Shown: one piece after another, positions 1 to 64,000 of the stretch | Layout of the letters: each line of letters opens with the position of its first letter | Position numbering within the stretch: position 1 is the stretch's first letter | Assembly (NCBI GenBank): GCA_963847445.1 | Contig: CAWJZV010000030.1 | Location: forward strand, 544,001 to 608,000 | Origin: an uncultured delta proteobacterium | Lineage (GTDB): Bacteria > Desulfobacterota > Binatia > UBA9968 | Direction of reading: 5' to 3' | Length of the DNA stretch: 64,000 nt | Translations under genes and position numbers: made by a program | Notes under the pieces: generated by a model | What the model was told of the DNA's origin: nothing | The model's database searches: none | What the model saw: the letters and a program-made list of their open reading frames with translations, nothing else

Positions 1-1010
1 AGCACCCGGTCGACCACCCGGAACGACATTTCATCGGCGAAAAGTTTGGCCATATAGGCCTCGTTGCGAATGTCCTGTTTCTGGTCGTTCTTCCACGCCG
101 CCTGATAGACCATCAATCGCGCCGCATGCAGTTCGACGTAGGAGTCGGCCAATTTGAACGTGATGCCCTGGCGCTCCGACAGCGGCTTGCCGAAGGTAAT
201 GCGCTGCTTGGAATAGCTCGCGCCCATTTCGATGCAGCGCTCGGCGACGCCCAACGCGCGCGCGCCATGTTTCAAGCGGCCGATGCCCAGCCATTTTTGC
301 GCCAGCTTGAACCCTTCGCCTTCCTTGCCGACGATATTTTCCGCGGGAATCTTCATGTCGTCGAAGGTGATATGCCAAGGCTCCTCGCCCATCATGGTTT
401 TGTAACGCGTCCCCAGCGTCAGCCCCGGCGTCTTCATGTCGACCATGAAACAAGAGATGCCGCCATGGGCGCCCTTGGCCGGATCGGTAACCGCCATCAG
501 CTGGCCGATGTCGGCATCGCCGGCACCGGTGATGAAACGCTTGGTGCCGTTGATGACATAATGATCGCCCTGGCGCACCGCGCGAGTTTTCATCGACGCC
601 GGATCGGAGCCGGCATCAGGCTCGGTTTGCATGAAGCAAAGCTTTTTCTCTCCGGCCAGCACCGGGTCCATGAAACGCTTTTTCTGCTCCGGATTGAGCG
701 CGTAGAGAATCGGCCGCACTTCCGGACCGAAGATGCCCTGGCCGCGCGACGGCAACGCCACCGTGCGCGACAGCTCTTCCCACACCAACACCTGGGCCAA
801 ACTGCCGAGCCCGCCGCCGCCGTACTCTTCCGGCACGTCGAACATCCATAGCCCCATCTCTTTGGTCTTTTTTTCCAACTTTTCGCGAATGTCCGGCTTC
901 AGCTCCATGTTCTCGATGGTGTGCATCTCGATCGGAATCAGCTCCTTGTCGACGAACTTGCGCACCGTGTCTTTCAGCATCTGCAATTCTTCAGGTAAAT
1001 TAAAATCCAT
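1..1010 (-). CDS. acyl-CoA dehydrogenase (3' end beyond window edge)
   Basis: Manual translation from ATG at 1010: MDFNLPEELQMLKDTVRKFVDKEL...CFMQTEPDAGSD...INGTKRFIT...QRITFGKPLSERQGI; absent from the ORF track because no stop lies in the window. Confidence 0.9.
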   Translation of the reverse strand, partial: MDFNLPEELQMLKDTVRKFVDKELIPIEMHTIENMELKPDIREKLEKKTKEMGLWMFDVPEEYGGGGLGSLAQVLVWEELSRTVALPSRGQGIFGPEVRPILYALNPEQKKRFMDPVLAGEKKLCFMQTEPDAGSDPASMKTRAVRQGDHYVINGTKRFITGAGDADIGQLMAVTDPAKGAHGGISCFMVDMKTPGLTLGTRYKTMMGEEPWHITFDDMKIPAENIVGKEGEGFKLAQKWLGIGRLKHGARALGVAERCIEMGASYSKQRITFGKPLSERQGITFKLADSYVELHAARLMVYQAAWKNDQKQDIRNEAYMAKLFADEMSFRVVDRV

Positions 1011-1036
1011 GCTTCTCCTCCGAAGCGCCACTTCGA

Positions 1037-1137
1037 ACGTTCAATCGCTTCGCTCCGTTCAATTCGTTCAAATGGTTCAACGTTGTCCGGATTGATTAAC
1101 GATTTGAACGGCTTGAACGTTTTGAACTTTTTGAACG
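1037..1137. repeat. intergenic GTTCAA/TTGAAC inverted short-repeat element
   Basis: cgttcaatcg...gttcaattcgttcaaatggttcaacg [loop] gatttgaacggcttgaacgttttgaactttttgaacg. Confidence 0.85.
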
Positions 1138-1140
1138 CGC

Positions 1141-1959
1141 TTATTTCTTTTCTTCGACCTTATACGACCCCAACCCCGGCCGATATTCCTTACGGGCGAA
1201 CTGCTGCAAGCCGGGCCGGCCGCCGATCGCCGCCTTGGCTTTGTCGGAGATCAAGCCGGAGATTTCGTAGGCGACATCGGGACTCGAGTAGAAAGTGTAG
1301 TACCAGGCTTCTTTGACCGCGTTCAACGCCGACGGCGCTTTCTCTTTTAGATTATTGGCGATCTCCATCACTTCCTTGTCCAAATCGGCGCGCGGCACGG
1401 CTTTGGTGATAAGGCCGATGCGCTCGGCTTCCTTGGCGTTCATGGTCTTGCCGGTGAGCGCGTAATAGAGCCCATGCTTGGGCTGCAAGTGCTCGGTCAA
1501 CACGATGGTCACTTCGCCGCCGGGGAAATGGCCGAAGTTGACTTCGGATAGGCCGAACTGGACATCGTCCGCCGCGATGGCGATATCGCAGCCGGTGACG
1601 ACGGTGAAGCCGCCGCCGAACACCCAGCCGTTGATCTTGGCGATCACCGGCTGCGGCATCTTGCGCAGGATCTCGTTGCGCCATTGGCGCGACTTCTCGC
1701 GCACTTCATCGCGCACGCGCTCAGGTTGGGAGTCCATTTCGATGAAATATTGCTTCAAGTCCTGGCCGGCGCAAAAACTCTCACCCGCGCCGGTAATAAT
1801 AATCACCCGGGTATCTTTGTCGTAACGCAGATCGGTCAAGCAATCGTACATGTCGCGATGCAGCTGCGGGCTCATCGCGTTGCGCTTTTCCGGCCGATTG
1901 AGCGTGATCGTCGTCACGCCGTCTTTGTTGTCCACTAATAAAGTTTGATAATTTGCCAT
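1141..1959 (-). CDS. crotonase-family enzyme, hydroxycinnamoyl-CoA hydratase/lyase (HCHL/Ech)-like
   Basis: LNRPEKRNAMSP, AGQDLKQYF, NGWVFGGG, FGLSEVNFG, LYYALTGKT and C-terminal GLQQF...PGLGSYK resemble HCHL. Confidence 0.8.
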   Translation of the reverse strand: MANYQTLLVDNKDGVTTITLNRPEKRNAMSPQLHRDMYDCLTDLRYDKDTRVIIITGAGESFCAGQDLKQYFIEMDSQPERVRDEVREKSRQWRNEILRKMPQPVIAKINGWVFGGGFTVVTGCDIAIAADDVQFGLSEVNFGHFPGGEVTIVLTEHLQPKHGLYYALTGKTMNAKEAERIGLITKAVPRADLDKEVMEIANNLKEKAPSALNAVKEAWYYTFYSSPDVAYEISGLISDKAKAAIGGRPGLQQFARKEYRPGLGSYKVEEKK

Positions 1960-2048
1960 GATCTTTCCTCCTTAGAATTCTAATTTTTTAATATCACATC
2001 TGGTCTTATTCCAGTTGCGTTCAAACTGCAATCGCGGGCCAACCGGAG

Positions 2049-2141
2049 GTCAGAAATCAGAGGTCGGAAGCCGGAGATCGGAGTCTGCAGGCGAAGATCT
2101 CCGACTTCTGACTTCTGACTTCTGACTTCTGACTTCTGACT
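2049..2141. repeat. TTCTGAC heptamer tandem repeat with degenerate inverted partner
   Basis: gacttctgacttctgacttctgacttctgacttctgac at ~2103-2140; gtcagaaatcagaggtcggaag at ~2049-2070. Confidence 0.85.
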
Positions 2142-2142
2142 T

Positions 2143-3174
2143 TTACCGCCGCACTAGATCGTGCAGCAGTTTTTTCCAGCGCTCTTCAGCTTTCTCGTAC
2201 TGCTCGAGGGTTTTGCCCTTTTCGGGATACCAGCGCTTGAAGCCGTAGTTCTTGGTCGAGCTCGCGAAGCGGAACTTGTCCTCAAAAATCTTCTGACCCT
2301 CGGGGCTGATCAGAAAATCGATGAACAAGAGCGCCGCATGGGGACTATTGGTCGCCGCTGGAAGCCCGACGCTGCCGGCGTTGGCTTGACTCAAATCGAG
2401 GGGCACCCACTCGGTGGGCGCGCCTTTGAGCTTGCCGGCCAGGACGTGATTGCGGAAGATCGAGATCGACATATGCATTTCGCCGGCGGCCATCAACTCA
2501 TGCATGGCGCCGCCGGAGATCATATGCGGTCTGATCTCCAAGTTACGCAGCTGCTTGACGTACTCTTCGCCTTTGGCGGCGATCATCGCGCCGATAAAGC
2601 GCACGCCAGTGGTGTCGCCGCTGACGCCGATCTTGCCTTTGTTTTCCGGCTTAGCCATGTCCGCGAAATTTTTCGGCACTTCGGCGGCGCGCATCATGTT
2701 GCGGTTGTAGCCCAAGCCGACGATGGATTCGCGATCGGTGGTCCAAAACACCCGGGTCTTATCCGCTTCTTCTTTAGAGTCTTCAGGATAATTGGCGAGA
2801 TGCGGCGATGTGTATGGCATCAGCAACTTATTGTCGCGCATGATCATCATCGTCGTCGGCGTGGTTTCAACCAGGTCGGCGATGCTGCGTTTGGATTGCG
2901 CTTCGGAGAGCAACCGCCGGCTGAGATCGTTAGGCCCGGCGCGGTAGGTTTCTACCTTGACCCCCGGATACTTCGACTCGAACACATTGGCAATGTCGCG
3001 ATGGGCGGTCAGGCTCGTGTACCAGATCAGTTTCCCTTCCTTTTTCGCGCCGGCTTTGAGCATCTCCTCGCGGTCTGCGCCGCGATAATTAGCGATGTCC
3101 GCGGTGGTTCGGGTCTGAGCAGAAAGCGTCGACGATCCAAACAAAACCAGAATGGCTAGCAGCAATACGATCAT
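2143..3174 (-). CDS. ABC transporter extracellular solute-binding protein (Fe3+/thiamine-like family)
   Basis: Signal peptide, AKKEGKLIWYTS, FESKYPGVKV, HAALLFIDFLISPEGQ. Confidence 0.8.
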   Translation of the reverse strand: MIVLLLAILVLFGSSTLSAQTRTTADIANYRGADREEMLKAGAKKEGKLIWYTSLTAHRDIANVFESKYPGVKVETYRAGPNDLSRRLLSEAQSKRSIADLVETTPTTMMIMRDNKLLMPYTSPHLANYPEDSKEEADKTRVFWTTDRESIVGLGYNRNMMRAAEVPKNFADMAKPENKGKIGVSGDTTGVRFIGAMIAAKGEEYVKQLRNLEIRPHMISGGAMHELMAAGEMHMSISIFRNHVLAGKLKGAPTEWVPLDLSQANAGSVGLPAATNSPHAALLFIDFLISPEGQKIFEDKFRFASSTKNYGFKRWYPEKGKTLEQYEKAEERWKKLLHDLVRR

Positions 3175-3232
3175 AATCGACTTTCTCCTGAATGCATGAT
3201 CAACCCAGTACTCCAATCACTCCAACACTCCA

Positions 3233-5611
3233 CTATTCCAACACCCCATCCTGCTTATGCGCAGCGATGGTCGCGGCATCGTAGCCGACGACATCGCGCA
3301 GCACCGCCTCGGTATCCTTGCCGAGCACGGGAAATTCCCAACGGCGCGTCAGCTTGGCGTTGGTGAAGTGCAGCGGAAAACTCGGCAATACGACCTTGCC
3401 CAATCTAGGATTATCCACTTCGACGATGAAGCCGCGCTCCTTGAGCTGCGGGTCGTTGACCAAATCCTCGCCGGTTTGCGCCACGCCGCAGGGAATCCCC
3501 GCTTTCTGCAACTGATCGCGGACGGCGAAGGCGTCTCGCGTCTGCGTCCAAGCTGAAATAATTTTATCGAGCGCCTCCCGTTCTTGGAGCCGCGCCGCGT
3601 TGGTGGCAAAGCGTGAATTGCCGGCGACGTCACCGCCGAGAATGTTGGCGAGGGCCGACCATTGCGCCTCGGTTTCCGCGGCGATCACGCACCAGCGATC
3701 TTCGCCCTTGCACGGATAGCAGCCATGGGGCGCCACCGAGAGCGACATGTTGCCGATGGGTTCGGGATTCTTGCCGCTCGACGCCGCTTCCATCAGATTG
3801 GCGCCGATCATGAATGCCGTCGCCTCCGACTGCGCCAAATCGATGAACGCGCCCTTCTTTTGCCGGTCCCGGTAAAGCACGCCGGAGATGATGATGATCG
3901 CGCACAGGACGCCGGAAACATAATCTGGATATACCAGCTGCGCACCGATAGGCGGATTGGTGACGCCGGGGTGGTTCCACATATAGGTCAAACCGGTGAA
4001 AGCGGTGATGTTCACGCCGACTGTCGAGAAATGGCGCTTGGGACCGGTGGTGCCGAGGCCGGGCATGCGCAGATTGATAATGTCGGGCTTCACGGCGCAG
4101 AGCTGCTTGTAGCCCAAACCAATGCGATCGACGACATCGACGCTGTAGTTGTCGAGCACCGCGTCCGCCTTGGCGACCAGATCGTGCAAAACGCCCTGGC
4201 CTTTGGGATGTTTCAAATTGACCGTAAAGGACCGTTTGTTGCGGTTGAATTCTAAAAACCGCGGCGACAGGTTGGGATCTTCGCCGGTGCCGAAAAAGCG
4301 AAACGGGTCCATACCGCCTTTGCTCGACTCGATTTTCATGACATCGGCGCCGAGCTCCGCCAAAATCGTCGTGCCATAGGGGCCGGCGAGCACGTGATCG
4401 AAGCTAACGATGCGCATACCGTCGAGGGGGCCGTTGCCGCTCGTGCCCGTCGACCTTGGCTGCTGTGGCGCCGACCTCTTCGCGCCATCGTCGCGCCAAC
4501 TGTCGAGCAGCGGCACGCTACCGACCGCAGGACGGCTGCCGTCGATCATAAACGGCATGCCCGGCTGCTTTGCGCTGCCGAAGCCTGCATGCTGCACCGC
4601 TGTCATGAAACCTCGACCCTGCACATGCTCGTCGTTGGCAAACCCCATCGGGGTATTCACCGGCACACAAGGGATGCCCTTTTCCTGCAACAATTCGGTG
4701 ACCTCCGCCATGGTGAATTTACCAAGAAAGGCTTCCACGGCGGGATTGAGCTCATCGGCATGATCGCGCCGGTAGACGTTGTTGAGCCAAGCAGCCTCGT
4801 CGAATGTCGCCGGATGATCCTTCCAGATGGAAAGAAAAAGCTTCCAGTGCTGGCGCGTCACGTAGAGATAGACGAAGCCGTCTTTGACCGGGAAGATTTT
4901 CGCCGGCGCCACCGAGCCATGCTGGCTGCCGGCGCGCTTGAGAATCTGTTTATCGTTGGCCCACAGCCGAATGATATGCTCATGGGTCGCCAAGGTTTCC
5001 TGCATCGACGTGTCGATATGGTCGCCTTGGCCGGTCTTTTCACGCCGGTAGAGCGCTGCCAAAACACCGGCGGTGGCGAACAGACTGGCGAAGTAATAGG
5101 CCTGCGACTCGGGCGCTTTGCACGGTGCCGTCAAAGGATCGCCGCAGACGTAAAGAATGCCGCTCTCGGCCAAGCCGACGAGATCGTTGTAGACAAGATT
5201 TTTCTTCGGTCCGGTTTGACCGAAGCAAGTGATCGATGCCATGACGATGCCGGGATTTACTTTGACAAGATCCTTGTAGCCCAAGCCCTTGGCGTCCAAA
5301 TCACCCGGCTGAAAACTTTCAATGACAACGTCGGCGGACTCAACCAACTTGCGCAACGTAGCGCGGCCGGCATCGCTGTCGAGATCGATGACCTTGCTGT
5401 GCTTGCCAGCGTTCAAGTGCGCGAAGGTCGTGCTCAGCTTGGCGCCATTGGCTGCGGTGATGAAAGGAGCCAGATTACGTACCGGGTCGCCGCCAGGCGG
5501 TTCGATCTTGATCACTTCCATGCCCAAGTCAGCGAGCATGCGGCCGCACAGCTGGCCGCTCAAACCGGTAAGATCCAACGCTCTATAACCTTTGAGAAAT
5601 TCTCCGCTCAT
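3233..5611 (-). CDS. fused two-domain family III CoA transferase (CaiB/BaiF)
   Basis: Two repeats: RMLADLGMEVIKIEPPGGD...LNAGK and LAGPYGTTILAELGADVMKIE...FNRNKRS; start taken at MSGEFLKG. Confidence 0.9.
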   Translation of the reverse strand: MSGEFLKGYRALDLTGLSGQLCGRMLADLGMEVIKIEPPGGDPVRNLAPFITAANGAKLSTTFAHLNAGKHSKVIDLDSDAGRATLRKLVESADVVIESFQPGDLDAKGLGYKDLVKVNPGIVMASITCFGQTGPKKNLVYNDLVGLAESGILYVCGDPLTAPCKAPESQAYYFASLFATAGVLAALYRREKTGQGDHIDTSMQETLATHEHIIRLWANDKQILKRAGSQHGSVAPAKIFPVKDGFVYLYVTRQHWKLFLSIWKDHPATFDEAAWLNNVYRRDHADELNPAVEAFLGKFTMAEVTELLQEKGIPCVPVNTPMGFANDEHVQGRGFMTAVQHAGFGSAKQPGMPFMIDGSRPAVGSVPLLDSWRDDGAKRSAPQQPRSTGTSGNGPLDGMRIVSFDHVLAGPYGTTILAELGADVMKIESSKGGMDPFRFFGTGEDPNLSPRFLEFNRNKRSFTVNLKHPKGQGVLHDLVAKADAVLDNYSVDVVDRIGLGYKQLCAVKPDIINLRMPGLGTTGPKRHFSTVGVNITAFTGLTYMWNHPGVTNPPIGAQLVYPDYVSGVLCAIIIISGVLYRDRQKKGAFIDLAQSEATAFMIGANLMEAASSGKNPEPIGNMSLSVAPHGCYPCKGEDRWCVIAAETEAQWSALANILGGDVAGNSRFATNAARLQEREALDKIISAWTQTRDAFAVRDQLQKAGIPCGVAQTGEDLVNDPQLKERGFIVEVDNPRLGKVVLPSFPLHFTNAKLTRRWEFPVLGKDTEAVLRDVVGYDAATIAAHKQDGVLE

Positions 5612-5659
5612 TTTCCTGCTTATTTGTCCTTCGAATTGAAAATTATTGCTGCCGAGCCT

Positions 5660-5745
5660 AAATCTACAAACAAATCTCGAACTCCGAACCCCGAAATCTT
5701 TCGAAACAAACGAGGGGAACATAAACTCAAATCGAAAATCCCAAA
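5660..5745. repeat. degenerate short tandem repeats (AAATC/CGAA type)
   Basis: aaatctcgaactccgaaccccgaaatc...aaatcgaaaatcccaaac in intergenic DNA. Confidence 0.55.
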
Positions 5746-5827
5746 CAGTATTCCCCCGTTTGAAACAATGGCGGTTATCTAAGGTGTTGGATTTGTTTCG
5801 CACTTCGGTCCGCTTCGTGCTATCTCA

Positions 5828-6960
5828 TTACGCTCCAACAAACTGCGCCCGCAGGTCGTTCAAAATCTGCGACGCCTCGCTCACCATGCGGTCGACGATT
5901 TCCTTGGCCGGAACATTGTTGCGCTCTTCGCTCAACATGCCGGCCACCTGGCCGCCCGGGCACATGCAGGACATCGACGCGATTGGCGGCTTCGGCGGCG
6001 CGCCGCACTTCATCCATGGCATTACCTTGGTAGGGCGTCGGCATGGCATCGAGCCCGGAGGCCATCCAGGCCTTGATCGTATCGCTGCGGTAATGGCGCG
6101 CGAAGTGGCCGCTGGTGTAAGCGGTGCGCACGAAGTCTTCCGAGCTGCCGTTGAGAATCTGTTTTTTGTAAATCGGATTGATGCCGCCTTCGCGGGTCAC
6201 CAGGAAAGTCGTGCCGCACCAAACACCGACGGCTCCGAGAGCGAGCGCGGCGGCGACACCGCGACCGTCCGAGATACCGCCGGCGGCAACCACCGGCTTC
6301 GGCCGCACCGCATCGACGATCTGCGGGATCAGCGGGAAAGTTGCCAATCGTGCCGGTGTGGCCGCCCGCCTCGTAGCCCTGGGCGATGATCACATCGGCG
6401 CCCTTGCGCGCGTGGCTGAGCGCATGCTTCACCGCGCCGGCCAGCGCCATGACCAAAATACCGCGTTCATGGGCGAGCGGCACGACTTCAGCGGTATCAC
6501 CGAGGCCGATGATCAGAATCGGCACCTTCTCTTCGAGAATGACTCGCAGCTGCTCGCGCGTAGCCGCCGGGGTTTTCACCCAGCTCTTGCGGTCCGGCGG
6601 TTGCGGCGTCAAGCCCAGTCGCGGAATCAGCTCGTCGTTGAACTTGGCATGCTTGGGAAATTTTTCTTGGATCTCTTTGCGCACTTCGTCCGGGTCGGGA
6701 ATTCTGACATCTTCCATCTTCGGCAAGGTGATATCGACGCCGAAGGGCTTGTCGGTCAGTTGCCGCACCGCGCGGATGCGTTCGCGAATGACTTCAGGCC
6801 GTATCGAGCTGCCGCCGATGCAGCCCAGTCCACCCGCGTTCGACACCGCCGCCACCAGCGCCGGCGGCGTCGTCAGCCCTTCCTTGTCCCAGCCCATGCC
6901 GGCCTGGATGATCGGATATTTGATATGCAACAAATCACATAATGGCGTATGTAAAGACAT
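5828..6960 (-). CDS. nitronate monooxygenase / enoyl-ACP reductase II-family flavoprotein (frameshifted)
   Basis: YPIIQAGMG, LVAAVSNAGGLG, QGYEAGGH, VVAAGGISDGRG, GQVAG; split over ORFs 6022-6981, 5820-6347 and 5828-6049. Confidence 0.85.
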
Positions 6961-7020
6961 AAAACCTCCTCCTGAAACCAAGGTTAAAGCAATCTAGCGC
7001 GAACCTCGTATCCGACAAAC

Positions 7021-7074
7021 CTTGAACTTTTGAACCCTTCGACATACTCAGGGCAGGCTCTTGAACCCTTGAAC
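7021..7074. repeat. TTGAAC repeat arm with nested REP-like motif
   Basis: cttgaacttttgaac-ccttcgacatactcagggcaggct-cttgaacccttgaac. Confidence 0.75.
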
Positions 7075-7078
7075 GAAA

Positions 7079-7897
7079 TTATTTCTTCCGATCCTCCGGT
7101 TTGACATACTTCACGGTGCCGCCGCCCTTTTGCGAGTGCAGATAACCTTCGACGTCGTTGAGCGGATTGGTGTAGTAGCGCATCCGGTGCGACACCAAGT
7201 CGTCGGTCCTGAGCGCGGTCGCAAAATCCATGTCCTTCATCATGTACGCGGCGATCTTGGCGCTCTCCAGCGTCACCGCATTGCGGCTGCCGAGCTCCTT
7301 GGACAGCTGCTCGACGTTGGCCAGCAATTGATCGTCCGGCACCACTTCGGAAATCAAGCCGACCCGCTCGGCTTCCGCCGCTGACAAATTGCGGCCGGTG
7401 AGCTGAATGTAAAAAGCCTTCTTGACCGGTAGCCCGCCGTGGAACAACGTCGACGTCGCCACCGCGCCGTAGCTGCCGCGGATCACTTCCGGCATGCCGA
7501 ACTTCGCCGACTGCCCGGCGATGCAGAGATCATGACCGTTGATCAACGCCAGACCGCCGCCCAGACACCAGCCGCGCACCGCCGCCACCGTGATCTGCGG
7601 CATGGCGCGCAAGAGCCGGACGATCTCGTAGGTCGAACCGGCCTGATCCCAAGGACGCTTGCGCTTCCACGACTCGCGCAGATCGTAAAGATCGAGCCCC
7701 GACGAATAAGAATCCCCCGAGCCCATGGTCACGACGCATTTGATCTTGTCGTTCTCGGCGATATCTTTCAGCGCCTTGATCAACTCCGCCATGAACTTCT
7801 GGCTCATGGCGTTCTTCTTCTCCGGCCGGTTAAAGGTCAGCCAAGCGACGCCGGTTTCTTCATCGATTTTCTGTAGAACTGTCGATAGTTCAGCCAT
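7079..7897 (-). CDS. enoyl-CoA hydratase/isomerase family protein
   Basis: FNRPEKKNAM, YSSGLDL, VRGWCLGGG, KFGMPEV. Confidence 0.9.
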   Translation of the reverse strand: MAELSTVLQKIDEETGVAWLTFNRPEKKNAMSQKFMAELIKALKDIAENDKIKCVVTMGSGDSYSSGLDLYDLRESWKRKRPWDQAGSTYEIVRLLRAMPQITVAAVRGWCLGGGLALINGHDLCIAGQSAKFGMPEVIRGSYGAVATSTLFHGGLPVKKAFYIQLTGRNLSAAEAERVGLISEVVPDDQLLANVEQLSKELGSRNAVTLESAKIAAYMMKDMDFATALRTDDLVSHRMRYYTNPLNDVEGYLHSQKGGGTVKYVKPEDRKK

Positions 7898-7988
7898 TGC
7901 ATACCTCCAGACAGACGAATACTTCGAGTCATAGGATTTTCATAGCACAGTTTGAAATTAACTGGCGAGCGCAGCGAAAAGAAATAGC

Positions 7989-8442
7989 TCAACGCTTGGT
8001 AATATTCGGATAGTCCACCATATCGCGCTGGCCGCTGTTGCGGTACAGACGCTTGCCGGCACGCGGATAGTCGACGACATCCTGCGCCAGCCGTTGGCCG
8101 ATGACGAGACAGACGAGCGGCTCGGTGCCGTCGTTGATGGTCTCATGGGCCGGACCGCCGCCTGGGAAGCCGAGGAAATCGCCGGGGCCGATCTTGAACG
8201 AATCCTCGCCGATCACCGCCGTGCCCCGCCCGGAAATCACATAGATCGCTTCGTCTTCGTAACGATGGCTGTGATACTCCGACGAGCGATCGCCCGGCGC
8301 CACGGTCATCATATGGACGCCGAGATTCTTCAGACCCGCGGCATCGCCCAGCGACTTGTTGATTCGCTTGGCCGCCGGATTGACGAAATGCACGCGATGC
8401 TCGCCTTCCATGGCGGCGATCTTTTCAGCGGATAAGATACAT
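7989..8442 (-). CDS. cupin domain protein
   Basis: SSEYHSHRYEDEAIYVISGRG and AHETIN cupin motifs; probable start at 8442 with a 1-bp frameshift. Confidence 0.85.
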
Positions 8443-8462
8443 AAACACCTCGAAGATAGTTT

Positions 8463-8570
8463 CGTTCAAATCGTTCAAGCCGTTCACAATGTTCAGAACG
8501 TCGGACCGGTCTGGCTTCACACCTCGCGAAACGATTTGAACGACTTGAACTGATTTGAACGATTTGAACG
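8463..8570. repeat. intergenic GTTCAA/TTGAAC inverted short-repeat element
   Basis: cgttcaaatcgttcaagccgttcacaatgttcag...gatttgaacgacttgaactgatttgaacgatttgaacg. Confidence 0.85.
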
Positions 8571-8577
8571 TCCGTTC

Positions 8578-9570
8578 TTACTCGGCAGAGTAAGAACGGC
8601 ACGACAACCTCCGCCAATTCCACCGGTTTCTCATGCGGAATATGATGCCCCGCGCCTTCGATGGGAACGATCTTGGCGTTGGGAAAAAGCTGCGCGCGGT
8701 GGCCGCGCACGGACTTCATAAAATCGCTCTCGGTGCCGTAGACGAACAGGATCGGACATTTGAGCCGGCGGATAAATGCTTCGATCTGTCCTCTCGGACA
8801 TCGCCGTGGTCGTGCGGTAACGCAGGATCGGATCATGCTTCCAGCGATAGCGGCCGCCATTGGTATTGGTGCCATGCTGCGCCATATGCAGCGCCGCCTT
8901 GTCGGGAATCAGCGGGAAAGTTTTCTGGATCGCCTTAGCCGCCGCCTGCAAGGTTTCATGGGGAAACGGAATCTCGACGTAGTCCCGGCCCTTCAAGCGC
9001 TCGGCCATGATATTCGGCACTTCGTCGTCGCTGCGCGCGAATGGGCCGAGGGATTCGAGCAGCACCATGCGCTTGACCCTTTCCGGAAACGTGCCGGCGT
9101 AGAGCAAACACATGCTGCCGCCCAGCGAGTGGCCGATGATCGTCACCGGATCTTTGTCCAAGTGCTTCAGCAATCCGGCGAGATCGGTGAGAAAGTCTTC
9201 ATGGGCGTAGCCGCGGCTGGTGCTCGGCCACTCGCTGTCGCCATGGCCGCGCAGGTCGAGCGCCACCGCATGCTTGATCGGCACGCCGCGGCTGATCAGC
9301 TCGTCAAGAAAATGATCCCAACTGCGCCCTTGATCGCGCACGCCGTGGACGAAGACGTAAGTCTCCTCCTTGGGATCGCCCCATTCCCAATAATGCAGTT
9401 TCAAACCGTCGTGAACGAAGTGACGCCGCTGCGGTTGCCAACTCGTCGCGGCTTTGGCAGCGCGAAATTTCGCCTTGGGGTTCGTCTTACTTTTCGCCGG
9501 GCTAACTTTGGAACTTTTAGTTTTTTTCGTGGTTGTCTTAGTCGGTTGTCTTCCTAGTTTTCTTTTTCAT
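8578..9570 (-). CDS. alpha/beta hydrolase with Lys-rich N-terminal extension (frameshifted)
   Basis: FVHG, DLRGHGDS, GHSLGG nucleophile motif, AGHHIPHEKP. Confidence 0.85.
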
Positions 9571-9571
9571 C

Positions 9572-10558
9572 CTATCTTCTTCCCAACTCCTTTAAAGCTT
9601 CCTCAACGTAGCTGTGATCGAGATACTTCGCCGGCTGCGGCAGCGCGCCGCCTTTGAACTGGCCGCGCTCGGCGGCGATTTGGATCACCGTGCGCACGCC
9701 TTCGACGTTGGTCTCGGCGTTGGGAGGCCAGATCTTGTTCTCGGTGTAGTACTCCCAGCCGCGGCGCGCTTGCTCGGGCTTTAACTGCATTTCTTTCGAC
9801 AAGAAACTCGATGGCCGGTTCCTTATTGTCGTGCATCCAGCGCATGGCGTGAATCAAACCTTTCATGAAGCGCACGGTCAAGCCGACGGTTCTTCTCCGC
9901 CCAGGCCCGTTTCACCGTGACTTCGGTCAACTGATAGTTGGGAATGAAGTCGACGACTTTAGCCGATCACCGGATAGCCCATCTGCGCGGCTTCGTAATT
10001 GAGCGGCACGGCGATGATCGCCGCGTCGATCCGTCCCGCGGTCAACGATAAGAACGCCTGCGCCGATCCGCCGACGTTGATCAGATTATAATCGCGCGGA
10101 TATTCCAGCCCCTTCGCCGCGCAAGACCCGGCGCAGCACGAACGCCGTGCCGGAAGTCAGCCCCGACGAGCCGAGATTGGCGCCGCGCAGATCTTCGAAG
10201 GACTTAAATTTCTTGCCGCCCATGATGTAGTGCGTCAGGCCATTGATGACGCCGCCGATGGATAACAAGATCCGCGCCCTGCTCCACCGCCGCGATCACC
10301 GTATCGGCGCCGCCGCTGGAGACGTTCACCGAGCCGCCGACCAGCGCCATGGTCGACTTGTCGGCCCCAGCCACCAGCACGAGCTGGACATCCAAGTTTT
10401 GCTTGTCGAAAAAGCCCAGCTTGCTCGGCCACCCAGAGCGGACTATAGCCCAGTGTCTTCGACGACGCGCTGATCGGGAACTTGACTTTCTCCTGCGCCA
10501 AAGCATTTGCCGAAACAAAAAACAGAGCGAGTGACAATTGCAGCAGAAACTTCGTCAT
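9572..10558 (-). CDS. NitT/TauT-type ABC solute-binding protein (frameshifted)
   Basis: Signal MTKFLLQLSLALFFVSANALA, GFFDKQNLDVQLV, EDLRGANLGSSG, VRFMKGL. Confidence 0.8.
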
Positions 10559-10580
10559 TGAAAACCGCCCTCCGAAAACT

Positions 10581-10610
10581 CTTGAACCTTGAACCCTTGA
10601 ACCATTGAAC
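10581..10610. repeat. TTGAAC tandem repeat arm
   Basis: cttgaaccttgaacccttgaaccattgaac. Confidence 0.8.
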
Positions 10611-10616
10611 GTAGGT

Positions 10617-11700
10617 CTATTTCCTCGCCTCTTCAACATACTTGCGCACGAAATCGACGACCTCCGCGGGCGCTCGCAGAACTTTTTCGCGCAGCTTTTC
10701 GCCATCCTCACCGATCTCAAAGCGCGGCTGAAAGCGCATGACTTTTTTCGCTTCGGCGATGAACTCTTCATCCTTGGCGAGCTGGCTGAATGCCTGGCGC
10801 ATGGTCAGCACCGCTTCCATGGGCGAGCCTGGCGGCAAGAGCGCCACACGGTTAAGATTCTGACTCGCCATGTTGGCAGCCTTGAGCGCTTCATATTTGA
10901 TCCCGCTCGGCGCTTTGCCGTGGATTTGCGTATAAACCTCGGTAAAAGAGCTGAGTTCGGGATAATCGGGGCTCTTACGCATGGTGCCATCGGGTGCGAT
11001 CACGTCGTGATAATAAAGCGGCGTCACCATGCCGGTCTTGACCATCTGCGGCTCGACCACGCCGCGGTACCCCGGAATGTTTTCGTCATGGTACTGAATC
11101 TCATTGCGCTGCACCGCCAGCCGCGCGTCGTTGCTGCTGTTGTAGCCGGTGACGTAATCGTACTTGACGCCAAGCACGTCGAAGGCCAAGCGAAAGCGCA
11201 AGTCCTTATTGCTATCGAAGGACAAACCGCCGGCGCGAAAACGGTCGGCCTTGATGATATCGGTCGGTTTCTTAATACCCGGCGGCGACATCCGAGCGAA
11301 TGTAGCACACCGTGACACCCGAGACTGACGCGATATAAGGCACCTTCATCAGATCGACGCGCAAGGTCGAGCTCTTCATCATCTGGTGATTATACGGCCC
11401 GGTAAAGTAACCCAAGGTCAACGCATCGGGCTTGGCTCGTTCACCGAGAAAGTTGATGCCGGTGACACCGCCGCCACCGGACATGTTCTGCACGACGATG
11501 GTCGGACTACCGGGAATGAAGCGCGCCAAGTGCCGCGCGACGATACGGCCTTCGATATCGGTCGGACCGCCGGCGCTGAAGTTGATGAAAAAAATAACCG
11601 TCTTGCCCTGATAAAAGGGCCGCTCCGCCGCTTGAGCTGTCGACGTTACGAGCATCGCGACCAACGCGAACAGGGGAAAACTACCTGCAATCCGTTTCAT
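10617..11700 (-). CDS. tctC: orphan TctC/Bug-family binding protein (frameshift ~11290)
   Basis: FYQGKT, AGGPTDIEGR, IVVQNMSGGGG, AKPDALTLG, VTGY...LAVQRNE. Confidence 0.85.
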
Positions 11701-11718
11701 TTAGCTACCTCCTTCAGG

Positions 11719-12639
11719 TCAACGCCCAGCCAGTTCCTTAAGCGCTTCTTTTTGAAAACTCTGATCGATATACTTGCTCCCGCTCGGCGCCGCTCCCTTT
11801 GACTGCGACGCTTCCCAATAGATCTGCGTCGCCACATTCATGCCCTCGATATTCACGCTGGCGTCGATGGGCCAAATCTTATGCTCGACGTAATACTCCC
11901 AGCCGCGCCGGGCGTAATCCGGCGTCATGTCCAACTCCTTCGCCATAAACGCCACCGCCGCTTCCTTGTTGGCATAAAACCAGCGGTGCACCGAGATCAT
12001 CGCGCGCATGAAGCGCACCATCAACGGCCGATTCTTCTCCGCCACCGGGCGCGACACCGTGAACGCGCCGAACTGGTAGCTCGGGATAACGTCGACGATC
12101 CGACCGACGCCGTGAAAACCCTGATCGGCGGCGATAAAGTTCAACGGCACCCCCAGCGCCGCCGCCTGCACCTGCCCCGCCGCCAGCGCCGCCAAGGTCG
12201 GCCCGGCGCTGCCGGTGGCGAGGATCTGATAGTCGCGGCCAAATTCAAGCCTTTGGCTTTCATATAACGGCGCAGGGCAAAGCCCAAGCCGGAGGTCGCG
12301 CTGGTAGCGCCGATGATCTTACCGCGTAAGTCGTTGAGCGTTTGGAATTGTTTGGTCGTCATGATGACCTGCGACAAGCCATTGATGGTGCCGCCGATCA
12401 TCGACAGATCGACGCCGCGCTCCACCGCGGCGATATGCGCGTCCGAGCCGGCCGACAGACCGAACCGCTGCCGGAAGAGCGGCGAATCCACTCGGCTCCA
12501 ATTCGGCAGCCAGCTTAGCGACGCACTCGCATAGAGACTCTGCTGATGCGTACGGAAACTTGACCGAGCGGAACCTGGTAAAACGAACACCAGCAGAACC
12601 GTGTCGGATTGCTCCTGATAGATCACTCATCCGATCCAT
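11719..12639 (-). CDS. NitT/TauT-type ABC solute-binding protein (disrupted, 5' part degraded)
   Basis: DLRGKIIGATS, AALAAGQVQAA, VRFMRAM, ARRGWEYY; paralogue of 9572-10558. Confidence 0.7.
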
Positions 12640-12973
12640 GATCCCACCATCCGCTCACGCGCGAGTTAGCCGACGGCCAATCATGTTCTCGTGCTCCATA
12701 GCGTCTCGACGTACTCTGTGCTGCGTAATGCGCTCGCCAGTGCGAAATCTTGCACCTCTCAGTCTATTGAGGAGTACATCGGGAACGGTTTTGTCGTCAA
12801 GCTAGATCGGCAAAGAGTCATCGGCTCAGTACGCTCGAAATGACAGCAATCTTCGCTGTCATCGCGAGGAGCCTCGCTTTCAGGCAGTATTCTCCTGACC
12901 TTCGTGGCCTTCGCGCCCTTCGTGGTGCAAGATGGCCTCGCGGCTAATTTCTCAATTGAGCGCGAGGACACCC

Positions 12974-14017
12974 ATGGCTCGGATAAAATTTGGCGTTGGT
13001 CTCTACGGCACCGATAGCGCGCAGGAAGCGGTGCAGCTGGCACGCACAGCCGACGCTTACGGCACGGAGAACGCCCGCGAAGCCGTCGCAGCTCGCGCGC
13101 AGCAGCCGAAGCGCTCGGCTACGACCGATTCTGGATCGGCGATTCGCACATGATCTGGCGCGAGCTCTACGTCCTCGCCGGCGCCATCGCCATGGCGACG
13201 AACAAAATCGCCATCGGCCCCGGCGTCACCCACCCGGCGGTACGCCATCTCACCGTCACCGCCAGCGCCATGGCGACCTTGCACGAGTTGACCGCAGGCC
13301 GTGTGTTTCTCGGCTTCGGCGTCGGCGCCAGCGGACCAGCCAACGTCGGCATGCAACCGGTGACGATGACTGAATTCGAAGCCAACATACGTAAACTTGA
13401 AGCGACTCCTGCGCGGCGAGCCGGTGCAATTCAATGGCACGGAAGCCCAATGTCTTTTTCCCTGCGGCGAGATTCCCATCTACATCGGCACCCGCGCGCC
13501 GCAGGTCATGAAAATGGCTTGCCGCCTGACGGCGGGATTCATCCACGCCGGCGCGTCCGATTCGCTAATCGCATTGGTGCAGCAGATCCAAAGCTATGCC
13601 CAAGCGGCGGGGAGAAAGTCTGGAGAAGTCGAGTTCATCTATCGTTTGCCCTGCGCCATCGACGATGACGCGGCGCAGGCCAGGAGCGCCGTCAAAGGGG
13701 TCGTGGCGCGCACCGCCATGACGCAATTGGGCCGTCTGTACGACCGCGGCCAGCTTGCTGATGAGGAAGACCGCAGCGCCATTGAACGCATGCGCCAAGA
13801 ATACGACACCTACCATCACATGGACGCCGCGCACGGCTATCTGGTTCGCGATCAATGGCTCGAGCGCTTTGCTTTAGCCGGCAGGGCAGATCACCTCAGA
13901 GCGAAAGTGCAGGAGTTCCTCGCCGCCGGCATCGATGAGCTGACGATCATCCCGTGCGGCCCGTCGAAGCAGACGACCCTCGAAAGATTTGCTCGCGATA
14001 TCATGGATAAAATCTGA
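12974..14017 (+). CDS. LLM-class (luciferase-like) flavin/F420-dependent oxidoreductase (frameshifted)
   Basis: GYDRFWIGDSH, GPGVTHPAVRH, TLHELTAGRVFLGFGVG, IPIYIG. Confidence 0.85.
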
Positions 14018-14096
14018 CTAAGATCGATGTCTTTCTCGCCTTCGTCGGTGAACATTCTTTATATCGTGGCGCCGATCATCTCTTACCTGGCGGCTC

Positions 14097-15974
14097 TCAA
14101 TTCACGGCATCGACGATCGCTCGATAGATATCCTCCGCCGCCCGCTCCTTGGTCACGCAAGCATAGGCGCCGGCATTTTTCATCGCCGCTTGGACGGACG
14201 GATCGCTGGCGAACGATAGCCCGATGACGATCACGCCGGGCTGGTCCTGAACGATGCGCCGGGTCGCCTCGATGCCATTCATCCCCGGCATGTTAACGTC
14301 CATGACGATGATGTCGGGCTTAAGCTCATGGGCCATGGCGATCGCCTCCCGGCCACCTTTGGCTTCGCCGACGACCCGGATGTCTTGGTGGTCTTCGAGA
14401 AGCCAGCGCAGTCCCTGGCGCACCATCTCGTGATCGTCCACCAAGGCGATGCGCAGATGCTTCTTCGCCGTGACCCTAAACTCTTCGAGCGCGGGGGGCT
14501 CAAACGAAGCTGCCGGCAACGCCGGCACGACGGCCGCCGGCAAGATCACTTTCACTGAAGTTCCTTGCCCCGGCGCCGATTCGACGACCAGCCGACCTTG
14601 ATGAAGTTCCACACGTTGGCGCATGCCGAACAGTCCGAACTTCTCGCTTCCGGCGGCCCGACTTTCGACGTTCGCTAGATCGAAGCCCCGGCCTCGGTCC
14701 GCGACCTCAAGCGTCAGCTCGCCATTTTTCAACTCATAGGAAACCTTCGCTTCTTTGGTCGCGCCATGCTTGACCACGTTCCATAAGAGTTCACGGGCGC
14801 ACTGAAAGGCCAAAATCGCCCGCGCCTCGTCCAGCACAAAGCCGGCGGGATCGCCGACGACCTCGACCCGCAACTCATGCTGCTGCTCCATCTGTTCGCC
14901 GAGCCAAGCGAGCGCCGCCGGCAGGCCGAGATCGTAGAGCACCTGCGGGCTCAGCTGCGCTATGAGCGTGCGCGTGAAGGCGATCGAATCGTCCAGCGAT
15001 TGCCGGGCGTCGGTGAAGGCATTCTTGGCGTTGTCCGACACGGCGAATTTTTCGACGCGGCCGAGATTGATTTGGCTGACAGCCAGCAATTGCCCCAGGT
15101 AGTCGTTCAACTCGGTCGCCAACCGATGCCGCTCCTGCTCTTCGGCGCGCGTCAATTGCTCGACGAAAGCACGGAGTTTCTTTTGCGAATCGCCCAGCGC
15201 TCGGGTCCGTTGGACCACCCGTTGATCGAGATCGGCGTTGAGCTGGCGCAACTCGCGCGTGCGCTGGTCCACCGTCTGCTCCAACATCGCATTGAGGCTG
15301 GTCAGCCGCTCCTTGCTATCGCGCAATTGAGCCTCGCCCGTGAGCACCGCGCGCACCACCGCCATACTGATCGTCAGCGCGATCGCCAGTCCAAGAAATA
15401 GCAGAGACAACGTAACGATCTCGGTTTTCTGGAGGCTGCCATGAGTTTCGGCACTGAGCGGGTTAAAGATGATTTCCGCGTCCGGCTGCAACTCGGTGTC
15501 CAAAAACCGCTCCAGCCTTAAAACCTGTTCCGCAAAGCGCTCCGACTGGTCGCTATTCGCCGTGCGCGCCACCATCAGCGCCTCGCCCAACGCGTAAACC
15601 TCCTGCCAGCCGGTGCGCAGCCGCCCCGCCAGTTCCCGTTGCCGCGCGGTATCGGCCAGCGCCGTATACCCATCGAGCTGCAGCGTCACGTCCGCTGCGT
15701 CTTTGGCCGCCCCTTGGCGCGCCGCATCGAAACCGCTCAGGTATCGCCATACGTTCAACGAATACCCGATGATATTGATTTCCAATTCGTGCCCCGCCGA
15801 GGGGCGAGGCTTGGCGGCGTTATGATCTTTCTGGAAACTCGTCGCCATCGATTGAAGCCGGACAAAATCGATGACGCCAATCAACACCAGGATCGATGTC
15901 AGCCCGCCACAGCCGAGCCAGAGCAGCCATCGCGCGCCGAGAGGGCGCAACCGCGGTATAAGCTTCATGGCCAT
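14097..15974 (-). CDS. hybrid sensor histidine kinase (HisKA_3 + HATPase + receiver), copy A
   Basis: Two TM segments, [45 protein letters not shown]. Confidence 0.9.
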
Positions 15975-15984
15975 TCCTTCATGC

Positions 15985-16505
15985 TAGATTAAGGCCGGAA
16001 GAACATCTCGCGTACTGGATCTTGTTCACCTTGCCCACTTCCGTGTGTGGCAGCGACTCGACGAAATCCACCGCCTTCGGCACTTTGTACGCCGACAGCC
16101 GCTCTTTGCAAAAACTCAGCAACTCGACACTGTCGAGTTTACCACCGGGCTTGAGCACGATCACCGCTTTCAATGCCTCTCCCCACTGCGGATCGGGCAC
16201 GCCGATGACGGCGGCTTCGAGAATATCGGGGTGCCGATAAATCACGCTCTCGATCTCCAGCGGATAGATGCTCATGCCGCCACTTTTAACCATATCTTTC
16301 TTGCGCCCCCAAAACAATATAGATAACCTTCCTCATCGAAGTAGCTAGAACCAGCCGTCGTGTCGGGATTTTTGTAAAAGCCATGGGCCACCAGCGGACT
16401 TTGGCTGATGATCTCGCCGATATCGCGGAATGAAAGACCAAGGTCCGCTGGGTAGCCAGGCAATCTTTGGAAAAACCCGTCGCCGTCGAGCAAACCGCTG
16501 TAGTT
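15985..16505 (-). pseudogene. internally deleted remnant of the acyl-CoA ligase at 18731-20255
   Basis: 15985-16345 closely matches 18727-19085; upstream are short pieces matching ~19130-19200, ~19690-19740 and ~19813-19835. Confidence 0.85.
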
Positions 16506-16550
16506 TTGTTCGTCATGGCCTCCTGAGAAAATACCTGTTAGGGGAGGGTC

Positions 16551-16790
16551 TCCATAACGAAGATATCACCTGGGTTCCGTCATGCCGCGAGAGCGTCACC
16601 CCGGTGAACACCGGGCGGTCCATCCCCATCGCCCAGAATCTGGATACCGTTCTTCAACGGTATGACGGACGCTGTCCGTCACCTGGATTCCCGCGTGCGC
16701 GGGAATCACGGGTCAAGCAGACCGCCTCTGGAGGAATCCCAGCCATTTTCATATTCTCTAGACGAGCGTAAGCTCATGGACACTTCGTGG
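16551..16790. repeat. REP/REPIN-like composite palindromic element
   Basis: cgtcatgccgcg...ctggattcccgcgtgcgcgggaatcacg followed by a tail shared with 58244-58288. Confidence 0.7.
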
Positions 16791-16801
16791 CTGGAAACTC
16801 C

Positions 16802-18710
16802 TTACAGGGCGCCGCCGATGCGCCCAGGTGGCGGCCGTTTATACACGGCATCGACGATCGCTCGATAGATATCCTCCGCCGCCCGCTCCTTGGTCACGCA
16901 AGCATAGGCGCCGGCATTTTTCATCGCCGCTTGGACGGACCGATCGCTGGCGGCAAACGATAGCCCGATGACGATCACGCCGGGCTGGTCCTGAACGATG
17001 CGCCGGGTCGCCTCGATGCCATTCAGCCCCGGCATGTTAACGTCCATGACGATGACGTCGGGCTTAAGCTCATGGGCCATGGCGATCGCCTCCCGGCCAT
17101 CTTTGGCTTCGCCGACGACCCGGATGTCTTGGTGGTCTTCGAGGAGCCAGCGCAGTCCCTGGCGCACCATCTCGTGATCGTCCACCAAGGCGATGCGCAG
17201 AGGCTTCTTCGCCGCGACCCTAAACTCTTCGAGCGCGGGCTCAAACGAAGCTGCCGGCGACGCCGGCACGACGGCCGCCGGCAAGATCACTTTCACTGAA
17301 GTTCCTTGCCCCGGCGCCGATTCGACGACCAGCCGACCTTGATGAAGTTCCACACGTTGGCGCATGCCGAACAGTACCGAACTTCTCGCTTCCGGCGGCC
17401 TGGCTTTCGACGTTCGCTAGATCGAAGCCCCGGCCTCGGTCCGCGACCTCAAGCGTCAACTCGCCATTTTTCAACTCATAGGAAACCTTCGCTTCTTTGG
17501 TCGCGCCATGCTTGACCACGTTCCATAAGAGTTCACGGGCGCACTGAAAGGCCAAAATCGCCCGCGCCTCGTCCAGCACAAAGCCGGCGGGATCGCCGAC
17601 GACCTCGACCCGCAACTCATGCTGCTGCTCCATCTGTTCGCCGAGCCAAACGAGCGCCGCCGGCAGGCCGAGATCGTAGAGCACCTGCGGGCTCAGCTGC
17701 GCTATGAGCGTGCGCGTGTAGGCGATCGAATCGTCCAGCGATTGCCGGACGTCGGCGAACGCATTCTTGGCATCCTCCGACACGGCGAATTTTTCGGCGC
17801 GGCCGAGATTGATTTGACTGAGAGCCAGCAATTGCCCCAGGTAGTCGTGCAACTCGGTCGCCAACCGATGCCGCTCCTGCTCTTCGGCGTGGGTCAATTG
17901 CTCGACGAAAGCACGGAGCTTCTTTTGCGAATCGCCCAGCGCTCGGGTCCGTTGGACGACCCGTTGATCGAGATCGGCGTTGAGCTCGCGCAACTCGCGC
18001 GTGCGCTCGTCCACCTTCTGCTCCAACGTCGTATTGAGACGGGTCAGCCGCTCCTCGCTGTCGCGCAGTCGAGCCTCGCCCGCGAGCACCGCGCGCACCA
18101 CCGCCCAGCCCGTTAACAGCGCGATCGTCAGTCCAAGAAACAGCAGAGACAACGTAACGATCTCGGATTTCTGAAGGCTGCCATGAGTTTCGGCGCTGAG
18201 CGCGTTAAAGATGATTTCCGCGTCCGGCTGCAACTCGGTGTCCAAAAACCGCTCCAGCCGTACAGCTGTTTCCGTGAACCGTGCCACCTCCTCGCGATTC
18301 GCCGTGCGCGCCGCCATCAGCGCCTCGCCCAACGCGTAAACCTCCTGCCAGCCGGTGCGCAGCCGCCCCGCCAGTTCCCGTTGCCGCGCGGTTTCGGCCA
18401 GCGCCGTATACCCATCGAGCTGCAGCGCCAAATTCGCTGCATACTTGGCCGTCCTTTGGCGCGCGAGATCGTCGCCCCTGAGGTATTGATGCACGCCCAA
18501 GGAATAGTCGAGGACGTTAAGTTCCAATTCCCGCGCGGTCGCGCTGCGCGGTTTCGCGACCTTAGTTTGTTTTTCGAAACTCGAAGCGACCGAGCGAACT
18601 CGAACGATAGCGATGATGCCGATCGACACCATTACCAATGTCAGCACGCCAAAGCCGAGCCAGAGCAGCCGCCTTGTGCCGAAAACGCGTGACCAAAGTT
18701 TCGGATTCAA
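16802..18710 (-). CDS. hybrid sensor histidine kinase-receiver, copy B (frameshift ~17375)
   Basis: [13 protein letters not shown]-box; near-identical to copy A over kinase and receiver domains. Confidence 0.9.
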
Positions 18711-18730
18711 GCAAACTCCATGAGTTTAGA

Positions 18731-20255
18731 TTACAGCCGCAAGAACATCTCGCGTACCTGGATCTTATTCACCTTGCCTACTTCCGTGTGTGGCAGCGAC
18801 TCGACGAAACTCCACCGACTTCGGCACTTTGTATGCCGACAAACGCTCTTTGCAAAAACTCAGTAACTCGACACCGTCCAGTTTAGCACCGGGCTTGAGC
18901 ACGATCACCGCTTTCAATGCCTCGCCCCACTGCGGATCGGGCACGCCGATGACGGCGGCTTCGAGAATATCGGGGTGACTGTAAATCACGCTCTCGATCT
19001 CCAGCGGATAGATGCTGATGCCGCCGCTCTTCACCATGTCCTTCTTGCGGCCCGACACGAACAGATAGCCTTCTTCGTCGAAGTAGCCGAGATCGCCGGT
19101 GTAAAACCAGCCGTCGCGAAATGAAGCGTCGGTGGCCTCGGGATTTTTGTAATAGCCGTGAGTCGCCAGCGGACTCTGGCAGATGATCTCGCCGACCTCG
19201 CCGACTTGCACCGGCTTGCCGGCATCGTCGACGATGCGCAGATCGACGCACCACACCGGCCGGCCCGCTGAATTCGCTTTTTCTGCCGCATCACCGGGTT
19301 TCGAAATCGCCATCTGGCCCGAATCGGTCGATGCATAGGTCCGATAGATATTCGGCGTGAGATTTTTCTTGAGCGATTCAAGCACGGCGGGATGAACCTT
19401 GCCGCCGGTGATCGCCAAACAGCGCAGCGAGCTGGTGTCGTATTTCTTCGACTCCAGAACATGCAGCATGCGCTCGCACATCACCGGCACCGCGCCGACG
19501 TAGGTGACCTTTTCACGCTCGATGGTCTTGTAGTACTTCGTCGGCGTCAAAGCGCTCGTGCAAAATCATCGTGCCGCCGAAGTAGATAATCCCCAGGGTA
19601 AACGACCGCCCGGCGTTGAAATAAATCGGCGACGACAAAATCGCCTTGTCGTGAGCGCCAAGCCCCTTTTCGATGGCGTTGTTGATGCAGTGAAAGACAA
19701 ACGTCCGCTGCGTCGCCAGGCAACCTTTGGGAAAACCCGTGGTACCCGAAGTAAGCAAAACGGCAAACGGATCGTCTTCGCTGACCTCGAACCTCCGGCT
19801 CGTCGGCACTCTGGCCGTCGAGCAAGCCGCTGTAGCTCAAGTCAGCCGAAAGCGAAATCGCTTTGATCGAACTAAGATCTTTCAACTCCTTGGCCTTGGC
19901 GAACTCGTCGACGCAGTCCTCCTGGAGAATGATGAAACGCGGCTCCAGAGCGGCGACTACGGACACCAGCTCCAGCGCCTTCCATTTCACATCGAGCGGG
20001 ATCGCCAGGGCGCCGATCTTGGCGGTGGCGAAAACAATCTCCAAGATGCTCGATCCGATTGCCCACCGACAACGCCACGCCGTCGCCGCGCTTCACGCCG
20101 ATGGCCAGCAAGCCGTTGGCGAGCCGGTTCACCCGCGCATTGAGCTCGCCATAGGTCGTTTGGCGAAACTTATCCCGCGCCGCGATCTTGAGCGGAAACT
20201 TCCAGGCGTTCCGGCGCAAGCCGTCGCCCATTAACATTGGAATACTTGTGCCCAT
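18731..20255 (-). CDS. acyl-CoA synthetase / AMP-binding ligase (frameshifted)
   Basis: LLTSGTTGFPKG P-loop, GWFYTGDLG, GRKKDMVKSGG, YKVPK. Confidence 0.9.
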
Positions 20256-20260
20256 AGTTC

Positions 20261-20382
20261 GATTTTGGATTTTCGATTTTGGATTTTGGATTAACAGATA
20301 AGAATTCCAGGTGCGCAGAAATACCGCAATAGCCTCGACATTCCGACAATCCAAAATCCAAAACCTCTGAAAATCCAAAATT
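20261..20382. repeat. GATTTTG/AATCCAA heptamer inverted-repeat element (STRR-like)
   Basis: gattttggattttcgattttggattttggatt...aatccaaaatccaaaa...aaatccaaaat. Confidence 0.85.
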
Positions 20383-20383
20383 C

Positions 20384-21202
20384 CTACCGTCCTTTCCAGT
20401 TCGCCGGCCGCTTTTCGACGAACGCCTTGGACCCTTCCTTGGCGTCTTCGGTCTGCATCACCATGCTTTGTAAGTCGGACTCGTAGCGAAGGCCTTGCTC
20501 GAATGGCATGTCGAGCCCTTTGTAGATCGCTTCCTTGATGTAGCGCAGCGCCAGCGGCGCGCCTTTGAGAAACGACTGCGCCATTTTTTCGCCGGCGGGG
20601 ATCAACTGATCGTAGGGCACCACTTGATTGACCAGGCCGATGCGGTGGCACTCGGCGGCGTCGTACAATTCGCCGGAAAGGCAAATTTCCAGCGCTTTGG
20701 GCAAGCCCGACCAGCCGCGGCAGCCGCTGGGTGCCGCCGGAACCGGCCATGAAACCGAGCCGCACTTCGCTGACGCCGAGCCGCGCGCCTTCGGCGGCGA
20801 TGCGAATGTCGCAAGCCATGCTCATCAGCAATCCCGTGCCGACGGTGTAGCCATGCAGCAACGCGATGGTGATCTTGTTCATCGCCGCGATCGCCGGCGC
20901 CGGCGTGCCGGGGATCGCATTGTATTTCTCCTGGCGCGCCACCAGCGGCGACGGCACCGGTCCAGCCGCCTCGGCGGCATTGGCCGCGCCCGGTCTTTGA
21001 TATCGCCGCCGACCGAAAACGCCCGCTCGCCGTTGGCCTTGAAGATCACGACCTGAACATTCGGATCGTCCTCGGCGGCGCGGCAATAGCCGACAATCGC
21101 CTTCACCATGTCGCGGTTCACCGCGTTCAACGACTCCGGCCGATTGAGCGTGATCCACGCGATCTTGTCTTTAACTTCGTAGAGAATTTTTTCGTCTGCC
21201 AT
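20384..21202 (-). CDS. enoyl-CoA hydratase/isomerase family protein (frameshifted)
   Basis: LNRPESLNA, AFSVGGD, CDIRIAA, GSGGTQRLPRLVG, AFVEKR. Confidence 0.85.
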
Positions 21203-21368
21203 TCTTACCTCCATTTTGGATTCTAGATTTCGGATTGTCGGCGAAGCCGACTGCGTGCGCCCTCCGAACGGGCGGACATTGGAGCGCGGACATTCTTGTC
21301 CGCGGTTAATCACGAGTTGGAAATCTCGCGCTCCCTTACTCCGCCCCTACCATTGCATCTTGCCTTCT

Positions 21369-22449
21369 TCACCTGATCACCTTATCCGCTCGATACAGCA
21401 GCGACTGCGGAATCGTCACGCCGATCTGCTTGGCGTCTTGAGATTGAATCACCAGCTCGAACTTCGTCGGCTGCTCCACCGGCAGGTCGGCAGGCTTGGC
21501 TCCTTTGAGGATTCTGTCCACGTAATATGCGACGCGCCGGTAGCTGTCCGCTTGGTCCGCCCCGTAGGACATGAGCCCACCGGCATCTACAGCATCCTCT
21601 GCTGGTGTACATCGACGGTAACCGGCTCTTTAACGCAAAGCCGACGATCCGTTTTTGATTAGCACCCATTAGCGCGTCCCGTGAGCACGTAGAGTCCATC
21701 CGGGCGCTGCTTGTTTAGCGCAGCGAATACCTTCTCAAAATCGTCCGCAGCTCGTACCTCCCAAGGCTGAATAGTCAACCCCAGCGCACGCGCCGCGACC
21801 GGGAGAACCTCTTTCAGTTCGAGTACACTGTTCGGAGTGGCCGGATCGTAGAGAACCGCGACACGGGCAAGTTTGGGAACGGCTTCTTTGAGCAGCTCCA
21901 GCCGCTTCCCGCCTAGCTCTCTGGCAAGGTTTGTAAGGCCGGTGACGTTGCCGCCGGGACGGGCAAGGCTTTCAATCAGGCCTGCCTCGACAGGATCGGC
22001 ACCCACCGCCCATCATAACGATGGGAATCGTCTTGGTCGCATTCATGGCCGCCCGGACTGGCATGGTCCCTCCTGCTACCACGATGATATCAACCTTGAG
22101 ACGCACCAACTCGGCGGCAAGCTCAGGGAACCGCTCGCGCTTCCCCTCCGCATATCGGTACTCGATGGCGATGTTCTGTCCTTCTATGTGGCCACGCTCG
22201 CGCAGAGCCAGCCGAATTGCCTCGGCACGGGTTCGGACTCACTAGCTGGATCGCGCGATCGATAGATAGCCGATCCGAGGGACCTTCTTCGGCTGCTGAG
22301 CCTCAACCCCGACCCCCAACACCACGAGCATCGACAACAAGAACGCCGAACCATTTTATTCTGCAGGGGTTTTGCCTCACCGCTTTTAGATTTTGGATTA
22401 CCGGAGCGAAACGCACGACAATTACAACGTCGGAAATATTCTTATGCAC
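21369..22449 (-). CDS. ABC_sub_bind-type substrate-binding protein (frameshifted; start uncertain)
   Basis: QQPKKVPRIGYL, SLARPGGNVTG, KRLELLKE, GAKPADLPVEQPTKFELVI. Confidence 0.8.
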
Positions 22450-22496
22450 TGTCGGATTCCTCAATCCAAAATCCAAACTCGAAAATCCAAAATTCC

Positions 22497-23294
22497 TCAT
22501 TTTCCCTTCCACACCGGCGCGCGCTTTTCCGCGAACGCCTTCGGTCCTTCTTTGCTATCCTCCGTCGTTCCCACCAAGGCTGACAGATCCGACTCCAAGC
22601 GAAAACCTTCGTCGATGGACAACTGCACGCCTTTGGTGATCGCTTCTTTGATGAACATCACCGACATCGGCGCGCCTTTGAGGATGCGACTGGCCAATTC
22701 TTCCGCCGCTTTCATGACATCGGCCGCCGGCACCGCATGGTTGACCAGTCCCAGTTTCTCCGCTTCCGCGCCGCTAACGTTGTCGCCGGTTAGGCAGATT
22801 TCCAGCGCCTTGGCCACGCCGACGGTGCGCGCCAACCGCTGGGTCCCGCCAGCGCCAGGAATAATCCCGCGCTTCACTTCAGCCAGCCCCAACTTGGCGT
22901 CTTCCGCGGCGATGCGCATGTCGCAGGCCAGAGCAAATTCGAGCCCGCCGCCGACACAATAGCCGCGAATCGCCGCGATGGTCGGCTTGGTCAGCGCCGC
23001 CACGGCGCGGCTCTGCGAGTTGATGGTTATCCCTGAAAGCTTCGCGGCGCGCCGTTCAATCGGCGAGACCGCGCTCTCGGCGCGCTCTTTCAAGTCCATG
23101 CCAGCCGAAAACGCCCGCTCCCCCGCGCCCGTGAAGATCGCCAGGCGAATCGCCGCATCGTCCTCGATCTGTTTGCACGCCTCGACCAGCTCACGCGCCA
23201 TTTGCCGGTTGACCGCGTTCATCGACTCGGGCCGGTTAAACGTCACCCAAGCGATTTGATTGCGCACTTCGAATAGAATCGTTTCAAAAGCCAT
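22497..23294 (-). CDS. enoyl-CoA hydratase (crotonase)
   Basis: AFSAGMDL, GGGLEFALACD, LAEVKRGIIPGAGGTQRL; both catalytic Glu positions present. Confidence 0.92.
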   Translation of the reverse strand: MAFETILFEVRNQIAWVTFNRPESMNAVNRQMARELVEACKQIEDDAAIRLAIFTGAGERAFSAGMDLKERAESAVSPIERRAAKLSGITINSQSRAVAALTKPTIAAIRGYCVGGGLEFALACDMRIAAEDAKLGLAEVKRGIIPGAGGTQRLARTVGVAKALEICLTGDNVSGAEAEKLGLVNHAVPAADVMKAAEELASRILKGAPMSVMFIKEAITKGVQLSIDEGFRLESDLSALVGTTEDSKEGPKAFAEKRAPVWKGK

Positions 23295-23317
23295 CTTGTT
23301 CCTACCTTTCTTGAATG

Positions 23318-23470
23318 AAAATCGAAATCCAAAGCACGCAATCTGAAACACATTCAAATGACCAAAAATTCAAATTCCAAACAGGTTTCGTTCGGATTCG
23401 GGGTTTTGAAATTTCCGGATTTTAGGTCCATTTGGCTGCGAGTTTGTTTCGGATTTCGGATTTCGTGCTT
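23318..23470. repeat. AAATC/GATTT short-repeat inverted element
   Basis: aaaatcgaaatccaaagcacg...aaattcaaattcc...ttcggatttcggatttcgtgc. Confidence 0.65.
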
Positions 23471-23529
23471 CGAACGTTCCGATTGGGTCCTTTGCCGCTC
23501 TTTGCGGCTGATCCCTCCGAGTCCGAATA

Positions 23530-24527
23530 CTACCGTCCCTTCGCCTTTCTTTCCTGCGCGAGCTGCTCGAGAAACGACAAATCCAATAGCTCGCCGACAT
23601 TCAGTTTCATCCCGGCCAGAGTTTCGATCATTGGCAATCACGTTCTCCATCGCTTTGGCGGTGATCAGCGGCAGCCCCGGGGTGACTTGACTGTAGGTCC
23701 GTCGAGTCTCTTCCAACTCTTCGATCACATTGGAGCGGTAGTATTCGCCGAGATACTTATGCACGCGATCCTTGTTTTTTTCGTCGCGGTAAAAGTCCAT
23801 GCCGTCCGCCAGTCCGCGCATGAAGTTCATGCACCGTCTCTCTATCGGAACGAATAAACGTTCTCGTCGTCAGCGGTCCGGCGATGGTGTACTCGAAATC
23901 TTCCTTGGAGAAGTCGAGGAAGACCGGATAGTTCGCTTTGCGCGCCTTCAGCGTAAACGGCGATTGCAGCACGGTGGCGTGAATTTGACCCGCCGTGAGC
24001 GCAGTCCAGCGGTCTCCCTGACCGCCAACGCCGACTATTTGCACATCTTTGTCGGCAGTCAGCCCTAAACGCCGGGCCGCCAACCGCGCGATAAAATCTG
24101 TGCTCGACCCCAACTGGCTGACACCGATTCTTTTCCCTTTCAGATCCTCGGGCCGTTTGATCGATGGATGCGCGGCCAGAATGTAGTCGAGGCGGTTACC
24201 CACCGCGCCGATAAACTGCAACTCCTTCGCGCCCTGTGCCCAGGCGGCGACCACCGTCGACGCGCCCTGCAATTGCAAAGACAGGTCGCCGGAAAGCGCC
24301 GCCTGGATACCCATAAGCCCGCCGCGAATATAGATCGGCTCAACTTTGATGCCATGTTTCTCAAACGACCCGGACTTATGCGCCACCCAAAAATAACTCG
24401 CCGACCCGCCTAAAGGGTAACCGACCTTGAGTTCGCGCAAGGGTTTGGCTTGGGCAATAACAAGCGCGGGAAGCGGAACTAATACGAACGAGATAAACAA
24501 TTGCAGCAGTCTGGCGTTCGCTCTCAT
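23530..24527 (-). CDS. NitT/TauT-type ABC solute-binding protein (frameshifted)
   Basis: FEKHGIKVEP, EDLKGKRIGVSQLGSSTD, ALTAGQIHA. Confidence 0.85.
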
Positions 24528-24574
24528 ACCCGGCACCTCCATGAACTAAAGTTTTTAACTCGGACTGACTTTCT

Positions 24575-24955
24575 TTAACCCTCGCCCTTTGGGAGAGGGC
24601 AAGGGTGAGGGCTCTTCAGCTCTGCACTGATCCTCTCCAGACACGCCTCAAGATTCGTTAAAACATCGTTGTTCCAAAAGCGAAGCACGCGATACCCGCG
24701 CGACTCCAGAAAATCAGTTCTGGCTTGATCCGCCGCGCTTTGCTCCGCATGCTGACCACCATCAAGCTCGACCACTATGCCCCGCTCGACACAGCAAAAG
24801 TCGGTTATGAACGGACCCATGGGATGTTGCCGGCGGAATTTAGCGCCACACAATTGGCGGTCGCGCAGCTGCGCCCAGAGTTTTTTCTCCGCGTCGGTGA
24901 TCTCCCTTCGCAGCTTACGCGCGTGAGTCTTTTGATTAAGTGGATACGGCAGCAT
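24575..24955 (-). CDS. DUF559 / Vsr-like endonuclease domain protein
   Basis: ARKLRR..T.AEKKLW..LR, KFRRQHP.GPFITDF, ELDGGQH, GYRVLRFWN. Confidence 0.9.
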   Translation of the reverse strand: MLPYPLNQKTHARKLRREITDAEKKLWAQLRDRQLCGAKFRRQHPMGPFITDFCCVERGIVVELDGGQHAEQSAADQARTDFLESRGYRVLRFWNNDVLTNLEACLERISAELKSPHPCPLPKGEG

Positions 24956-25037
24956 TCGGGAGAGCCCTCGCCCATAGCCCTCTCCGGTCTTCAGTCCCCA
25001 TCTCCCTGCATAACCCTCGCCCCCTGGGAGAGGGAAA
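24579..25037. repeat. CCCTC(G/T)CCC...GGGAGAGGG palindromes bracketing the DUF559 gene
   Basis: ccctcgccctttgggagagggcaagggtgaggg at ~24579-24612; ccctcgcccctgggagaggg at ~25014-25033. Confidence 0.8.
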
Positions 25038-25078
25038 GGTAGGCATTGCAACGGCGCCAGAGCAAAGCACGCGCAAAA

Positions 25079-25669
25079 TTACTTGGCCGCCTCTTCAACC
25101 AAACTATTGTCGTAAAACTGTTTCACATCGGCGCCTTTCGCTTTGGGATGTTCGACAAATTTTTGCGCGTTCGCCATCGCCTTCTCCTCGACTCTCAGCG
25201 TCAGGGGGAAAGCGTCCTTGTAGAACTCGTAGCTGCCTTGCAGAGTCGGAATCGTCGTTGACTCTGGTGAATTTCCTCAGCGCTTTCTTAGTCACGGCGG
25301 CGTTTTCTCTGGCCAACGGAACCCCTTCGCCAAGCGCGCGCAAAAAATCCACCGCCACCTTGCGGTTCCGGGTGTCCTTCAACCAAGAGTCTCGCGCGGC
25401 GGCAGTTGGGAATAGTCCGTATTCGGTCGTCAACGGCCGGAAGAGCAACTGAAACCCGGCGTTTTTGGCGCGCAAGCCAAAGGGGTAGCCGATCATGCGA
25501 AACATCGACTCGACCGCCGGTGAGCGCCGCGAAGGACTCGCCGACGCCGCCATTCGAGCAACGATAGATAGCCTAGCCGCGGAACTTTCTTCGGCTGCTG
25601 CGCGGCGGCGGGATAACTATGAGCAAAGAACAGAACGCATAGAGCCAGTCTAGTGATTTTTTTGTGCAC
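25079..25669 (-). pseudogene. chimeric binding-protein remnant (ABC_sub_bind N-terminus joined to NitT/TauT-type C-terminus)
   Basis: 5' LALCVLFFAHSYPAAAQQPKKVPRLGYLS joined directly to ...RAKNAGFQLL...VDFLRALGEG...QFYDNSLVEEAAK*. Confidence 0.65.
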
Positions 25670-25690
25670 GGAGTTTGCCCTCGCACTAGC

Positions 25691-25803
25691 CCTCACCTCT
25701 GTCCTCTCCCAGAGGGAGAGGAAGTAAGAATCTCCAAACCCGGCTTCCCGTTTTCATCTCCGTATCTTCACCCTCGCCCTTTGGGAGAGGCAAGGGTGAG
25801 GGC
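25691..25803. repeat. two CCCTC...GGGAGAGG palindromes
   Basis: ccctcacc...cctctcccagagggagagg and ccctcgccctttgggagaggcaagggtgaggg. Confidence 0.8.
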
Positions 25804-25807
25804 AAGC

Positions 25808-25898
25808 TTCACCCCGCCAACTCAAAGCACGGCAGCTTGATCGCCGGATTATGCGTCTGCTCGTAGCGCACATTGACCCGGTCGCCGGTTTTGACCTT
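25808..25898 (-). repeat. duplicate of the last ~90 bp of the DUF35 gene
   Basis: ttcaccccgccaactcaaagcacggcagcttgatc...ttgacctt matches 26576-26666. Confidence 0.9.
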
Positions 25899-26285
25899 CT
25901 ACCATGCGGTTCGCACAGCGTATTGCGTAATCAGCTTGTCCGGCGTCAATAGCACAAGACCCTGCACAATCGCTTGGCAAACCAACATTCGATCAAAAGG
26001 ATCTTTGTGCAAAGCCGGGAGCCGGATTAAGTGCAATGCGGCTTCTTCGTCTAAATCAAGAGATTCGATGCCATGCTCTTTGCGCTGCGCCGGCACATAT
26101 TTTATCGGCGACTCCGGAAGAGGAAGTTTACCCAACGCATGCTTGACCGAGATTTCCCACGCAGAGACCGAGCTAAGATAAATCTCATTCTCCGGATCGG
26201 AGAATAGTTCCCGTGCATCTTTCGACAGGTCTGGGGCGCCGGTCACGGCCCAGAGAAACGTGGCGGTGTCTAATAAAATCTTCAC
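25899..26285 (-). CDS. vapC: PIN-domain (VapC) toxin
   Basis: ILLDT, SSVSAWEI..K, HKDPFDRMLVCQA, LLTPD. Confidence 0.9.
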   Translation of the reverse strand: MKILLDTATFLWAVTGAPDLSKDARELFSDPENEIYLSSVSAWEISVKHALGKLPLPESPIKYVPAQRKEHGIESLDLDEEAALHLIRLPALHKDPFDRMLVCQAIVQGLVLLTPDKLITQYAVRTAW

Positions 26286-26527
26286 GGCTCTTTGCCATTG
26301 AATGCATCAATAATATCCGGCGGTAACGGTTCAAAAAACTCGGCTGGAACTGTGAACTGCCCTTTCGCTAAACCGATTGGCCGCTTCGTTTTCCGTCGCT
26401 TAGGCAATGGACGAATCTCGGCAATGGGAATATTCCGTTTGCACAACAGAATGGTCTCTCCCCGCTCGAGCTTTTCCAAATAACGGGATAAGTGGGTCTT
26501 TGCCTCGTGCACATTCAATTTTATCAT
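26282..26527 (-). CDS. Phd/YefM-family antitoxin
   Basis: NVHEAKTHLSRYL...GETILL...PIAEI; 4-bp overlap with the toxin gene. Confidence 0.9.
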   Translation of the reverse strand: MIKLNVHEAKTHLSRYLEKLERGETILLCKRNIPIAEIRPLPKRRKTKRPIGLAKGQFTVPAEFFEPLPPDIIDAFNGKEP

Positions 26528-26576
26528 AGCTTAAAAGTAGACTAATAAGTGAACTAAGTCTACAACCTAATTAGCT

Positions 26577-26996
26577 TCATCCCGCCAACTCAAAACACGG
26601 CAGCTTGATCTCCGGATTATGCGTCTGCTCGTAGCGCACCTTGACGCGGTCGCCCATCTTGACCTTTTCTTTGTTGTCGCCGAGCAGGCGGCTTTCGATG
26701 ATCACGCCTTCGTCGAGGATCACGTTGATGTAATAGATCGGCGCCTCTTCTTTGAACGCCGGGTTGCGCGGCACGCGGACCAGGGTAAAGCTGTGAATCT
26801 TGCCGGTGCCTTTGGCCTCGATCCAACTCATCTCGCCGAAGCAATCGACGCAGGCGACGCGCGGAAAGAACTGCACCTTGCCGCAGCTGTTGCACTTTTG
26901 CAGAAGAAATTTATTTTTCGCCGCCCCTTCCCAAAACGGCCGGTCGACGGGGTTGATCTTGGGTAAACTTTTTTGCGGTGCTCTTGCTTCAGCCAT
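26577..26996 (-). CDS. DUF35 Zn-ribbon/OB-fold protein (ChsH2 C-terminus-like)
   Basis: PFWEG, CNSCG...FFPR..CVDC, GKIHSFT; adjacent to a thiolase-fold gene. Confidence 0.9.
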   Translation of the reverse strand: MAEARAPQKSLPKINPVDRPFWEGAAKNKFLLQKCNSCGKVQFFPRVACVDCFGEMSWIEAKGTGKIHSFTLVRVPRNPAFKEEAPIYYINVILDEGVIIESRLLGDNKEKVKMGDRVKVRYEQTHNPEIKLPCFELAG

Positions 26997-28147
26997 TACT
27001 TTCTCCTTTCCATGACCAGCGCGCTGGTTGTGCCGAGGTTGCGCCCGTAGTTGAGCCAGCCGATGCCGGTGACCAGGGCGCGCTCGGCTTTCGCCACCTG
27101 ATGGCCATCGGCTTCGCCGCGCAGCTGGCGCAGCGCTTCGACGACATGGAGAAAACCGCCGGCCAAGCCCGCTTGCCCGACGGATAATTCGCCGCCGCCG
27201 GTGTTGACCGGAAAGTCGCCTTTGTAAGTAAGATCGTGGGCGTCGACGAACTTGCCGCCGTCGCCTTTTTTGCAGTAACCGAAGTCCTCGATCTGAATCA
27301 TCACGGCGATCGGATAGTCGTCGTAGATCTCGAACAGGTCGATATCCTCGCGCTTCACTTCAGAGAAAATCTTTTCGCCCACCAGTTTCATGCCGAAGGT
27401 GGTTTTCTCCGGCAGCATGTTGGCGACCTGATAATGAATCTTCTCGGCGTCGGTAACTAAATAAACCAGCTTGTCGGTGAGCTGCTTGGCCTTCTCTTCC
27501 GACGCCAGGATAATGCACTCGGCGCCGGAGCAAGGCATGACGCAGTCGAACAAGCGCACCGGATCGGAGATCATCCGCGAGTTCAGATAATCCGTCATCG
27601 ACATCGGCTCGCGGAACAGCGCCTGCGGATTGTTGATCGCGTTGAAACGCTGCGCCACGGCGATCTTGCCGACCTGCTCCAGGGTCGTGCCGAAGTTCTC
27701 CATGTGCAAGCGTTGGATCAACGCCATCAGCGAATTGGGCCCGCCGTAGCCGTAGACATCGACGAAATTGCCGCGCTGATACTCCAGCTGCCGTTGATGG
27801 GCGACGCTGCGGTCGAAAGAGTTGCCCGCCAGCAGCAAGGCGATATCGAGATGGCCGCATTCGATGGCGTCCGCCGCCCGGCTCACCGCGCCGACGCCGC
27901 TGGCGCCGCCGTAGTCGGCGTTGAGCACCCAATCGAGTTCGAAACCCAACTGCTCGGCGACATGCGGCGCCGTGTCGGGACTCGCCTGGGTCGTCACCGA
28001 CAAGCCGTTGATGTCTTTCTTCTTGAGCCCGGTCTGACTCAACGCCGCGCGAATCGCGATGGCATACTGGCCGAGCAGCGACTCCTCTGATTTGCGCGAG
28101 TATTCCGTCGACCCATAGCCGACAAAACAAACTTTTTTACGTCTCAT
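26996..28147 (-). CDS. SCP2-type thiolase-fold protein (Ltp2-like)
   Basis: GGASG in place of the Cys motif, SRMISDPVRLFDC, EIYDDYP, VNTGGGELS, EALRQLRGEA. Confidence 0.85.
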   Translation of the reverse strand: MRRKKVCFVGYGSTEYSRKSEESLLGQYAIAIRAALSQTGLKKKDINGLSVTTQASPDTAPHVAEQLGFELDWVLNADYGGASGVGAVSRAADAIECGHLDIALLLAGNSFDRSVAHQRQLEYQRGNFVDVYGYGGPNSLMALIQRLHMENFGTTLEQVGKIAVAQRFNAINNPQALFREPMSMTDYLNSRMISDPVRLFDCVMPCSGAECIILASEEKAKQLTDKLVYLVTDAEKIHYQVANMLPEKTTFGMKLVGEKIFSEVKREDIDLFEIYDDYPIAVMIQIEDFGYCKKGDGGKFVDAHDLTYKGDFPVNTGGGELSVGQAGLAGGFLHVVEALRQLRGEADGHQVAKAERALVTGIGWLNYGRNLGTTSALVMERRK

Positions 28148-28178
28148 CTTTTTGCTCCCTCTCGTCTCTCGGTCAAGC

Positions 28179-28288
28179 GTTCAAAACGTTCAAACGGTTC
28201 AAACCGTTTCAGCGGGAACTGAGTCCGTACTTTCTCACTCGGCTCGTCGTCTCTCAATCCAAAATCCAAAATCGAAAATCCAAAATCG
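28179..28288. repeat. GTTCAA repeats followed by AATCCAA/AATCGAA heptamers
   Basis: cgttcaaaacgttcaaacggttcaaac; aatccaaaatccaaaatcgaaaatccaaaatc. Confidence 0.8.
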
Positions 28289-28301
28289 ATATGCCTTACC
28301 C

Positions 28302-29424
28302 TTACCCTTCACGAAATCTCTCCCCCACCGCCCGATTCAACTCTTCCTCGCGGCCATAGAGCAGCCGCATCAAGCGCGCCTCGCGATAAAACCCTTCGAA
28401 GGGAAACTCTTTGCAGACGCCGTAACCGCCGTGAATCTGAATCGCGCTGTCGGCGGCTTGGAAGGCCATGCGCGCGGCGCGTTTCTTGGCCAGCGCCGCC
28501 TCGTCGAAGTAAGGCAGATCGTTGTCGGCGCGCCAGGCCGCTTCCAAGGTGATCCAGGTCGTCGTGCGAATCTCGATGGCCAGATCGGCCAGCATCCATT
28601 GAATCGCCTGGCGCTCCGCCAAGCCGCCGGCCGAAGGTGACGCGATTTTTCGCATGCTCGATGGACGCCGCCAGACAACGCATGCCGATGCCCAACGATC
28701 GCGCCGCGATCCGCAGCTGTTCGGCGGCGATGATCGCGCCCGCTTCATACTCGTAGCCGAGCAGCTGCTCGTTGGCGATGCGGCAATGGGTCAACGTCAG
28801 CCTGGCCACGGTCGCATCGGTTGTCAGGTCGGCCTCGTCAAGGATGTTGAGCCCGGGCGCGTCGCGCGCGATGACGAACAAGCCCAAACGCTGCGTGCCC
28901 TGCTCCCGCGCCGGGAAAAGAAACAGATCGGCCGGGGCGCGTACACGTCCAAGCGGCAATCTTGCAGGATCGCCCCTTCGGGCTCTTGGCGATAAAGCGT
29001 GCGCAGGTGAGACAAGCTGCCGCTCTTATGCGCTTCGTCGAATGCCAGCGCCAGCGACAGCTCGCCGGCGGCCAGCGCCTGGCCATATTTGGTCTCGAAC
29101 ATGAATGCCGGGAATCGCCACCGGCGCGAAGGGCAACACCGAACGGCCAAACTCGCGGTGAATCAACACCTGGGCGACATGACCCATGGCCGGTCCGCCC
29201 ATGGATTCCGGCAGCTCCAAGGCCCACAGACCGACGTCGCGCGCTTTCTTGGTAAGCTCGGCGGCGACGTTGGCATCGAGCACGCGCCGCTCCGGCGCCC
29301 CCGGCGGCAGGAACGGCTGGGCTTGCTTCAAATAGACGCCTTCGCGGGCGATCAGTTCCTTGTCGACGAACTGCGCCGCGGTTTCTTTGATGAGCTTTTC
29401 TTCTTCAGTCAGTTGCAAATCCAT
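28302..29424 (-). CDS. acyl-CoA dehydrogenase-like protein, divergent (frameshifted)
   Basis: MDLQLTEEEKLIKETAAQFVDKEL, QAIQWMLAD, IQIHGGYG; lacks EPxxGSD and IxEGxxE motifs. Confidence 0.8.
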
Positions 29425-29437
29425 AAGATTAATCATT

Positions 29438-29570
29438 CACCACGAAGGCACGAAGGTTAATTTCGAGCCCGAGCAAGGACGTATGCAATACGCCAATGCA
29501 ATCCGAACTTTGCGCCTTCGCGCCTTTGCGGGAGATATTCCGATTTGCGCCCTTTGCGTTCTTTGCGGCC
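29438..29570. repeat. CACGAAG / CTTTGCG short-repeat element
   Basis: caccacgaaggcacgaagg...ctttgcgccttcgcgcctttgcg...ctttgcgttctttgcg. Confidence 0.65.
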
Positions 29571-29584
29571 AATTCTCTCTACTC

Positions 29585-30782
29585 TCACTGCAATTCCAGC
29601 AGCGACGTTCCTTGGCGAAACAGTTCGCGCTGAATGATATGGCGCTGCACTTCCGACGGCCCCTCGATGATCCGCCGCGCCCGCGCGTGGCGGAAGGCGC
29701 GCGCGATCACATGCTCCTTGCGCAGCGCCGACGGTCCCACCGCTTCGAGCGCGAAGTCGATGACTTTATGCGCCAGCTCGGTGCCGAAGCAGCTTAACTT
29801 TCGCGGCGTCGACGCGCACGTCCATTTTCTCGTCGGCGCGCCAGGAGGCCGAGTAGGTGAGCGCCTTGAGCGCTTCCAATTCACCTAAAAAATGACCGAT
29901 GGTGCCAGTGTATTTCTCCGCATCTTTGGCGTCCTGGCGCAGCACCTGGGCGACGGCGTTGAGCACGCGCAGGGCCATGCCATGGGCGCGGATACCGACT
30001 TGGAAACGGCGCGCGCCAAGCCACGCCTGATTGAGCGCCCAGCCGTTGCCCACTGCGCCCAGCACTTGCGACTTGTGCACCCGGCAGTCTTCGAAAACCA
30101 GCTCGCAAGGCTCGGTGCCGGCGATGGTCGCGATGCTGCGCACGACGCGATAGCCCGGCGTGCCGGTGTCGATGAGAAAACAGGTCACGCCCTCGCGCCC
30201 TTTGGTGCCCGGCAAGCGGGCGAACAGTTGGACGAAGTCAGCGACATCGGCGAAGGTCGGAAACATCTTGGTGCCATTGATCTCGAAATAGTCGCCGTCC
30301 GGGGTCGCCGTGGTCTGCATCATCGATGGGTCCGCGCCCGACGCCGGCTCGCTCAGGCCGAAAGCGGAAGTTTTCTCGCCGCGAATGCACGGCCAGAGAT
30401 ATTTATCGATCTGTTCGCCTTGGCAATTGAACAAGATGTTCGAGACATGATTGCCGAACTCGAACGGGATCGCGCTCTTCTCCAACTCCTCGGTGACCGC
30501 GATCATGGCGACGTTGCTGACTGCCATGCCGCCGTAGGCTTTGGGCACGTCCAAATGCCACAAGCCCTTGGCCTCGGCACGCTGCTCCAGCCCTTCCATG
30601 ATCTCGAGATAGCGCTTGATCTCCGGATCACTGCTCGATTTCACCCGGCTCTTCCACCGGCTACCCTCGAAGATATCCGGCGCATAGGCGAACTCGGGCT
30701 CCAGCGGCAGCAGTTCGCTATGCACGAACTCGGCGACCGTTTGGCGCAAACTCTCTTCTTCAGCCGACAAATGAAAATTCAT
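29585..30782 (-). CDS. acyl-CoA dehydrogenase (frameshift ~29790)
   Basis: AFGLSEPASGAD, INGTKMF, RRIIEGPSEVQR. Confidence 0.9.
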
Positions 30783-30849
30783 GGCGCGACGCAATCTCCC
30801 TCCGCCCCTTTATCACAGCTTGCTCGGACAAAAAAACAGTAAACAGGCA

Positions 30850-30878
30850 TTGACCGTCGATTCACCCCTGTGCTAATC
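30850..30878 (+). promoter_or_regulatory. possible sigma70 promoter of the amidohydrolase-tct region
   Basis: TTGACC...GCTAAT in the divergent intergenic gap; motif match only. Confidence 0.3.
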
Positions 30879-30929
30879 CGATCAGCTATCGAAACTTCGT
30901 ACTCAGTCGCCGCAAGCTCCGGAGGTCCC

Positions 30930-31952
30930 ATGTCTGCCGTCAATTTGGCCAACGTCAACATCATCGACGCCGATGGTCATGTCCTGGACCGCGATGCCAA
31001 CTTGCGCAAATTTATCCCTGAGCCCTACTGCCGGCGCCAAGGTTCTCTTTTGCCCAATGATGTCTGGGACGCCAGCATGTACGGCAAGCTGATCACCAAA
31101 TCTCCCGATGTGCCGACCCGTCTGCGTGACATGGATACCGAACATATCGATATCTCCGTGCTGTTTCCCACCGGCGGTTTCGGCGTCACCCAGTTGCCCG
31201 AGAAAGACTACGCCGCCGCCTTCTGCCGCGGTTACAACGATTGGATCGCCAGCGTCTGCGCCGAAAGCCCAAGGCTCAAAGGCGTCGGCCTGGTGCCGTT
31301 TCAGGATGTCGACGCCGCGGCCAAAGAAACCCAGCGGGCCATCCGGGAGCTCGGCCTCGCCGGCATTACCGTCGGCACCTTCGGCATGAAGGAACATCTC
31401 GGCCAACCGATGTATTGGCCGATCTACGAAGAGCTGGAAAAAATGAACGTGCCCTTGCTGGTGCACAACTCGCGCCAGGGTCCGGCCGGCGAAATCCGCT
31501 TCGACACCTTCTTATTTCGCCATACCATTGGACGGCCCTTCGAAACTTTGCTAGATTGCGCCGCACTGGTTTACGGCGGTGTGCCGGAACGGTTTCCTAA
31601 ACTGCGCATCGCCTTTCTCGAATGCGGCTGCGGCTGGGTGCCTTATTGGATGGATCGCATGGACGAAGAATGGGAGAAGCGCAAAGCCGAAGCGCCGCTG
31701 CTAAAGAAAAAACCCAGCGAGTATATCACCGCGGGCAATTGGTTTTTTGCCGCCGAACCGGAAGAGAGCACCGTGCCTTTTTGTTTGGAAAAGGTCGGCG
31801 AAGATGTCATTTTGTTCGCCTCCGACTATCCCCACTGGGATGGTGGTTTTCCTTATATGACGGCGACCGTCAAGGGTAGAAACGACATTAGCGAACCGCA
31901 AAAAGGCAAGATCATGCGCGACAACGCCGCGCGGCTTTACGGTTGGCATTAA
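30930..31952 (+). CDS. amidohydrolase_2 family protein
   Basis: IIDADGH, YNDW, LLVH, LRIAFLECGCGW, FASDYPHWD; GGAGG RBS. Confidence 0.9.
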   Translation: MSAVNLANVNIIDADGHVLDRDANLRKFIPEPYCRRQGSLLPNDVWDASMYGKLITKSPDVPTRLRDMDTEHIDISVLFPTGGFGVTQLPEKDYAAAFCRGYNDWIASVCAESPRLKGVGLVPFQDVDAAAKETQRAIRELGLAGITVGTFGMKEHLGQPMYWPIYEELEKMNVPLLVHNSRQGPAGEIRFDTFLFRHTIGRPFETLLDCAALVYGGVPERFPKLRIAFLECGCGWVPYWMDRMDEEWEKRKAEAPLLKKKPSEYITAGNWFFAAEPEESTVPFCLEKVGEDVILFASDYPHWDGGFPYMTATVKGRNDISEPQKGKIMRDNAARLYGWH

Positions 31953-31976
31953 GAACATTAAAAACAGGAGTATAAC

Positions 31977-32475
31977 TTGAAATTTAGACCGGCCGCATTG
32001 TTTAGCCTCGTCGTGCTGATTTTCTTCTGCGTGTTCGTGTATGGAGCCCAAGAGTGGCGCATGCAGGCGCGGCTCTATCCCTTTGCCATCGGCATCCCGA
32101 TGCTGCTCTTCGCCGTCGTCCAATTCATCCTGGATCTCAAAGGGCGTCAAGGCCAAGGAATCTGCGGACGGCGCGCCGATGGATTTTCAATTCTCCGCCC
32201 AGAAGGAAATGGACCCGGCGTTGGTCAAACATCGAACCATCGTCATGTTCTCCTGGCTGTTCGGATTCTTCTTCGCTATTTGGCTCGTCGGTTATCCGAT
32301 CGCGATTCCGCTGTTGGTATTTTGCTATCTCAAATTTCAGTCAGGCGAGTCCTGGAAGCTGACGATTTTTCTGACGGCCATTTCCTGGGTATTTTTCTAT
32401 ACCCTGTTTGTCAGGCTGCTGACTTTACCGTTCCCCGACGGCTGGCTGCTCACCAAGCTTGGATTCTTTGACTAA
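31977..32475 (+). CDS. tctB: tripartite tricarboxylate transporter small membrane subunit (frameshift ~32143)
   Basis: About 4 TM segments, ARLYP, LVGYPIA, C-terminal LFVRLLTLPFPDG. Confidence 0.8.
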
Positions 32476-32586
32476 GCCGAACCATACAAGCCGTAAACTA
32501 GCTGCGCCCAGCGGCACCACCATGCTTGCCTGGGGAATCATAAGCCGTTTCTCCAATCGGCTCCCTGGTTCGGGAGGTTGCCACCG

Positions 32587-33639
32587 ATGATCCACCGACA
32601 ACTCCACGCCACATCGGTTCTGGCTTGCCTGACCCTGAGCCTATGGATTGGCGTCAACGCGCAAGCCCAGGTCGACGGCTTCTACAACGGCAAAACCGTG
32701 CGCATCATCGTCGGCGCAACGCCCGGCGGCTTTTACGATCGTTGGGCGCGGCTGCTGGCGCGTTACATACCCAAGTACATCGCCGGCAACCCCAATTTCG
32801 TCGTGCAAAACATGCCGGGCGCCGGCTCCGTGGTGGCGGCCAACTATGTTTACCACTTGGCCAAACCCGACGGGCTAACGCTAGGCATGCCGCTCAACAG
32901 CCTGCACCTCGACCAGCTCGTCGGCCGGCCAGAAGTAAAGTACGATTTGCGCAAATTTGTCTATATCGGCAGCCAAGAAAAGACCCCAACGATGATGTAC
33001 TTTCGCGCCGACAGCCCGATCAAATCGCTCGACGATATCATTCAAGCCAAGGAACCGCCCAAATGCGGCTCGAGCGGGACGACCAGCACCGCCTATACCG
33101 TGTCGAAGCTGCTCAACGAAGCATTCAAGGCCAAGACCATCAGCATAAGCGGCTACCAGGGGGGCAGCGAGATCGATCTGGCCGTGGAGCGCGGCGAAAT
33201 CGTTTGCCGTCAAATGGACGTGCCGCCGCACTTTGGCCGCGAGCCATTTGATGGTTGGCATAAGCGCGGCTTCGACCGCCATATCTTTCAAGGCGGGCCC
33301 AAGCGCGATGCGCGCTTGGCCGAGGTGCCGACGCTGTTCGAACTGCTGGACCAATACAAGTCGCCGGCGATCATGCGCAGTCTGACCCGGGTGATTCTCG
33401 CCAGCGGCGAAATGGGCCGGCCGATGATGGCGGGGCCGGGAGTACCGGCGGAGCGGATCAAAGCGCTGCGCGATGCTTACGGCAGAGCGATGCGCGATCC
33501 GGCCCTGATCGAGGAAGCGAAGAAGGGCCAGATGGACTTGGAATATACCGCCGGCACAGAGCTTCAAGCACAGATCAACGAAATCATCAGCCAGCCGCGC
33601 GAGGTGATCGAGCTGGTCAAGAAAGTTTTGACGGATTGA
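32587..33639 (+). CDS. tctC: TctC/Bug binding protein, array member 1 (plain leader)
   Basis: FYNGKT, PGGFYDRWAR, QNMPGAGS, KPDGLTL, PPKCG, GYQGGSEIDLAVERGE. Confidence 0.9.
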   Translation: MIHRQLHATSVLACLTLSLWIGVNAQAQVDGFYNGKTVRIIVGATPGGFYDRWARLLARYIPKYIAGNPNFVVQNMPGAGSVVAANYVYHLAKPDGLTLGMPLNSLHLDQLVGRPEVKYDLRKFVYIGSQEKTPTMMYFRADSPIKSLDDIIQAKEPPKCGSSGTTSTAYTVSKLLNEAFKAKTISISGYQGGSEIDLAVERGEIVCRQMDVPPHFGREPFDGWHKRGFDRHIFQGGPKRDARLAEVPTLFELLDQYKSPAIMRSLTRVILASGEMGRPMMAGPGVPAERIKALRDAYGRAMRDPALIEEAKKGQMDLEYTAGTELQAQINEIISQPREVIELVKKVLTD

Positions 33640-33646
33640 GGCGATT

Positions 33647-34740
33647 ATGAAATTCCAATTCACAAACCCGTTCAAAGGTTCAAAGGTTCAAACGTTCAAG
33701 GTTCTCGGACCGCTAGTCCTTTCCGTCGTTGAACTGTTGAACCCTTTGAACCTTGAACCGGCGTTTGCGCAGAGCGCCATTTCTATCAAGACAAGTCCGT
33801 GCGCATCATCGTCGGTTTCACGCCGGGCGGCTTCTATGACCGCTGGGCCAGGTTACTATCGCGCTATATGCCCAAATACATCCCCGGCAACCCCACCTTC
33901 GTCGTGCAAAACATGCCCGGCGCGAGCTCGGTGATCGCCGCCAACTATGTCTATAATTTGAGCAAGGCGGACGGCCTGACGCTGCTGGTGCCGATCAATA
34001 GTCTCTATCTCGATCAAGTGGTTGGCCGGCGTGAAGTAAAGTTCGATGTCAGAAAATTCGAATTCATCGGCACGCAAGAAAAAGCTCCGACCATGCTCTA
34101 CTTCCGTGCCGACAGTCCGTTCAAAACCCTGGGCGACATCATCAACGCCAAGGAACCGCCGAAGTGCGGCTCCACCGGCACGGCGAGCACGGGATACCTG
34201 CTCGCCAGGATCATGGACGAAGCATTCAAGGCCAAAATGACCACCGTCACCGGCTACCAGGGCGGCAGCGAGATCGACATCGCCGTCGAGCGCGGCGAGA
34301 TCGTTTGCCGCGGCATGGACATCCCGCCGCACTTTGGCCGCGAACCGTTCGACGGCTGGCATAAGCGCGGCTTCGACCGGCATATCCTACAGAGCGGCCC
34401 CAAGAAAGATCCGCGCATGGGCGACGCGCCGACACTGTTCGAACTGATGGAGCAATTCAAAACTCCCGAGGTCATGCGCGGTGTCGCACGGGTGATTCTG
34501 GCGAGCGGCGATTTTGGCCGGCCCATGGTCGCCGGCCCCGGCAATCCGCCCGAACGCATCAAAATCATGCGCGCCGCCTATGCCGGCGCGATGCGCGACC
34601 CGGGGCTCATCGAGGAAGCGAAAAAAAGCCAAATGGATATGGAACACACGCCGGGGGAAGAACTCCAGGCGCTGATGAAGGAATTGTTGAATCAACCGCG
34701 TGAAGTGATCGAAAGAGTTAAAAAAGTGTTGTCGGAATGA
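33647..34740 (+). CDS. tctC: TctC member 2 (repeat-encoded leader; frameshift ~33780)
   Basis: PFKGSKVQTFKVLGPLVLSVVELLNPLNLEPAFAQ followed by TctC motifs. Confidence 0.9.
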
Positions 34741-34752
34741 GGTTGCTATGAA

Positions 34753-35854
34753 ATGATCAAACTCAGCAAGACCCGGTTCAAACGTTCAAAAGTTCAAAGC
34801 GTTCAAGCGTAAGCTTCGGATTCAGCTGATTCTTGTTTCTGATCCCTTGAACTTTTGAACCCCTTGAACCTTGAACAGGTATTCGCGCAAGCGAATTTCT
34901 ATCAAGGTAAAACCATCCGCATCATCGTTGGCCTGACGCCGGGCGGCTTCTACGATCGCTGGGCGCGCCTGCTCGCCCGCATTCATGCCGCTTTACATAC
35001 CGGGCAATCCCAGCTTCATCGTGCAAAACATGCCGGGCGCGGGCTCGATGATCGCTATGAATCATGTCTACGGCGTCGCCAAAGCCGACGGGCTGACCCT
35101 CGGCATGCCCAATTACGGCGTCTATCTCGACCAACTGTCAGGGCGTAAAGAAGTCCGTTACGACATCACCAAGATGTACTACATCGGCTCGCCGGAGAAG
35201 AGCGACATCATTCTCTACGCGCGCGCGGACGCCCCATTCAAATCAGTCCAGGACATGAGAAAGCTCGCCGAGCCTGCTAAGTGCGGCGCCACCGGCACCG
35301 CCGGCGCGGACTACCTGATCGCGAAAGTTCTCGAAGACACCCTTGGGGTCAAGATCAATACGGTCGTCGGTTATGCCGGCGGCAGCGAGATCGACATCGC
35401 CGTAGAGAAGGGCGAAGTGCAATGCCGCGGCATGACCATCGCGCCGCACTTCGGCCGCGAGCCGTTCGATAGCTGGCATAAGAAGGGCTTCGATCAGCAT
35501 ATCGTGCAAACCTCGGAGAAGCGCGATGCCCGCGTCGCTGAGGTGCCGACGCTTTACGAAATCTTCGACAAAGAAAACACCGCCGATGAGAGCCGACGGG
35601 TCGCCGATGTGATTTTGCGCGGCGGCGACTTTGGCCGCCCCATGCTGGCTGGTCCCGGCACGCCGCTCGACCGGGTGAATATGCTGCGCGAGGCTTACGT
35701 CAAATCAATGAACAATCCCGAGCTCATCGCCGAGGCGAAGAAAGCTCGTATGGACATGGAGCCGGTCACCGGCGAACAGCTGCAAGCGCTGGCGAACAGA
35801 GTCATGAACCAACCGCCTGCCGTGCTCAAGCGCGTCAGAAAAATCCTTGAATAG
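34753..35854 (+). CDS. tctC: TctC member 3 (repeat-encoded leader; frameshifted)
   Basis: LNPLNLEQVFAQANFYQGKT, PGGFYDRWAR, PAKCG. Confidence 0.88.
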
Positions 35855-35915
35855 ATATTTTGCCAATTGCCAATCATCACCATCGCCGGTCGTCAGCGGC
35901 CGGACGGGAGGACCC

Positions 35916-36958
35916 ATGAAAGCCCTAATCCTGGTGCTCTGTCTCGTTGGCGCGTGGACTTCTCCACCTGCCAGCCCAGACACCCTATTACCAAGGCAAG
36001 CAAATCAAAGTCGTCGTTGGTTTCACCACCGGCGGTTTTTACGATCGCTGGGCGAGACTGCTGTCCCGATATATGCCCAAGCATATCCCGGGCAAGCCCG
36101 AGATGATTGTCCAGAATATGCCCGGCGCCGGCTCGGTCATCGCGGCCAATTTCGTCTATAGCGTCGCCAAAGCGGACGGACTGACCATCGGCTTCCCGAG
36201 CAATGCGCATTTACCTCGATCAATTGATCGGCCGCGGCGAAGTTAAGTACGACGTGCGCAAATTCGCTTGGATCGGCTCCCCGGTCACCGAGCCGATGAT
36301 CTTTTATGTGCGCAGCGACTCGCCGTTCAAAACGATCCAAGACATCAAGAACGCCAAGGAGCCGGCGAAATGCGGTTCCACGGGCACGGTCAGCAGCGAC
36401 TACATCCTGGCGCGACTGCTCGAAGAGACCTTGCCGCCGACCAAGATCAACACGATTTTGGGCTATCCTGGAGGCGCCGAAATCGACTTGGCGGTCGAAA
36501 AAGGTGAAGTCTCTTGCCGCGGTATGACCGCTTCTCCCTTCTTTGGCCGGGAGCCCTTTCTCAGCTGGCAGAAGAAAAACTTTGTCCGCGTGCTCTTCTT
36601 CACCGGCAGCAAACGCGACAAACGGCTTCCCGATGTGCCGACGCTGTACGAGATATTTGACCGGGAAAAGGTTCCCGAAGACCGGCGCCGCATAGCCGAG
36701 GTCATCCTTGCAGCCGAAGAGTTTGGCCGTCCGATCATCGCCGGACCCGGCACTTCAGCCGAGCAAGTCAAAATCCTGCGCCATGCTTTCGATCAATCTT
36801 TAAAGGATCCGGAGTTACTCGCGGATACAATAAAACAGAAAATGGATGTCGATCCCGAGAGCGGCGAGAACCTCGAAAAGCTCGTCGCCAAAACCATGAA
36901 CCAACCCGCCGACGTTATCGCGCGGGTTAAAAAACTTCTCGGGCAATTAGTTGATTAA
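35916..36958 (+). CDS. tctC: TctC member 4 (plain leader; frameshifted)
   Basis: MKALILVLCLVG, YYQGKQ, TGGFYDRWAR, PAKCG. Confidence 0.88.
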
Positions 36959-37012
36959 ACCAATTTCGATGGTAATTTTCGCGTTAGAAAAAAATTAGGA
37001 GGTCAGAACTAG

Positions 37013-38042
37013 ATGTTAAGATTATTAGCAATTTTGTTTTCCTTGATGATCGGCCAGGCGGCCTACGCCCAGACCCCGTTCTATCAAGGAAAAACCATTA
37101 CGATTATAGTCGGCACCAAAGCGGGCGATGCCTATGATTTATATCCGCGCATGCTCGCCGAGTTCATGCCCAAATATATTCCCGGCAATCCCAACATCAT
37201 TATTCAGAACGTTCCTGGGGCGGCGTCGCTGATCGCGGCCAATCAAGTCTACAATATCGCCAAACCGGATGGCCTGACCATCGCGGCCATCTATCCGGCG
37301 CTCTACTTCGAGCAGCTCACGAAAAAACCCCAGGTGAAGTTCGACTGGACCAAGTTCGGCTGGATCGGCAGTCCGGTGAAATCGAACCACATGCTCTACA
37401 TGCGCGCGGACGCCCCGTACAAATCCATGGACGACATCAAAAATGCCAAGACGCCGCCCAAGTGCGGCGCCAGCGGCGTGACTTCCACCGGCAACTATCT
37501 GCCGAAGCTCATGGAAGAGATCCTCGGCACGAAGTTCGAGATCGTTCTTGGGTATCAAGCCGGCCAGGACGTGGATCTTGCCGTGGAGCGCGGTGAGATC
37601 GTGTGCCGGGCGTTCACGATCACCGCATACATGGCGCGCGAGCCGTTCATTTCGTGGCGCAAGCGCGGTTTCGTCAATGAGCTGATGCAAACCGGCGCCA
37701 AACGCGATCCGCGCTTGAAAAATGCGCCGACGATCTACGAGCTCATGGATCGGTACAAAACCGACGCCGCCGGCAGAAGCCTCGGCAAGCTCATCCTGGC
37801 GGCAGGCGAGTTTGGCCGGCCGCTGGTCACTCCCCCAGGGTTCCCCGCTGCTCAGTTCAAGATCCTCCGGGAGGCTTTCGATAAAGCCGTGAGCGATCCT
37901 GCGCTGCTGGCAGCCGCGGAAAAACGTCGTCTGGAAATGGATCCGACGGATGGCGCGGAGATGGAAGCGTTGGCGAAAGAGGTCATGGCCGCAAGCCCTG
38001 AGCGTCGTAAAACGAGTGGAAGATCTTTTGGGCGGAAAATAA
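37013..38042 (+). CDS. tctC: TctC member 5 (plain leader; 3' frameshift)
   Basis: MLRLLAILFSLMIGQAAYA, GTKAGDAYDLYPR, PPKCG. Confidence 0.9.
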
Positions 38043-38130
38043 AACACAGCTCCGGGTACCCCTCAAGGTTGCATCAGAGCGGCCTTGAGGGGTATGCTCC
38101 GGCAAATTTTCGGCGGGAAGGAGAAAATTT

Positions 38131-39159
38131 ATGTTTTCAACTCTCGTTGTATTGGCCACTCTTGTCTGGAGTTCAACTGTATTCGCGCAAACTCCCTTTT
38201 ACCAAGGCAAGACCATCAGCATTGCCGCCGGCACCAAGGCCGGCGATGTCTACGATCTCTATCCGCGTTTGCTCGCCGAGTATATGCCGAAGCATATTCC
38301 TGGCAGTCCCAATATCATCGTGCAAAATATCCCGGGCGCGGCTTCATTGATCGCCGCCAATCAGGTCTATAATACTGCCAAGCCCGATGGTCTGACTCTT
38401 GCGGCGATCTATCCCGCGCTCTATTTCGACCAGCTGATCAAGCGACCGGAAGTAAAATACGATTGGGCTAAATGGCAGTGGCTCGGCAGTCCGGTAAAAT
38501 CGAACCAACTCCTCTACATGCGCGCCGACACACCGTACAAGTCGATGGATGACATCCGCAAGGCGGCCACGGCGCCGAAGTGCGGCTCCACCGGTATCGC
38601 TTCCGCGGGGTACTACATACCCAAGCTGCTGGAGGAAGTGTTGAACGGCAAGATAGACATTGTGTCGGGCTACGTGTCGGGACAGGATATCGATCTGGCG
38701 GTGGAACGCGGCGAGCTCCAGTGCCGGGCCTTCACGATTACCGCCTACTACGCCCGCGAGCCGTTTATCTCTTGGCGCAAACGGAATTTCACCAATGTGC
38801 TGGTACAAACCGGCAGCCAACGCGATGCTCGGATCAAGGAAACGCCGACCATTTACGAGCTGATGGATAAGGCCAAAACCAGTGCGGCCGGACGGACCCT
38901 GGCGAAGGTGATCCTGGCCTCGGGGGATTTGGGACGCCCCATCGTCGCCCCTCCGGGAGTGCCGGCGGATCGGATCAAGATCCTCCGCGATGCCTTCGAT
39001 AAGACGCTCGCCGACCCGGCGTTTCTTGCGGAAGCGGAAAGGCGTCGGCTCGAAATCGATCCGACCAAATGGGATGAAATGGAATCCCTGGCAAAGGAAG
39101 TCATGCTTACGCCCGCCGACGTGGTCGCGCGCATGAAAAAGTTGCTGAGTGACGGCTAA
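38131..39159 (+). CDS. tctC: TctC member 6 (plain leader)
   Basis: Intact 342-aa ORF, GTKAGDVYDLYPR, APKCG. Confidence 0.92.
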   Translation: MFSTLVVLATLVWSSTVFAQTPFYQGKTISIAAGTKAGDVYDLYPRLLAEYMPKHIPGSPNIIVQNIPGAASLIAANQVYNTAKPDGLTLAAIYPALYFDQLIKRPEVKYDWAKWQWLGSPVKSNQLLYMRADTPYKSMDDIRKAATAPKCGSTGIASAGYYIPKLLEEVLNGKIDIVSGYVSGQDIDLAVERGELQCRAFTITAYYAREPFISWRKRNFTNVLVQTGSQRDARIKETPTIYELMDKAKTSAAGRTLAKVILASGDLGRPIVAPPGVPADRIKILRDAFDKTLADPAFLAEAERRRLEIDPTKWDEMESLAKEVMLTPADVVARMKKLLSDG

Positions 39160-39188
39160 AGGCAACAACCAGGAACGAAGCCAGCTGC

Positions 39189-40253
39189 ATGATCAACCAA
39201 GAGATCAGCGGATCGGTCCTGATCGTGTCGGCTATCGGTCCTGATTGCTCCTCTCGTCTGCTATTCGACCTGCGCTTTACGCCCAAACTCCCTTTTACCA
39301 GGGCAAAACCATCAGGCTCGTCGCCGGCACCCCGGCAGGCAGCGTGTACGATCTCTATGCGCGCATGGTCGCCCAATTTCTCCCCAAGCATATTCCCGGC
39401 AATCCCAATGTCATCGTGCAAAACATGCCGGGGGTCGCCTCCATGGTTGCGGCCAATTACATTTACACCGTCGCCAAACCCGATGGCCTGACCATCGGCT
39501 CGATCCAACCGGCGCTCTATTTCGATCAACTGGTCGGGCGCAAGGAAGTCCAGTTCGACTGGCAAAAATTTACCTGGATCGGCAACACCACGGTGTCGCA
39601 CCATTTGCTCTACATGCGCAGCGACACGCCGTATAAAACCATCGAAGACATCCGCAAGGCCGCCGTGCCGCCCAAATGCGGCGCCGAAGGCACTGCGTCA
39701 TCGGCCTACTACTTCCCCAAGCTCTTGGAAGAAACCATCGGCGCGAAGTTCAACATCGTCACCGGTTACAACTCCGGCACCGATGTCGACCTGGCGGTGG
39801 AGCGCGGCGAAGTGCAGTGCCGCAGCCTTCACCATCGCCGCCTTCTTTGCCCGCGAGCCGTTTCACACCTGGCGCAAAAAAGGCTTTGTCCGGGTAATCG
39901 TGCAAACCGGCAAGAAACGCGATGGCAAAATACCCGATGTACCGACTCTGGAAGAACTCATGGACCAGCATAAGACGTCCGACTCGGCGCGCCGTCTGAG
40001 CGCGGTGATCTTGGCCGCCAATGAGATCGGCCGGCCGATCGTCGGCACTCCCGGGATTCCGGCCGATCGTGTGAAAATTCTCCGCGAAGCTTTCATGAAG
40101 ACAGTGACCGATCCAGAGCTCTTGGATGACGCCAAAAAGAAAAAACTCGACTTGGATCCGGTCTCCGGCGAGGAGCTGGAGAGTCTCGGCAAAGAGATCA
40201 TGGCGCAACCGCCGGACGTCATCGAACGCATGAAAAAACTATTGGGAAGTTAA
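39189..40253 (+). CDS. tctC: TctC member 7 (plain leader; frameshifted)
   Basis: GTPAGSVYDLYAR, PPKCG, AVERGEVQCR. Confidence 0.88.
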
Positions 40254-40289
40254 AAGCGCCAAGACAAACGGATCAAAGGAGAAGCCAAC

Positions 40290-41336
40290 ATGAAAAGACT
40301 CGCATTCGTTCTATTCGTCCTGTCTGTCCTATTCAGTCCGCACGGCTTAACCTGCATGCGCAGACGCCATTCTACCAAGGCAAGACGATCACGATCATCG
40401 TCGCGCGCCAAGGCGGGCGACATCTATGACCTTTACCCACGCCTGGTCGCGGAATTCATGCGGCAGGCATATTCCGGGAAACCCGAACATCATCATTCAA
40501 AACGTCGCCCGGCGCCGCCGGCCTGATCGGCACCAATCAGGTTTACAATATCGCCAAACCTGACGGTCTGACCCTCGGCGCGATCTATCCGGCGCTCTAT
40601 TTCGAGCAGCTCGCCAAACGGCCCGAAGCCAAATTCGACTGGACCAAGTTCATCTGGATCGGCAGCACGGTGAGCTCCAACAGTCACATGTATATGCGCG
40701 CCGATACCCCGTATAAAACCATCGAAGATGTCCGTACCGCAGCGACGCCGCCGAAATGCGGCGCAACGGGCGTAACCTCGTCGGCCTATTACATGCCGAA
40801 ACTCCTCGAAGACGCTATCGGCACCAAGTTCGAGATTGTCTCAGGTTATGTCGCCGGGTCGGATATCGACCTCGCCGTCGAGCGCGGCGAAGTTCAGTGC
40901 CGGGCCTTTACGATCAACGCCTTCTTCTCCCGCGAGCCATTTATCACCTGGCGCAAGAAAAATTTCGTGCGCGTGCTCTATCAGACCGGCAGCAAGCGCG
41001 ATGCACGGCTCAAGGACGTGCCGTTGTTCAGCTGAATTGATGGACAAGTACAAGACGCGCTGAAAGCGTCCGGCGGCTCGCCAAAGTGGTGCTGGCCGCC
41101 GATGAATTCGGCCGTCCGCATCGTCTTCCCTCCAGGCGTGCCCTGCCGACCGGGTAAAGATCATTCGCGATGCTTTCAACAAGACCATCAACGATCCCGC
41201 TCTCTTGGCGGAGGCGGAAAAGCGCCGACTCGACATCGACCCGGCAACGGGTGAAGAACTCGATTCCTTGGCCAAAGAAGTCATGACCGCGACGCCGGAC
41301 ATCGTCGAACGGGTGAAAAAACTGATCGGCATGTAA
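40290..41336 (+). CDS. tctC: TctC member 8 (plain leader; many frameshifts)
   Basis: KAGDIYDLYPR, PPKCG, AVERGEVQCRAFTI. Confidence 0.85.
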
Positions 41337-41372
41337 CGGCGCAGGTAGGCCACTGCCTGCTGCAGAAGGGCG

Positions 41373-42463
41373 ATGCAAAGGTCGCTCAAAGAGTTCAAAG
41401 GTTCAAGATTCAAGGTTGCTCAATCTCGAATCGTATCGACCGTCGCTTGATCTTTTGACACGCCTTTCTGAACCTTGAACCGGCGTCGGCGCCAGACGCC
41501 CTTCTATCAAGGCAAGACGATTCGCATCGTCATCGGCTCCTCCACCGGCGGCGGTTACGATCTGTGGGCGCGCGTTTTAGCGCGCTACTACGGCAAATAC
41601 ATCCCGGGTAATCCAACAATTCTCGTGCAGAACATGCCCGGCGCGGCGTCGATCGTCGCGACCAATTATTTGTACAACGTCGCCAAGCCCGACGGTCTGA
41701 CTCTCGGCGCGCTGCTGCCGGCGATTTACTTCGATCAGCTGGTCGGGCGCAAAGAAGTGCAGTTCGACTTCGCCAAGATTCCCTGGATCGGCTCGCCGGA
41801 ACAAAACGACGATCCTGCACTACATGCGCGCCGATTCGCCCTACAAGTCGATCGACGACATCCGCAAAGCCAAGGAGCCGCCGCGTTGCGGCAGCTCCGG
41901 CACCGGCACGACTGGATTTTATATTCCCCGCCTGCTCGACGAAGTCCTGGGCACGAAACACACTGTCGTCGCCGGCTATCCTGGCGGCTCCGAAATCGAT
42001 CTCGCCGTCGAACGCGGCGAAGTGCACTGCTGGTCGCCGCTGATTGCGACGTACTTCGGCCGCGAGCCCTACATTAGCTGGCAGAAGAAGGGCTTCGTTC
42101 GAGTGATCGTGCAGTTCGGCGCCAAGCGCGAGCCGCGCCTGGCCGACGTGCCGACGATTTACGAGTTGATGGATCAATTCAAAACTCCCGACGCCGGCAA
42201 GCGCCTGACACGCGTGATCCTGGTCGCCGCGACCCTCGGTCGGCCCATCGCAGTCACGCCGGGAATTCCGCCCGACCGCTTGAACCTGCTGCGCGATGCC
42301 TATCAAAAGACGTTGAAAGACCCCGAACTCATCGCCGAGACCAAACGCCAACGCTGGGACATCGACCCGCTCACCGGCGAAGAGATGGAAAAACTTTCAA
42401 AAGAAGTCATGAGCGCAGCCGAAGGAAGTCATCGAAAGAATGAAATGGGTCTTGGGAAACTAA
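41373..42463 (+). CDS. tctC: TctC member 9 (degenerate repeat-encoded leader; frameshifted)
   Basis: STGGGYDLWAR, PPRCG, HCWSPLIATYFGREPY. Confidence 0.88.
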
Positions 42464-42467
42464 CATT

Positions 42468-43557
42468 ATGAATTCAAAGACCGTTCAAAAGTTCAAAGGT
42501 TCAAACGTTCAAGGTTCTCGCACTTCTGATCTTCTCCGTCGTTGAACTTTTGAACCCTTTGAACCTTGAACAAGCGTCTGCGCAGCAGACGCCCTTCTAC
42601 CAAGGCAAAACCATCACCATGGTGGTCGCTTCCACCGCCAGCGGCGGCTACGATCTGTGGGCGCGGCTGACGGCGCGTTACATCGGCAAGTACATTCCCG
42701 GCAATCCGACCATCGTCGTGCAGAACATGCCGGGCGCGGGCAATATCATCGGCGCCAACTACGTCTATAGCGTCGCCAAGCCCGACGGCTTGACTCTCGG
42801 CGCGGTCAATCCGGCGCTTTACTTCGATCAGCTGGTCGGACGATCCGAGGTGAAATTCGATTGGGCCAAATTCAACTGGATCGGTTCGCCGGAGAAAAAC
42901 GACATCGTTTCCTACATGCGCGCCGACACGCCGTACAAAACCATCGACGACCTGCGCAATGCCAAAGAACCGCAAAAATGCGGCAGCACCGGCACCGGCA
43001 GCACCGGCCATTACATTCCCCGCCTGCTCGAAGAAACCCTCGGCATCAAGACCCAGATCGTCAGCGGTTATCCCGGCGCCGCGGATATCGAACTCGCCAT
43101 CGAGCGCGGCGAAGTGTTTTGCTGGTCGCCGCTCTTGGCCACCTACTTCGGCCGCGAGCCCTACCGGCGCTGGCATAAGTCCGGCTACGTCCGCGTCATG
43201 GTCCAAACCGGCGCCAAGCGCGACCCGCGCTTGAAAGACTCGCCGACGTTGAACGAATTGATGCAGCAGTATAAATCCCCCGAGCCGGCCCGCCGTCTCG
43301 CCAAAGTGATTCTCACCGCCGCCACCTTAGGCCGTCCCATCGGCGCCGCCCCGGGCGTTCCGGCAGATCGCGTGAAGATCCTGCGCGATGCCTATGCCAA
43401 AGCCATCGCCGATCCCGAGCTGCTCGCCGAAGCGGCCAAGCAAAGTTGGGAAGTCGATGCGACCAAGGGTGAAGAGCTGCAAGCGTTATCGAAGGAAGTC
43501 ATCACCCAGCCCAAGGAAATCATCGAGCGCATGAAGTGGGTGCTTGGGCGGGAGTAA
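42468..43557 (+). CDS. tctC: TctC member 10 (repeat-encoded leader)
   Basis: PFKSSKVQTFKVLALLIFSVVELLNPLNLEQASAQ, TASGGYDLWAR. Confidence 0.9.
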
Positions 43558-43561
43558 TAAA

Positions 43562-44643
43562 ATGCTAAGCCCGTTCAAGGGTTCAAAAGTTCAAAGGTTC
43601 AAGGTTTTCGGACTTCTGATCTTTTCTGTCGTTGAACTTTTGAACCCTTTGAACCTTGAACGGGCGTCTGCGCCAGACGCCCTATTATTCCAGGCAAGAC
43701 TCTCAAGATCATCGTCGGGTCAGCGTCCGGCGGCGGCTACGACCTGTGGGCGCGCTTACTGGCGCTGCATATCGGCAAACATATTCCCGGCCATCCAACC
43801 GTGATCGTGCAAAACCTGCCCGGGGCCGGCGGCCTGGTTGCCGGCAATTTTATCTATGGTCTGGCCAAACCCGACGGCCTGACCATCGGCGCGTTCAATC
43901 CAGCGCTCTATTTCGAACAACTGGTCGGCAAGCCGGAGAGCAAATTCGATTGGACTAAGTTCAGCTGGATCGGCTCGCCGGAAAAGAATGACGCGCTGCA
44001 CTACATCCGCGCCGACTCGCCCTACAAAACCATCGACGACCTGCGCAACGCCAAGGAGCCGCCCAAGTGCGGCAGCACCGGCGGCGGCACCACCGCCCAT
44101 TACTTTCCCCGGCTGCTCGAAGACACCCTGGGCATTAAAACCACCCAGGTCACCGGCTATCAGGGCGGTTCAGAAATCGACCTCGCCGTCGAACGCAACG
44201 AAATAATCTGCTGGACGCCGCTGATCGCCACCTACTTCGGCCGCGAGCCCTACAAGCGCTGGCACAGGACGGGATTCGTCCGCGTCGTCGTCCAGACCGG
44301 CAACAAGCGCGACGAACGGTTAAAGGATGTACCGACGCTCACCGAACTGATGCAGCAGTATAAAACCCCTGAGGCCAGCCGCCGGCTCGCCAAAGTCGTG
44401 TTAACCGCCGCCAACCTCGGCCGCCCCATCGCCGGCCCGCCGCGCCTGCCGTCCGAACAATTAAAAATTCTCCGCGACGCCTACGCGAAATCGATGCAAG
44501 ATCCCGAGCTCCGCAGCGAAGCCGCCAAGCGCGCCTGGGATGTCGAGCCCCACACCGGCGCCGAACTTGAAGCGTTGGCGAAGGATGTCATGAACCAACC
44601 CAAAGAAGTGATCGAGCGGATGAAATGGGTGTTGGGGAACTAA
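43562..44643 (+). CDS. tctC: TctC member 11 (repeat-encoded leader; frameshifted)
   Basis: MLSPFKGSKVQRFKVFGLLIFSVVELLNPLNLERASA, SGGGYDLWAR. Confidence 0.9.
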
Positions 44644-44694
44644 TCTCTAGGCCGCGAGTGGACGATTGCGCACAAGTATTAACTCTGCAAAATC

Positions 44695-44790
44695 CGTCAC
44701 ACCGGCGCAGGCCGGTGTCCATTTCCGGCTTCGGCAGACTAGCAAAAAGACCACAACCGCCCCTGGATTCCGGCCTGCGCCGGAATGACG
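44695..44790. repeat. REPIN-like paired palindrome
   Basis: cgtcacaccggcgcaggccggtgtcca...tggattccggcctgcgccggaatgacg. Confidence 0.85.
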
Positions 44791-44893
44791 GAACCCGCAC
44801 ACAGACAACTTGCAACCGACAGCACTAAACTGACAAGCTTCAATGCAAAGAATCTCTGGTCTAATCTGATATACGCTGAGTGTGAGGCCATTC

Positions 44894-46021
44894 ATGACCG
44901 TTGGATTTCAAGATTCGCTCAAACGTTCCCCTCGGCGGACTCAGGGCCTGAGTTTATCGAAGGCAACAGTTCAAAGGTTCAAGGTTCTCGGACTCCTGCT
45001 CTTTTCAGCCCTTGAACTTTTGAACCCCTTGAATCTTGAACGAGTATTCGCGCAGGCGAATCCCTATCAGGGTAAAACGCTGCGGGTGATCGTCGGTTCA
45101 TCGAGCGGCGGCGGTTACGATCAGTGGGCACGCCTGATGGCGCAGCATATCGGTAAACATCTACCCGGCCATCCGACGGTTATAGTTCAGAATATGGTCG
45201 GCGCCGGCGGGGTGGTTGCCGCGAATTATTTATACGGCATTGCCAAGCCCGACGGCTTGACCATCGGCGGTTTCAACCCGGCGCTCTATTTCGATCAATT
45301 GGTGGTGCGGCCGGAAGTTAAATTCGATTGGGCGAAATTCACCTGGATCGGCTCGCCGGAAAAAAATGACCTCATCCACTTCATCCGTACCGACGCACCG
45401 TTCAAAACCATCGACGACTTGCGCAATGCCAAGGAACCGCCGAAATGCGGCAATACCGGCACCGGCAATAGCGGTCTCTACGTGCCGCGCGTGCTCGAAG
45501 AAACCCTCGGCATCAAGACCACCGTCATCAGCGGCTATCCCGGTGGCGCGGAAATCGACCTCGCCGTCGAACGCAACGAAGTGGTTTGCTGGTCGCCCTT
45601 GAGCGGCACTTACTTTGGCCGCGAGCCCTATAAGCGCTGGCACAACTCCGGCTTCGTCCGCGCCGTCGTCCAGACCGGCGCCAAACGCGACGAACGACTG
45701 AAGGAAACACCGACGCTGAATGAATTGATGCAGCAATACAAAACACCCGATAGCGGCAAACGGCTCGCCAAAGTGATCCTCACCGCAGCCACTCTCGGCC
45801 GCCCCATCGCCGCTCCGCCGCGCCTGTCCGCCGAGCAGACAAAAATTCTCCGCGACGCTTATACCAAGACGATGAAGGACCCGGATCTGCTCGCCGATGC
45901 CGCCAAACGCGGCTGGGACGTCGACCCATCGACCGGTGCCGAGCTCGAATCGCTGGCGCGGGAAGTCATCGTCCAACCCAAAGAAGTTATCGAGCGCATC
46001 AAGTGGGTATTGGGGAATTGA
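44894..46021 (+). CDS. tctC: TctC member 12 (repeat-encoded leader with nested REP motif; intact)
   Basis: Uninterrupted ORF ...TVQRFKVLGLLLFSALELLNPLNLERVFAQANPYQGKT, SSGGGYDQWAR. Confidence 0.92.
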   Translation: MTVGFQDSLKRSPRRTQGLSLSKATVQRFKVLGLLLFSALELLNPLNLERVFAQANPYQGKTLRVIVGSSSGGGYDQWARLMAQHIGKHLPGHPTVIVQNMVGAGGVVAANYLYGIAKPDGLTIGGFNPALYFDQLVVRPEVKFDWAKFTWIGSPEKNDLIHFIRTDAPFKTIDDLRNAKEPPKCGNTGTGNSGLYVPRVLEETLGIKTTVISGYPGGAEIDLAVERNEVVCWSPLSGTYFGREPYKRWHNSGFVRAVVQTGAKRDERLKETPTLNELMQQYKTPDSGKRLAKVILTAATLGRPIAAPPRLSAEQTKILRDAYTKTMKDPDLLADAAKRGWDVDPSTGAELESLAREVIVQPKEVIERIKWVLGN

Positions 46022-46056
46022 AGAATGGAGTAATGGAATATTACGGTAGTGGAGTG

Positions 46057-47056
46057 ATGGAACCTGACAAGCGGCCCCGCAGACAAAAATGGGCGGGGCG
46101 TCTTACGCTTTGCGCTTTGCTCTTTGCACTTAGCCTCCCCGCCCAGGCGCAGCAGCCGGCAAAGGTGTTTAAGATTGGCTATCTCGATATCGGTAGCTCA
46201 ATGTCCAGATATCAGTCTTTGCGGCGTATCCTCCCTGATCTCGGCTACGTTGAGGGCAGGAACATCTCCTTCGAGTATCGATCGGCTGACAACAAGCTGG
46301 ACCGACTTCCCGCCTTAGCTGAAGAGCTGATCCGTCTCGATGTTGACGTACTCGTCACACGCGGCACACCTGAAGCCCTAGCTCTCAAGAACGCTACCAG
46401 GACAATTCCTATTGTTTTTTACGACGTGACTGATCCTATTGCGGCGGGACTCATTGACAGCCTGGCCCGGCCTGGTGGAAATATCACAGGGTTTACCGGG
46501 TTGGAGGCGGTGTTGGCAGGCAAACGATTGGAGTTACTGAAGGAAACCGTTGCCAAACTCTCCCGCGTCGCGGTGTTATGGAATCCGCAGGATCTAAGCT
46601 CGGCGCAACAATGGAAAGCAATGCAACTGTCGGCACGCGACCTGGGGTTACAACTGCATTCGATGGAAGTCAGCAATCCCGACAAATATGAGAGTGCGTT
46701 CAGAGAAGCAACTAAAGCGCGGAGTGGCGCTCTCGCTGTGATAGCCGGAGGGTTGGAAGACGCGAACAGAAAAAAGATCGCAGAGTTGGCAATAAAGATT
46801 CGGCTGCCAACAATATATCCTCGTCCACATTTTGTCGAAAGCGGCGGACTGATGTCCTACGGACGCGATCCTGAAGATTCTAACAAACGGGTACCAATTA
46901 TGGTCGACAAGATTCTGAAAGGAACCAAGCCTGCTGACATTCCAGTCGAACAGCCGACTAAAGTTCGAGCTGGTGATCAATTTCAAAACCGCCAAGACTC
47001 TCGGCCTGACGATTCCACCGATCGTGCTGATGCGGGCGACCAAGGTGATCAAATGA
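46057..47056 (+). CDS. ABC_sub_bind-type substrate-binding protein (3' frameshift)
   Basis: LCALLFALSLPAQAQQPAKV, SLARPGGNITG, GTKPADIPVEQPTK. Confidence 0.88.
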
Positions 47057-47147
47057 AGAAGGCAGTAGGCATGAGGCAATAGGCAACGGTAAAAAAGAAA
47101 GATAACCGCGATAGTTTGGATCAGCCCCCTTTTATAGGAGCTAAACC

Positions 47148-47720
47148 TCACCGCCAAAGATCAGGGAGCGAAATGGATAGACCAGGGAAAAGCAACGGGG
47201 TAAACGTTTCGGCGTTTTGAGTTTTAATGACGAGCTGGTATTGGTCGCCGGATAGTTCGTAGGCTTCGAGAGTCTGTTGATCGGGGTCGATGAGCCAGTA
47301 GTGAGGCACGTCGTACTTGGCGTAAAGCTGAGCTTTAGTCTGGCGGTCTGCGCGGTGCGTTGTGGGTGATAGGATCTCGATGACGAGACTCGGTGCCCCT
47401 TCGATGGCCCGCTCTGTGACAATGCCGCGGCGGTCGTCGCCAATGAAGATGAGATCGGGCTGCACGACGGTCGTGGGAGCGAGTATCACGTCGGTAGGCG
47501 CCGCGTAAATATCGCCAAGTTGGTTGGCCACAATATGGTTGGCGAGAATCCGATAAAGGTGGCCAGAAATGCTTTGATGTTTTGTGCGCGGCGCAGGCGT
47601 CACGGCAAGTTCTCCATCGAGGATCTCGTAACGGTTACGGTCGTTAGGCAATTCGCAGTAATCGTCGTAGGTCAGAACGATCTTGCCTGGCGGAATGCTT
47701 TGAGTGGAAGTAGACGACAT
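47148..47720 (-). CDS. Uma2-family (DUF820) putative endonuclease
   Basis: LTYDDY, RYEILDGEL, VQPDL, LVIEILSP, YWLIDP. Confidence 0.9.
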   Translation of the reverse strand: MSSTSTQSIPPGKIVLTYDDYCELPNDRNRYEILDGELAVTPAPRTKHQSISGHLYRILANHIVANQLGDIYAAPTDVILAPTTVVQPDLIFIGDDRRGIVTERAIEGAPSLVIEILSPTTHRADRQTKAQLYAKYDVPHYWLIDPDQQTLEAYELSGDQYQLVIKTQNAETFTPLLFPGLSISLPDLWR

Positions 47721-47834
47721 ATTAGCTTCTTACAACGACTGTGAACTTTATACATGCAGGTTCTAGCAACTCGAACGGGTTGTCAAGTGAGCCAATGACC
47801 CGGCCCTGAGTTCCATGACTCTTGGGAGAACAAC

Positions 47835-48470
47835 GTGATCAAAAAGCTATCCGGAGATCGTGAATTCCTGTCCGACAATCGAAAATCCGTCGTGCTTATC
47901 GCTATCGGTGCCGCATTCGCGTTGTGCGGCGCTCTCGCCGACGCGCAACAACGAACGAAAATCCCCTGGATCGGCTATATGGCTGACGCCGGCTCGTCGC
48001 CCAACCAAGCTTTTCTACAAGGGTTGCGCGATCTCGGCCATTTCGAGGGCAAGAACATCGCATTTGTCTTTCGCACGACGGAGGGAAAACTGAACGGCGC
48101 GCCGAACTTCTCGCCGAGTTTGTACGCTTAAAGGTTGACATCATTTTCGCCGATGGATCGGGCGCGGCGATTGCCGCCAAGAAGGCCACGAGCACGCTTC
48201 CGATTGTAATGACCGGTGCTACCGATGCAGTTGGCATGGGCCTCGTCGCCAGCCTAGCGCGGCCTGGCGGTAACATAACGGGATTGACCAACATCACCGG
48301 AGAGTTGGGTGGAAAACTTTTGGATCTAAGATTCTCAAGGGCGCGAAACCAGCTGACTTCCGGTTGAAGCACCGATGAAATTCAATCTAGAGATTAACTT
48401 ACAAACGGCGAAACAGATTGACCTGACGGTCCCTCAGACAGTGCTGTAGGGCGGATAAGAGTGACCAAGA
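47835..48470 (+). pseudogene. internally deleted ABC_sub_bind remnant
   Basis: QQRTKIPWIGY...SLARPGGNITG, then jumps to a degenerate KIL.GA..ADF.VE.P.KF.L.INL. Confidence 0.75.
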
Positions 48471-48574
48471 AGGCAGCAGACAAAAGGCAAGAGTAAGAAA
48501 TCCCCATTGCACTCAGGCTAGACTTCGCGGTACTCATAGGCGGCGTTATCCGCTTGTTAACCATGAGGTGATTC

Positions 48575-49671
48575 ATGACGCACGGGGAAAAACATCCGTT
48601 CCAAAGTTCAAAGGTTCAAGCGTTCAAGGTTCTCGGATTTCTGGTGTTTTCTGTCGTTGAACTTTTGAACCCTTGGAACCTTGAACCGGCGGCGGCGCAG
48701 ACGCCGCCGTTTCTATCAAGGCAAAACCATCACGTTCATCGTCGGCACCAAGGCTGGCGATGTTTACGATCTCTACCCGCGGCTGTTGGCGGAGTACATG
48801 CCGAAGTATATTCCGGGAAATCCTAACTTCATCATTCAAAACGTCGCCGGCGCGGCGTCGCTGATCGCGGCGAACCAGGTGTACGGCATCGCCAAGCCCG
48901 ACGGGTTGACGCTCGGCGCGATTTATCCGGCGCTTTATTTCGATCAATTGGTGAAACGGCCGGAAGTGAAATACGACTGGAGCAAGTTTGCCTGGATCGG
49001 CAGTCCGGTGGGCTCCAACCACATGATGTACATGCGCAGCGACACGCCCTTCAAGACTATTGACGATGTGCGCGGCGCCGCGACGCCGCCCAAATGCGGC
49101 ACCTCGCGGCACCACGTCGACCGGCTATTATATTCCCAAACTCTTGGAAGAAGCGGTCGGCGCCAAATTCGATATCGTCACCGGTTACCAGGCCGGCCAG
49201 GACGTAGACCTCGCCGTCGAGCGCGGCGAGGTGGTCTGCCGCTCATTCACCATCACGGCGTTTCACGCCCGCGAGCCCTACTTCAGTTGGCGCAAGCGCA
49301 AATTCGTCCACGTGCTCTATCAAACCGGCAACAAGCGCGACGGGCGGTTGAAAGATGTGCCGACCATGTACGAATTGATGGATCGATACAAAACCACCGA
49401 GCCGGTGCGCAAGCTCGCCAAGGTTATTTTAATCGCCAGCGACCTGGGCCGGCCCATCGTCGCCCCGCCGGGCGTGCCGGCCGAGCGCTTGAAAATCATC
49501 CGCGATGCCTTTAACAAGTCGGTGAGCGACCCGGCATTCTTAGCCGAGGCGGAAAAGCGCAGGTTGGAAATCGATCCATCGACTTGGGATGAGCTCGAAC
49601 CCTTGGCCAAGGAAGCCATGGCGACGCCGGCCGATGTGGTTGAACGCATGAAAAAAGTCTTGGGCATGTAA
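48575..49671 (+). CDS. tctC: TctC member 13 (repeat-encoded leader; frameshifted)
   Basis: PFQSSKVQAFKVLGFLVFSVVELLNPWNLEPAAAQ, GTKAGDVYDLYPR. Confidence 0.9.
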
Positions 49672-49697
49672 AGCCATTGAGGTTAAGGAGGTTGTTC

Positions 49698-50796
49698 ATG
49701 AAGTCTGCCGTCAAGCGGCCGTTCAAAGGTTCAAAGGTTCAAACGTTCAACGGTTCTCGGTTTTCTGGTCTTTTCCATCGTTGAACTATTGAACCCTTTG
49801 AACCTTGAACCGGCGGCGGCGCAGACGCCGCCTTTTTATCAAGGCAAGACTATTCGTATCATCGTCGGCAATCTGCCCGGCGATACCCATGACATATTTG
49901 CCCGCGCTTACTCGCGTCACATGGGCAAACATATTCCCGGCTTCCCGAATATCCTGGTGCAGAACATGCCCGGCGCCGGCGGCATGATCGCGGCCAATCA
50001 TGTCTACAACGTTGCCAAGCCGGATGGACTGACGCTCGGTTCGCCGTCGCCGGCGTTGTATTACGCCCAGCTGATCGGCAGCAGCCAAGCCAAATTCGAT
50101 TGGCCCAAATTCAATTTCATCGGCGCGCCGGAGCGCAACGGCCATTTGTTGTTCATGCGCGCGGACTCGCCCTATAAGACGCTCGACGATATCCGCAAAG
50201 CCAAGGAGCCGCCCAAATGCGCCGCCACCGGAGTCGGCACCAGCGGCCACGACGTGCCCAAGCTGTTTGACGAGATGATCGGCTTGAAGTTCAACCTGAT
50301 CACCGGTTATCCCGGCGGCGCGGAGATGGATCTAGCCATCGAACGGGGCGAAGCGATTTGCCGTGCCATCACCATCGCGGCGTTCTTCGCCCGCGAGCCC
50401 TTTCAGAGCTGGTATAAGACCGGTGTCGTGCGCGTCATGTTGCAAACCTCGCGTCAGCGCAACCCAAGAATTCCCGACGTGCCGACGTTGTTCGAGCTGA
50501 TGGAGCAATACAAAACTCCGGAGATCAAGCGCCGCCAGGTGCTGACCTATCTCGGCGTTGGCGGTTTCGGCGCCTGGCCCATCCTCGCGACGCCAGGAAT
50601 CCCGGCGGAGCGCGTGGCGATCCTCCGCGACGGCTTCGGCAAGACCATGAAAGATGCCGACTTCCTCGGCGAGGCGAAAAAAGCCGGTTGGGAAATCCGT
50701 CCGACGAACGGCGAAACCTTGCAGGCACTCGCCAAAGAAGTCATCGAACAACCGCCGGAAGTGGTCGATTGGCTGAAAAAACTACTCAACAAATAA
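49698..50796 (+). CDS. tctC: TctC member 14 (repeat-encoded leader)
   Basis: RPFKGSKVQTF...ELLNPLNLEPAAAQ, GNLPGDTHDIFAR, PPKCA. Confidence 0.9.
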
Positions 50797-50816
50797 CCTG
50801 ACAATGAGAAGTCTCC

Positions 50817-51939
50817 ATGGCACTTCGACTAACGATCGTTCAAGGGCCTTCCGGTTCAGCCGAGTTTACGAAGGCAAAAGTTCAAGGGTTCAATCGGATT
50901 CTTTTCGGATTTCTTGTTCTGACCCTTGAACTTTTGAACCCCTTGAACCTTGAACGGGCGTCTGGCCCAGACGCCCTATTATTTGGGTAAAACCATCCGC
51001 GTCATCGTCGGTTATCAGCCAGGAGACACCCATGATCTATGGGCGCGCATGTACACGCGCTATATGGGCAAGTACTTGCCCGGCAATCCGACCTTTGTGG
51101 TGCAAAACATGCCCGGTGCCGGCGGCATGATCGCCGCCAATCATGTTTTCAATCTGACCAAGCCCGACGGCCTGACGCTTGCCACCGTCGGCGGCGCGCT
51201 TTACTTCAATCAGTTGATCGGCCGTGCGGAAGTTAGATTTGACTGGAACAGGTTCACTTGGATCGGCACGCCGGAGCCCGCCGGCCTGCTGGTCTACATG
51301 CGCACCGACGCGCCGTATAAGACCTTGGACGACCTGCGCCAGACCAACGATCCGCCGAAATGTTCCGCCACCGGCTTGGGCAGCGCCGGTTACGACTTGC
51401 CGCGGCTGCTCGAAGATGTCTTAGGGCTTAAATTCAAAGTCATCAGCGGCTACCCCGGCGGCGCCGACCAGGATCTCGCCATGGAACGGGGCGAAGTCCA
51501 CTGCCGGGCTTTTACCATCGAAGCCTTTTTCGGCCGCGAACCTTATTTCACCTGGGTCAAGAAAAACTTCGTGCGCGTGCTGTTGCAAACCGAACGAAAG
51601 CGCCATCCGAAGTTGCCCGACACACCGACCATCTACGAACTGATGGATCAGTACAAGATTGACGCGGCCAAGCGGCGCATGGCCAGCGTCTATCTCAGCA
51701 GCGGCCGGTTCGGCTCCCGGCCGATCGTGTCGTCGCCGGGGTTATCGGCGGAACGCGCCAAAATGCTGCGCGACGCCTACGCGAAGACCCTCAAAGATCC
51801 CGACTTTCTCGACGAGATCGGCAAACGGAGCTGGAGCGTCGAACCGGTATACGGCGAAGAATTGCAGGCGCTCGCCAAAGAAGTCACCAGCCAGCCGCCG
51901 GAAGTGATCGAGTGGTTAAAAAAATTGTTGTCGAAATAA
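50817..51939 (+). CDS. tctC: TctC member 15 (repeat-encoded leader; frameshifted)
   Basis: cttgaacttttgaaccccttgaaccttgaac leader, GYQPGDTHDLWAR, PPKCS. Confidence 0.9.
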
Positions 51940-51962
51940 TTCGATTCGAAGCGAGGTCGGCC

Positions 51963-53061
51963 ATGGCAAATAAATCGAAACAGCGGTTCAAACGTTCAAC
52001 GGTTCAATCGTTCAACGTTCTCGGACTCCTGATTTTTTCCGTCGTTGAACTTTTGAACCCCTTGAACCTTGAACCGGCGTCGGCGCAGACGCCGCCTTTT
52101 TATCAAGGCAAAACCATTCGCATCATCGTCGGCTACCAGCCGGGCGACAATCACGACCAGTACGCGCGCACCTACGCGCGCTTCATGGGCAAGTATATTC
52201 CCGGCAATCCCACCTTCGTGATTCAGAACATGCCGGGCGCGGGTTCGATGATCGCGGCCAATCATGTCTACAACATGACCAAGCCCGATGGGCTGACGCT
52301 GGGCTCCTTCGGCGGCGCGCTGATTATGGCGCAGCTGACCGGACGCAAAGAAGCGCAGTTCGACTGGCCGAAGTATGGTTGGATCGGTACCCCCTACCGC
52401 GCCGGCCACCTGCTCTTTATGCGTACCGACGCGCCCACCAAGACGGTCGACCAATTGCGCCAGGGGAACGACCCGCCGCGCTGTTCGGCCACCGGCGTCG
52501 GCAGCACCGGCTATGACATTCCCCGGCTGCTCGAGGATGCCCTCGGCATGAAATTCAAGATCATCAGCGGTTATCCTGGCGGCGCCGACCAGGACCTGGC
52601 AATGGAACGCAACGAAGTGAACTGCCGCGCCATCACCATCGACGGCTTCTTCGCCCGCGAGCCGTTCATCTCGTGGGTCAAGAAAGGCTTCGTGCACGTG
52701 CTGCTGCACACGGAAAAACAGCGCCACGCCAAGATCCCCAACGTGCCAACCGTCTTCGAGCTGATGGATCAGTACAAGGTCGCCGAGGCCAAACGCCGCC
52801 TGGTCAACACCTATTTGGGACTCTGGGGCTTCGGCTCCATGCCCATCGTCACCACGCCCGGAGTTGCCCGCCGAGCGGGTCAAGCTGCTGCGCGAAGCGT
52901 ATTTGAAAACCTTTACCGATCCGGAATTTCAGGAAGACATGGTGAAAAGAGGCTGGGAACCGCGCCCGGTGAACGGCGACGAACTCGCCGCTCTCGCCAA
53001 AGACGTCATCAATCAGCCGCCGGAAATCAGCGAAGCAATCAAACGGATACTCAGTCAATGA
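51963..53061 (+). CDS. tctC: TctC member 16 (repeat-encoded leader in frame; 3' frameshift)
   Basis: MANKSKQRFKRSTVQSFNVLGLLIFSVVELLNPLNLEPASAQTPPFYQG, GYQPGDNHDQYAR. Confidence 0.9.
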
Positions 53062-53085
53062 TCGCCTGAAAAAATCATCGACAGG

Positions 53086-53291
53086 CGACTCCGGGACTGC
53101 CGCCGGAGCGGGTGCACTTATTACGCGAAGCGTTCGCCAAGATGTTCAAAGACCCGGAGTTTGTCGCCGAGCTAAAAAACGCAACTGGGAAATGGAACCC
53201 GTCGGCGGTGAAGAGCTACAAAGCCTCGCCGAAGAAGTGGTCAAAGCCGGCCGAGTGTCGCCACGGCGTTGAAACGAATCCTGAGCCAATA
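53086..53291 (+). pseudogene. 3'-end remnant of a tctC gene
   Basis: TPGLPPERVHLLREAFAKMFKDPEFVAEL...LKRILSQ*. Confidence 0.8.
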
Positions 53292-53328
53292 ATCGTAGTC
53301 GCTAAATAAAGTTTTGCGGCTAATTAGG

Positions 53329-53357
53329 TTGACGGGTATCGCTAGATAAGGTAATGA
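53329..53357 (+). promoter_or_regulatory. possible sigma70 promoter upstream of tctA
   Basis: TTGACG...GGTAAT in an AT-rich gap; motif match only. Confidence 0.3.
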
Positions 53358-53395
53358 GCATGAGCCGTTAATCTTAACGACGCCAGGAGAATTTC

Positions 53396-54895
53396 ATGCT
53401 TGACGCTTTTATCAGTGGATTTTGGCAAACCGTCGCGTGGCCGGCCTTCGGCTACATGCTGATCGGTATCGGTATCGGTTTTTTTGTCGGCTTGCTACCC
53501 GGTATCGGCGGACTGTCGACGCTGGCGTTGATGCTGCCTTTCTCCTACTCGATCAAAGAACCGATTTCCGCCTTTGCATTTCTCCTCGGCATGCTGGCGG
53601 TCACCGGCACCACCGGCGATTTAACTTCGATTCTTTTTGGGATCCCCGGGGAGGGGTCCTCAGCCGCCTTGATACTTGACGGCTACCCGATGTCGAAAAA
53701 CGGCGAAGCCGGCCGCGCCCTTGGTGCGGCGATCATGAGCTCCGTGCTTGGCTCCGTGATTGGCGCTCTGTCGCTGGCCCTGTCGATCCCGATCATGCGC
53801 CCGCTGGTCCTGCTCTTCGGCTCGCCGGAATTATTTGTCATCGCGATCATGGGCATCACCTTCATCGGCACCTTGGCCGGCCCATCGTTGATTAAAGGAC
53901 TGCTGGCCGGCGGTATCGGCCTCATGCTCGCCTCCATCGGCGTCGATCCGCAAACCGGCTCGCTGCGCTACACCTTCGGCACGCTCTATTTGTGGGACCG
54001 GCTCGATCTCATCCCGGTGGTCGTCGGCCTGTTCGCCATCCCCGAGATCGTCGATCTCGCTGTCCGCGGCACCAGCATCGCCAGCGGCAAAACGGAAAAG
54101 CTGCACGGCGTCATGGAAGGCGTTAAAGATACCTTTCGCCACTTCTGGTTGGTCGTCCGTTGCAGTTTGATTGGCGTCTACTTCGGCGTCCTGCCGGTGC
54201 TTGGCGCCAACGTCGCCCAGTGGATATCTTACGCTCACGCCGTGCAGGGGTTGAAGGACAAATCCCGGCCGGCAAAGGCGCCATGGAAGGTCTTCTCGGC
54301 CCCGCCGCGGCGAACAATTCGACCCGCGGCGGCGATCTGATCCCAACCATTGCATTCGGCATCCCTGGAAGCGGCGCCATGGCGCTCCTGCTAGGCGCGA
54401 TGTTGATCGTCGGCTTAAACCCCGGCCCGGAGATGCTCAAGTCGCGCCTCGACGTGACCTTCTCAATGGTCTGGGTGCTGATTTTGGCCAACCTCATCGT
54501 CGCCGCCTTGTGCTTCATGATTTTGAACCACTTGGCGGCGCTGACGTTTATCCGCGGCTCGGTATTGATCCCCTTTCTCATGTTCTTGGTGTTTATCGGA
54601 TCGTTCACCGCCAATAACGATCTCGCCGACATCGTCGTCACGTTGCTCTTCGGCGTTCATCGGTTATTGCATGGTCAAGTTCGGCTGGCCGCGCCCGCCG
54701 CTGATATTGGGCCTAACGCTTGGCAAAATCGCCGAGAACTACCTGTGGATCTCCACCGCCGCCTACGGCGCCAAGTGGCTGCTGTTCCCGACCGTGCTCG
54801 GACTGATCGCACTGACGATCTTCACCGTCGCCTACCCGACCATCAAAGAACGGATGGGCAAAGCGAAATACGAACGGCCGGAAGACGCGGTGTAG
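53396..54895 (+). CDS. tctA: tripartite tricarboxylate transporter large membrane subunit (frameshifted)
   Basis: GLLPGIG, SILFGIPG, DGYPMSKNGEAGRAL, GVDPQTGSLRYTFG, AANNS, IPTIAFGIPGS, PPLILG. Confidence 0.92.
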
Positions 54896-55136
54896 ATTTA
54901 CCCGCCACGAAACACGCGAATTCGTCTATAGTCTTGCGCCAGGCGTCTAGGGTTTATCCGAACCCGGACGCCGGCGATAAGTCCCGCCGCCATGCCGGCA
55001 AGAGGCGATAATGTTCCAGCGTGCAACTCAACACCCTAAACACTGAACCCGCAAACCGCATTCAGCAGTTGACAGCCAGTCACATTTCAGTGGGATAAGC
55101 AAAGCATCTGACAGATCCAAGGGAGGACAGCAAATT

Positions 55137-56810
55137 ATGGCTCATGATGTAGTCATCAAAAACGGCAACGTCATCGACGGCAGCGGCAGTCCGGCTTTCC
55201 AAGCGGATGTCGCCATCGATGGCGATAAGATCACCGCCATCGGCAAAGATCTCGGCGGCGGCAAGAAAGAGATCGACGCCAAAGGGCATGTGGTCGCGCC
55301 CGGTTTCGTCGATTCGCATACCCATATGGACGCCTTCGTCGTCCAGTATCCCAACGGCAATCCGGTGGTGAACTATGGCGTCACCAGCATCGTCATCGGC
55401 GATTGCGGCGCCTCCTGCGCGCCGGTGCCGCCCAAACCCGAGCCGCGCAAAGTCCTGGTCGAATACCTGCGCCGCGTGCTCGACAAGTATGTCGACGACA
55501 AGGATTGGCGCTGGAATACCTTCGGCGAATACTTGAATTACCTCGAAGGCAAGATCGCCATCAACTGTCTGCCGCTCATGCCCCACTCACCGGTGCGTTT
55601 GACGGTCATGGGCGAGGCCGCCTACCAGCGCGCCGCCAATCCCGAAGAACTGAACGCCATGAAGGCGATGGTGCGCGAAGGCATGGAATTGGGCGCCATC
55701 GGTTTCTCCACCAGCCCGCGCGGCGGCCCGGCGATTCACGCCGGCACCCCCAGCACCTTTGCCGAGCATGACGAGATCATCGAGCTCGCCAACGTCGCCG
55801 CCGAGTACAAGGGCTGTTTTCAATTCAACGGCTTCCAGATGGTCCTGCAGCCGGAATCCGGCGTGCCGGAAATGTTGACCAAGATCAAAACCCTGCAGAT
55901 CGGCAATGAATTCCGTGTCCGTCCCGGCGCCAAAGCCGCCGGGCATGGAGTCGATCAAATACATGGAAGAGGCGCAGAAGCGCGGCCAAGATATTTACGG
56001 CGTGGTCATTCCGTACCAGCATATTCGCCGCTTCAATCTCGACGACTGCTTCCTGTTCAACGGCCTGCCGACCTGGGAGTCGATCAAAAATTCCAGCGAT
56101 CTCAAAGCCAAGCTCGGCGACAAAGAGACGCGCCGCAAGATCGAGCAAGAGCGCATCGCCTGCCAGGGCAAGCTCGAGTTCCCCGAATGGCATGGCTGGG
56201 ATCGTGTCGTATTCGAGCATCTGGAAAAACCTGAGCTCAAGAAACTCGAACAAAAGAACATGGCCGAAGTCGCCCGCCTCACCGAAAAACAGCCGGTGGA
56301 CGCCTTCTTCGACATCTGGATCGAGGACAACTTCAATTCGCAGATCCTTTATCATGGCCTCGCCAACGCCCATCCGGAACTGCTGGCCGAGATGATCAAG
56401 TCCGACACCAGCTTGATCGGCACCGATGTCGGCGCGCATCTCGATCGCTTCTTCTGGCACGGCGCGCCGACCAAGATCCTGGGCTACTGGCGCCGCGAGA
56501 AAAATCTCATGAGCTTGGAAGCCGCGGTGCACAAGACTGACCGGCTATCCGGCGCAAGAAACTGCGCCTCAACCGCGGCCTGGTGAACGAAGGGCTGCCG
56601 GCGGACATGACGGTCTTCGATGCCGACAAGATCGACGATCTGGTCAGCAAGAAGCTCCCTGACTGGTCGACGCCCAGGAAGTGAAACGCCACCCGCCTGG
56701 AATGAAAGCCGTGCTGGTCAACGGCAGCACCGTCGTCGAAGACGGCCAGTGCCTGGACGTATTCCCCGGCAAAGTGCGCCGCCAGCAACTCTGTATTGAA
56801 TTAGCATCAC
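55137..56810 (+). CDS. N-acyl-D-amino-acid deacylase-like amidohydrolase_3 (frameshifted; end approximate)
   Basis: IKNGNVIDGSG, VAPGFVDSHTHMD, GAIGFST, TDVGAH, VLVNG. Confidence 0.85.
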
Positions 56811-56839
56811 CGCACCCGCGGTCGGTCGCGATCTCTTAT

Positions 56840-56888
56840 CCCTTCGCCTCACCCTCTCCCGTTCCGGGAGAGGGCCGAGGCGAGAGGA
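56840..56888. repeat. CCCTCTCCC...GGGAGAGGG palindrome
   Basis: cctcaccctctcccgttccgggagagggccgagg. Confidence 0.75.
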
Positions 56889-56925
56889 TTTTTAATTTCA
56901 GTTTTAAGAAGGATCACGAGTAACT

Positions 56926-57926
56926 ATGAAAGCCTGCGCCATCGACGTTCATCACCATTACGTGCCGGAGAGTTTGCTGGAAGAGGCGAAGAAGCGCGGC
57001 CAACATCTCGGCGTTACCTTGACCGAGAAAGACGGCCATCGCTCGCTTTCTTTCGCCGGCGGACCGCCATTCCAATTGCATCCGGAGTTGCCGGCGATCG
57101 ACCAGCGGCTCAAGATGATGGAGGACTCCAAACTCGCCATGGCGGCGTTGGAAGCCCACACCGCGACCTTGGGCTACCGCCTCACCGGCGAGCAGGGCGA
57201 GAACTGGTGCAATGTCTACAACGACGGCATCGCCGAGTTGGTAAAAAAATATCCCGACCGCTTCGTCGGCATGGCATCGGTGCCGCTGCAAGATCCAGCG
57301 CGCGCGGCCAAGGTGCTGGAGCGCGCCGTGCGCGATCTTAACTTGCGCGGCGGCTATATCGGCACCAACGTCAACGGCAATTACTATGACTACCGACGAG
57401 TTCGATCCCTTCTGGGCCAAGGCGCAAGAGCTCGACGTCATGATCGTCATGCATCCCGAAGACGTCGCCGGCGCCGACAAAGATGAATCCCTACGGCTTG
57501 AAGCTCATCTGCGGCAACCCCGCCGACAGCGCGCTCTGCTTCGGCTACATGACTTACAGCGGCGTGTTCGACCGCTTTCCCAATCTCAAACTCTGCATCC
57601 TCCACGGCGGCGGTTTCTTCCCCTATCATCTCGGCCGCTTCGACCAGGGATGGCAGGTCCGCGCCGGCGCCCGCGCCGCCAAGGCCAAGATGGCGCCGAG
57701 CTCTTATCTAAAAAACATCTACTACGACAACATGATCTACCGCCTCGACACGATCAAATACCTGATCGGCCTCGGCGGCATCGACCACATCATGGTCGGC
57801 ACCGACTACCCCTACGATCTCGGCGATTGGGACGCGGCCAAGAAAGTCGAACAGCTCGATATCCCGGAAGCCGACAAGATGCTGATGCTGGAAGGCAACG
57901 CCAAGAAGCTTCTGCGAATTAAATAG
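56926..57926 (+). CDS. ACMSD-like amidohydrolase_2 decarboxylase/hydratase (frameshifted)
   Basis: IDVHHH, YPDRFVG, VPLQDP, MHP, HGGGFFP, GTDYPY. Confidence 0.85.
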
Positions 57927-57946
57927 CGACAACTCATATCTCGAAA

Positions 57947-57983
57947 ACAAAGGGCAGGCGTGGCAATCACGTCTGCCCTTTGT
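57947..57983. terminator. hairpin after the convergently ending gene cluster
   Basis: acaaagggcaggcgtg-gcaat-cacgtctgccctttgt. Confidence 0.55.
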
Positions 57984-58016
57984 CATTTCGGCGTGTCATG
58001 CGAAAATTCACTGTCA

Positions 58017-58288
58017 CCGCGAAGGCACGAAGGACACGAAGGTTTCGCATGGATCATTTCCGAACTTCGTGATCTTCGTGCCTCCTTCGAAAATACATGT
58101 GCGCGATGATCTGCGCGTCGATGAACGACTGCATCTGTTCCGTCATACCGGCGAAAGCCGGTATCCATCCCCCTCCCACCCCTGGATGCCGGCCTGCGCC
58201 GGCATGACGAGTCAAAGGAACATGTGCTGCTGGGAGGGTTGCAATTTCATATCCGTGGACGAGCGTAAGCTCATGAATCACTTCGTGG
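58017..58288. repeat. composite element: CACGAAG/CTTCGTG repeats, REPIN-like pair and conserved tail
   Basis: cgaaggcacgaaggacacgaagg...cttcgtgatcttcgtg; cgtcataccggcgaaagccggtatcca...tggatgccggcctgcgccggcatgacg; gacgagcgtaagctcatg. Confidence 0.8.
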
Positions 58289-58298
58289 TGAACAAGTC

Positions 58299-59110
58299 TT
58301 AACGGGACACTAAAATGCCGCGAAACTTACTGTCCACCCCGGACTTCCGGGCGAAACCTTCCATGACCGCGCCATCAACCTTGCCGGTATATTGCGTGCC
58401 GCCGGCAGCTAAATGCGATTTGGTCGCCACGCAGCCTGCCCGCTATCGGCACGGCGCCGTTGCCGCTCGTCAACGTGCCGGAAAAGCTTTGATAGTTTTG
58501 CTTAATGACGAGCTCGCCTTGGGGCAGTTTCCACACGCCGGCGACTTTCGCCGGCACGACCCAGAGACGGCCGGAGCAAAACTTTTCGCAGTTATCCGAA
58601 GTCGTAAAGCTCTGGTCGGGATTCCAGTCGCCGATGGCAAAGGTGTTGGCGACGATGCGCGCGCCGGCTTTAAGCGCCAGCAGCTTCGGCCGCAATCGGA
58701 TATTCATTTCCGGCGTCAGAAACAATACCACGACGCTGGCTTTCGAGATGTCCGCTGTCGAACACGTCACCGCGCTCGAATGTCGCGCGATCGCTGACCC
58801 GCTCCTTGGCCGCCAGGCTTTTCGAAAGTTCGACCAGCTCGCCGTTGTACTCGATGCCATGGGCGCGCGCGCCGCGCTTCGCCGCGGCGATGACGTTGCG
58901 CCCATCGCCGGAACCGAGATCGACGACGTAGTCTTGTGGCGTGACTGCCGCGACATCGAGCATTTTCTGCACCATTGACTCGGGATTGCCGACCCAGACG
59001 ACATCTTTACCGAGCTGGCCAGACTTGGGTTGGTAGGATTCACCAGCGAGGGATAGAGAAAAGCCCGCGAAGTCAAGACCAGCACGCCGGCACCGGCCTG
59101 AACTCGCCAT
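58299..59110 (-). CDS. class I SAM-dependent methyltransferase with N-terminal leader, copy 1 (frameshifted)
   Basis: KDVVWV, VDLGSGDGR, GIEY, RLRPKL, WVVPAKV. Confidence 0.85.
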
Positions 59111-59159
59111 CGTCGATCCTCGATCATCTATCCTCGATCCACGAATTTGTACGAGCGGA

Positions 59160-59983
59160 TTACTTACCCCGGCTGGCGGACCAGGTGCCGCCGGAACTCA
59201 AAGTTCCTTGCATACTGCCGCCGCTCACCTGGCCGGCGTAAACCACGCCGCCGGCATTGAAGAGAATCTGATCGCCCTTGAGCTTGCCGTTGGCGATCGG
59301 CGTGACATCGTTGCCAACTTTCAACGTGCCGCTAATGAATTGATAACTCTGCTGGAGCGTCAATTCTCCCTGCGCCAGTTTCCACGTCCCGGCAACCTTT
59401 GCCGGCACGATCCACAGGAGCGCCGTGCACCAGTTGACGCATTCGCTATCGAGGCTGTCGCTGCCGTCCTCGCGCCACTCGCCCATGGTGAAAGAGTTGG
59501 AAACGATGCGCGTGCCGGGTTTCAAGTCGAGGATCTTCGGCCGCAGTTTGAGATTGATCTGCGGCAGGAGAAACATCGTGATCACCGAGGCCTTGGAAAA
59601 GTCGCTCTCGAACAAATCTTCTTTGGCGAAGGTCGCCCGCTCGCTCGACGCCGGCTTTGGCGGCGTTGCGTTTCGACAGCTCGACCATCTCCGGGTTGTA
59701 TTCGATGCCGTGGGCGCGGGCGCCGCGCTTGGCCGCCATGATGACCGTGCGGCCGTCGCCCGAGCCGAGATCGATGACGTAATCGCTCGCCGTGACGTTG
59801 CCCAGGTTGAGCATCTTTTCGACCAGCTCGTCCGGCGTCGGCACCCAGACCACATCTTTTCCCGCCTGACCGACGCGCGGTTCATAGCCGCGCGCTGATT
59901 GGGCGCTAGATTCGCGCGCGCTTAAGCCAATCAGAATTATAAAGACGAACCGATACAACAGACGAGATCTTCATCAAGTTCAT
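59160..59983 (-). CDS. class I SAM-dependent methyltransferase, copy 2 (frameshifted)
   Basis: KDVVWVPTP, IDLGSGDGR, ITMFLL, LKPGTRIVSNSF. Confidence 0.85.
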
Positions 59984-60008
59984 ATCCCGTTCCTGATTAG
60001 AAAGATTA

Positions 60009-60811
60009 CTATTTACCCGCCCGGGTCGCTTTCCAACTGCCACCGCCCTTGACCACGCCTTCGATGGAGTTGCCGTTGACCCGGCCGGAGTATTCGACGC
60101 CGCCGGCACTGAAGCTAATCTGGTCGCCGTTGAGCTTGCCGTTGGCGATGGGACTGGACTTGAGCGTGCCGGTAACCATCTGGTAGGTCTGCTTCAGCGT
60201 CAACTCACCCTGGGAAGTTTGCCAGGTGCCTTCGACTTTCGCCGGCACGATCCACAGATGAGCGGTGCAATAGGACGCGCATCCCTCTTTGACGTTGGCG
60301 GTTTCATCCGCGCTCCAATCGCCCATGGTGAACGAATTGGACACGATGCGCGTGCCCGGTTTCAGATCGAGGATCTTCGGCCGCAGGCGAATGTTGATAT
60401 CCGGCAACAAGAACATGGTGATCACTTGCGCCTGGGAGAAATCGCTCTCGAATAAATCGGCTTTGACGAAACTCGCCTTGTCGCTGACGCCTTCCTTGGC
60501 GGCGTTGCGTTTGGACAGCTCGACCATGTCGGGATTGTATTCGATGCCGAGCGCTTTGGCGCCGCGCTTGGCGGCGGTGATCACCGTGCGGCCGTCGCCG
60601 GAGCCGAGATCGATGACGTAATCCTTCGCCGTCACCTTCGCCATGTCGAGCATCTTGTCGACCAACGCCTGCGGCGTCGGCACCCAGATGACATCCTTGC
60701 CTTCTTGGCCGACTTGCGGTTGGAACTCCTGAGCCGGCTTGGCCGGCATAAGAACTGCCGGCAAGCAGGATAAAAATACTGAAGAGCTGCGAAAATCATC
60801 GATGGTTTCAT
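60009..60811 (-). CDS. class I SAM-dependent methyltransferase, copy 3
   Basis: KDVIWVPTP, IDLGSGDGR, GIEYNPDMV, LKPGTRIVSNSF. Confidence 0.88.
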
Positions 60812-61021
60812 TGGCACTCCTTAAAATGATCGTTGCTTCAAACGTCGCACGGCGTAAATAAAATGTCCAGCACAATGCCCTGTCGGCGCCGGCCATGATC
60901 GATGCCATGCCATGCGATCGCTTGCTTGCTTCGCCGACTCCATCGATGATAAAAAATTGACGCGACGCACAGAACGGCGAGTTCGCACCGCACCAGATCA
61001 ATTTGAATTGGAGACCATTCC

Positions 61022-62178
61022 ATGCGCCAACGATCCGACTACCCGACCTTTTCCGACGACGAACTCAAGCGGCGCCATCAGGCTTTCTACGGTTTGATGG
61101 AGCAGGAAGGCGTCGACGCCGTGCTGATCTACGGCAGCGGCCGTTACTGCCTCGGATATCTATTGGCTGAGCGATTGGCCGAGCAGCCGCGAAGCCTATC
61201 TGCTGATGCAAGACCGGCAAAGCGCCGGTGATCTTGATGCAATTGTTCAATCACTACCCGATGGCGCGGGTGATGTCGTGGATCGAAGACCTGCGCTGGG
61301 CCGGCGCCAACACGACCAATAGCGTCGTCGATCTCTTCGCCGAGCGCGGTTTAGAGTCGAAAAAGATCGGCCTGGTCGGTGCGATTTCCTACCAAGTCTA
61401 TAACCGGCTGCGCGAGCAGTATCCCAACGCCAGCTTCGTCGATCTCGGCGGCAAGCTGCGCATGATGCGGACGATCAAGAGCTCGGCCGAGATCGAACGC
61501 ATCCAGCTCGCCTCCAAGCTGACCGATCAATCGATCCAAGCGCTGGCCGAAGGGCTCAGAGAAGGTATGCGCGAAGACGAGATTCCGGCGCTCATCGAAC
61601 CGGTCTATCTCAAGGCCGGCGGCTACGCCGGCATTCACTTCATCAGCAGCATGCCCATGCGCAGCCCCGACTTCTGCGTGCCGTCGCAATTCCATTCCAA
61701 TCGCAAGCTGCAAAAAGGCGACGCCTTGATCAGCGAAATCAGCGGCGCCTACTCCGGTTACAGCGGGCAGATTCACCGGACCTTTTCCATCGGCGAAGGG
61801 CCGACGCCGGAGTGGCAGAAAATGCACGACGCCGCCATGGAAGCTTTCGATGTATTGTCCAAGGTGATTAAAGACGGCGCGACGACTACCGAAGCCGAAG
61901 AAGCCGCCGAGATCATCCACCGGCGCGGCTACAGCACCTACGACGACCTGGTCCACGGCGTCAACCAATATCCGCCGATCTTCCAAACCAAGACGCGCAA
62001 ACGCCACGACTCCCGCGAAATCACCTTCCGCGAAAACATGGTCATCGTCATCCAGCCCAACCTGATGACCGACGACGAGAAAATGGGCCTGCAATTCGGC
62101 GAGACGCTGGTGGTCAAGAAAAACGGCTGCGAGAGTTTGAACGCCTACCCGCGACAATGGGTGACGTGCAAGGGCTAA
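61022..62178 (+). CDS. M24 (pita-bread fold) peptidase/creatinase-like hydrolase (frameshifted)
   Basis: FSDDELKRR creatinase-like N-domain, RTIKSSAEI, GYSGQIHRT, VHG, NMVIVIQP. Confidence 0.8.
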
Positions 62179-62186
62179 TTCTTCGC

Positions 62187-62257
62187 TCCACCACTCCTTT
62201 ACTCCATAGCTACCGACCGTATGAAGCGTTGGAGTGATGGAGTATTGGACTAATGGA
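62187..62257. repeat. ACTCCA/TGGAGT inverted short-repeat element
   Basis: ctccaccactcctttactcca...tggagtgatggagtattgg; relatives at 3208-3232 and 46024-46060. Confidence 0.7.
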
Positions 62258-62261
62258 AAGA

Positions 62262-63141
62262 TCACCGCACCAGCGAGATCACCACAGTTCCGCTGACACC
62301 ACGCAGACCGCGCCGATGATGGTTTGCCAGCGTCAGGCTTTCAATGTCGCGCAGAAACAACCAGGTGCCGAGCACGATCCACAGCGGGCTCGTGGCGACG
62401 ATCGGCGAGACCACGACGACGTGACCGACGCTCAGCGCCAGGATCACCAGCAGGATGCCCAGAGTTTCAAAAGTGCCGGCTAGAAGAAACGGCCCAAGGG
62501 CACGCCGGTCCCAGACTGGCTTCTGTTTTTGTCCCGGCAGCAACGTCGCACTGGCCAACCAAGGCAGCGCGACGATGCCGATCACCGCGGCAAGATAGAG
62601 CGGCTCGTTGGCGAGACCGAGCGTGTAGCGGCGCAACGGATGGCTGACACCGGCGAGCACGGCGGCGCCCAACGGATAGGCTAGATGCCACCAACGAAAC
62701 GATGGCGCGCGGTTATCCGCCTGCCATGAGATCAGCGTCACGCCGGCGACGATCAAGAGTCGTCCCGGCGATCACCGACAAACTAACCGGCTCGCCGAGG
62801 AAGAAGATCGCCAGCGAGGTGCTGAACAGCGGATGGGAACCGCGCAAAGTCGTTCCCGCCGCCGCGCCGACCAGATGAATGCCGGCATAGGTGAGGAAAC
62901 GCAGCACCGGCTGCAACAAACCGCTTAAGAAAAACAAAAACAGCACCCACCAGGAGACTTCCGGAATGCCGCGAAACATCAGCAGCGCGATCCACAACGT
63001 CACCGCGTGAATCGCCACCGACACCAGCGTCACGGTGATCGGCGTCGAGTAACGCAAGCCGCGCTTGGCCGCGATCCCCGAAATTGCGTAGGACAGCGCG
63101 GCGCCGAGGGCGATCAGTTGCGGCGGGATATCGGCGAGCAT
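62262..63141 (-). CDS. DMT/EamA-family transporter (frameshifted)
   Basis: Two hydrophobic EamA repeats, PLFSTSLAIFFLGE, VVSPIVATSPL. Confidence 0.85.
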
Positions 63142-63278
63142 CGAGAAGTCGTGGTCAGAAAAGTGGAGCGAATAGTTTTAGTGACGCGCATTCAATGGTT
63201 ATATCTGAACCGCAGCGATATGCCAGATGAGTTGTTGGGTTACGCTGCGCTAACCCAACCTACAGGCAGGCGTCCATC

Positions 63279-63369
63279 CGTCATACCGGCGTAGGCCGGT
63301 AATCCATCTTCGCCTGACGACTCGCAGGCTAGACAGAAAACCTGGATTCCGGCCTGCGCCGGAATGACG
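63279..63369. repeat. REPIN-like paired palindrome
   Basis: cgtcataccggcgtaggccggtaatcca...tggattccggcctgcgccggaatgacg. Confidence 0.85.
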
Positions 63370-63448
63370 AAAAGAAAAGCCGACATCGAACGGACAGATT
63401 CTAAACCTCGAGAATCGAGTTCCGACGCGCCAATTTTCGCCAACCGCG

Positions 63449-63478
63449 TTGACAGACTTCGACTCACTCGGATACGTT
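63449..63478 (+). promoter_or_regulatory. possible sigma70 promoter of the MFS gene
   Basis: TTGACA-N18-TACGTT; motif match only. Confidence 0.4.
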
Positions 63479-63523
63479 GAAAACTCAATCGCCACTGCCG
63501 CAACTCTCACAACCGATACACCG

Positions 63524-64000
63524 ATGACCGGCAAACTCACAGCGCAGCTCAATGGCCTATTCTACGGCTGGCGCATGGTCGCCGCCGGCTGCGCCATGCG
63601 CATGCTCGGCGGCGGCTTTCATCTCTACGGCTTTACGATTTTCTTTCTGCCGATCACCAACGAACTCGGTCTGTCGCGGGCGGCGACTTCGCTGGTTTTC
63701 TCCCTGGCGCGCGCCGAGGGCGCCATCGAAGGACCGCTCGCCGGTTACTTCATCGACCGCTACGGCCCGCGGCCGATGATGCTCGCCGGCATTATCTTGT
63801 CCGGCTTGGGCTACATGTTGCTCGCCACGGTAGATAGCTACGCGGCGTTTCTGATCGTTTATCTGGGCGTGATCTCGCTGGCGTTTTCCGCCGGCTTCAT
63901 GCATTCGCCGATGGTGCTGGCCAACTCTTGGTTTATCCGCCGCCGCGCCATGGCGATGACGCTGATCAGCAGCGCCATCGGTATCGGCGGCACGCTGATC
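63524..64000 (+). CDS. MFS transporter (runs off window)
   Basis: FYGWRMV, FFLPITNELGLSR, GYFIDRYGPR motif A, WFIRRRA. Confidence 0.88.
   Translation, partial: MTGKLTAQLNGLFYGWRMVAAGCAMRMLGGGFHLYGFTIFFLPITNELGLSRAATSLVFSLARAEGAIEGPLAGYFIDRYGPRPMMLAGIILSGLGYMLLATVDSYAAFLIVYLGVISLAFSAGFMHSPMVLANSWFIRRRAMAMTLISSAIGIGGTLI

Follow-up and report, generated by a model that had tools for sequence, protein, structure and literature searches.

A conserved array of sixteen TctC-family receptor genes between tctB and tctA in an uncultured Binatia bacterium, probably serving a shared TTT permease

Why would a TTT locus carry sixteen receptor genes between the genes for its two membrane subunits, and does such a locus still encode working proteins? 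This question is raised by a 64,000-nucleotide stretch of DNA (hereafter the window) from a MAG of an uncultured soil bacterium belonging to Binatia. The reading that we favour is that the locus is a conserved and functional multi-receptor TTT operon, in which the frameshifts are assembly errors and the receptors feed a shared TctAB permease; we consider this reading probable.

On the plus strand, TctB (31977-32472) is followed by 16 genes of the TctC family, a remnant of the C-terminus of a 17th and, last, TctA (53396-54895), an arrangement proposed by the first-pass annotation and confirmed here by tblastn and Pfam searches. With both one-copy and eight-copy queries, tblastn places TctC-like loci at exactly 16 sites from 32.6 to 53.1 kb, all on the plus strand. 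The TctB-to-TctA span in the window is 20.9 kb, gaps inside the array are mostly 3-120 nt, and the outer limits originally assigned to the locus (31977..54895) agree with where TctB actually starts and TctA ends.

Each TTT family is represented. The large membrane subunit (PF01970, model length 423, cut-off 28.9) is matched in two frames at model positions 2-274 (249.1 bits) and 277-406 (116.7 bits); tctA is spread over three frames by breaks near 54300 and 54655, and its orthologue in the relative G012 is an unbroken 499-aa ORF. The small membrane subunit (PF07331, cut-off 29.1) is likewise split between two frames, by a single break at about 32153-32233: frame 32020-32472 matches model positions 71-137 with 33.2 bits, and frame 31962-32468 matches positions 3-50 with 17 bits. 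TctB proteins of relatives align solely to residues 41-148 of the downstream frame, and an alignment of 37 orthologues locates TctB by TctA-linked arrays in five further genomes. For the receptor family (PF03401), 15 of the 16 copies have a piece above the 27-bit gathering cut-off (28.6-65.4 bits), whereas the best piece of copy 13 scores 19.2 bits; the Pfam assignments thus held for TctA, TctB and all receptors except this one.

The flanks of the array are also conserved. Gene 'u' (29892..30839, plus strand), a conserved gene that yields no Pfam, NCBIfam or PDB sequence match, opens the syntenic locus and lies upstream of it in relatives. It is followed by an Amidohydro_2 enzyme of the ACMSD-type decarboxylase group (30870..31952, plus strand; PF04909, 120 bits), also syntenic in relatives. 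The top matches of this enzyme are titled just 'amidohydrolase', and its nearest specifically named solved chains are ACMSD and the gamma-resorcylate, 5-carboxyvanillate and 2,3-dihydroxybenzoate decarboxylases (E 1e-23 to 1e-14). Downstream of TctA lie two split plus-strand genes: an Amidohydro_3 gene (55047..56583), with PF07969 on its N-terminal part in 55047-56231, and a second Amidohydro_2 gene (56908..57923; PF04909 positions 1-122 and 161-289 in two frames), which follows TctA in most related loci and closes the syntenic locus. The part of the Amidohydro_3 gene in frame 55879-56583 has no family match of its own and is presumed, from its overlapping open frame, to be a continuation.

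The individual receptor genes, all on the plus strand, are preserved to different extents as printed. Only copies 1 (32587..33639) and 6 (38131..39159), with ordinary signal peptides, and copy 12 (44894..46021), intact from its ATG with a signal peptide encoded by a palindromic module, combine an in-frame ATG, a signal peptide and an unbroken mature domain. The mature domain occupies a single frame in eight of the 16 copies, which additionally include copies 2, 10, 11, 14 and 15. In copies 2 (33647..34740), 11 (43561..44643) and 15 (50817..51939) the module (33670-33758 in copy 2, where it encodes the signal peptide, and 43573-43661 in copy 11) is out of frame with the intact mature domain. 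In copies 10 (42472..43557; module 42483-42571) and 14 (49698..50796; module 49721-49810) module and mature domain share a frame; copy 10 is without an in-frame ATG upstream, and the upstream ATG of copy 14 is out of frame.

The remaining eight mature domains are broken. Frame breaks occur near 35000 in copy 3 (34748..35854; palindromic module 34776-34876), near 36200 in copy 4 (35916..36958; ordinary signal peptide), near 41815 and 42415 in copy 9 (41400..42471; degenerate palindromic module), near 49100 and again where the signal peptide meets the mature domain in copy 13 (48575..49671; module-type signal), and near 52858 in copy 16 (51963..53069), whose ATG and module (51986-52074) are in frame. 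Copy 5 (37013..38040) has an extra base at 38000 and its frame extends to 38347, copy 7 (39245..40253) has an extra base at 39824, and copy 8 (40290..41333) carries seven single-base insertions relative to short-read orthologues, with two stops arising from them. The remnant noted in the first reading proves to be the C-terminal ~60 residues of a 17th TctC (53085..53300, plus strand, in two frames), found by tblastn through its match to residues 253-303 of copy 14 (E 1e-10).

The array is also not uninterrupted: the gene order of the original description stands, but only half of the copies are in one frame and three other genes separate copies 12 and 13. These are an intact PF04392 ABC-type substrate-binding protein gene (46003..47082, plus strand; 146.7 bits), a Uma2-family putative endonuclease gene (47148..47720; PF05685, 131.6 bits) that is the sole minus-strand gene of the array, and a second, broken PF04392 gene (47916..48364, plus strand). 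No ABC permease or ATPase gene lies beside the first of these. Its identity as TrpX is excluded because the TrpX model scores 112 bits against a cut-off of 390. A PF04392 gene is present at the corresponding place in G003, G007 and L018 and absent in G004, G008 and G012, and the 46-48 kb interval has the lowest G+C in the window together with a reversed GC skew (0.528).

The sixteen copies share 40-75% pairwise identity (median 52%), so collapse or duplication of a repeat during assembly does not account for the array, as had been maintained from the outset. They form a divergent subfamily, with Pfam scores of 19-65 bits and no NCBIfam match. PDB sequence matches to copy 10 are all TTT receptors, and the nearest solved chains are 4x9t, TphC (7ndr), a terephthalate-binding protein (8hka), Bug27, AdpC and BugD (E 2.5e-11 to 2e-6). 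In TctC/Bug proteins, a P-F-x-A-G-G-x-x-D loop between beta1 and alpha1 clamps the proximal carboxylate of the ligand via two waters, according to the available text of PMC5812351. This motif is partly kept: the final D is found in 15 of 15 readable copies, copies 1-4 and 9-12 retain G-G, for which copies 5-7 and 13-16 have G-D or G-S, and the leading P-F is substituted in every copy. Five loop classes, (G/A)xTPGGFYD, GTKAGDxYD, GTPAGSVYD, xS(S/A/T)xGGYD and xPGD(T/N)HD, track blocks of the tree. Among 312 aligned columns, 22 are fixed inside orthologue groups and hold at least four residue types across groups, all within the first 260 residues.

Judging from their N-termini, the TctC copies are predicted to be periplasmic proteins bearing export signals. 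Inspection by eye reveals ordinary signal-like N-termini in copies 1, 4, 5, 6 and 8 and module-encoded signals (basic start, hydrophobic core, A-x-A-Q) in 10 copies; in the short-read relatives G012 and G007, the module-encoded signals share a frame with the ATG. Each of these ten copies opens with the conserved ~90-nt palindrome, which folds as a long hairpin (-40 to -50 kcal/mol, z about -5) and has no Rfam family match. Palindromes of this type number 44 genome-wide, about 33 of them non-coding, and the strict module pattern is mostly confined to the array within the genus. REP-type extragenic palindromes, such as that between malE and malF in E. coli, resemble the module in that it forms a long hairpin between successive cistrons and has related hairpins in non-coding DNA elsewhere in the genome. 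However, the array module is translated, as the signal peptide of the gene that follows it. Mobilization of the palindrome in the manner of REP/RAYT elements is not supported, as the four genome matches to PF01797 (Y1-transposase, RAYT-like) do not adjoin any palindrome copy.

Binatia MAGs repeatedly carry this locus type (u, amidohydrolase, TctB, n TctC, TctA, amidohydrolase), with a copy number that varies, and the synteny check proposed at the outset for related MAGs is thereby answered. G004, a sister species of the same genus, matches all 16 copies one to one and in order along a 370-kb contig, which upholds the contiguity of the array, and in the tree each G004 copy pairs, with support, with the equally ranked copy of the window. 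Other relatives hold 10 (G008), seven (G012), seven plus three (G007) and at least seven (G010) copies. In a set of 80 related loci, n ranges from 0 to 7 wherever TctB and TctA are both present, and TctB-to-TctA spans of 10.3-18.6 kb in five more genomes would fit roughly 9-15 genes.

Do these receptors serve the permease that flanks them? All copies may use the one flanking TctAB, and the tight spacing of the genes suggests co-transcription. The array could instead be functional with most of its receptors serving kinase or chemoreceptor sensing, or other TctAB, TRAP or ABC permeases, a possibility that we regard as unlikely. Cross-talk with other partners is possible, since the 7.2-Mb genome encodes 122 TctC-like copies and has about 14 TctA loci. 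In the tree, 34 dispersed genomic copies nest among the array members, which do not form one clade, and the array itself includes the ABC-type binding protein without a permease. Sensing roles and work with other permeases have been proposed for orphan Bug proteins, and the available text of PMC5994714 raises non-transport roles and ties to ABC and TRAP genes for Rhodoplanes receptors. Against this, the copies lie co-oriented and with short gaps between tctB and tctA, Binatia loci with n = 1 up to n = 16 keep this placement, and a Pfam scan of the locus reveals no kinase or chemoreceptor gene.

A three-chain model of TctA, TctB and the adjacent TctC, all from G012, bears on both readings. The complex scores 0.51 versus 0.00 for the best of three controls, contact agreement between its runs is at least 73%, and partner pLDDT is at least 77. 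Of 157 solved complexes, 116 reach the mark for this score, as do 2 of 215 mismatched pairs; just 18 of the 157 and both passing mismatches do so with scores of 0.60 or below. Complex modelling, proposed at the outset for each receptor, was thus carried out for this single trio and graded as weak support, a grade that leaves some room for other partners even as the controls speak for TctAB. Contigs from RNA libraries fall on copies 5, 6, 11, 12, 13 and 14 and on TctA; these are short, of low depth and possibly derived from carried-over DNA.

A second alternative to the shared-permease operon is that the array is a decaying relic, in which an old expansion was followed by real frameshifts that inactivated most copies and the permease in this lineage. 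On the raw sequence, the pseudogenization of most members that the first-pass annotation had regarded as fatal to its proposal is apparently present: as printed, frameshifts affect eight of the 16 mature domains, and there are two breaks in TctA and one in TctB. The split rate is higher within the array (7/16) than among TctC copies outside it (21/106), and the 17th-copy remnant indicates that loss of copies does occur. In its lineage, copy 8 may be a true pseudogene, and its G004 orthologue is broken as well, into four pieces; of the four insertions in that orthologue, three are at sites of their own and one is in a column that the two may share.

However, almost every break is a single-base insertion, nonsense codons are nearly absent, and in-frame stops occur in only one of the 16 copies. 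At least 10 unrelated genes are split along the window, as are 4 of the about 14 TctA loci genome-wide and the 21 TctC copies outside the array. Among related assemblies, the contiguous G004 and G003 are broken at sites other than those of the window, and none of 34 copies is split in the fragmented same-genus assemblies G007, G008, G010 and G012. The inserted bases are missing from short-read contigs of related populations, from three other DNA runs, at both readable sites, 38000 (runs X4 and X6) and 39824 (runs X1 and X6), and full ORFs of 342 aa (copy 5, ending at 38038) and 335 aa (copy 7) are therefore restored. An X6 contig aligns to TctA 53901-54891 with exactly two gaps, and the TctA proteins of relatives continue in a single frame through the 54300 and 54655 sites. 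Of the 12 indels listed, two fall on a frame break and mend it; those at 42558, 43645, 43648, 50939 and 52061 lie in the repeated module and mend no frame (read depth about 30 to over 400 in DNA runs). Because the best of these other DNA runs hold just 0.36-0.41 of sampled words, they represent related populations, and the lesions could be real in the population of the window.

Purifying selection is strong on every copy tested. Values of dN/dS are 0.05-0.15 in 15 orthologous unsplit pairs (one more pair is incomputable, with dS saturated), and those of five split window copies equal them at 0.03-0.12: copy 3 (0.12, versus G004_03), copy 4 (0.03), copy 7 (0.10), copy 13 (0.06) and copy 16 (0.06). 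Single-base consensus errors of the assembly are the most likely source of the frameshifts, which affect tctB, tctA and at least half of the tctC genes, and we consider real decay of the array quite improbable. That the array is an artefact of wrongly joined paralogues from the genome or from several strains is scarcely credible: the MAG has 6.9% contamination and contigs from other metagenomes join non-adjacent copies, but the copies are too divergent to be confused, the identical gene order is found independently in G004, G003, G002, G010 and L018, and the joints fall at the ~90-nt module boundaries, where k-mer contigs are expected to cross-join (a caution that applies under 95% likeness).

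In the shared-permease operon, each receptor would bind a different carboxylate, probably aromatic or other organic, in the periplasm and pass it to the shared TctAB, with uptake driven by protons or ions. The array would have expanded by local tandem duplication in blocks. The TctB/TctA pair is flanked by genes for metal-dependent decarboxylases or hydrolases, and a substrate theme is offered by the flanking Amidohydro_2 enzyme, which is closest to aromatic-acid decarboxylases.

Known systems share parts of this design. The Salmonella TctCBA citrate prototype has the same families (a periplasmic TctC receptor, small TctB and 12-helix TctA) but one receptor gene in the order C-B-A, whereas the window has B-(C)n-A with n = 16 and a divergent receptor subfamily. 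The Comamonas terephthalate system, TpiBA/TphC, likewise pairs a TTT permease with a receptor of the TctC family whose ligand is an aromatic dicarboxylate. TpiBA reportedly serves further receptors, as described by Hosaka and colleagues in 2013. In the accessible portion of PMC8556258, tphC lies in a catabolic operon apart from tpiBA, whereas receptors and permease are together in the window. More generally, a TctC receptor passes its carboxylate to a secondary transporter (PMC5812351, in part).

Large lineage-specific expansions, as in the window genome, are known for Bordetella Bug proteins and Rhodoplanes sp. Z2-YC6860. The latter has 434 TTT binding-protein copies, only nine of which are in full TTT operons, and one nine-gene tandem array; as in the window, members of its arrays are about 50% identical and have their nearest relatives elsewhere in the genome (PMC5994714, available text). 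The premise that TTT receptors are mostly orphans away from tctAB is stated in the accessible parts of PMC8556258 and PMC5994714. Novelty was overstated at first, given this published array, the largest TTT binding-protein array that we found in print within the text available, and given how common the locus type is in Binatia. Our literature search found no published TTT account for Binatia/Binatota, the one match concerning another phylum. Tandem TTT receptor arrays as such are therefore already known. Set against the Rhodoplanes maximum of nine adjacent genes in the available text of that source, what is new here is the presence of 16 receptors inside one tctB...tctA operon, conserved within its genus and in another phylum.

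The order of the array was established from an ORF listing, stop-to-stop frames, a Pfam scan of 47 plus-strand frames, and tblastn searches with the array's own copies, and all of these approaches agree. On the plus strand, tctB (31977-32472; two frames) is followed by 16 co-oriented TctC-family genes between 32.6 and 53.1 kb, by a C-terminal fragment of a seventeenth TctC copy (about 53085-53300; tblastn), and by tctA (53396-54895; three frames). The membrane genes were assigned by Pfam, which finds all three families of the tripartite tricarboxylate transporter (TTT) system in the locus. The 16-copy count, gene order, remnant and end coordinates reported in the first-pass annotation are all correct by Pfam and tblastn. 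The TctC copies share 40-75% protein identity (median 52%), indicating, as had been proposed, that they are true paralogues rather than an assembly repeat. An assembly artefact is rejected on the same evidence and because the order is repeated in the same-genus genome G004. However, the array, although real, had been read too cleanly, in that frame breaks, an interruption and a palindromic module were missed.

The interruption (46003-48364) falls between TctC copies 12 and 13 and carries two PF04392 genes, the first an intact, orphan ABC-type binding-protein gene and the second broken, with a Uma2 endonuclease-like gene on the minus strand between them. Its G+C content of 0.528 is the window minimum, and its GC skew is reversed. 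This insertion is also found in the relatives G003 and G007 and at a further related locus (L018), and is missing at the same place in G004, G008 and G012. Gaps between the array cistrons are mostly 3-120 nt, which fits co-transcription of the array. A scan for sigma-70-like promoters yielded no enrichment (8 found versus 8.9 +/- 3.3 expected). Terminator-like sites numbered 43 versus 26.3 +/- 5.3 expected, but several of these are a small GC hairpin plus T-run over the codons for A-x-A-Q-T-P-F-Y-Q, such that the excess may be explained by coding constraint. Short contigs from an RNA run (X20) lie over several TctC copies and TctA, and these are not taken as proof of transcription. Separately, a further GC-rich inverted repeat lies in the 427-nt gap (44644-45070) that separates copies 11 and 12, and contig depth in the DNA runs reaches 57-323 in the bin 44238-44904 versus single or low double digits in most bins, suggesting a second dispersed repeat family.

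As printed in the assembly, the mature domain lies in a single frame in 8/16 TctC copies (1, 2, 6, 10, 11, 12, 14 and 15), and a frame that stays open from ATG via the signal peptide to the stop is limited to copies 1, 6 and 12. The reading of TctA is split over three frames and that of TctB over two. Such breaks are found well outside the array. A window-wide Pfam scan reveals at least ten unrelated genes split across frames (for example 5823-6993, 13018-14014, 16805-18725, 18768-21346, 21361-22352, 28305-29436 and 62265-63177), among them genes for nitronate monooxygenase, a luciferase-like oxidoreductase, a hybrid kinase, an AMP-binding enzyme, enoyl-CoA hydratases, acyl-CoA dehydrogenases, Amidohydro_2 and EamA. 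Genome-wide, 28 of 122 TctC-like copies are split (7/16 in the array and 21/106 elsewhere), as are 4 of about 14 TctA loci; rpoB is unbroken. The genome (a MAG of 7.19 Mb in 48 contigs, with completeness 91.8% and contamination 6.9%) appears to be an assembly with roughly one single-base indel per 2-4 kb, most of them G or C insertions at sites that are not homopolymers. Coverage by long ORFs per 20 kb was dropped as a proxy for frameshift density because it was not discriminating, with the array region falling mid-range.

Wholesale pseudogenisation of the array would also produce broken frames, but it is rejected on comparison with relatives and on substitution rates. G004 (10 contigs) has the full set of 16 copies in identical order, the broken ones being 8, 9, 10 and 12, and its breaks in TctA lie at positions that differ from those of the window. 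G003 (40 contigs) has its own set of breaks. In the fragmented assemblies G008, G012, G007 and G010, none of 34 TctC copies is split, and the TctA frame continues across both break sites of the window. Furthermore, dN/dS is 0.03-0.12 in five split copies and 0.05-0.15 across 15 unsplit pairs (one further pair is saturated), and purifying selection therefore acts alike on split and unsplit copies.

Contigs from three DNA runs of three studies, 90-99% like the window, were aligned to 34900-54899, and parts with thin or zero cover in single runs were kept out of evidence. Among the 12 indels listed, two match mature-domain breaks. The base at 38000 is missing in contigs of runs X4 and X6, and its removal gives an ORF of 342 aa; the base at 39824 is missing in contigs of runs X1 and X6, and its removal gives an ORF of 335 aa. 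A single contig across TctA (53901-54891) carries exactly two gaps. The indels at 42558, 43645, 43648, 50939 and 52061 were considered as mends for copies 10, 11, 15 and 16, and none restores the frame; removing the base at 52061 disrupts an open frame. Since these positions lie inside the repeated module, where DNA-run depth ranges from about 30 to more than 400, they are attributed to cross-mapping from other copies of the module.

Taken together, the splits in unrelated genes, the differing sites in relatives, the run contigs and the dN/dS values point to erroneous base insertions in the consensus of highly contiguous assemblies from this genus. The best-matching runs contain only 0.36-0.41 of sampled words, and some breaks may therefore be strain-specific lesions in this population, and copy 8 may be a real pseudogene. 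Copy 8 carries seven single-base insertions relative to its short-read orthologues, and its counterpart in G004 carries four, three at other columns and one at a possibly shared column; most of these insertions lie outside homopolymers. Insertion errors of this kind carry a practical warning, in that they make intact operons in highly contiguous MAGs of the genus look pseudogenised.

The locus recurs among relatives. Near-identical TctA loci occur under record titles such as 'Candidatus Binatia bacterium' and 'uncultured delta proteobacterium', and a syntenic locus is present in same-genus genomes. Among the 80 loci listed, the recurring type comprises an unknown gene, Amidohydro_2, TctB, n TctC, TctA and Amidohydro_2, where n is 0, 1, 2, 3, 5, 6 or 7 when both ends are visible. 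For five genomes, a 10-kb flank was too short to include both ends, and their TctB-to-TctA spans of 10.3, 11.8, 15.9, 16.9 and 18.6 kb, compared with 20.9 kb in the window, correspond to roughly 9 to 15 TctC genes. A short-read assembly is among these five, and every TctC copy visible in it is a full-length match. The total for the genome containing the window is 122 TctC-like copies and about 14 TctA loci, a Bug-like expansion that includes other TTT loci where several TctC genes adjoin TctA genes (C7:292357-303304 and C24:51563-71720). In four further related genomes (G021, G023, G024 and G025), several TctB homologues (for example G025:C14:14306-14761) lie within open frames of about 555-1064 aa, mostly near 700, possibly as TctB-TctA fusion proteins.

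The history of the array was examined with a FastTree tree of 155 TctC sequences, which took in every copy of this genome (122) together with the arrays of G004, G008 and G012, the pieces of split copies being joined by X at the breaks. Each copy in the window has its counterpart of equal rank in G004 as sister (support 97-100 for most, 82 for copy 8). Neighbouring copies form blocks (1-2; 9-12; 14-16; and 5, 6, 8 and 13 with 7 nearby), with copies 3 and 4 standing apart, and the 7-copy array of G012 and the 10-copy array of G008 hold one member for each block or sub-block. The array is not monophyletic, as 34 dispersed copies nest within its span. These patterns suggest an old core of several distinct receptors that was locally duplicated before the two 16-copy lineages diverged and has been retained since.

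Ten of the 16 copies (2, 3, 9 and 10-16, with copy 9 degenerate) carry upstream of the mature domain a module of ~90 nt composed of three or four GTTCAAAG-type repeats, a conserved ~25-nt loop and inverted repeats. Copies of the module lie at 33670-33758, 34776-34876, 42483-42571, 43573-43661, 49721-49810 and 51986-52074, with looser ones ahead of copies 9, 12, 13 and 15. Folding energies are -39.6 and -50.1 kcal/mol (z -4.9 and -5.4). Translated in frame, the module has a basic start, a hydrophobic core and A-x-A-Q, and it is the predicted signal peptide of the downstream receptor; in the short-read assemblies G012 and G007 it is in frame with both the ATG and the mature domain. Its conservation at the DNA level is far above that of the genes it heads, which are paralogues about 50% identical in protein. 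Across the genome, 10/122 TctC copies are module carriers, 9 of these in the array, and 7/5000 random 190-nt windows have the same property. The module is uncoupled from mature-domain phylogeny, because signal type is not shared within the sister pairs 1/2 and 6/13.

Under a looser definition, 44 such palindromes occur genome-wide, about 33 of them non-coding. The non-coding look-alikes sit between unrelated genes in a REP-like manner (for example C14:276160 and C41:98578), and one lies in the window at 1057-1136, between two minus-strand genes. The strict pattern is found in 7/12 same-genus genomes (6/11 without genome G005) and in 0/8 genomes from other families of the order, and a reversed control pattern does not occur in the genomes searched. 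No Rfam family was detected in 31500-55500 at E up to 0.1. A link to RAYT was rejected, as no Y1-transposase gene was found adjoining any such palindrome in this genome. Contigs from other metagenomes link non-adjacent copies at module borders (e.g. 43663 to 51993, 48709 to 41502 and 42462 to 44689), and these joints may come from recombination or copy-number variants, or may be only k-mer assembly cross-joins.

The DNA-level conservation, the uncoupling from phylogeny, the near-confinement to the array, the non-coding look-alikes and the border joints together allow a speculative reading, which we consider rather unlikely, that the module, with its four repeats and four inverted repeats around a 25-nt loop, is a semi-autonomous cassette with three roles. 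It would provide the downstream receptor with its signal peptide; it would place an mRNA hairpin of -40 to -50 kcal/mol at each cistron boundary that could govern how stable, or how well translated, each cistron is; and its near-identical tracts would let the array gain, lose and reshuffle copies by homology. If true, a repeat element would have been turned into an export signal while driving a variable receptor array. Apart from this reading, the putative palindrome-encoded signal peptides are the least expected element of the locus.

The solved chains closest to copy 10 are TTT receptors, including the terephthalate-binding TphC/TBP, Bug27, AdpC and BugD. The available text of a review on this family gives its carboxylate-clamping loop motif as P-F-x-A-G-G-x-x-D (PMC5812351), which is partly retained in the array copies in five versions that match the tree blocks. 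Of 312 aligned columns, 22 are invariant across species inside each orthologue group and show at least four residue types between groups; all lie within the first 260 residues, and two are in the clamping loop, a distribution that fits diversified ligand pockets. NCBIfam assigns no family to the three Tct proteins, to the Amidohydro_2 genes or to the unknown upstream gene, which also has no PDB match. The upstream Amidohydro_2 protein is closest to non-oxidative aromatic-acid decarboxylases, and the wider window is rich in genes for CoA-transferase, hydratase and acyl-CoA dehydrogenase, which suggests that the substrates are organic, perhaps aromatic, acids. Elsewhere in the window, an 863-aa open frame at 3236-5824 (minus strand) contains two CoA-transferase family III stretches and represents either a tandem fusion or a pair of genes run together by an indel.

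Modelling of the complex, proposed as a check in the first-pass annotation, was run for the intact TctA and TctB of G012 with the adjacent mature TctC, each supplied as an alignment. The score was 0.51 versus 0.00 for the best of three controls, a mark reached by 116/157 solved complexes and 2/215 mismatches, although passing scores of 0.60 or under came from only 18 of the 157 solved complexes and from both passing mismatches. At least 73% of contacts agree between runs, and partner pLDDT is at least 77. To our knowledge, there is no structure of a TTT complex, and the pass is therefore unlikely to reproduce a known one. The model lends weak support to docking of TctC on TctAB. The broader proposal of many receptors feeding one TctAB is plausible and partly supported.

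A search of openly available full-text articles found no description of TTT systems, or of such a Bug-like expansion, in Binatia or Binatota. In the available text on Rhodoplanes, the largest TTT receptor array has nine genes, termed remarkable, and no more than 9/434 receptor genes are in full TTT operons (PMC5994714), whereas 16 TctC genes lie inside one tctB...tctA operon here. The array is a new, larger and operon-embedded form of a known phenomenon rather than a novel type of system.

Ever since the Bordetella Bug proteins were found, it has been asked if a single TctAB permease could work with many TctC receptors, and the idea that many receptors are possibly served by one membrane component is restated in the text available from PMC5994714. 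According to the portions available, most TTT receptors are encoded away from membrane genes (PMC8556258) and those of organisms studied so far are scattered orphans (PMC5994714, PMC8556258), an arrangement in which the question is difficult to approach. In this locus, the operon itself names the partners, with up to 16 diverged receptors between two membrane genes. Related genomes offer natural variants with 0, 1, 2, 3, 5, 6, 7, 10 and 16 receptors, which make up a defined panel for reconstitution in a heterologous host and for ligand screens, and the locus gives a view of diverse organic acid uptake by soil Binatia.

Follow-up and report, generated by a model that had tools for sequence, protein, structure and literature searches.

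The TctC gene array

The window, by which we mean the whole 64,000-nucleotide stretch of DNA analyzed here, comes from an uncultured soil bacterium; MAGs of its close relatives are listed under Candidatus Binatia or "delta proteobacterium." It contains a tandem row of 16 genes (m1 to m16) for TctC/Bug solute-binding proteins, which was delimited by open reading frames (ORFs), by repeat families at approximately 1.1-kb spacing, by Pfam TctC matches, and by chains of tblastn matches. The main features, in window coordinates, are as follows.

32041..32475, + strand: TctB-like small membrane subunit, upstream of the array (Pfam PF07331, 33.3 bits)
32578-53069, + strand: 16 TctC/Bug genes, m1 to m16, with a period of ~1.1 kb
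32680, 33781, 34906, 35986, 37079, 38197, 39293, 40382, + strand: first codon of the mature-domain F/Y-Y-Q-G-K-T motif in m1 to m8
41493, 42595, 43696, 45062, 48711, 49834, 50977, 52095, + strand: first codon of the same motif in m9 to m16
46003..48381, mixed strands: insert between m12 and m13
46003-47082, + strand: ABC_sub_bind gene within the insert
47148-47720, - strand: Uma2 endonuclease gene within the insert
from 47835, + strand: second + strand ORF within the insert
53091-53243: C-terminal remnant of a 17th TctC gene
53396..55011, + strand: TctA large membrane subunit, downstream of the array (Pfam PF01970, 249 + 117 bits)

Three of the 16 members were scanned against Pfam TctC (PF03401) and scored well above the cutoff of 27 bits (65.8 for m1, 61.2 for m10, and 47 for m12); the other 13 were linked to these three queries by tblastn at 51 to 72% identity. 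The array shows the association with TctA and TctB membrane subunits that is expected of the family, the TctA gene being split in this assembly into two frames whose ORFs cover PF01970 profile positions 2 to 274 and 277 to 406. The 16 genes are paralogous periplasmic binding proteins of the tripartite tricarboxylate transporter (TTT). They belong to a much larger set, as the genome holds about 137 TctC loci by tblastn (78 Pfam matches), most of them without adjacent TctAB. The gene order from m1 to m16 is identical in genomes G003 and G004; in G004, the 3' end of a TctC gene directly precedes m13, at the place occupied by the insert in this genome. Contigs of related strains that join position 42462 to 44689 may lack m10 and m11, or may equally reflect a second repeat family, which is found upstream of m10 in G003.

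A palindromic repeat in the leaders of ten genes

The leaders of the array are of two kinds: 10 of the 16 genes (m2, m3, and m9 to m16) have a repeat leader, and six (m1 and m4 to m8) have a plain one. The roster given in the original prediction agreed in general with this assignment but had omitted m3. The repeat had been described there as a protein motif, which holds for the translation; at the DNA level it is in fact an inverted repeat of roughly 100 nt with the architecture (GTTCAAnn)3-4, a loop of ~30 nt, and (nnTTGAAC)3-4. The full palindrome lies upstream of m2, m3, and m10 to m16, and a decayed version is found at m9.

33670..33758, + strand: m2 repeat leader, with four GTTCAA units, a 29-nt loop, and four TTGAAC units; in frame with the ATG at 33647, with a 1-nt frame break at the junction
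34776..34876, + strand: m3 repeat leader, with an atypical 40-nt loop and an in-frame TGA in this assembly
41384..41479, + strand: m9 repeat leader, decayed, with the left arm retained and the right arm partly gone
42483..42571, + strand: m10 repeat leader
43573..43661, + strand: m11 repeat leader
43662-43682: small hairpin GGGCGTCTG/CAGACGCCC directly after the m11 repeat leader
44969..45025, + strand: m12 repeat leader, with a second, nested repeat motif upstream; the frame is open from GTG 44882 or ATG 44894 through to the mature domain
48606..48670, + strand: m13 repeat leader, on a mature domain of group B (GTKAGD.YDLYPR); in frame from ATG 48575, with a 1-nt insertion at the junction
49721..49810, + strand: m14 repeat leader; the frame from the ATG is broken by one extra G in AACGGTTC
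50880..50955, + strand: m15 repeat leader, loop type II
51986..52074, + strand: m16 repeat leader, open in frame from ATG 51963 to the mature domain

Only three of the 11 repeat leaders in this assembly (m12, m16, and the one at C8:95523) can be read from the ATG into the mature domain; in the other eight, single-base indels or a stop interrupt the frame. By tblastn, m11 appeared to have a single frame from 43576; it was not taken as intact because, by eye, the alignment runs through a stop in the leader. The single-base breaks are probably assembly errors. If they are true, most copies in the window are not expressed as written.

Frames that begin with ATG and stay open for at least 36 codons into the mature domain were seen in 25 of the 28 repeat leaders of eight other genomes. 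These open leaders start at an ATG upstream of the left arm and include at least three loop types of different length. When the 42-residue leader alone was compared with 5.8 billion proteins, 19 matches were returned, of which 18 contained PF03401; as these 18 proteins are 357 to 395 amino acids long, the leader is included in the protein. P0002 is an intact 365-amino-acid ortholog of m16, and P0001 carries the leader cassette twice in tandem. Because the leaders of relatives are open and the leader-peptide matches are TctC proteins in 18 of 19 cases, the repeat leader is most likely translated as a signal peptide.

Read in one frame, the left arm would encode F-K-G/S-S-K-V-Q-x-F-K/N as a basic n-region, the T-rich loop VLGLLIFSVV or ILFGFLILTL as a hydrophobic core, and the right arm ELLNPLNLE. 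Then comes A-x-A or x-F-A followed by Q-T-P or Q-A-N, a cleavage-type motif that is the same as in the plain leaders. A Sec-type (SPase I) signal peptide is defined by a basic n-region, an h-region of 7 to 15 hydrophobic residues, and small side chains at positions -3 and -1. By inspection, the m16 leader has five Lys/Arg residues, then the 10 uncharged residues VLGLLIFSVV, and A-S-A before the Gln; between core and A-x-A lie about 13 residues with two Glu, which is long for a Sec c-region. We infer that the leader peptide may work as a Sec signal.

It could also be that the palindrome is no leader at all and is instead an intergenic REP, serving as a terminator or mRNA stabilizer, with the genes starting downstream, for example at the TTG of TTGAAC, and with open frames arising by accident. 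The eight broken leaders of this assembly and the mostly extragenic location of the element fit such a scheme, and the ORF listing does place TTG starts within the right arm. However, a start in the right arm would, by inspection, leave a periplasmic binding protein without a hydrophobic signal, and both the 25 leaders whose open frames begin at an ATG before the left arm and the leader-containing proteins encoded by independent assemblies speak against it, so that we regard this scheme as very improbable. Gene callers and repeat maskers will disagree over these starts.

The palindrome as a dispersed repeat

The palindrome is not confined to the array. The genome contains 422 arms; 70 full left-right elements were counted, along with 147 solo arms of at least three units. 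Fifty-seven of the full elements are not next to a TctC gene; the 13 that adjoin a TctC junction comprise nine in this array, one at C8, and three in the C24 array, where the start codon comes after the element. Eleven of the 70 are in frame with at least 120 codons downstream, five of these being TctC leaders, and another in-frame case (C24:68152) is an antisense reading of a C24-array element; the remaining 59 are in no such frame. Matches to the DNA of the m16 leader were found in 11 of 12 further genomes from the genus (the unpublished genome G005 among the 11) and in none of eight from two other families of the order. Judged by this distribution, the palindrome is a genus-restricted dispersed repeat.

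A RAYT-like gene is present in the same genome. It has a Y1_Tnp match (PF01797, 65.2 bits, G000:C2:49291-49620) within a 318-codon frame (49225-50181), with TTGAAC arms upstream (47547-47797) and GTTCAA arms downstream (51377-51516); any action of the enzyme on these arms is putative. Across the genome there are four Y1_Tnp matches, three of them over the cutoff. An Rfam scan of positions 32000 to 54000 at E values up to 1 found no known RNA family and gave five subthreshold matches only, the best being mir-203 (28.5 bits; gathering score, 65).

The loops set the TctC leaders apart from generic copies, whose loops are 16 to 86 nt long and unrelated; those of the TctC leaders are of two types, both encoding the hydrophobic core. 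Three alternative sequences (ASAQTP, AAAQTPP, and xFAQAN) are found for the small hairpin that spans the cleavage site. Classical covariation in this hairpin was considered and rejected, since the three versions pair in different registers and are therefore alternative palindromes rather than compensatory changes within one helix. Rows of apparent indels inside the arms (43645, 43648, 50939, and others) were likewise set aside as pileups of genome-wide copies that are uninformative about single members.

Leader history departs from mature-domain history

The original prediction proposed that the leader was gained repeatedly or spread by recombination, which might also help the array to grow, and asked for separate trees of leaders and mature domains. 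These were built (by a "quick" LG+G4 or GTR search, not a careful mixture model, with comparison genomes that are all MAGs), and they are not congruent, which supports leader swapping. In the tree of 101 mature domains, orthologs from nine genomes form clean clades with support mostly of 99 to 100. The leader tree recovers 2 of 10 ortholog groups (m12 and m15) and needs 26 changes of ortholog label, the minimum being 9 and the mean after shuffling 28.7. The two cases from which the idea had started were borne out: m1 and m2, of which only m2 has the repeat, form sister clades (SH-aLRT, 100; 72% protein identity), and m13, with its repeat leader, falls inside the m5/m6/m8 group (support, 98), where its clade is sister to that of m8 (support, 85).

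The AU test rejected a clade of orthologous leaders in seven of eight groups (m13, m14, m10, m9, m2, m3, and m11) and kept m16 (P = 0.057), with the reservation that the leader alignment has 114 usable columns and forces different loop types together, that the P values are rough, and that the groups are themselves related. The m16 leader DNA is 83 to 89% identical to the leaders of m14, m13, m10, m2, and m11, mature-domain DNA being about 60 to 75% identical between subgroups, and the most similar leader was that of an ortholog for only 9 of 38 repeat leaders; the shared constraint of the palindrome could inflate such similarity among nonorthologous leaders.

One ancient gain followed by many losses would have the ancestor of the subfamily carrying a repeat leader, with the plain leaders as decayed or truncated descendants. 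Decay is visible at m9 in the window and in G008, where m10 and m16 keep one arm only. In a 52-paralog tree of this genome, the 11 repeat-leader genes fall into six separate clades, and forcing them into one costs 535.9 log-likelihood units (P-AU = 9.6e-30). By parsimony, 10 to 11 changes suffice on the 101-row tree and 6 on the 52-row tree, compared with the 24 and 20 losses, respectively, that a single gain requires, although change counts on unrooted trees do not separate gain from loss and are blind to that part of the question. The plain leaders are shorter than the repeat leaders (median of 30 codons from the ATG versus 43) and lack residual arms, and an automatic rule classed 119 of the 137 TctC loci of the genome as plain; two loci, C32:32871 and C44:5583, were moved by eye from the automatic "half" class to plain, as their solo arm lies in the 5' untranslated region and the leader itself is plain, in a check that covered the 101-row set, while five further "half" loci outside it keep their automatic class. 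Decay also does not account for different, intact cores on orthologs whose mature DNA is 96 to 97% identical (see below). The single gain with simple losses that would have counted against leader swapping was not borne out, and we consider it quite unlikely.

Leader replacement between near-identical orthologs

Direct comparison of orthologs locates the replacement. Between G000 and G004, the mature domains of m13 are 97% identical and the leaders 79%; for m14, the values are 96% and 81%. Despite 96 to 97% identity of their mature DNA, these orthologs carry different, intact leader cores. At m14, the upstream gene, right arm, c-region, and mature domain are nearly identical in the two genomes, and ~90 nt from the ATG to the loop have been replaced. 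At m13, the QTPP junction codons are common with the neighboring m14, and the group-B protein begins right after FYQGKT. Both cases place crossovers where they had been predicted, in the repeat and at the QTPFYQGKT junction, and the replacement tracts between orthologs stop inside an arm or the junction. Among five m14 orthologs with 87 to 98% protein identity (L022 to L025 and L027), four have repeat leaders whose hydrophobic cores and c-regions are not the same, and the fifth (L024; 94%) has a plain leader, for which no donor was found, the best local DNA match being 22 nt. Plain leaders have been replaced too, as at m7 of G000 and G004 (mature domain, 95% identical; leader, 65%). In Logan contigs of related strains, the m3 and m9 mature domains are joined to leaders resembling those of m11 and m13 of the window. 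Mixed-strain assemblies appear to break exactly at repeat leaders.

It is conceivable that each leader is a separate insertion into the 5' end of a TctC gene, made at a preferred target by transposition (for example, by the RAYT-like enzyme) and without exchange. The dispersal of the element and the arms around the RAYT-like gene agree with this, as do elements of the same family in the spacers of the C24 array and in the 5' untranslated regions of the C32 and C44 paralogs. Twelve of 80 generic-element flanks have a stem of at least 6 bp, a possible target-like hairpin, and type II loops begin and end as generic copies do (TCGGA...TCTGAC). However, all 38 aligned TctC repeat leaders keep a single register between the right arm and the Gln codon, with the last CCTTGAAC and that codon in the same columns. 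The restriction of TctC leaders to two core-encoding loop types and the near exclusiveness of the leader-peptide search also weigh against separate insertions, and tracts that end in an arm or junction are expected of homologous exchange. Independent insertion is, on this evidence, unlikely, and we infer that recombination rather than transposition was the route.

We consider it likely that a repeat-derived leader cassette has been exchanged among array members and orthologs by homologous recombination. The leader of ten members would be encoded by a copy of the dispersed, genus-restricted palindrome, a ready-made cassette of fixed architecture, which gene conversion or unequal crossing-over may have carried from one array member to another and, across species, from ortholog to ortholog. 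Likely homology tracts would be the repeated arms, the strongly conserved junction CAGACGCCnTTCTATCAAGGCAARACC, and the 3' end of the upstream gene, which is also conserved. Such exchange would explain why leader type departs from the mature-domain tree: the leader module is traded between paralogs and strains while the ligand-binding domain evolves vertically.

The RNA of the m16 leader folds with -52.4 kcal/mol (z score, -5.65), and none of 200 shuffled sequences folded as well, in keeping with the palindrome. The hairpin may have a second role between cistrons. A bolder and rather doubtful possibility is that a RAYT-type extragenic repeat was domesticated as an interchangeable signal-peptide cassette, the ~100-nt palindrome being used three times over: as an export signal, as an mRNA hairpin between cistrons that sets the stability or termination of the upstream gene, and as a homology tract for leader shuffling. 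If so, the small hairpin at the cleavage site would be a case of nucleic acid palindromy shaping the first residues of the mature protein.

Comparison with known systems

Lineage-specific expansions of TTT solute-binding proteins are described for the Bug proteins of Bordetella and for Rhodoplanes, with 434 genes (PMC5994714). This genome resembles them in having many TctC paralogs, most without adjacent TctAB; the titles and abstract beginnings of that literature (PMC5994714) mention no repeat-encoded or exchanged leaders.

REP/REPIN elements with their RAYTs are described as short repeats in dozens to hundreds of copies that are mostly extragenic and often form inverted pairs around a spacer, the RAYT being a Y1 HUH transposase gene flanked by these repeats in opposite orientations (PMC3116915, PMC2817692, PMC3337134). 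A single REP unit is there an imperfect palindrome of 20 to 40 nt, commonly with a GTAG or CGTC head (PMC3733652). The element described here is likewise high in copy number, mostly extragenic, often arranged in inverted pairs, and limited to one lineage, and it flanks a Y1 HUH gene on both sides. It differs in that there are four Y1_Tnp matches rather than one and in its arms, which are tandem runs of 7- to 9-nt units (GTTCAA plus 1 to 3 nt) and not imperfect palindromes of REP size. Since these arms are not self-complementary and pairing occurs only between left and right arm, we use the term REP-like and do not count the element as a REP. REPs are extragenic by definition, whereas a subset of the copies here is coding.

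PARCELs, according to passages of the paper describing them, are protein-coding palindromic amphipathic repeats; they may be structured as DNA or RNA and may pass from gene to gene, and as tandem intragenic repeats they build the body of surface proteins in Mollicutes and others (PMC2996958). The likeness lies in coding palindromic repeats able to form nucleic acid structure and to spread between genes; as far as those passages go, PARCELs are not single N-terminal signal cassettes drawn from an extragenic repeat family, unlike the leaders here. The titles, abstracts, and passages returned by our literature search contain no link of REP/RAYT or other palindromic elements with signal peptides.

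Intragenic palindromic repeats are known chiefly as passengers, in Rickettsia. The term Rickettsia palindromic element is used in PMC1166351 and PMC2694212. The Rickettsia palindromic elements (RPEs) of Ogata et al. are reportedly dispersed repeats of ~100 nt that lie in frame inside ORFs of varied genes and add an extra peptide said to have no known role. The present element is also a dispersed palindromic family in frame within ORFs, a likeness in mode of action and not in membership; the organism is unrelated and the sequence apparently so. The difference is that here the repeat, as we read it, forms the complete export signal at the N terminus of a single protein family, in an invariant register, and is exchangeable. 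On this reading a repeat family would supply an entire functional module. If the leader works in this way, it would be a natural case in which selfish or structural DNA was recruited de novo as a signal peptide, would reveal a cassette-like modularity of bacterial signal peptides, and would create a recombination hot spot only ~100 nt long within an operon-like array.

Organization of the array and distribution of its leaders

The sixteen TctC/Bug solute-binding protein genes (m1 to m16, numbered 5' to 3') lie head-to-tail on the + strand at 32578-53069, one about every 1.1 kb. The three members that were scanned scored 65.8 bits (m1), 61.2 bits (m10), and 47 bits (m12) against the Pfam TctC model, for which the cutoff is 27. 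The array is interrupted only once, between m12 and m13. In the related genome G004, m13 is directly preceded by a TctC gene, and similarity between the source genome (G000) and G004 starts again, past this insert, within the m13 leader, in its left arm. The array gene order is identical in G003, another related genome, and G004. The array is accompanied by the following features:

32041-32475: TctB-like gene, directly upstream of the array
46003-48381: ABC_sub_bind gene, Uma2 endonuclease gene (other strand), and a further + strand ORF from 47835, between m12 and m13
53091-53243: 17th TctC copy, a remnant holding the C-terminal part only, between m16 and TctA
53396-55011: TctA gene, directly downstream of the array, in two frames in the G000 assembly

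The window corresponds to C30:544001-608000 of G000. The G000 assembly as a whole (7.19 Mb in 48 contigs; completeness, 91.8%; contamination, 6.9%) contains about 137 TctC-like loci by tblastn, with 78 Pfam matches.

A full repeat leader, encoded by a palindromic GTTCAA/TTGAAC element, precedes m2, m3, and m10 to m16, and a decayed one precedes m9; m1 and m4 to m8 carry plain leaders. The original prediction omitted m3 from the carriers. Its two cases of a mismatch between leader type and relatedness were both confirmed in a maximum likelihood tree of the mature domains (quick search under LG+G4; 101 rows, of which 52 were from G000 and 49 from eight related genomes). In this tree m1 and m2, of which m2 alone has the repeat leader, are sister clades (support of 100), and the m13 clade, with its repeat leader, is nested within a group (support of 98) that contains m5, m6, and m8, the other members of the GTKAGD.YDLYPR mature-domain type (group B). 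In the plain leader of m5 (37037-37095), the hydrophobic-core codons (TTTTCCTTGAT) could pair through 11 complementary bases with those of the FYQGKT junction (ATCAAGGAAAA), and the 98-nt stretch folds at -27.8 kcal/mol (z = -3.5); this could be due to chance.

Leaders and mature domains have separate histories

In a tree of the 52 paralogs of G000, the 11 repeat-leader genes fell into six distinct clades interspersed with paralogs that have plain leaders. Parsimony required 6 changes in this tree and 10 to 11 in the 101-row tree, while a single gain would have to be followed by 20 and 24 losses, respectively, and a constraint joining the repeat-leader genes into one clade was rejected (log-likelihood difference of 535.9; p-AU = 9.6e-30). 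Viewed from the leaders, the nearest leader was that of an ortholog for only 9 of 38 repeat leaders, and the leader tree (114 columns) recovered 2 of the 10 ortholog groups that the mature domain resolves sharply. Clades of orthologous leaders were rejected by the AU test for m13 (p = 0.0004), m14 (p = 0.001), m10 (p = 7e-5), m9 (p = 9e-5), m2 (p = 0.013), m3 (p = 0.033), and m11 (p = 0.046) and were not rejected for m16 (p = 0.057); these p-values are rough, the alignment being short and the sequences related.

Replacement of the leader can also be seen at single loci. At m14, the upstream gene, right arm, c-region, and mature domain are near-identical between G000 and G004 (96% over 900 nt for the mature domain), while the ATG-to-loop stretch of about 90 nt differs; at m13, the mature domains of the same two genomes are 97% identical and the loops differ in type. 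Four mutually different repeat leaders and one plain leader are carried by five m14 orthologs of other species with 87 to 98% protein identity. In Logan contigs from related strains, the m3 and m9 mature domains are joined to leaders resembling those of m11 and m13 of the window. Plain leaders turn over as well, as in m7 (mature domain 95% identical, leader 65%). The leader swapping proposed in the original prediction is thus supported both by the discordance of the separately built trees and by these localized pairwise replacements.

The repeat leader as a recruited palindromic element

The DNA of the repeat leader is an inverted repeat. Its left arm has three to four units of GTTCAA plus 1 to 2 bases, its right arm has three to four units ending in TTGAAC, and the loop between them measures about 30 nt. 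The RNA of the m16 leader folds into one long hairpin and one small one (-52.4 kcal/mol; z = -5.65; none of 200 shuffles as good). Such arms occur 422 times in G000, which contains 70 full left-right elements as well as 147 solo arms with three or more units. Of the full elements, only 13 adjoin the start of a TctC mature domain (9 in this array, 1 at C8:95420, and 3 in a second TctC array on contig C24); the remainder are mainly intergenic. In the C24 array, the start codon lies 3' of each element, so that the element is untranslated there. The spacers of that array (G000:C24:66954-69490, outside the window) hold a variant of the element with a 9-nt period and a G/C-rich central hairpin. A search with the m16 leader DNA gave matches in 11 of the 12 further genomes that belong to this genus, including the unpublished G005, and in none of eight genomes that represent two other families in the order.

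A RAYT-like gene is present on another contig:

G000:C2:49225-50181: RAYT-kind Y1 transposase gene (PF01797, 65.2 bits; 318-codon frame)

TTGAAC arms are present on its upstream side and GTTCAA arms on its downstream side (G000:C2:47547-51516 overall), an arrangement that is the classical REP-RAYT layout. A degenerate second RAYT-like copy lies near an element at G000 C1:36107-38105. Unlike a REP, a single arm of the present element is not itself a palindrome, and we therefore call the element REP-like and keep it apart from REPs. We find that the repeat leader is a recruited REP-like palindrome, which adds to the original prediction.

Two further repeats were noted in the window. An unrelated inverted repeat upstream of m12 (44693-44792) has 29-nt arms that are 86% complementary and 42 nt apart, and its motif also occurs upstream of m10 in G003. 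Contigs from public runs have very high depth at 44739-45405 (342 and 198), so this is probably another dispersed repeat. A third, short repeat (CTCAGGGCCTGAG ... TTATCGAAGGCA) lies within the m12 (44930-44968) and m15 (50840-50880) leaders, in their N-terminal portion. Two related-genome leaders (L007 and L015, from G009 m13 and G007 m14) have it as well, with the reading ...RRTQGLSLSKA....

Translation of the leader

Of 28 repeat leaders in the eight other genomes, 25 have an open frame that starts at an ATG 5' of the left arm, continues across the arms and loop, and enters the mature domain, and these frames persist despite differences in loop type and length. In the G000 assembly, m12, m16, and C8:95523 are the only ones of 11 repeat leaders in which this frame is open; the other eight (m2, m3, m9, m10, m11, m13, m14, and m15) are each interrupted by a single-base indel or by a stop. 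When 5.8 billion proteins were searched with nothing but the 42-residue leader, 19 were returned, 18 of them with PF03401 and 357 to 395 residues long, a length which implies that the leader is included. Among database proteins, P0002 is an intact m16 ortholog of 365 residues, and P0001, from a metagenome, is a group B TctC protein carrying the leader cassette twice, in tandem and in frame.

As read, the left arm encodes a basic stretch, the loop a ten-residue hydrophobic core, and the right arm ELLNPLNLE. The leader ends in A-x-A or x-F-A followed by Q, as plain leaders likewise do; the spacer from the core to this cleavage-type motif is unusually long. On these features of sequence we take the repeat leader to be a predicted signal peptide.

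Broken frames extend beyond the leaders. Frameshifted mature domains are confined to three few-contig assemblies (19 of 52 genes in G000, 5 of 11 in G003, and 5 of 16 in G004), with none among 22 genes in six fragmented assemblies. Other window genes are also split or truncated, namely, TctA (two frames), a hybrid kinase-regulator, EamA (two overlapping frames), and AMP-binding pieces (regions 53396-55011, 16802-18725, 62262-63177, and 15979-21170), and rpoB is intact. Together these observations suggest that the breaks are probably assembly indel errors rather than pseudogenes, perhaps aggravated where strains differ. At the m7 frameshift site (39824), one base is absent in contigs of three public runs from related strains.

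Directly after the right arm, 26 of 39 repeat leaders carry a small hairpin, a perfect inverted repeat with 6 bp or more, across the cleavage-type motif. Such a repeat is seen in just 3 of 62 plain leaders and, among generic elements, in 12 of 80 flanks. Its three versions, GGGCGTCTG/CAGACGCCC, GGCGGCG/CGCCGCC, and ATTCGC/GCGAAT, pair in different registers and match ASAQTP, AAAQTPP, and xFAQAN, respectively (c-region and first mature residues). Examples are as follows:

43662-43682: small GC-rich hairpin
50956-50976: small GC-rich hairpin, at the same place in another repeat leader

This hairpin may have been selected or may be a by-product of palindrome-templated repair.

Route of exchange

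All 38 repeat leaders align in a single register, so that neither the last CCTTGAAC nor the Gln codon changes column between them, and two main loop types are common to the TctC repeat leaders and absent from generic copies. At the level of sequence, this points to the spread of a single cassette among TctC genes rather than repeated fresh insertions. Each array unit offers three likely homology tracts: the 3' end of the gene upstream, which is conserved; the arms; and the QTPFYQGKT junction, where conservation within the gene is highest. Exchange among units by gene conversion or unequal crossing-over could use these tracts and fits the tract ends observed. In m13, the QTPP codons are held in common with its neighbor m14, and group B protein begins directly after FYQGKT. 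We infer recombination as the route of exchange; the rival explanation is transposition, with insertion at a preferred site.

Comparison with known systems

In the literature covered, we found no paper joining such repeats with signal peptides. Rickettsia palindromic elements, which are palindromic elements inside genes, are among the closest parallels to the repeat leader. REP/REPIN-RAYT systems, the PARCEL coding palindromes, and the large TTT binding-protein expansions also belong among them.

What the first reader, a model, noticed from the sequence alone, without database searches (positions are those of the whole stretch)
33670..52074. Signal peptides of 10 tctC paralogues are encoded by an intergenic palindromic repeat element
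Seen: a ~90-120 bp element ((GTTCAA-n)x3-4, loop, (TTGAAC-n)x4) lies just after the start codon of members 2, 3, 9, 10, 11, 12, 13, 14, 15 and 16 (33670-33758, 34776-34876, 41393-41480, 42483-42571, 43573-43661, ~44919-45041, 48598-48686, 49721-49810, 50838-50955, 51986-52074). In members 12 and 16 it reads in frame without a break. The left arm encodes a basic n-region (FKGSKVQRFK), the loop a hydrophobic core (VLGLLIFSVV) and the right arm ELLNPLNLE directly before an A/V-x-A-Q cleavage-like site. The same arms occur as non-coding DNA at 1037-1137, 7021-7074, 8463-8570, 10581-10610 and 28179-28203. Known precedent: Rickettsia palindromic elements insert into coding genes, but I do not know of a repeat that supplies a whole export signal. 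Inference: a repeat family has been exapted as a portable secretion leader that would also fold the 5' mRNA into a hairpin.
Basis: partly seen in the sequence, partly recalled or inferred. Interest (0 to 1): 0.9.

Follow-up and report, generated by a model that had tools for sequence, protein, structure and literature searches.

The report
Palindromic repeat encoding TctC signal peptides
In a soil bacterium of the Binatia group, a small palindromic DNA repeat that normally lies between genes has become the coding sequence for the export leader of about ten neighbouring nutrient-binding proteins, so the same DNA is constrained both as a repeat and as a peptide.

Summary
At all ten places an 88-123 nt element lies between a Shine-Dalgarno/ATG and the conserved A-x-A|Q site of a TctC (Bug) binding-protein gene. 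It consists of GTTCAA units, a T-rich loop and TTGAAC units.

Paralogues without the element, and about 73 of 80 homologues from other genomes, have an ordinary signal peptide at that place. The same leader is in frame in 60 independent database proteins, nearly all TctC. It also occurs in 76 of 140 array genes taken from 20 related genomes plus the window.

The evidence favours translation:
- Loops are 29 or 32 nt.
- Loops are hydrophobic, with T at second codon positions.
- The right arm has an 8-9-7 spacing that removes an otherwise unavoidable in-frame TGA.

The hexamers are also fixed at synonymous sites (TTG, TCA, GTT at 96-100% against 4-20% background), so a DNA or RNA constraint persists.

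The repeat family is restricted to one genus and is mostly intergenic. The leader is exchanged among TctC paralogues but was not found on other protein families. Most frame breaks in the window look like assembly indel errors.

An in-silico precedent exists (Yersinia RU-2, Delihas 2007). Export itself is inferred, not shown.

The parts
32578..53069 (+). Tandem array of 16 TctC/Bug substrate-binding-protein genes. An ABC_sub_bind gene and a Uma2 gene are inserted at 46003-47720.
   Evidence: Pfam PF03401 for members 12 and 16; for the inserted genes.
33670..33758 (+). Element in member 2. ATG at 33647, 23 nt before the first hexamer. The frame is lost just after A-x-A-Q: two extra bases relative to the G003 orthologue.
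   Evidence: (-37.3 kcal/mol, z -6.15).
34776..34876 (+). Element in member 3. The loop is 40 nt and holds a TAA in the leader frame, so at least two indels are needed.
   Evidence: (-30.5, z -4.6).
41393..41480 (+). Degraded element in member 9. Its gene body is also split (41475-42077 and 41824-42471).
   Evidence: (-21.9, z -1.9).
42483..42571 (+). Element in member 10. It is in frame with the mature domain, but the ATG upstream is out of frame.
   Evidence: (97% identical to P0059, which is intact).
43573..43661 (+). Element in member 11. Two single extra bases lie after the element, relative to the G004 orthologue.
44919..45041 (+). Element in member 12, with a second small palindrome nested in the left arm. 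It is in frame from ATG 44894 to the stop at 46021.
48598..48686 (+). Element in member 13. One extra base lies after A-x-A-Q, and the gene body is also split.
49721..49810 (+). Element in member 14. One extra base at the end of the left arm puts the ATG out of frame. P0008 (98.6% identical over residues 12-365) is intact.
   Evidence: -37.6, z -6.5.
50838..50955 (+). Element in member 15, with a type-B loop and a nested insert. One extra G lies after the element.
51986..52074 (+). Element in member 16. It is in frame from ATG 51963. The gene goes out of frame near its 3' end.
   Evidence: -32.7, z -5.8.
37013..39159 (+). Paralogues 5 and 6, which have ordinary short signal peptides (MLRLLAILFSLMIGQAAYA|QTPFYQGK and MFSTLVVLATLVWSSTVFA|QTPFYQGK). 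They serve as the internal reference for the cleavage site.
1057..1136 (.). Intergenic copy of the repeat family (3+4 hexamers).
7022..7074 (.). Intergenic arm copies.
8464..8569 (.). Copy of the repeat family (2+4 hexamers, 57-nt loop).
53396..55011 (+). tctA membrane component, split into two ORFs (Pfam profile positions 2-274 and 277-406).

Best explanation
The genome is probably Candidatus Binatia, judging by the names of near-identical database proteins and related MAG records. It carries a genus-restricted family of palindromic repeats. Each arm is an array of GTTCAA / TTGAAC hexamers spaced 7-9 nt, and the loop usually holds TCGGA/TCCGA.

Most copies are intergenic. One subfamily has been taken into the reading frame of TctC (Bug) periplasmic binding-protein genes. 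It has a left arm spaced 8-8-8, a T-rich loop of 29 or 32 nt, and a right arm spaced 8-9-7.

Translation starts at an SD+ATG 5-39 nt upstream of the element. The parts then read as follows:
- The left arm gives a lysine-rich n-region.
- The loop gives the hydrophobic core.
- The right arm gives ELLNPLNLE.
- The ancestral A-x-A|Q signal-peptidase motif follows directly.

The element thus replaces the n- and h-regions of an ordinary Sec signal peptide. This positional replacement is shown; that the leader exports the protein is inferred.

The hexamers stay fixed at synonymous sites, so the DNA or RNA is under its own constraint or is continually homogenised. What exerts that constraint is unknown: an mRNA or DNA hairpin, or a factor that recognises the hexamers.

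The leader cassette is exchanged among paralogues by recombination. This is inferred from incongruence with the tree of the mature domains.

Most frame breaks in this window are probably indel errors of the assembly.
For: Position
- Canonical paralogues in the window end their signal peptides with A-x-A|Q(T)PFYQGK, exactly where the element-bearing genes resume.
- 80 loci were fetched by the mature domain only. By eye, about 73 have an ordinary short signal peptide, 3 carry the element, 2 are ambiguous and 2 are unreadable.

Translation
- Searching with the leader alone found 60 proteins among 64 candidates, in independent assemblies, all in frame.
- Of 76 element-bearing genes in the arrays, 58 have an in-frame start codon upstream with an open frame; 49 of those have an SD-like motif, and of these 49 starts 45 are ATG.
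- The rate is 23 of 24 in many-contig assemblies against 35 of 52 in few-contig ones.
- Loops are 29 nt (41 genes) or 32 nt (17 genes). 72 of 76 are stop-free, with mean Kyte-Doolittle +2.14.
- In 59 intergenic copies loops are 4-86 nt with no mod-3 preference, and 0 of 263 stop-free frames reach +1.5.
- In the loops, second codon positions are T in 74% of cells against 28% and 26% at first and third positions.
- The right-arm spacing 8-9-7 occurs in 54 of 76 coding copies and 0 of 59 intergenic copies. An 8-8-8 or 8-8-7 array puts TGA in every frame; this follows from arithmetic on the sequence.

Nucleotide constraint
- TTG 50/52 and 52/52 (background 20% of Leu codons); TCA 51/51 (4%); GTT 50/51 (12%); CAA 51/51 (51%); GAA 51/52 (54%).
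- Third positions that fall in spacers vary.
- Arms are 90-95% identical between copies whose mature domains are 70% identical.

Hairpin
- Predicted energies are -22 to -46 kcal/mol. In 8 of 10 copies no shuffle of 200 folded as well.

Family and distribution
- This genome has 74 paired elements and 274 solo arms.
- The pattern occurs in 21 of 24 other genomes of the genus and 0 of 16 genomes of two other families of the order.

Exchange
- The state element/none needs at least 13 changes on the mature-domain tree.
- The loop type A/B needs at least 10 changes. Orthologues at patristic distance 0.03-0.08 carry different types.

Assembly errors
- Contigs from other public runs lack the extra base at 39824 (three contigs from two runs, X1 and X6) and at 40268 (one contig each from three runs, X1, X5 and X6).
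- tctA is split.
- Near-identical database proteins are intact.
Against: - No signal-peptide predictor, proteome or reporter data were available, so export is inferred from position and conservation.
- The leader is atypical. In 24 leaders that a rough parser could read, the median length is 40 aa, the uncharged core is only about 10 residues, and about 14 residues with two Glu lie between core and A-x-A. Nine canonical leaders gave 23, 18 and 9.
- A hairpin of about -30 kcal/mol starting 11 or 23 nt after the start codon should hinder initiation.
- None of the eight spacer pairings exceeded its shuffles, and of seven loop-base pairings one (31-59) did so weakly (56 of 2000 shuffles reached it, uncorrected). 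The hairpin is therefore not shown to be the selected feature.
- In G021 and G008, orthologues at the same array positions have ordinary or only vestigial leaders. The hexamer array is therefore dispensable for the protein.
- Genomes of one genus are not independent samples.
- The split into 'few-contig' and 'many-contig' assemblies is my proxy for long-read versus short-read; it is not on record.
- Member 9, and perhaps member 3, look truly degraded.
Confidence: 0.72

Rival explanations
1. The element is untranslated. It would be a REP-like hairpin in the intercistronic or 5' untranslated region. The proteins would start at the in-frame TTG of the right arm or later and would lack a signal peptide.
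For: - TTG AAC hexamers 2 and 3 of the right arm are in-frame TTG codons, and the ORF listing starts several ORFs there.
- Many intergenic copies of the family lie directly upstream of start codons of other genes, for example C15:224210, C17:200102, C22:16619 and C27:43005.
- Eight of ten copies in the window are not in frame with an upstream ATG.
Against: - 23 of 24 genes in many-contig assemblies have an open frame from an upstream start codon.
- Loops show coding periodicity and hydrophobicity that intergenic copies lack.
- Loop lengths differ by 3 nt.
- The 8-9-7 spacing removes the in-frame TGA.
- No purine-rich SD precedes the TTG; the sequence there is the pyrimidine-rich loop (read from the sequence).
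- By established knowledge of the family, a TctC binding protein needs export.
Confidence: 0.07
2. The element is translated but does not act as a cleaved Sec signal. It would be an uncleaved membrane tether, or a tolerated N-terminal extension with weak or no export function.
For: - The uncharged core is short (about 10 residues), and a long acidic stretch (ELLNPLNLE) lies before A-x-A.
- The peptide follows what the hexamers dictate, not an optimised signal.
Against: - The leader is kept in frame, with hydrophobic loops, across 20 genomes and at least 10 orthologue groups.
- The A-x-A|Q motif is retained directly after the element, as in canonical paralogues.
- The mature domains are conserved.
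Confidence: 0.13
3. Reverse origin: the intergenic repeat family arose from the TctC leader sequence, not the other way round.
For: - In some genes only the right arm is present, next to an ordinary hydrophobic core (L112 at 9169 and 10301; L126 at 6523). This could be a pre-palindrome stage.
- The repeat family and the leader are restricted to the same genus.
Against: - 0 of 59 intergenic copies carry the coding subfamily's 8-9-7 spacing or a hydrophobic loop.
- Intergenic copies are more numerous and more diverse (periods 7-9, loops 4-86 nt) and have symmetric arms.
- Homologues outside the genus have ordinary signal peptides.
Confidence: 0.08
4. The array in this genome is a graveyard of pseudogenes: the frame breaks are real.
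For: - Eight of ten leaders, and several gene bodies, are out of frame.
- Member 9 is degraded well beyond single-base indels.
Against: - Contigs of other runs lack the extra bases at 39824 and 40268.
- The tctA gene next to the array is also split.
- Breaks are concentrated in few-contig assemblies (35 of 52 intact against 23 of 24).
- Proteins 97-99% identical are intact in other assemblies.
Confidence: 0.15

Closest known systems
[quoted passage not shown]
   Same: An intergenic palindromic repeat with an open frame and a hydrophobic cluster is fused in frame to the 5' end of a gene. It contributes to a predicted signal peptide.
   Different: - That case is one hypothetical 144-aa protein, and the repeat supplies only part of the signal.
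- Here the element supplies the n- and h-regions of at least 10 paralogues of a known periplasmic binding-protein family.
- It is conserved across about 20 species, shows constraint at synonymous sites, and is exchanged among paralogues.
- No sequence relationship between the two repeats was tested.
Rickettsia palindromic elements (Ogata et al. 2000; recalled, and seen only as a reference)
   Same: A palindromic repeat occurs both between genes and in frame inside protein-coding genes.
   Different: - RPEs insert into many unrelated genes, at sites thought to be tolerated, without a defined function (recalled).
- Here the copies stand at one homologous position of one family and take over a defined functional module.
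REP/BIME elements with RAYT transposases of enterobacteria and pseudomonads (recalled)
   Same: Short, imperfect palindromes that are high-copy and mostly intergenic. They often lie between cistrons, where their hairpins can stabilise upstream mRNA.
   Different: - The arms here are arrays of a 6-nt unit, not a single stem.
- None of the 4 Y1-transposase loci in this genome is flanked by the hexamers.
PARCELs, palindromic amphipathic repeat coding elements (Roske et al. 2010, PMC2996958; passages read)
   Same: A palindromic repeat that is translated, so dyad symmetry and coding coexist.
   Different: PARCELs are tandem intragenic repeats that build surface-protein domains. They are not an N-terminal export leader and are not shared with intergenic DNA.
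Ordinary Sec signal peptides of TctC/Bug proteins
   Same: Same position, the same A-x-A|Q(T)PFYQGK junction, a basic start and a hydrophobic core.
   Different: About twice as long, with a shorter core and an acidic ten-residue linker. The residues are dictated by hexamer DNA.

Membership tests
TctC / Bug substrate-binding protein (Pfam PF03401) | Match to the family profile above the curated cut-off | tested here: met
   Members 12 and 16 score 47.1 and 40.7 bits (cut-off 27). 58 of the 60 leader-bearing database proteins carry PF03401.
TctC / Bug substrate-binding protein (Pfam PF03401) | Genomic association with the TctA membrane component | tested here: met
   TctA (PF01970) lies at 53396-55011 directly after the array, split into two ORFs. 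TctB was not looked for.
Sec-type (signal peptidase I) signal peptide | Positively charged n-region | tested here: met
   Median net charge +4 in the 24 leaders that could be parsed, out of 76. The lysines come from the hexamer plus spacer (TTCAAR, TCAAAR).
Sec-type (signal peptidase I) signal peptide | Hydrophobic h-region of about 7-15 residues | tested here: met
   Uncharged stretch of median 10 residues; best 9-residue window has Kyte-Doolittle 2.7. 72 of 76 loops are stop-free with mean KD 2.14.
Sec-type (signal peptidase I) signal peptide | Short c-region with small residues at -3 and -1 | tested here: inconclusive
   A-x-A is present, as in canonical paralogues. However, about 14 residues, two of them Glu, separate the core from it, against 9 in canonical leaders (rough parser).
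Sec-type (signal peptidase I) signal peptide | Prediction by a trained tool, or demonstrated export and cleavage | not testable with these tools
REP/BIME-RAYT system | High-copy, short, imperfect palindromes that are mainly intergenic | tested here: met
   74 paired elements and 274 solo arms. 59 paired copies are not at TctC genes and are mostly followed by short ORFs only.
REP/BIME-RAYT system | A Y1 (IS200/IS605-like) transposase gene flanked by the repeats | tested here: not met
   4 PF01797 matches in the genome; none has hexamer arrays within about 1.5 kb.
RPE-like coding palindromic element | The same repeat occurs both intergenic and in frame within ORFs | tested here: met
RPE-like coding palindromic element | Insertions in many unrelated genes | tested here: not met
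   Only TctC genes carry it in this genome. The same holds among database proteins of 202-644 aa; other lengths were not searched.
MITE | Terminal inverted repeats with target-site duplication and a cognate transposase | not tested
   Target-site duplications were not sought; the arm repeats make them hard to call.
Any Rfam RNA family | Match at the gathering threshold | tested here: not met
   0 matches in window 32000-53500.

The most novel reading that the evidence does not exclude
The leader is a dual-coded recombination cassette. A genus-wide mechanism acting on DNA or RNA keeps the hexamer arrays intact; it could be a hexamer-binding factor, a hairpin function, or copy-correction among repeats. 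That mechanism, and not the needs of the peptide, dictates the leader's amino acids.

The cassette, including the cleavage region, hops between TctC paralogues. It may also have driven their tandem expansion. The hairpin it forms would serve both as a 3' stabiliser of the upstream cistron and as a brake on translation of the downstream one.

Where the repeat family is rare or not found (G021, G008), the leaders relax into ordinary signal peptides.
Probability: 0.3. Interest if true: 0.8.

Novelty: new variant of a known kind. Interest (0 to 1): 0.64.

Why it matters
This would be a clear, family-wide case in bacteria in which a non-coding repeat became a functional protein module. It is conserved over many species and is still constrained as a repeat.

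The case offers several things to study:
- A natural system for asking how much sequence freedom a signal peptide has.
- A test of how overlapping DNA/RNA and peptide constraints are reconciled. The 8-9-7 spacing that removes an in-frame stop codon is one example.
- A test of whether repeats promote exchange of leaders and expansion of transporter gene families.

It also has a practical side. Gene callers and signal-peptide predictors may mis-start or mis-class these genes in Binatia MAGs.

Tried and rejected
- **Reads.** Contigs of four public runs were laid on 33600-52200 to check the leader indels. Inside the elements the rows are dominated by cross-mapping of many copies (depths of 100-290), so they say nothing about individual leaders. 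Only the body indels at 39824 and 40268 were usable. The RNA run (X20) gave mostly 90-95% matches and no listed piece over a leader, so it provides no evidence on transcription of the leader.
- **RAYT link.** Not found.
- **Rfam.** Nothing found.
- **Covariation.** None of the eight spacer pairings exceeded its shuffles. Among seven loop-base pairings one (31-59) weakly did: 56 of 2000 shuffles reached it, uncorrected. The hexamers themselves are too invariant to test.
- **Ungapped identity.** The figure of 0.39 for the mature domain was invalid because indels shift the register. It was replaced by the aligned figure of 0.70.
- **Signal-peptide parser.** It read only 24 of 76 element leaders and 9 canonical ones, so its numbers are rough.
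- **Literature.** Five searches found no report of this element or of Binatia TctC leaders. Only listings and abstracts were seen, except for the passages read.
- **Not run.** The leader search against proteins shorter than 202 aa or longer than 644 aa was not run. 'Only TctC' therefore holds for 202-644 aa and for this genome.

Full report
**1. Observation.** The window is G000:C30:544001-608000 of a 7.19-Mb, 48-contig, 57% G+C genome. GTTCAANNGTTCAA (up to 1 mismatch) matches 37 times against 0.21 expected, and the matches cluster at the ten stated places. Each place shows the same layout. There are 2-4 GTTCAA units, then a loop, then 2-4 TTGAAC units, then GC-rich codons for A-x-A-Q and the mature start (T)PFYQGKT. 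In the frame of the mature protein the element reads FK.SKVQ.FK / VLGLLIFSVV (or RILFGFLVLTL) / ELLNPLNLE. Members 12 and 16 are unbroken from ATG into the mature domain. Both match Pfam TctC, PF03401. tctA follows the array.

**2. What normally stands there.** Paralogues 1, 5, 6 and 7 of the same array lack the element. They have ordinary 20-30-residue signal peptides that end A-x-A|Q(T)PFYQGK. I fetched 80 loci from species-representative genomes using an alignment of mature domains only, so the choice could not favour any leader. By eye, about 73 have an ordinary short signal peptide at this place, 3 carry the element (L009, L026, L059), 2 are ambiguous and 2 could not be read. The element therefore replaces the n- and h-regions of an ancestral signal peptide. 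The cleavage motif is ancestral and lies outside the element.

**3. The leader elsewhere.** A search with residues 1-50 of member 16 returned 60 proteins among 64 candidates of 202-644 aa. 58 carry PF03401, and several are named as Candidatus Binatia Bug-family proteins. All have the leader in frame. Proteins 97-99% identical to members 10, 14 and 16 are intact. I cut syntenic arrays out of 20 genomes of the genus and added the window, which gave 140 TctC genes. Of these, 76 carry at least 2+2 hexamers just upstream of the mature start. The paralogue order is conserved, and the same positions (2, 3, 9-16) carry the element in most genomes.

**4. Evidence that it is translated.**
- Of the 76 genes, 58 have an in-frame start codon upstream of the left arm with an open frame to the mature domain. 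49 of those have an SD-like motif, and of these 49 starts 45 are ATG. The start lies mostly 11 or 23 nt before the first hexamer.
- Loops are 29 nt (41 genes) or 32 nt (17 genes). They are very variable as peptides, but 72 of 76 are stop-free with mean Kyte-Doolittle +2.14.
- In the 30 copies of exact geometry, second codon positions of the loop are T in 74% of cells, against 28% and 26% at first and third positions.
- The 59 paired copies of this genome that are not at TctC genes have loops of 4-86 nt with no mod-3 preference. None of their 263 stop-free frames reaches +1.5.
- The arms of coding copies are asymmetric: the left arm is 8-8-8 in 51 of 76 and the right arm is 8-9-7 in 54 of 76. 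0 of 59 intergenic copies have 8-9-7; their commonest spacings are 8-8-7, 9-9 and 9-9-9.
- TTGAAC contains TGA. Three consecutive units at period 8 visit all three phases, so an 8-8-8 or 8-8-7 right arm has a stop in every frame. The 8-9-7 spacing visits only two phases and leaves exactly one frame open, which is the frame used. This follows directly from the sequence and looks like an adaptation of the repeat to being read.

**5. Evidence that the DNA or RNA is still constrained.** 52 leaders read ELLNPLN[LVI]E and 51 read F[KN].S[KRTN]VQ.F. In them, codon positions inside hexamers are almost invariant. The background is the mature domains of 104 of the same genes.

| Codon | In the leader | Background share |
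|---|---|---|
| TTG (Leu) | 50/52 and 52/52 | 20% |
| TCA (Ser) | 51/51 | 4% |
| GTT (Val) | 50/51 | 12% |
| CAA (Gln) | 51/51 | 51% |
| GAA (Glu) | 51/52 | 54% |

Third positions that fall in spacers vary freely (CTN, CCY, AAR). The amino-acid variation of the n-region (K/N, S/G/R, K/T, any residue) is just what free spacers between fixed hexamers produce. Between copies whose mature domains are 70% identical, the arms are 90-95% identical and the loops 65%. Even the Gly of VLGLL comes from the family's loop motif TCGGA.

The RNA is predicted to fold at -22 to -46 kcal/mol. In 8 of 10 copies none of 200 shuffles folds as well. However, spacers do not covary and the hexamers are too invariant to test. 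I therefore cannot say whether the hairpin, a hexamer-binding factor, or homogenisation among copies is responsible.

**6. The repeat family.** This genome has 74 paired elements and 274 solo arms. Only the nine paired copies in this array, the degraded member-9 copy and one further copy at C8:95420 lie in a gene, and all of these genes are TctC. Many other copies lie just upstream of start codons. That suggests a route into a reading frame: a 5'-UTR copy plus a new upstream ATG (inference). Coding and intergenic copies share TCGGA/TCCGA in the loop: 57 of 76 and 42 of 59, against shuffle means of 2.6 and 4.2. The pattern occurs in 21 of 24 other genomes of the genus and in 0 of 16 genomes of two other families of the order. 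The reversed-pattern control gave 0 everywhere (that tally and the one include the unpublished genome G005). Four Y1-transposase loci are not flanked by the repeat, and Rfam has no match.

**7. Exchange of the leader.** I built a FastTree of 104 mature domains; 36 of the 140 genes were left out because of stops or truncation.
- Orthologue groups are well supported, but the state 'element' versus 'none' needs at least 13 changes. The starred branches force 11-16.
- Loop type A (29 nt) versus B (32 nt) needs at least 10 changes among the 43 typed rows. Orthologues at patristic distance 0.03-0.08 carry different types and different cleavage-region variants, such as AAAQTPPF against VFAQANF.
- In G021, three of the four orthologues of members 13-16 have ordinary signal peptides, although their mature domains nest among element-bearing ones. 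G008 has only vestiges such as LLNPW.LE.
- Those two genomes also have 0 and 4 pattern matches genome-wide. This correlation is partly circular, because leaders count as matches.

I read all this as recombination or gene conversion of a leader cassette among paralogues. So the leader is 'portable' within the family but not beyond it.

**8. The frame breaks.**
- Relative to the best orthologues, members 2, 11, 13 and 15 have one or two extra single bases just after the element. Members 10 and 14 have one before or within the left arm. Member 3 has several, and member 9 is degraded.
- Gene bodies are broken too, and tctA is split.
- Contigs from other studies lack the extra base at 39824 and 40268.
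- Intact leaders are 23 of 24 in many-contig assemblies against 35 of 52 in few-contig ones. The contig number is my proxy for sequencing technology.

Most breaks are therefore probably consensus indel errors. Member 9 may be a real pseudogene.

**9. Function.** Shown: the position, the conservation of the frame, the coding signature of the loop and the nucleotide constraint of the arms. Inferred: that the leader exports the protein. Its architecture is unusual. It is about 40 residues long, has an n-region of net charge +4 and a core of about 10 residues, and then about 14 residues with two Glu before A-x-A (rough, 24 of 76 parsed). No predictor was available. Further inferences come from what is known of REP elements (recalled). 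The hairpin may protect the upstream cistron's 3' end. Because it starts 11-23 nt after the ATG, it may also damp initiation of the downstream one.

**10. Comparison and novelty.** In-frame palindromic repeats are known: Rickettsia RPEs (recalled) and PARCELs (PMC2996958, passages read). [quoted passage not shown] Five literature searches found nothing on this element or on Binatia TctC leaders. The following appear to be new:
- the scale (at least 10 orthologue groups in about 20 species);
- the replacement of a known functional module in a known family;
- the constraint at synonymous sites;
- the stop-avoiding spacing;
- the exchange of the cassette among paralogues.

Verdict: a new variant of a known kind. 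The sequence-level claims are well supported, and export remains untested.

Noticed in passing
window 44925-44968 and 50844-50879; also P0038, P0062, L059, L127: A second small palindrome (core CTCAGGGCCTGAG, followed by a ..TATCGAAGGC motif) is nested in the left arm of members 12 and 15. It is translated in frame as ..LRRAQGLSLSKA... Its 3' motif occurs 4+4 times in the genome. This is a repeat within a repeat within a leader.
   Followed up: partly
P0003, P0006, P0047: Some database homologues carry two leader elements in tandem, or a duplicated left arm, all in frame. The cassette can therefore duplicate inside the leader.
   Followed up: no
G000 C24:59521, 66954, 68153, 69363 and C46:474147: Copies with 9-nt period arms have loops that hold another G+C-rich palindrome (CCTCCCCCG.GAC.CGGGGGAGGA). 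It looks like a further nested repeat family.
   Followed up: no
window 53396-55011: tctA is split into two overlapping ORFs (Pfam profile positions 2-274 and 277-406). Together with the breaks at 39824, 40268 and the 3' end of member 16, this points to frequent single-base indels in this assembly.
   Followed up: partly
window 46003-47720: The TctC array is interrupted by an ABC_sub_bind (PF04392) gene on the + strand and a Uma2-family (PF05685) gene on the - strand.
   Followed up: partly
G000 C15:224210, C17:200102, C22:16619, C27:43005, C30:307822: Several intergenic copies end within a few codons of the start codon of unrelated genes. At C22:16619 the copy lies just before an ordinary signal peptide. 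The family seems to favour 5' untranslated regions.
   Followed up: no
table 5: Contigs from other samples join one leader element to another several kb away, for example 34747 to 43573 and 43663 to 51993. This is either assembly through the repeat or real rearrangement between paralogues at the elements.
   Followed up: no
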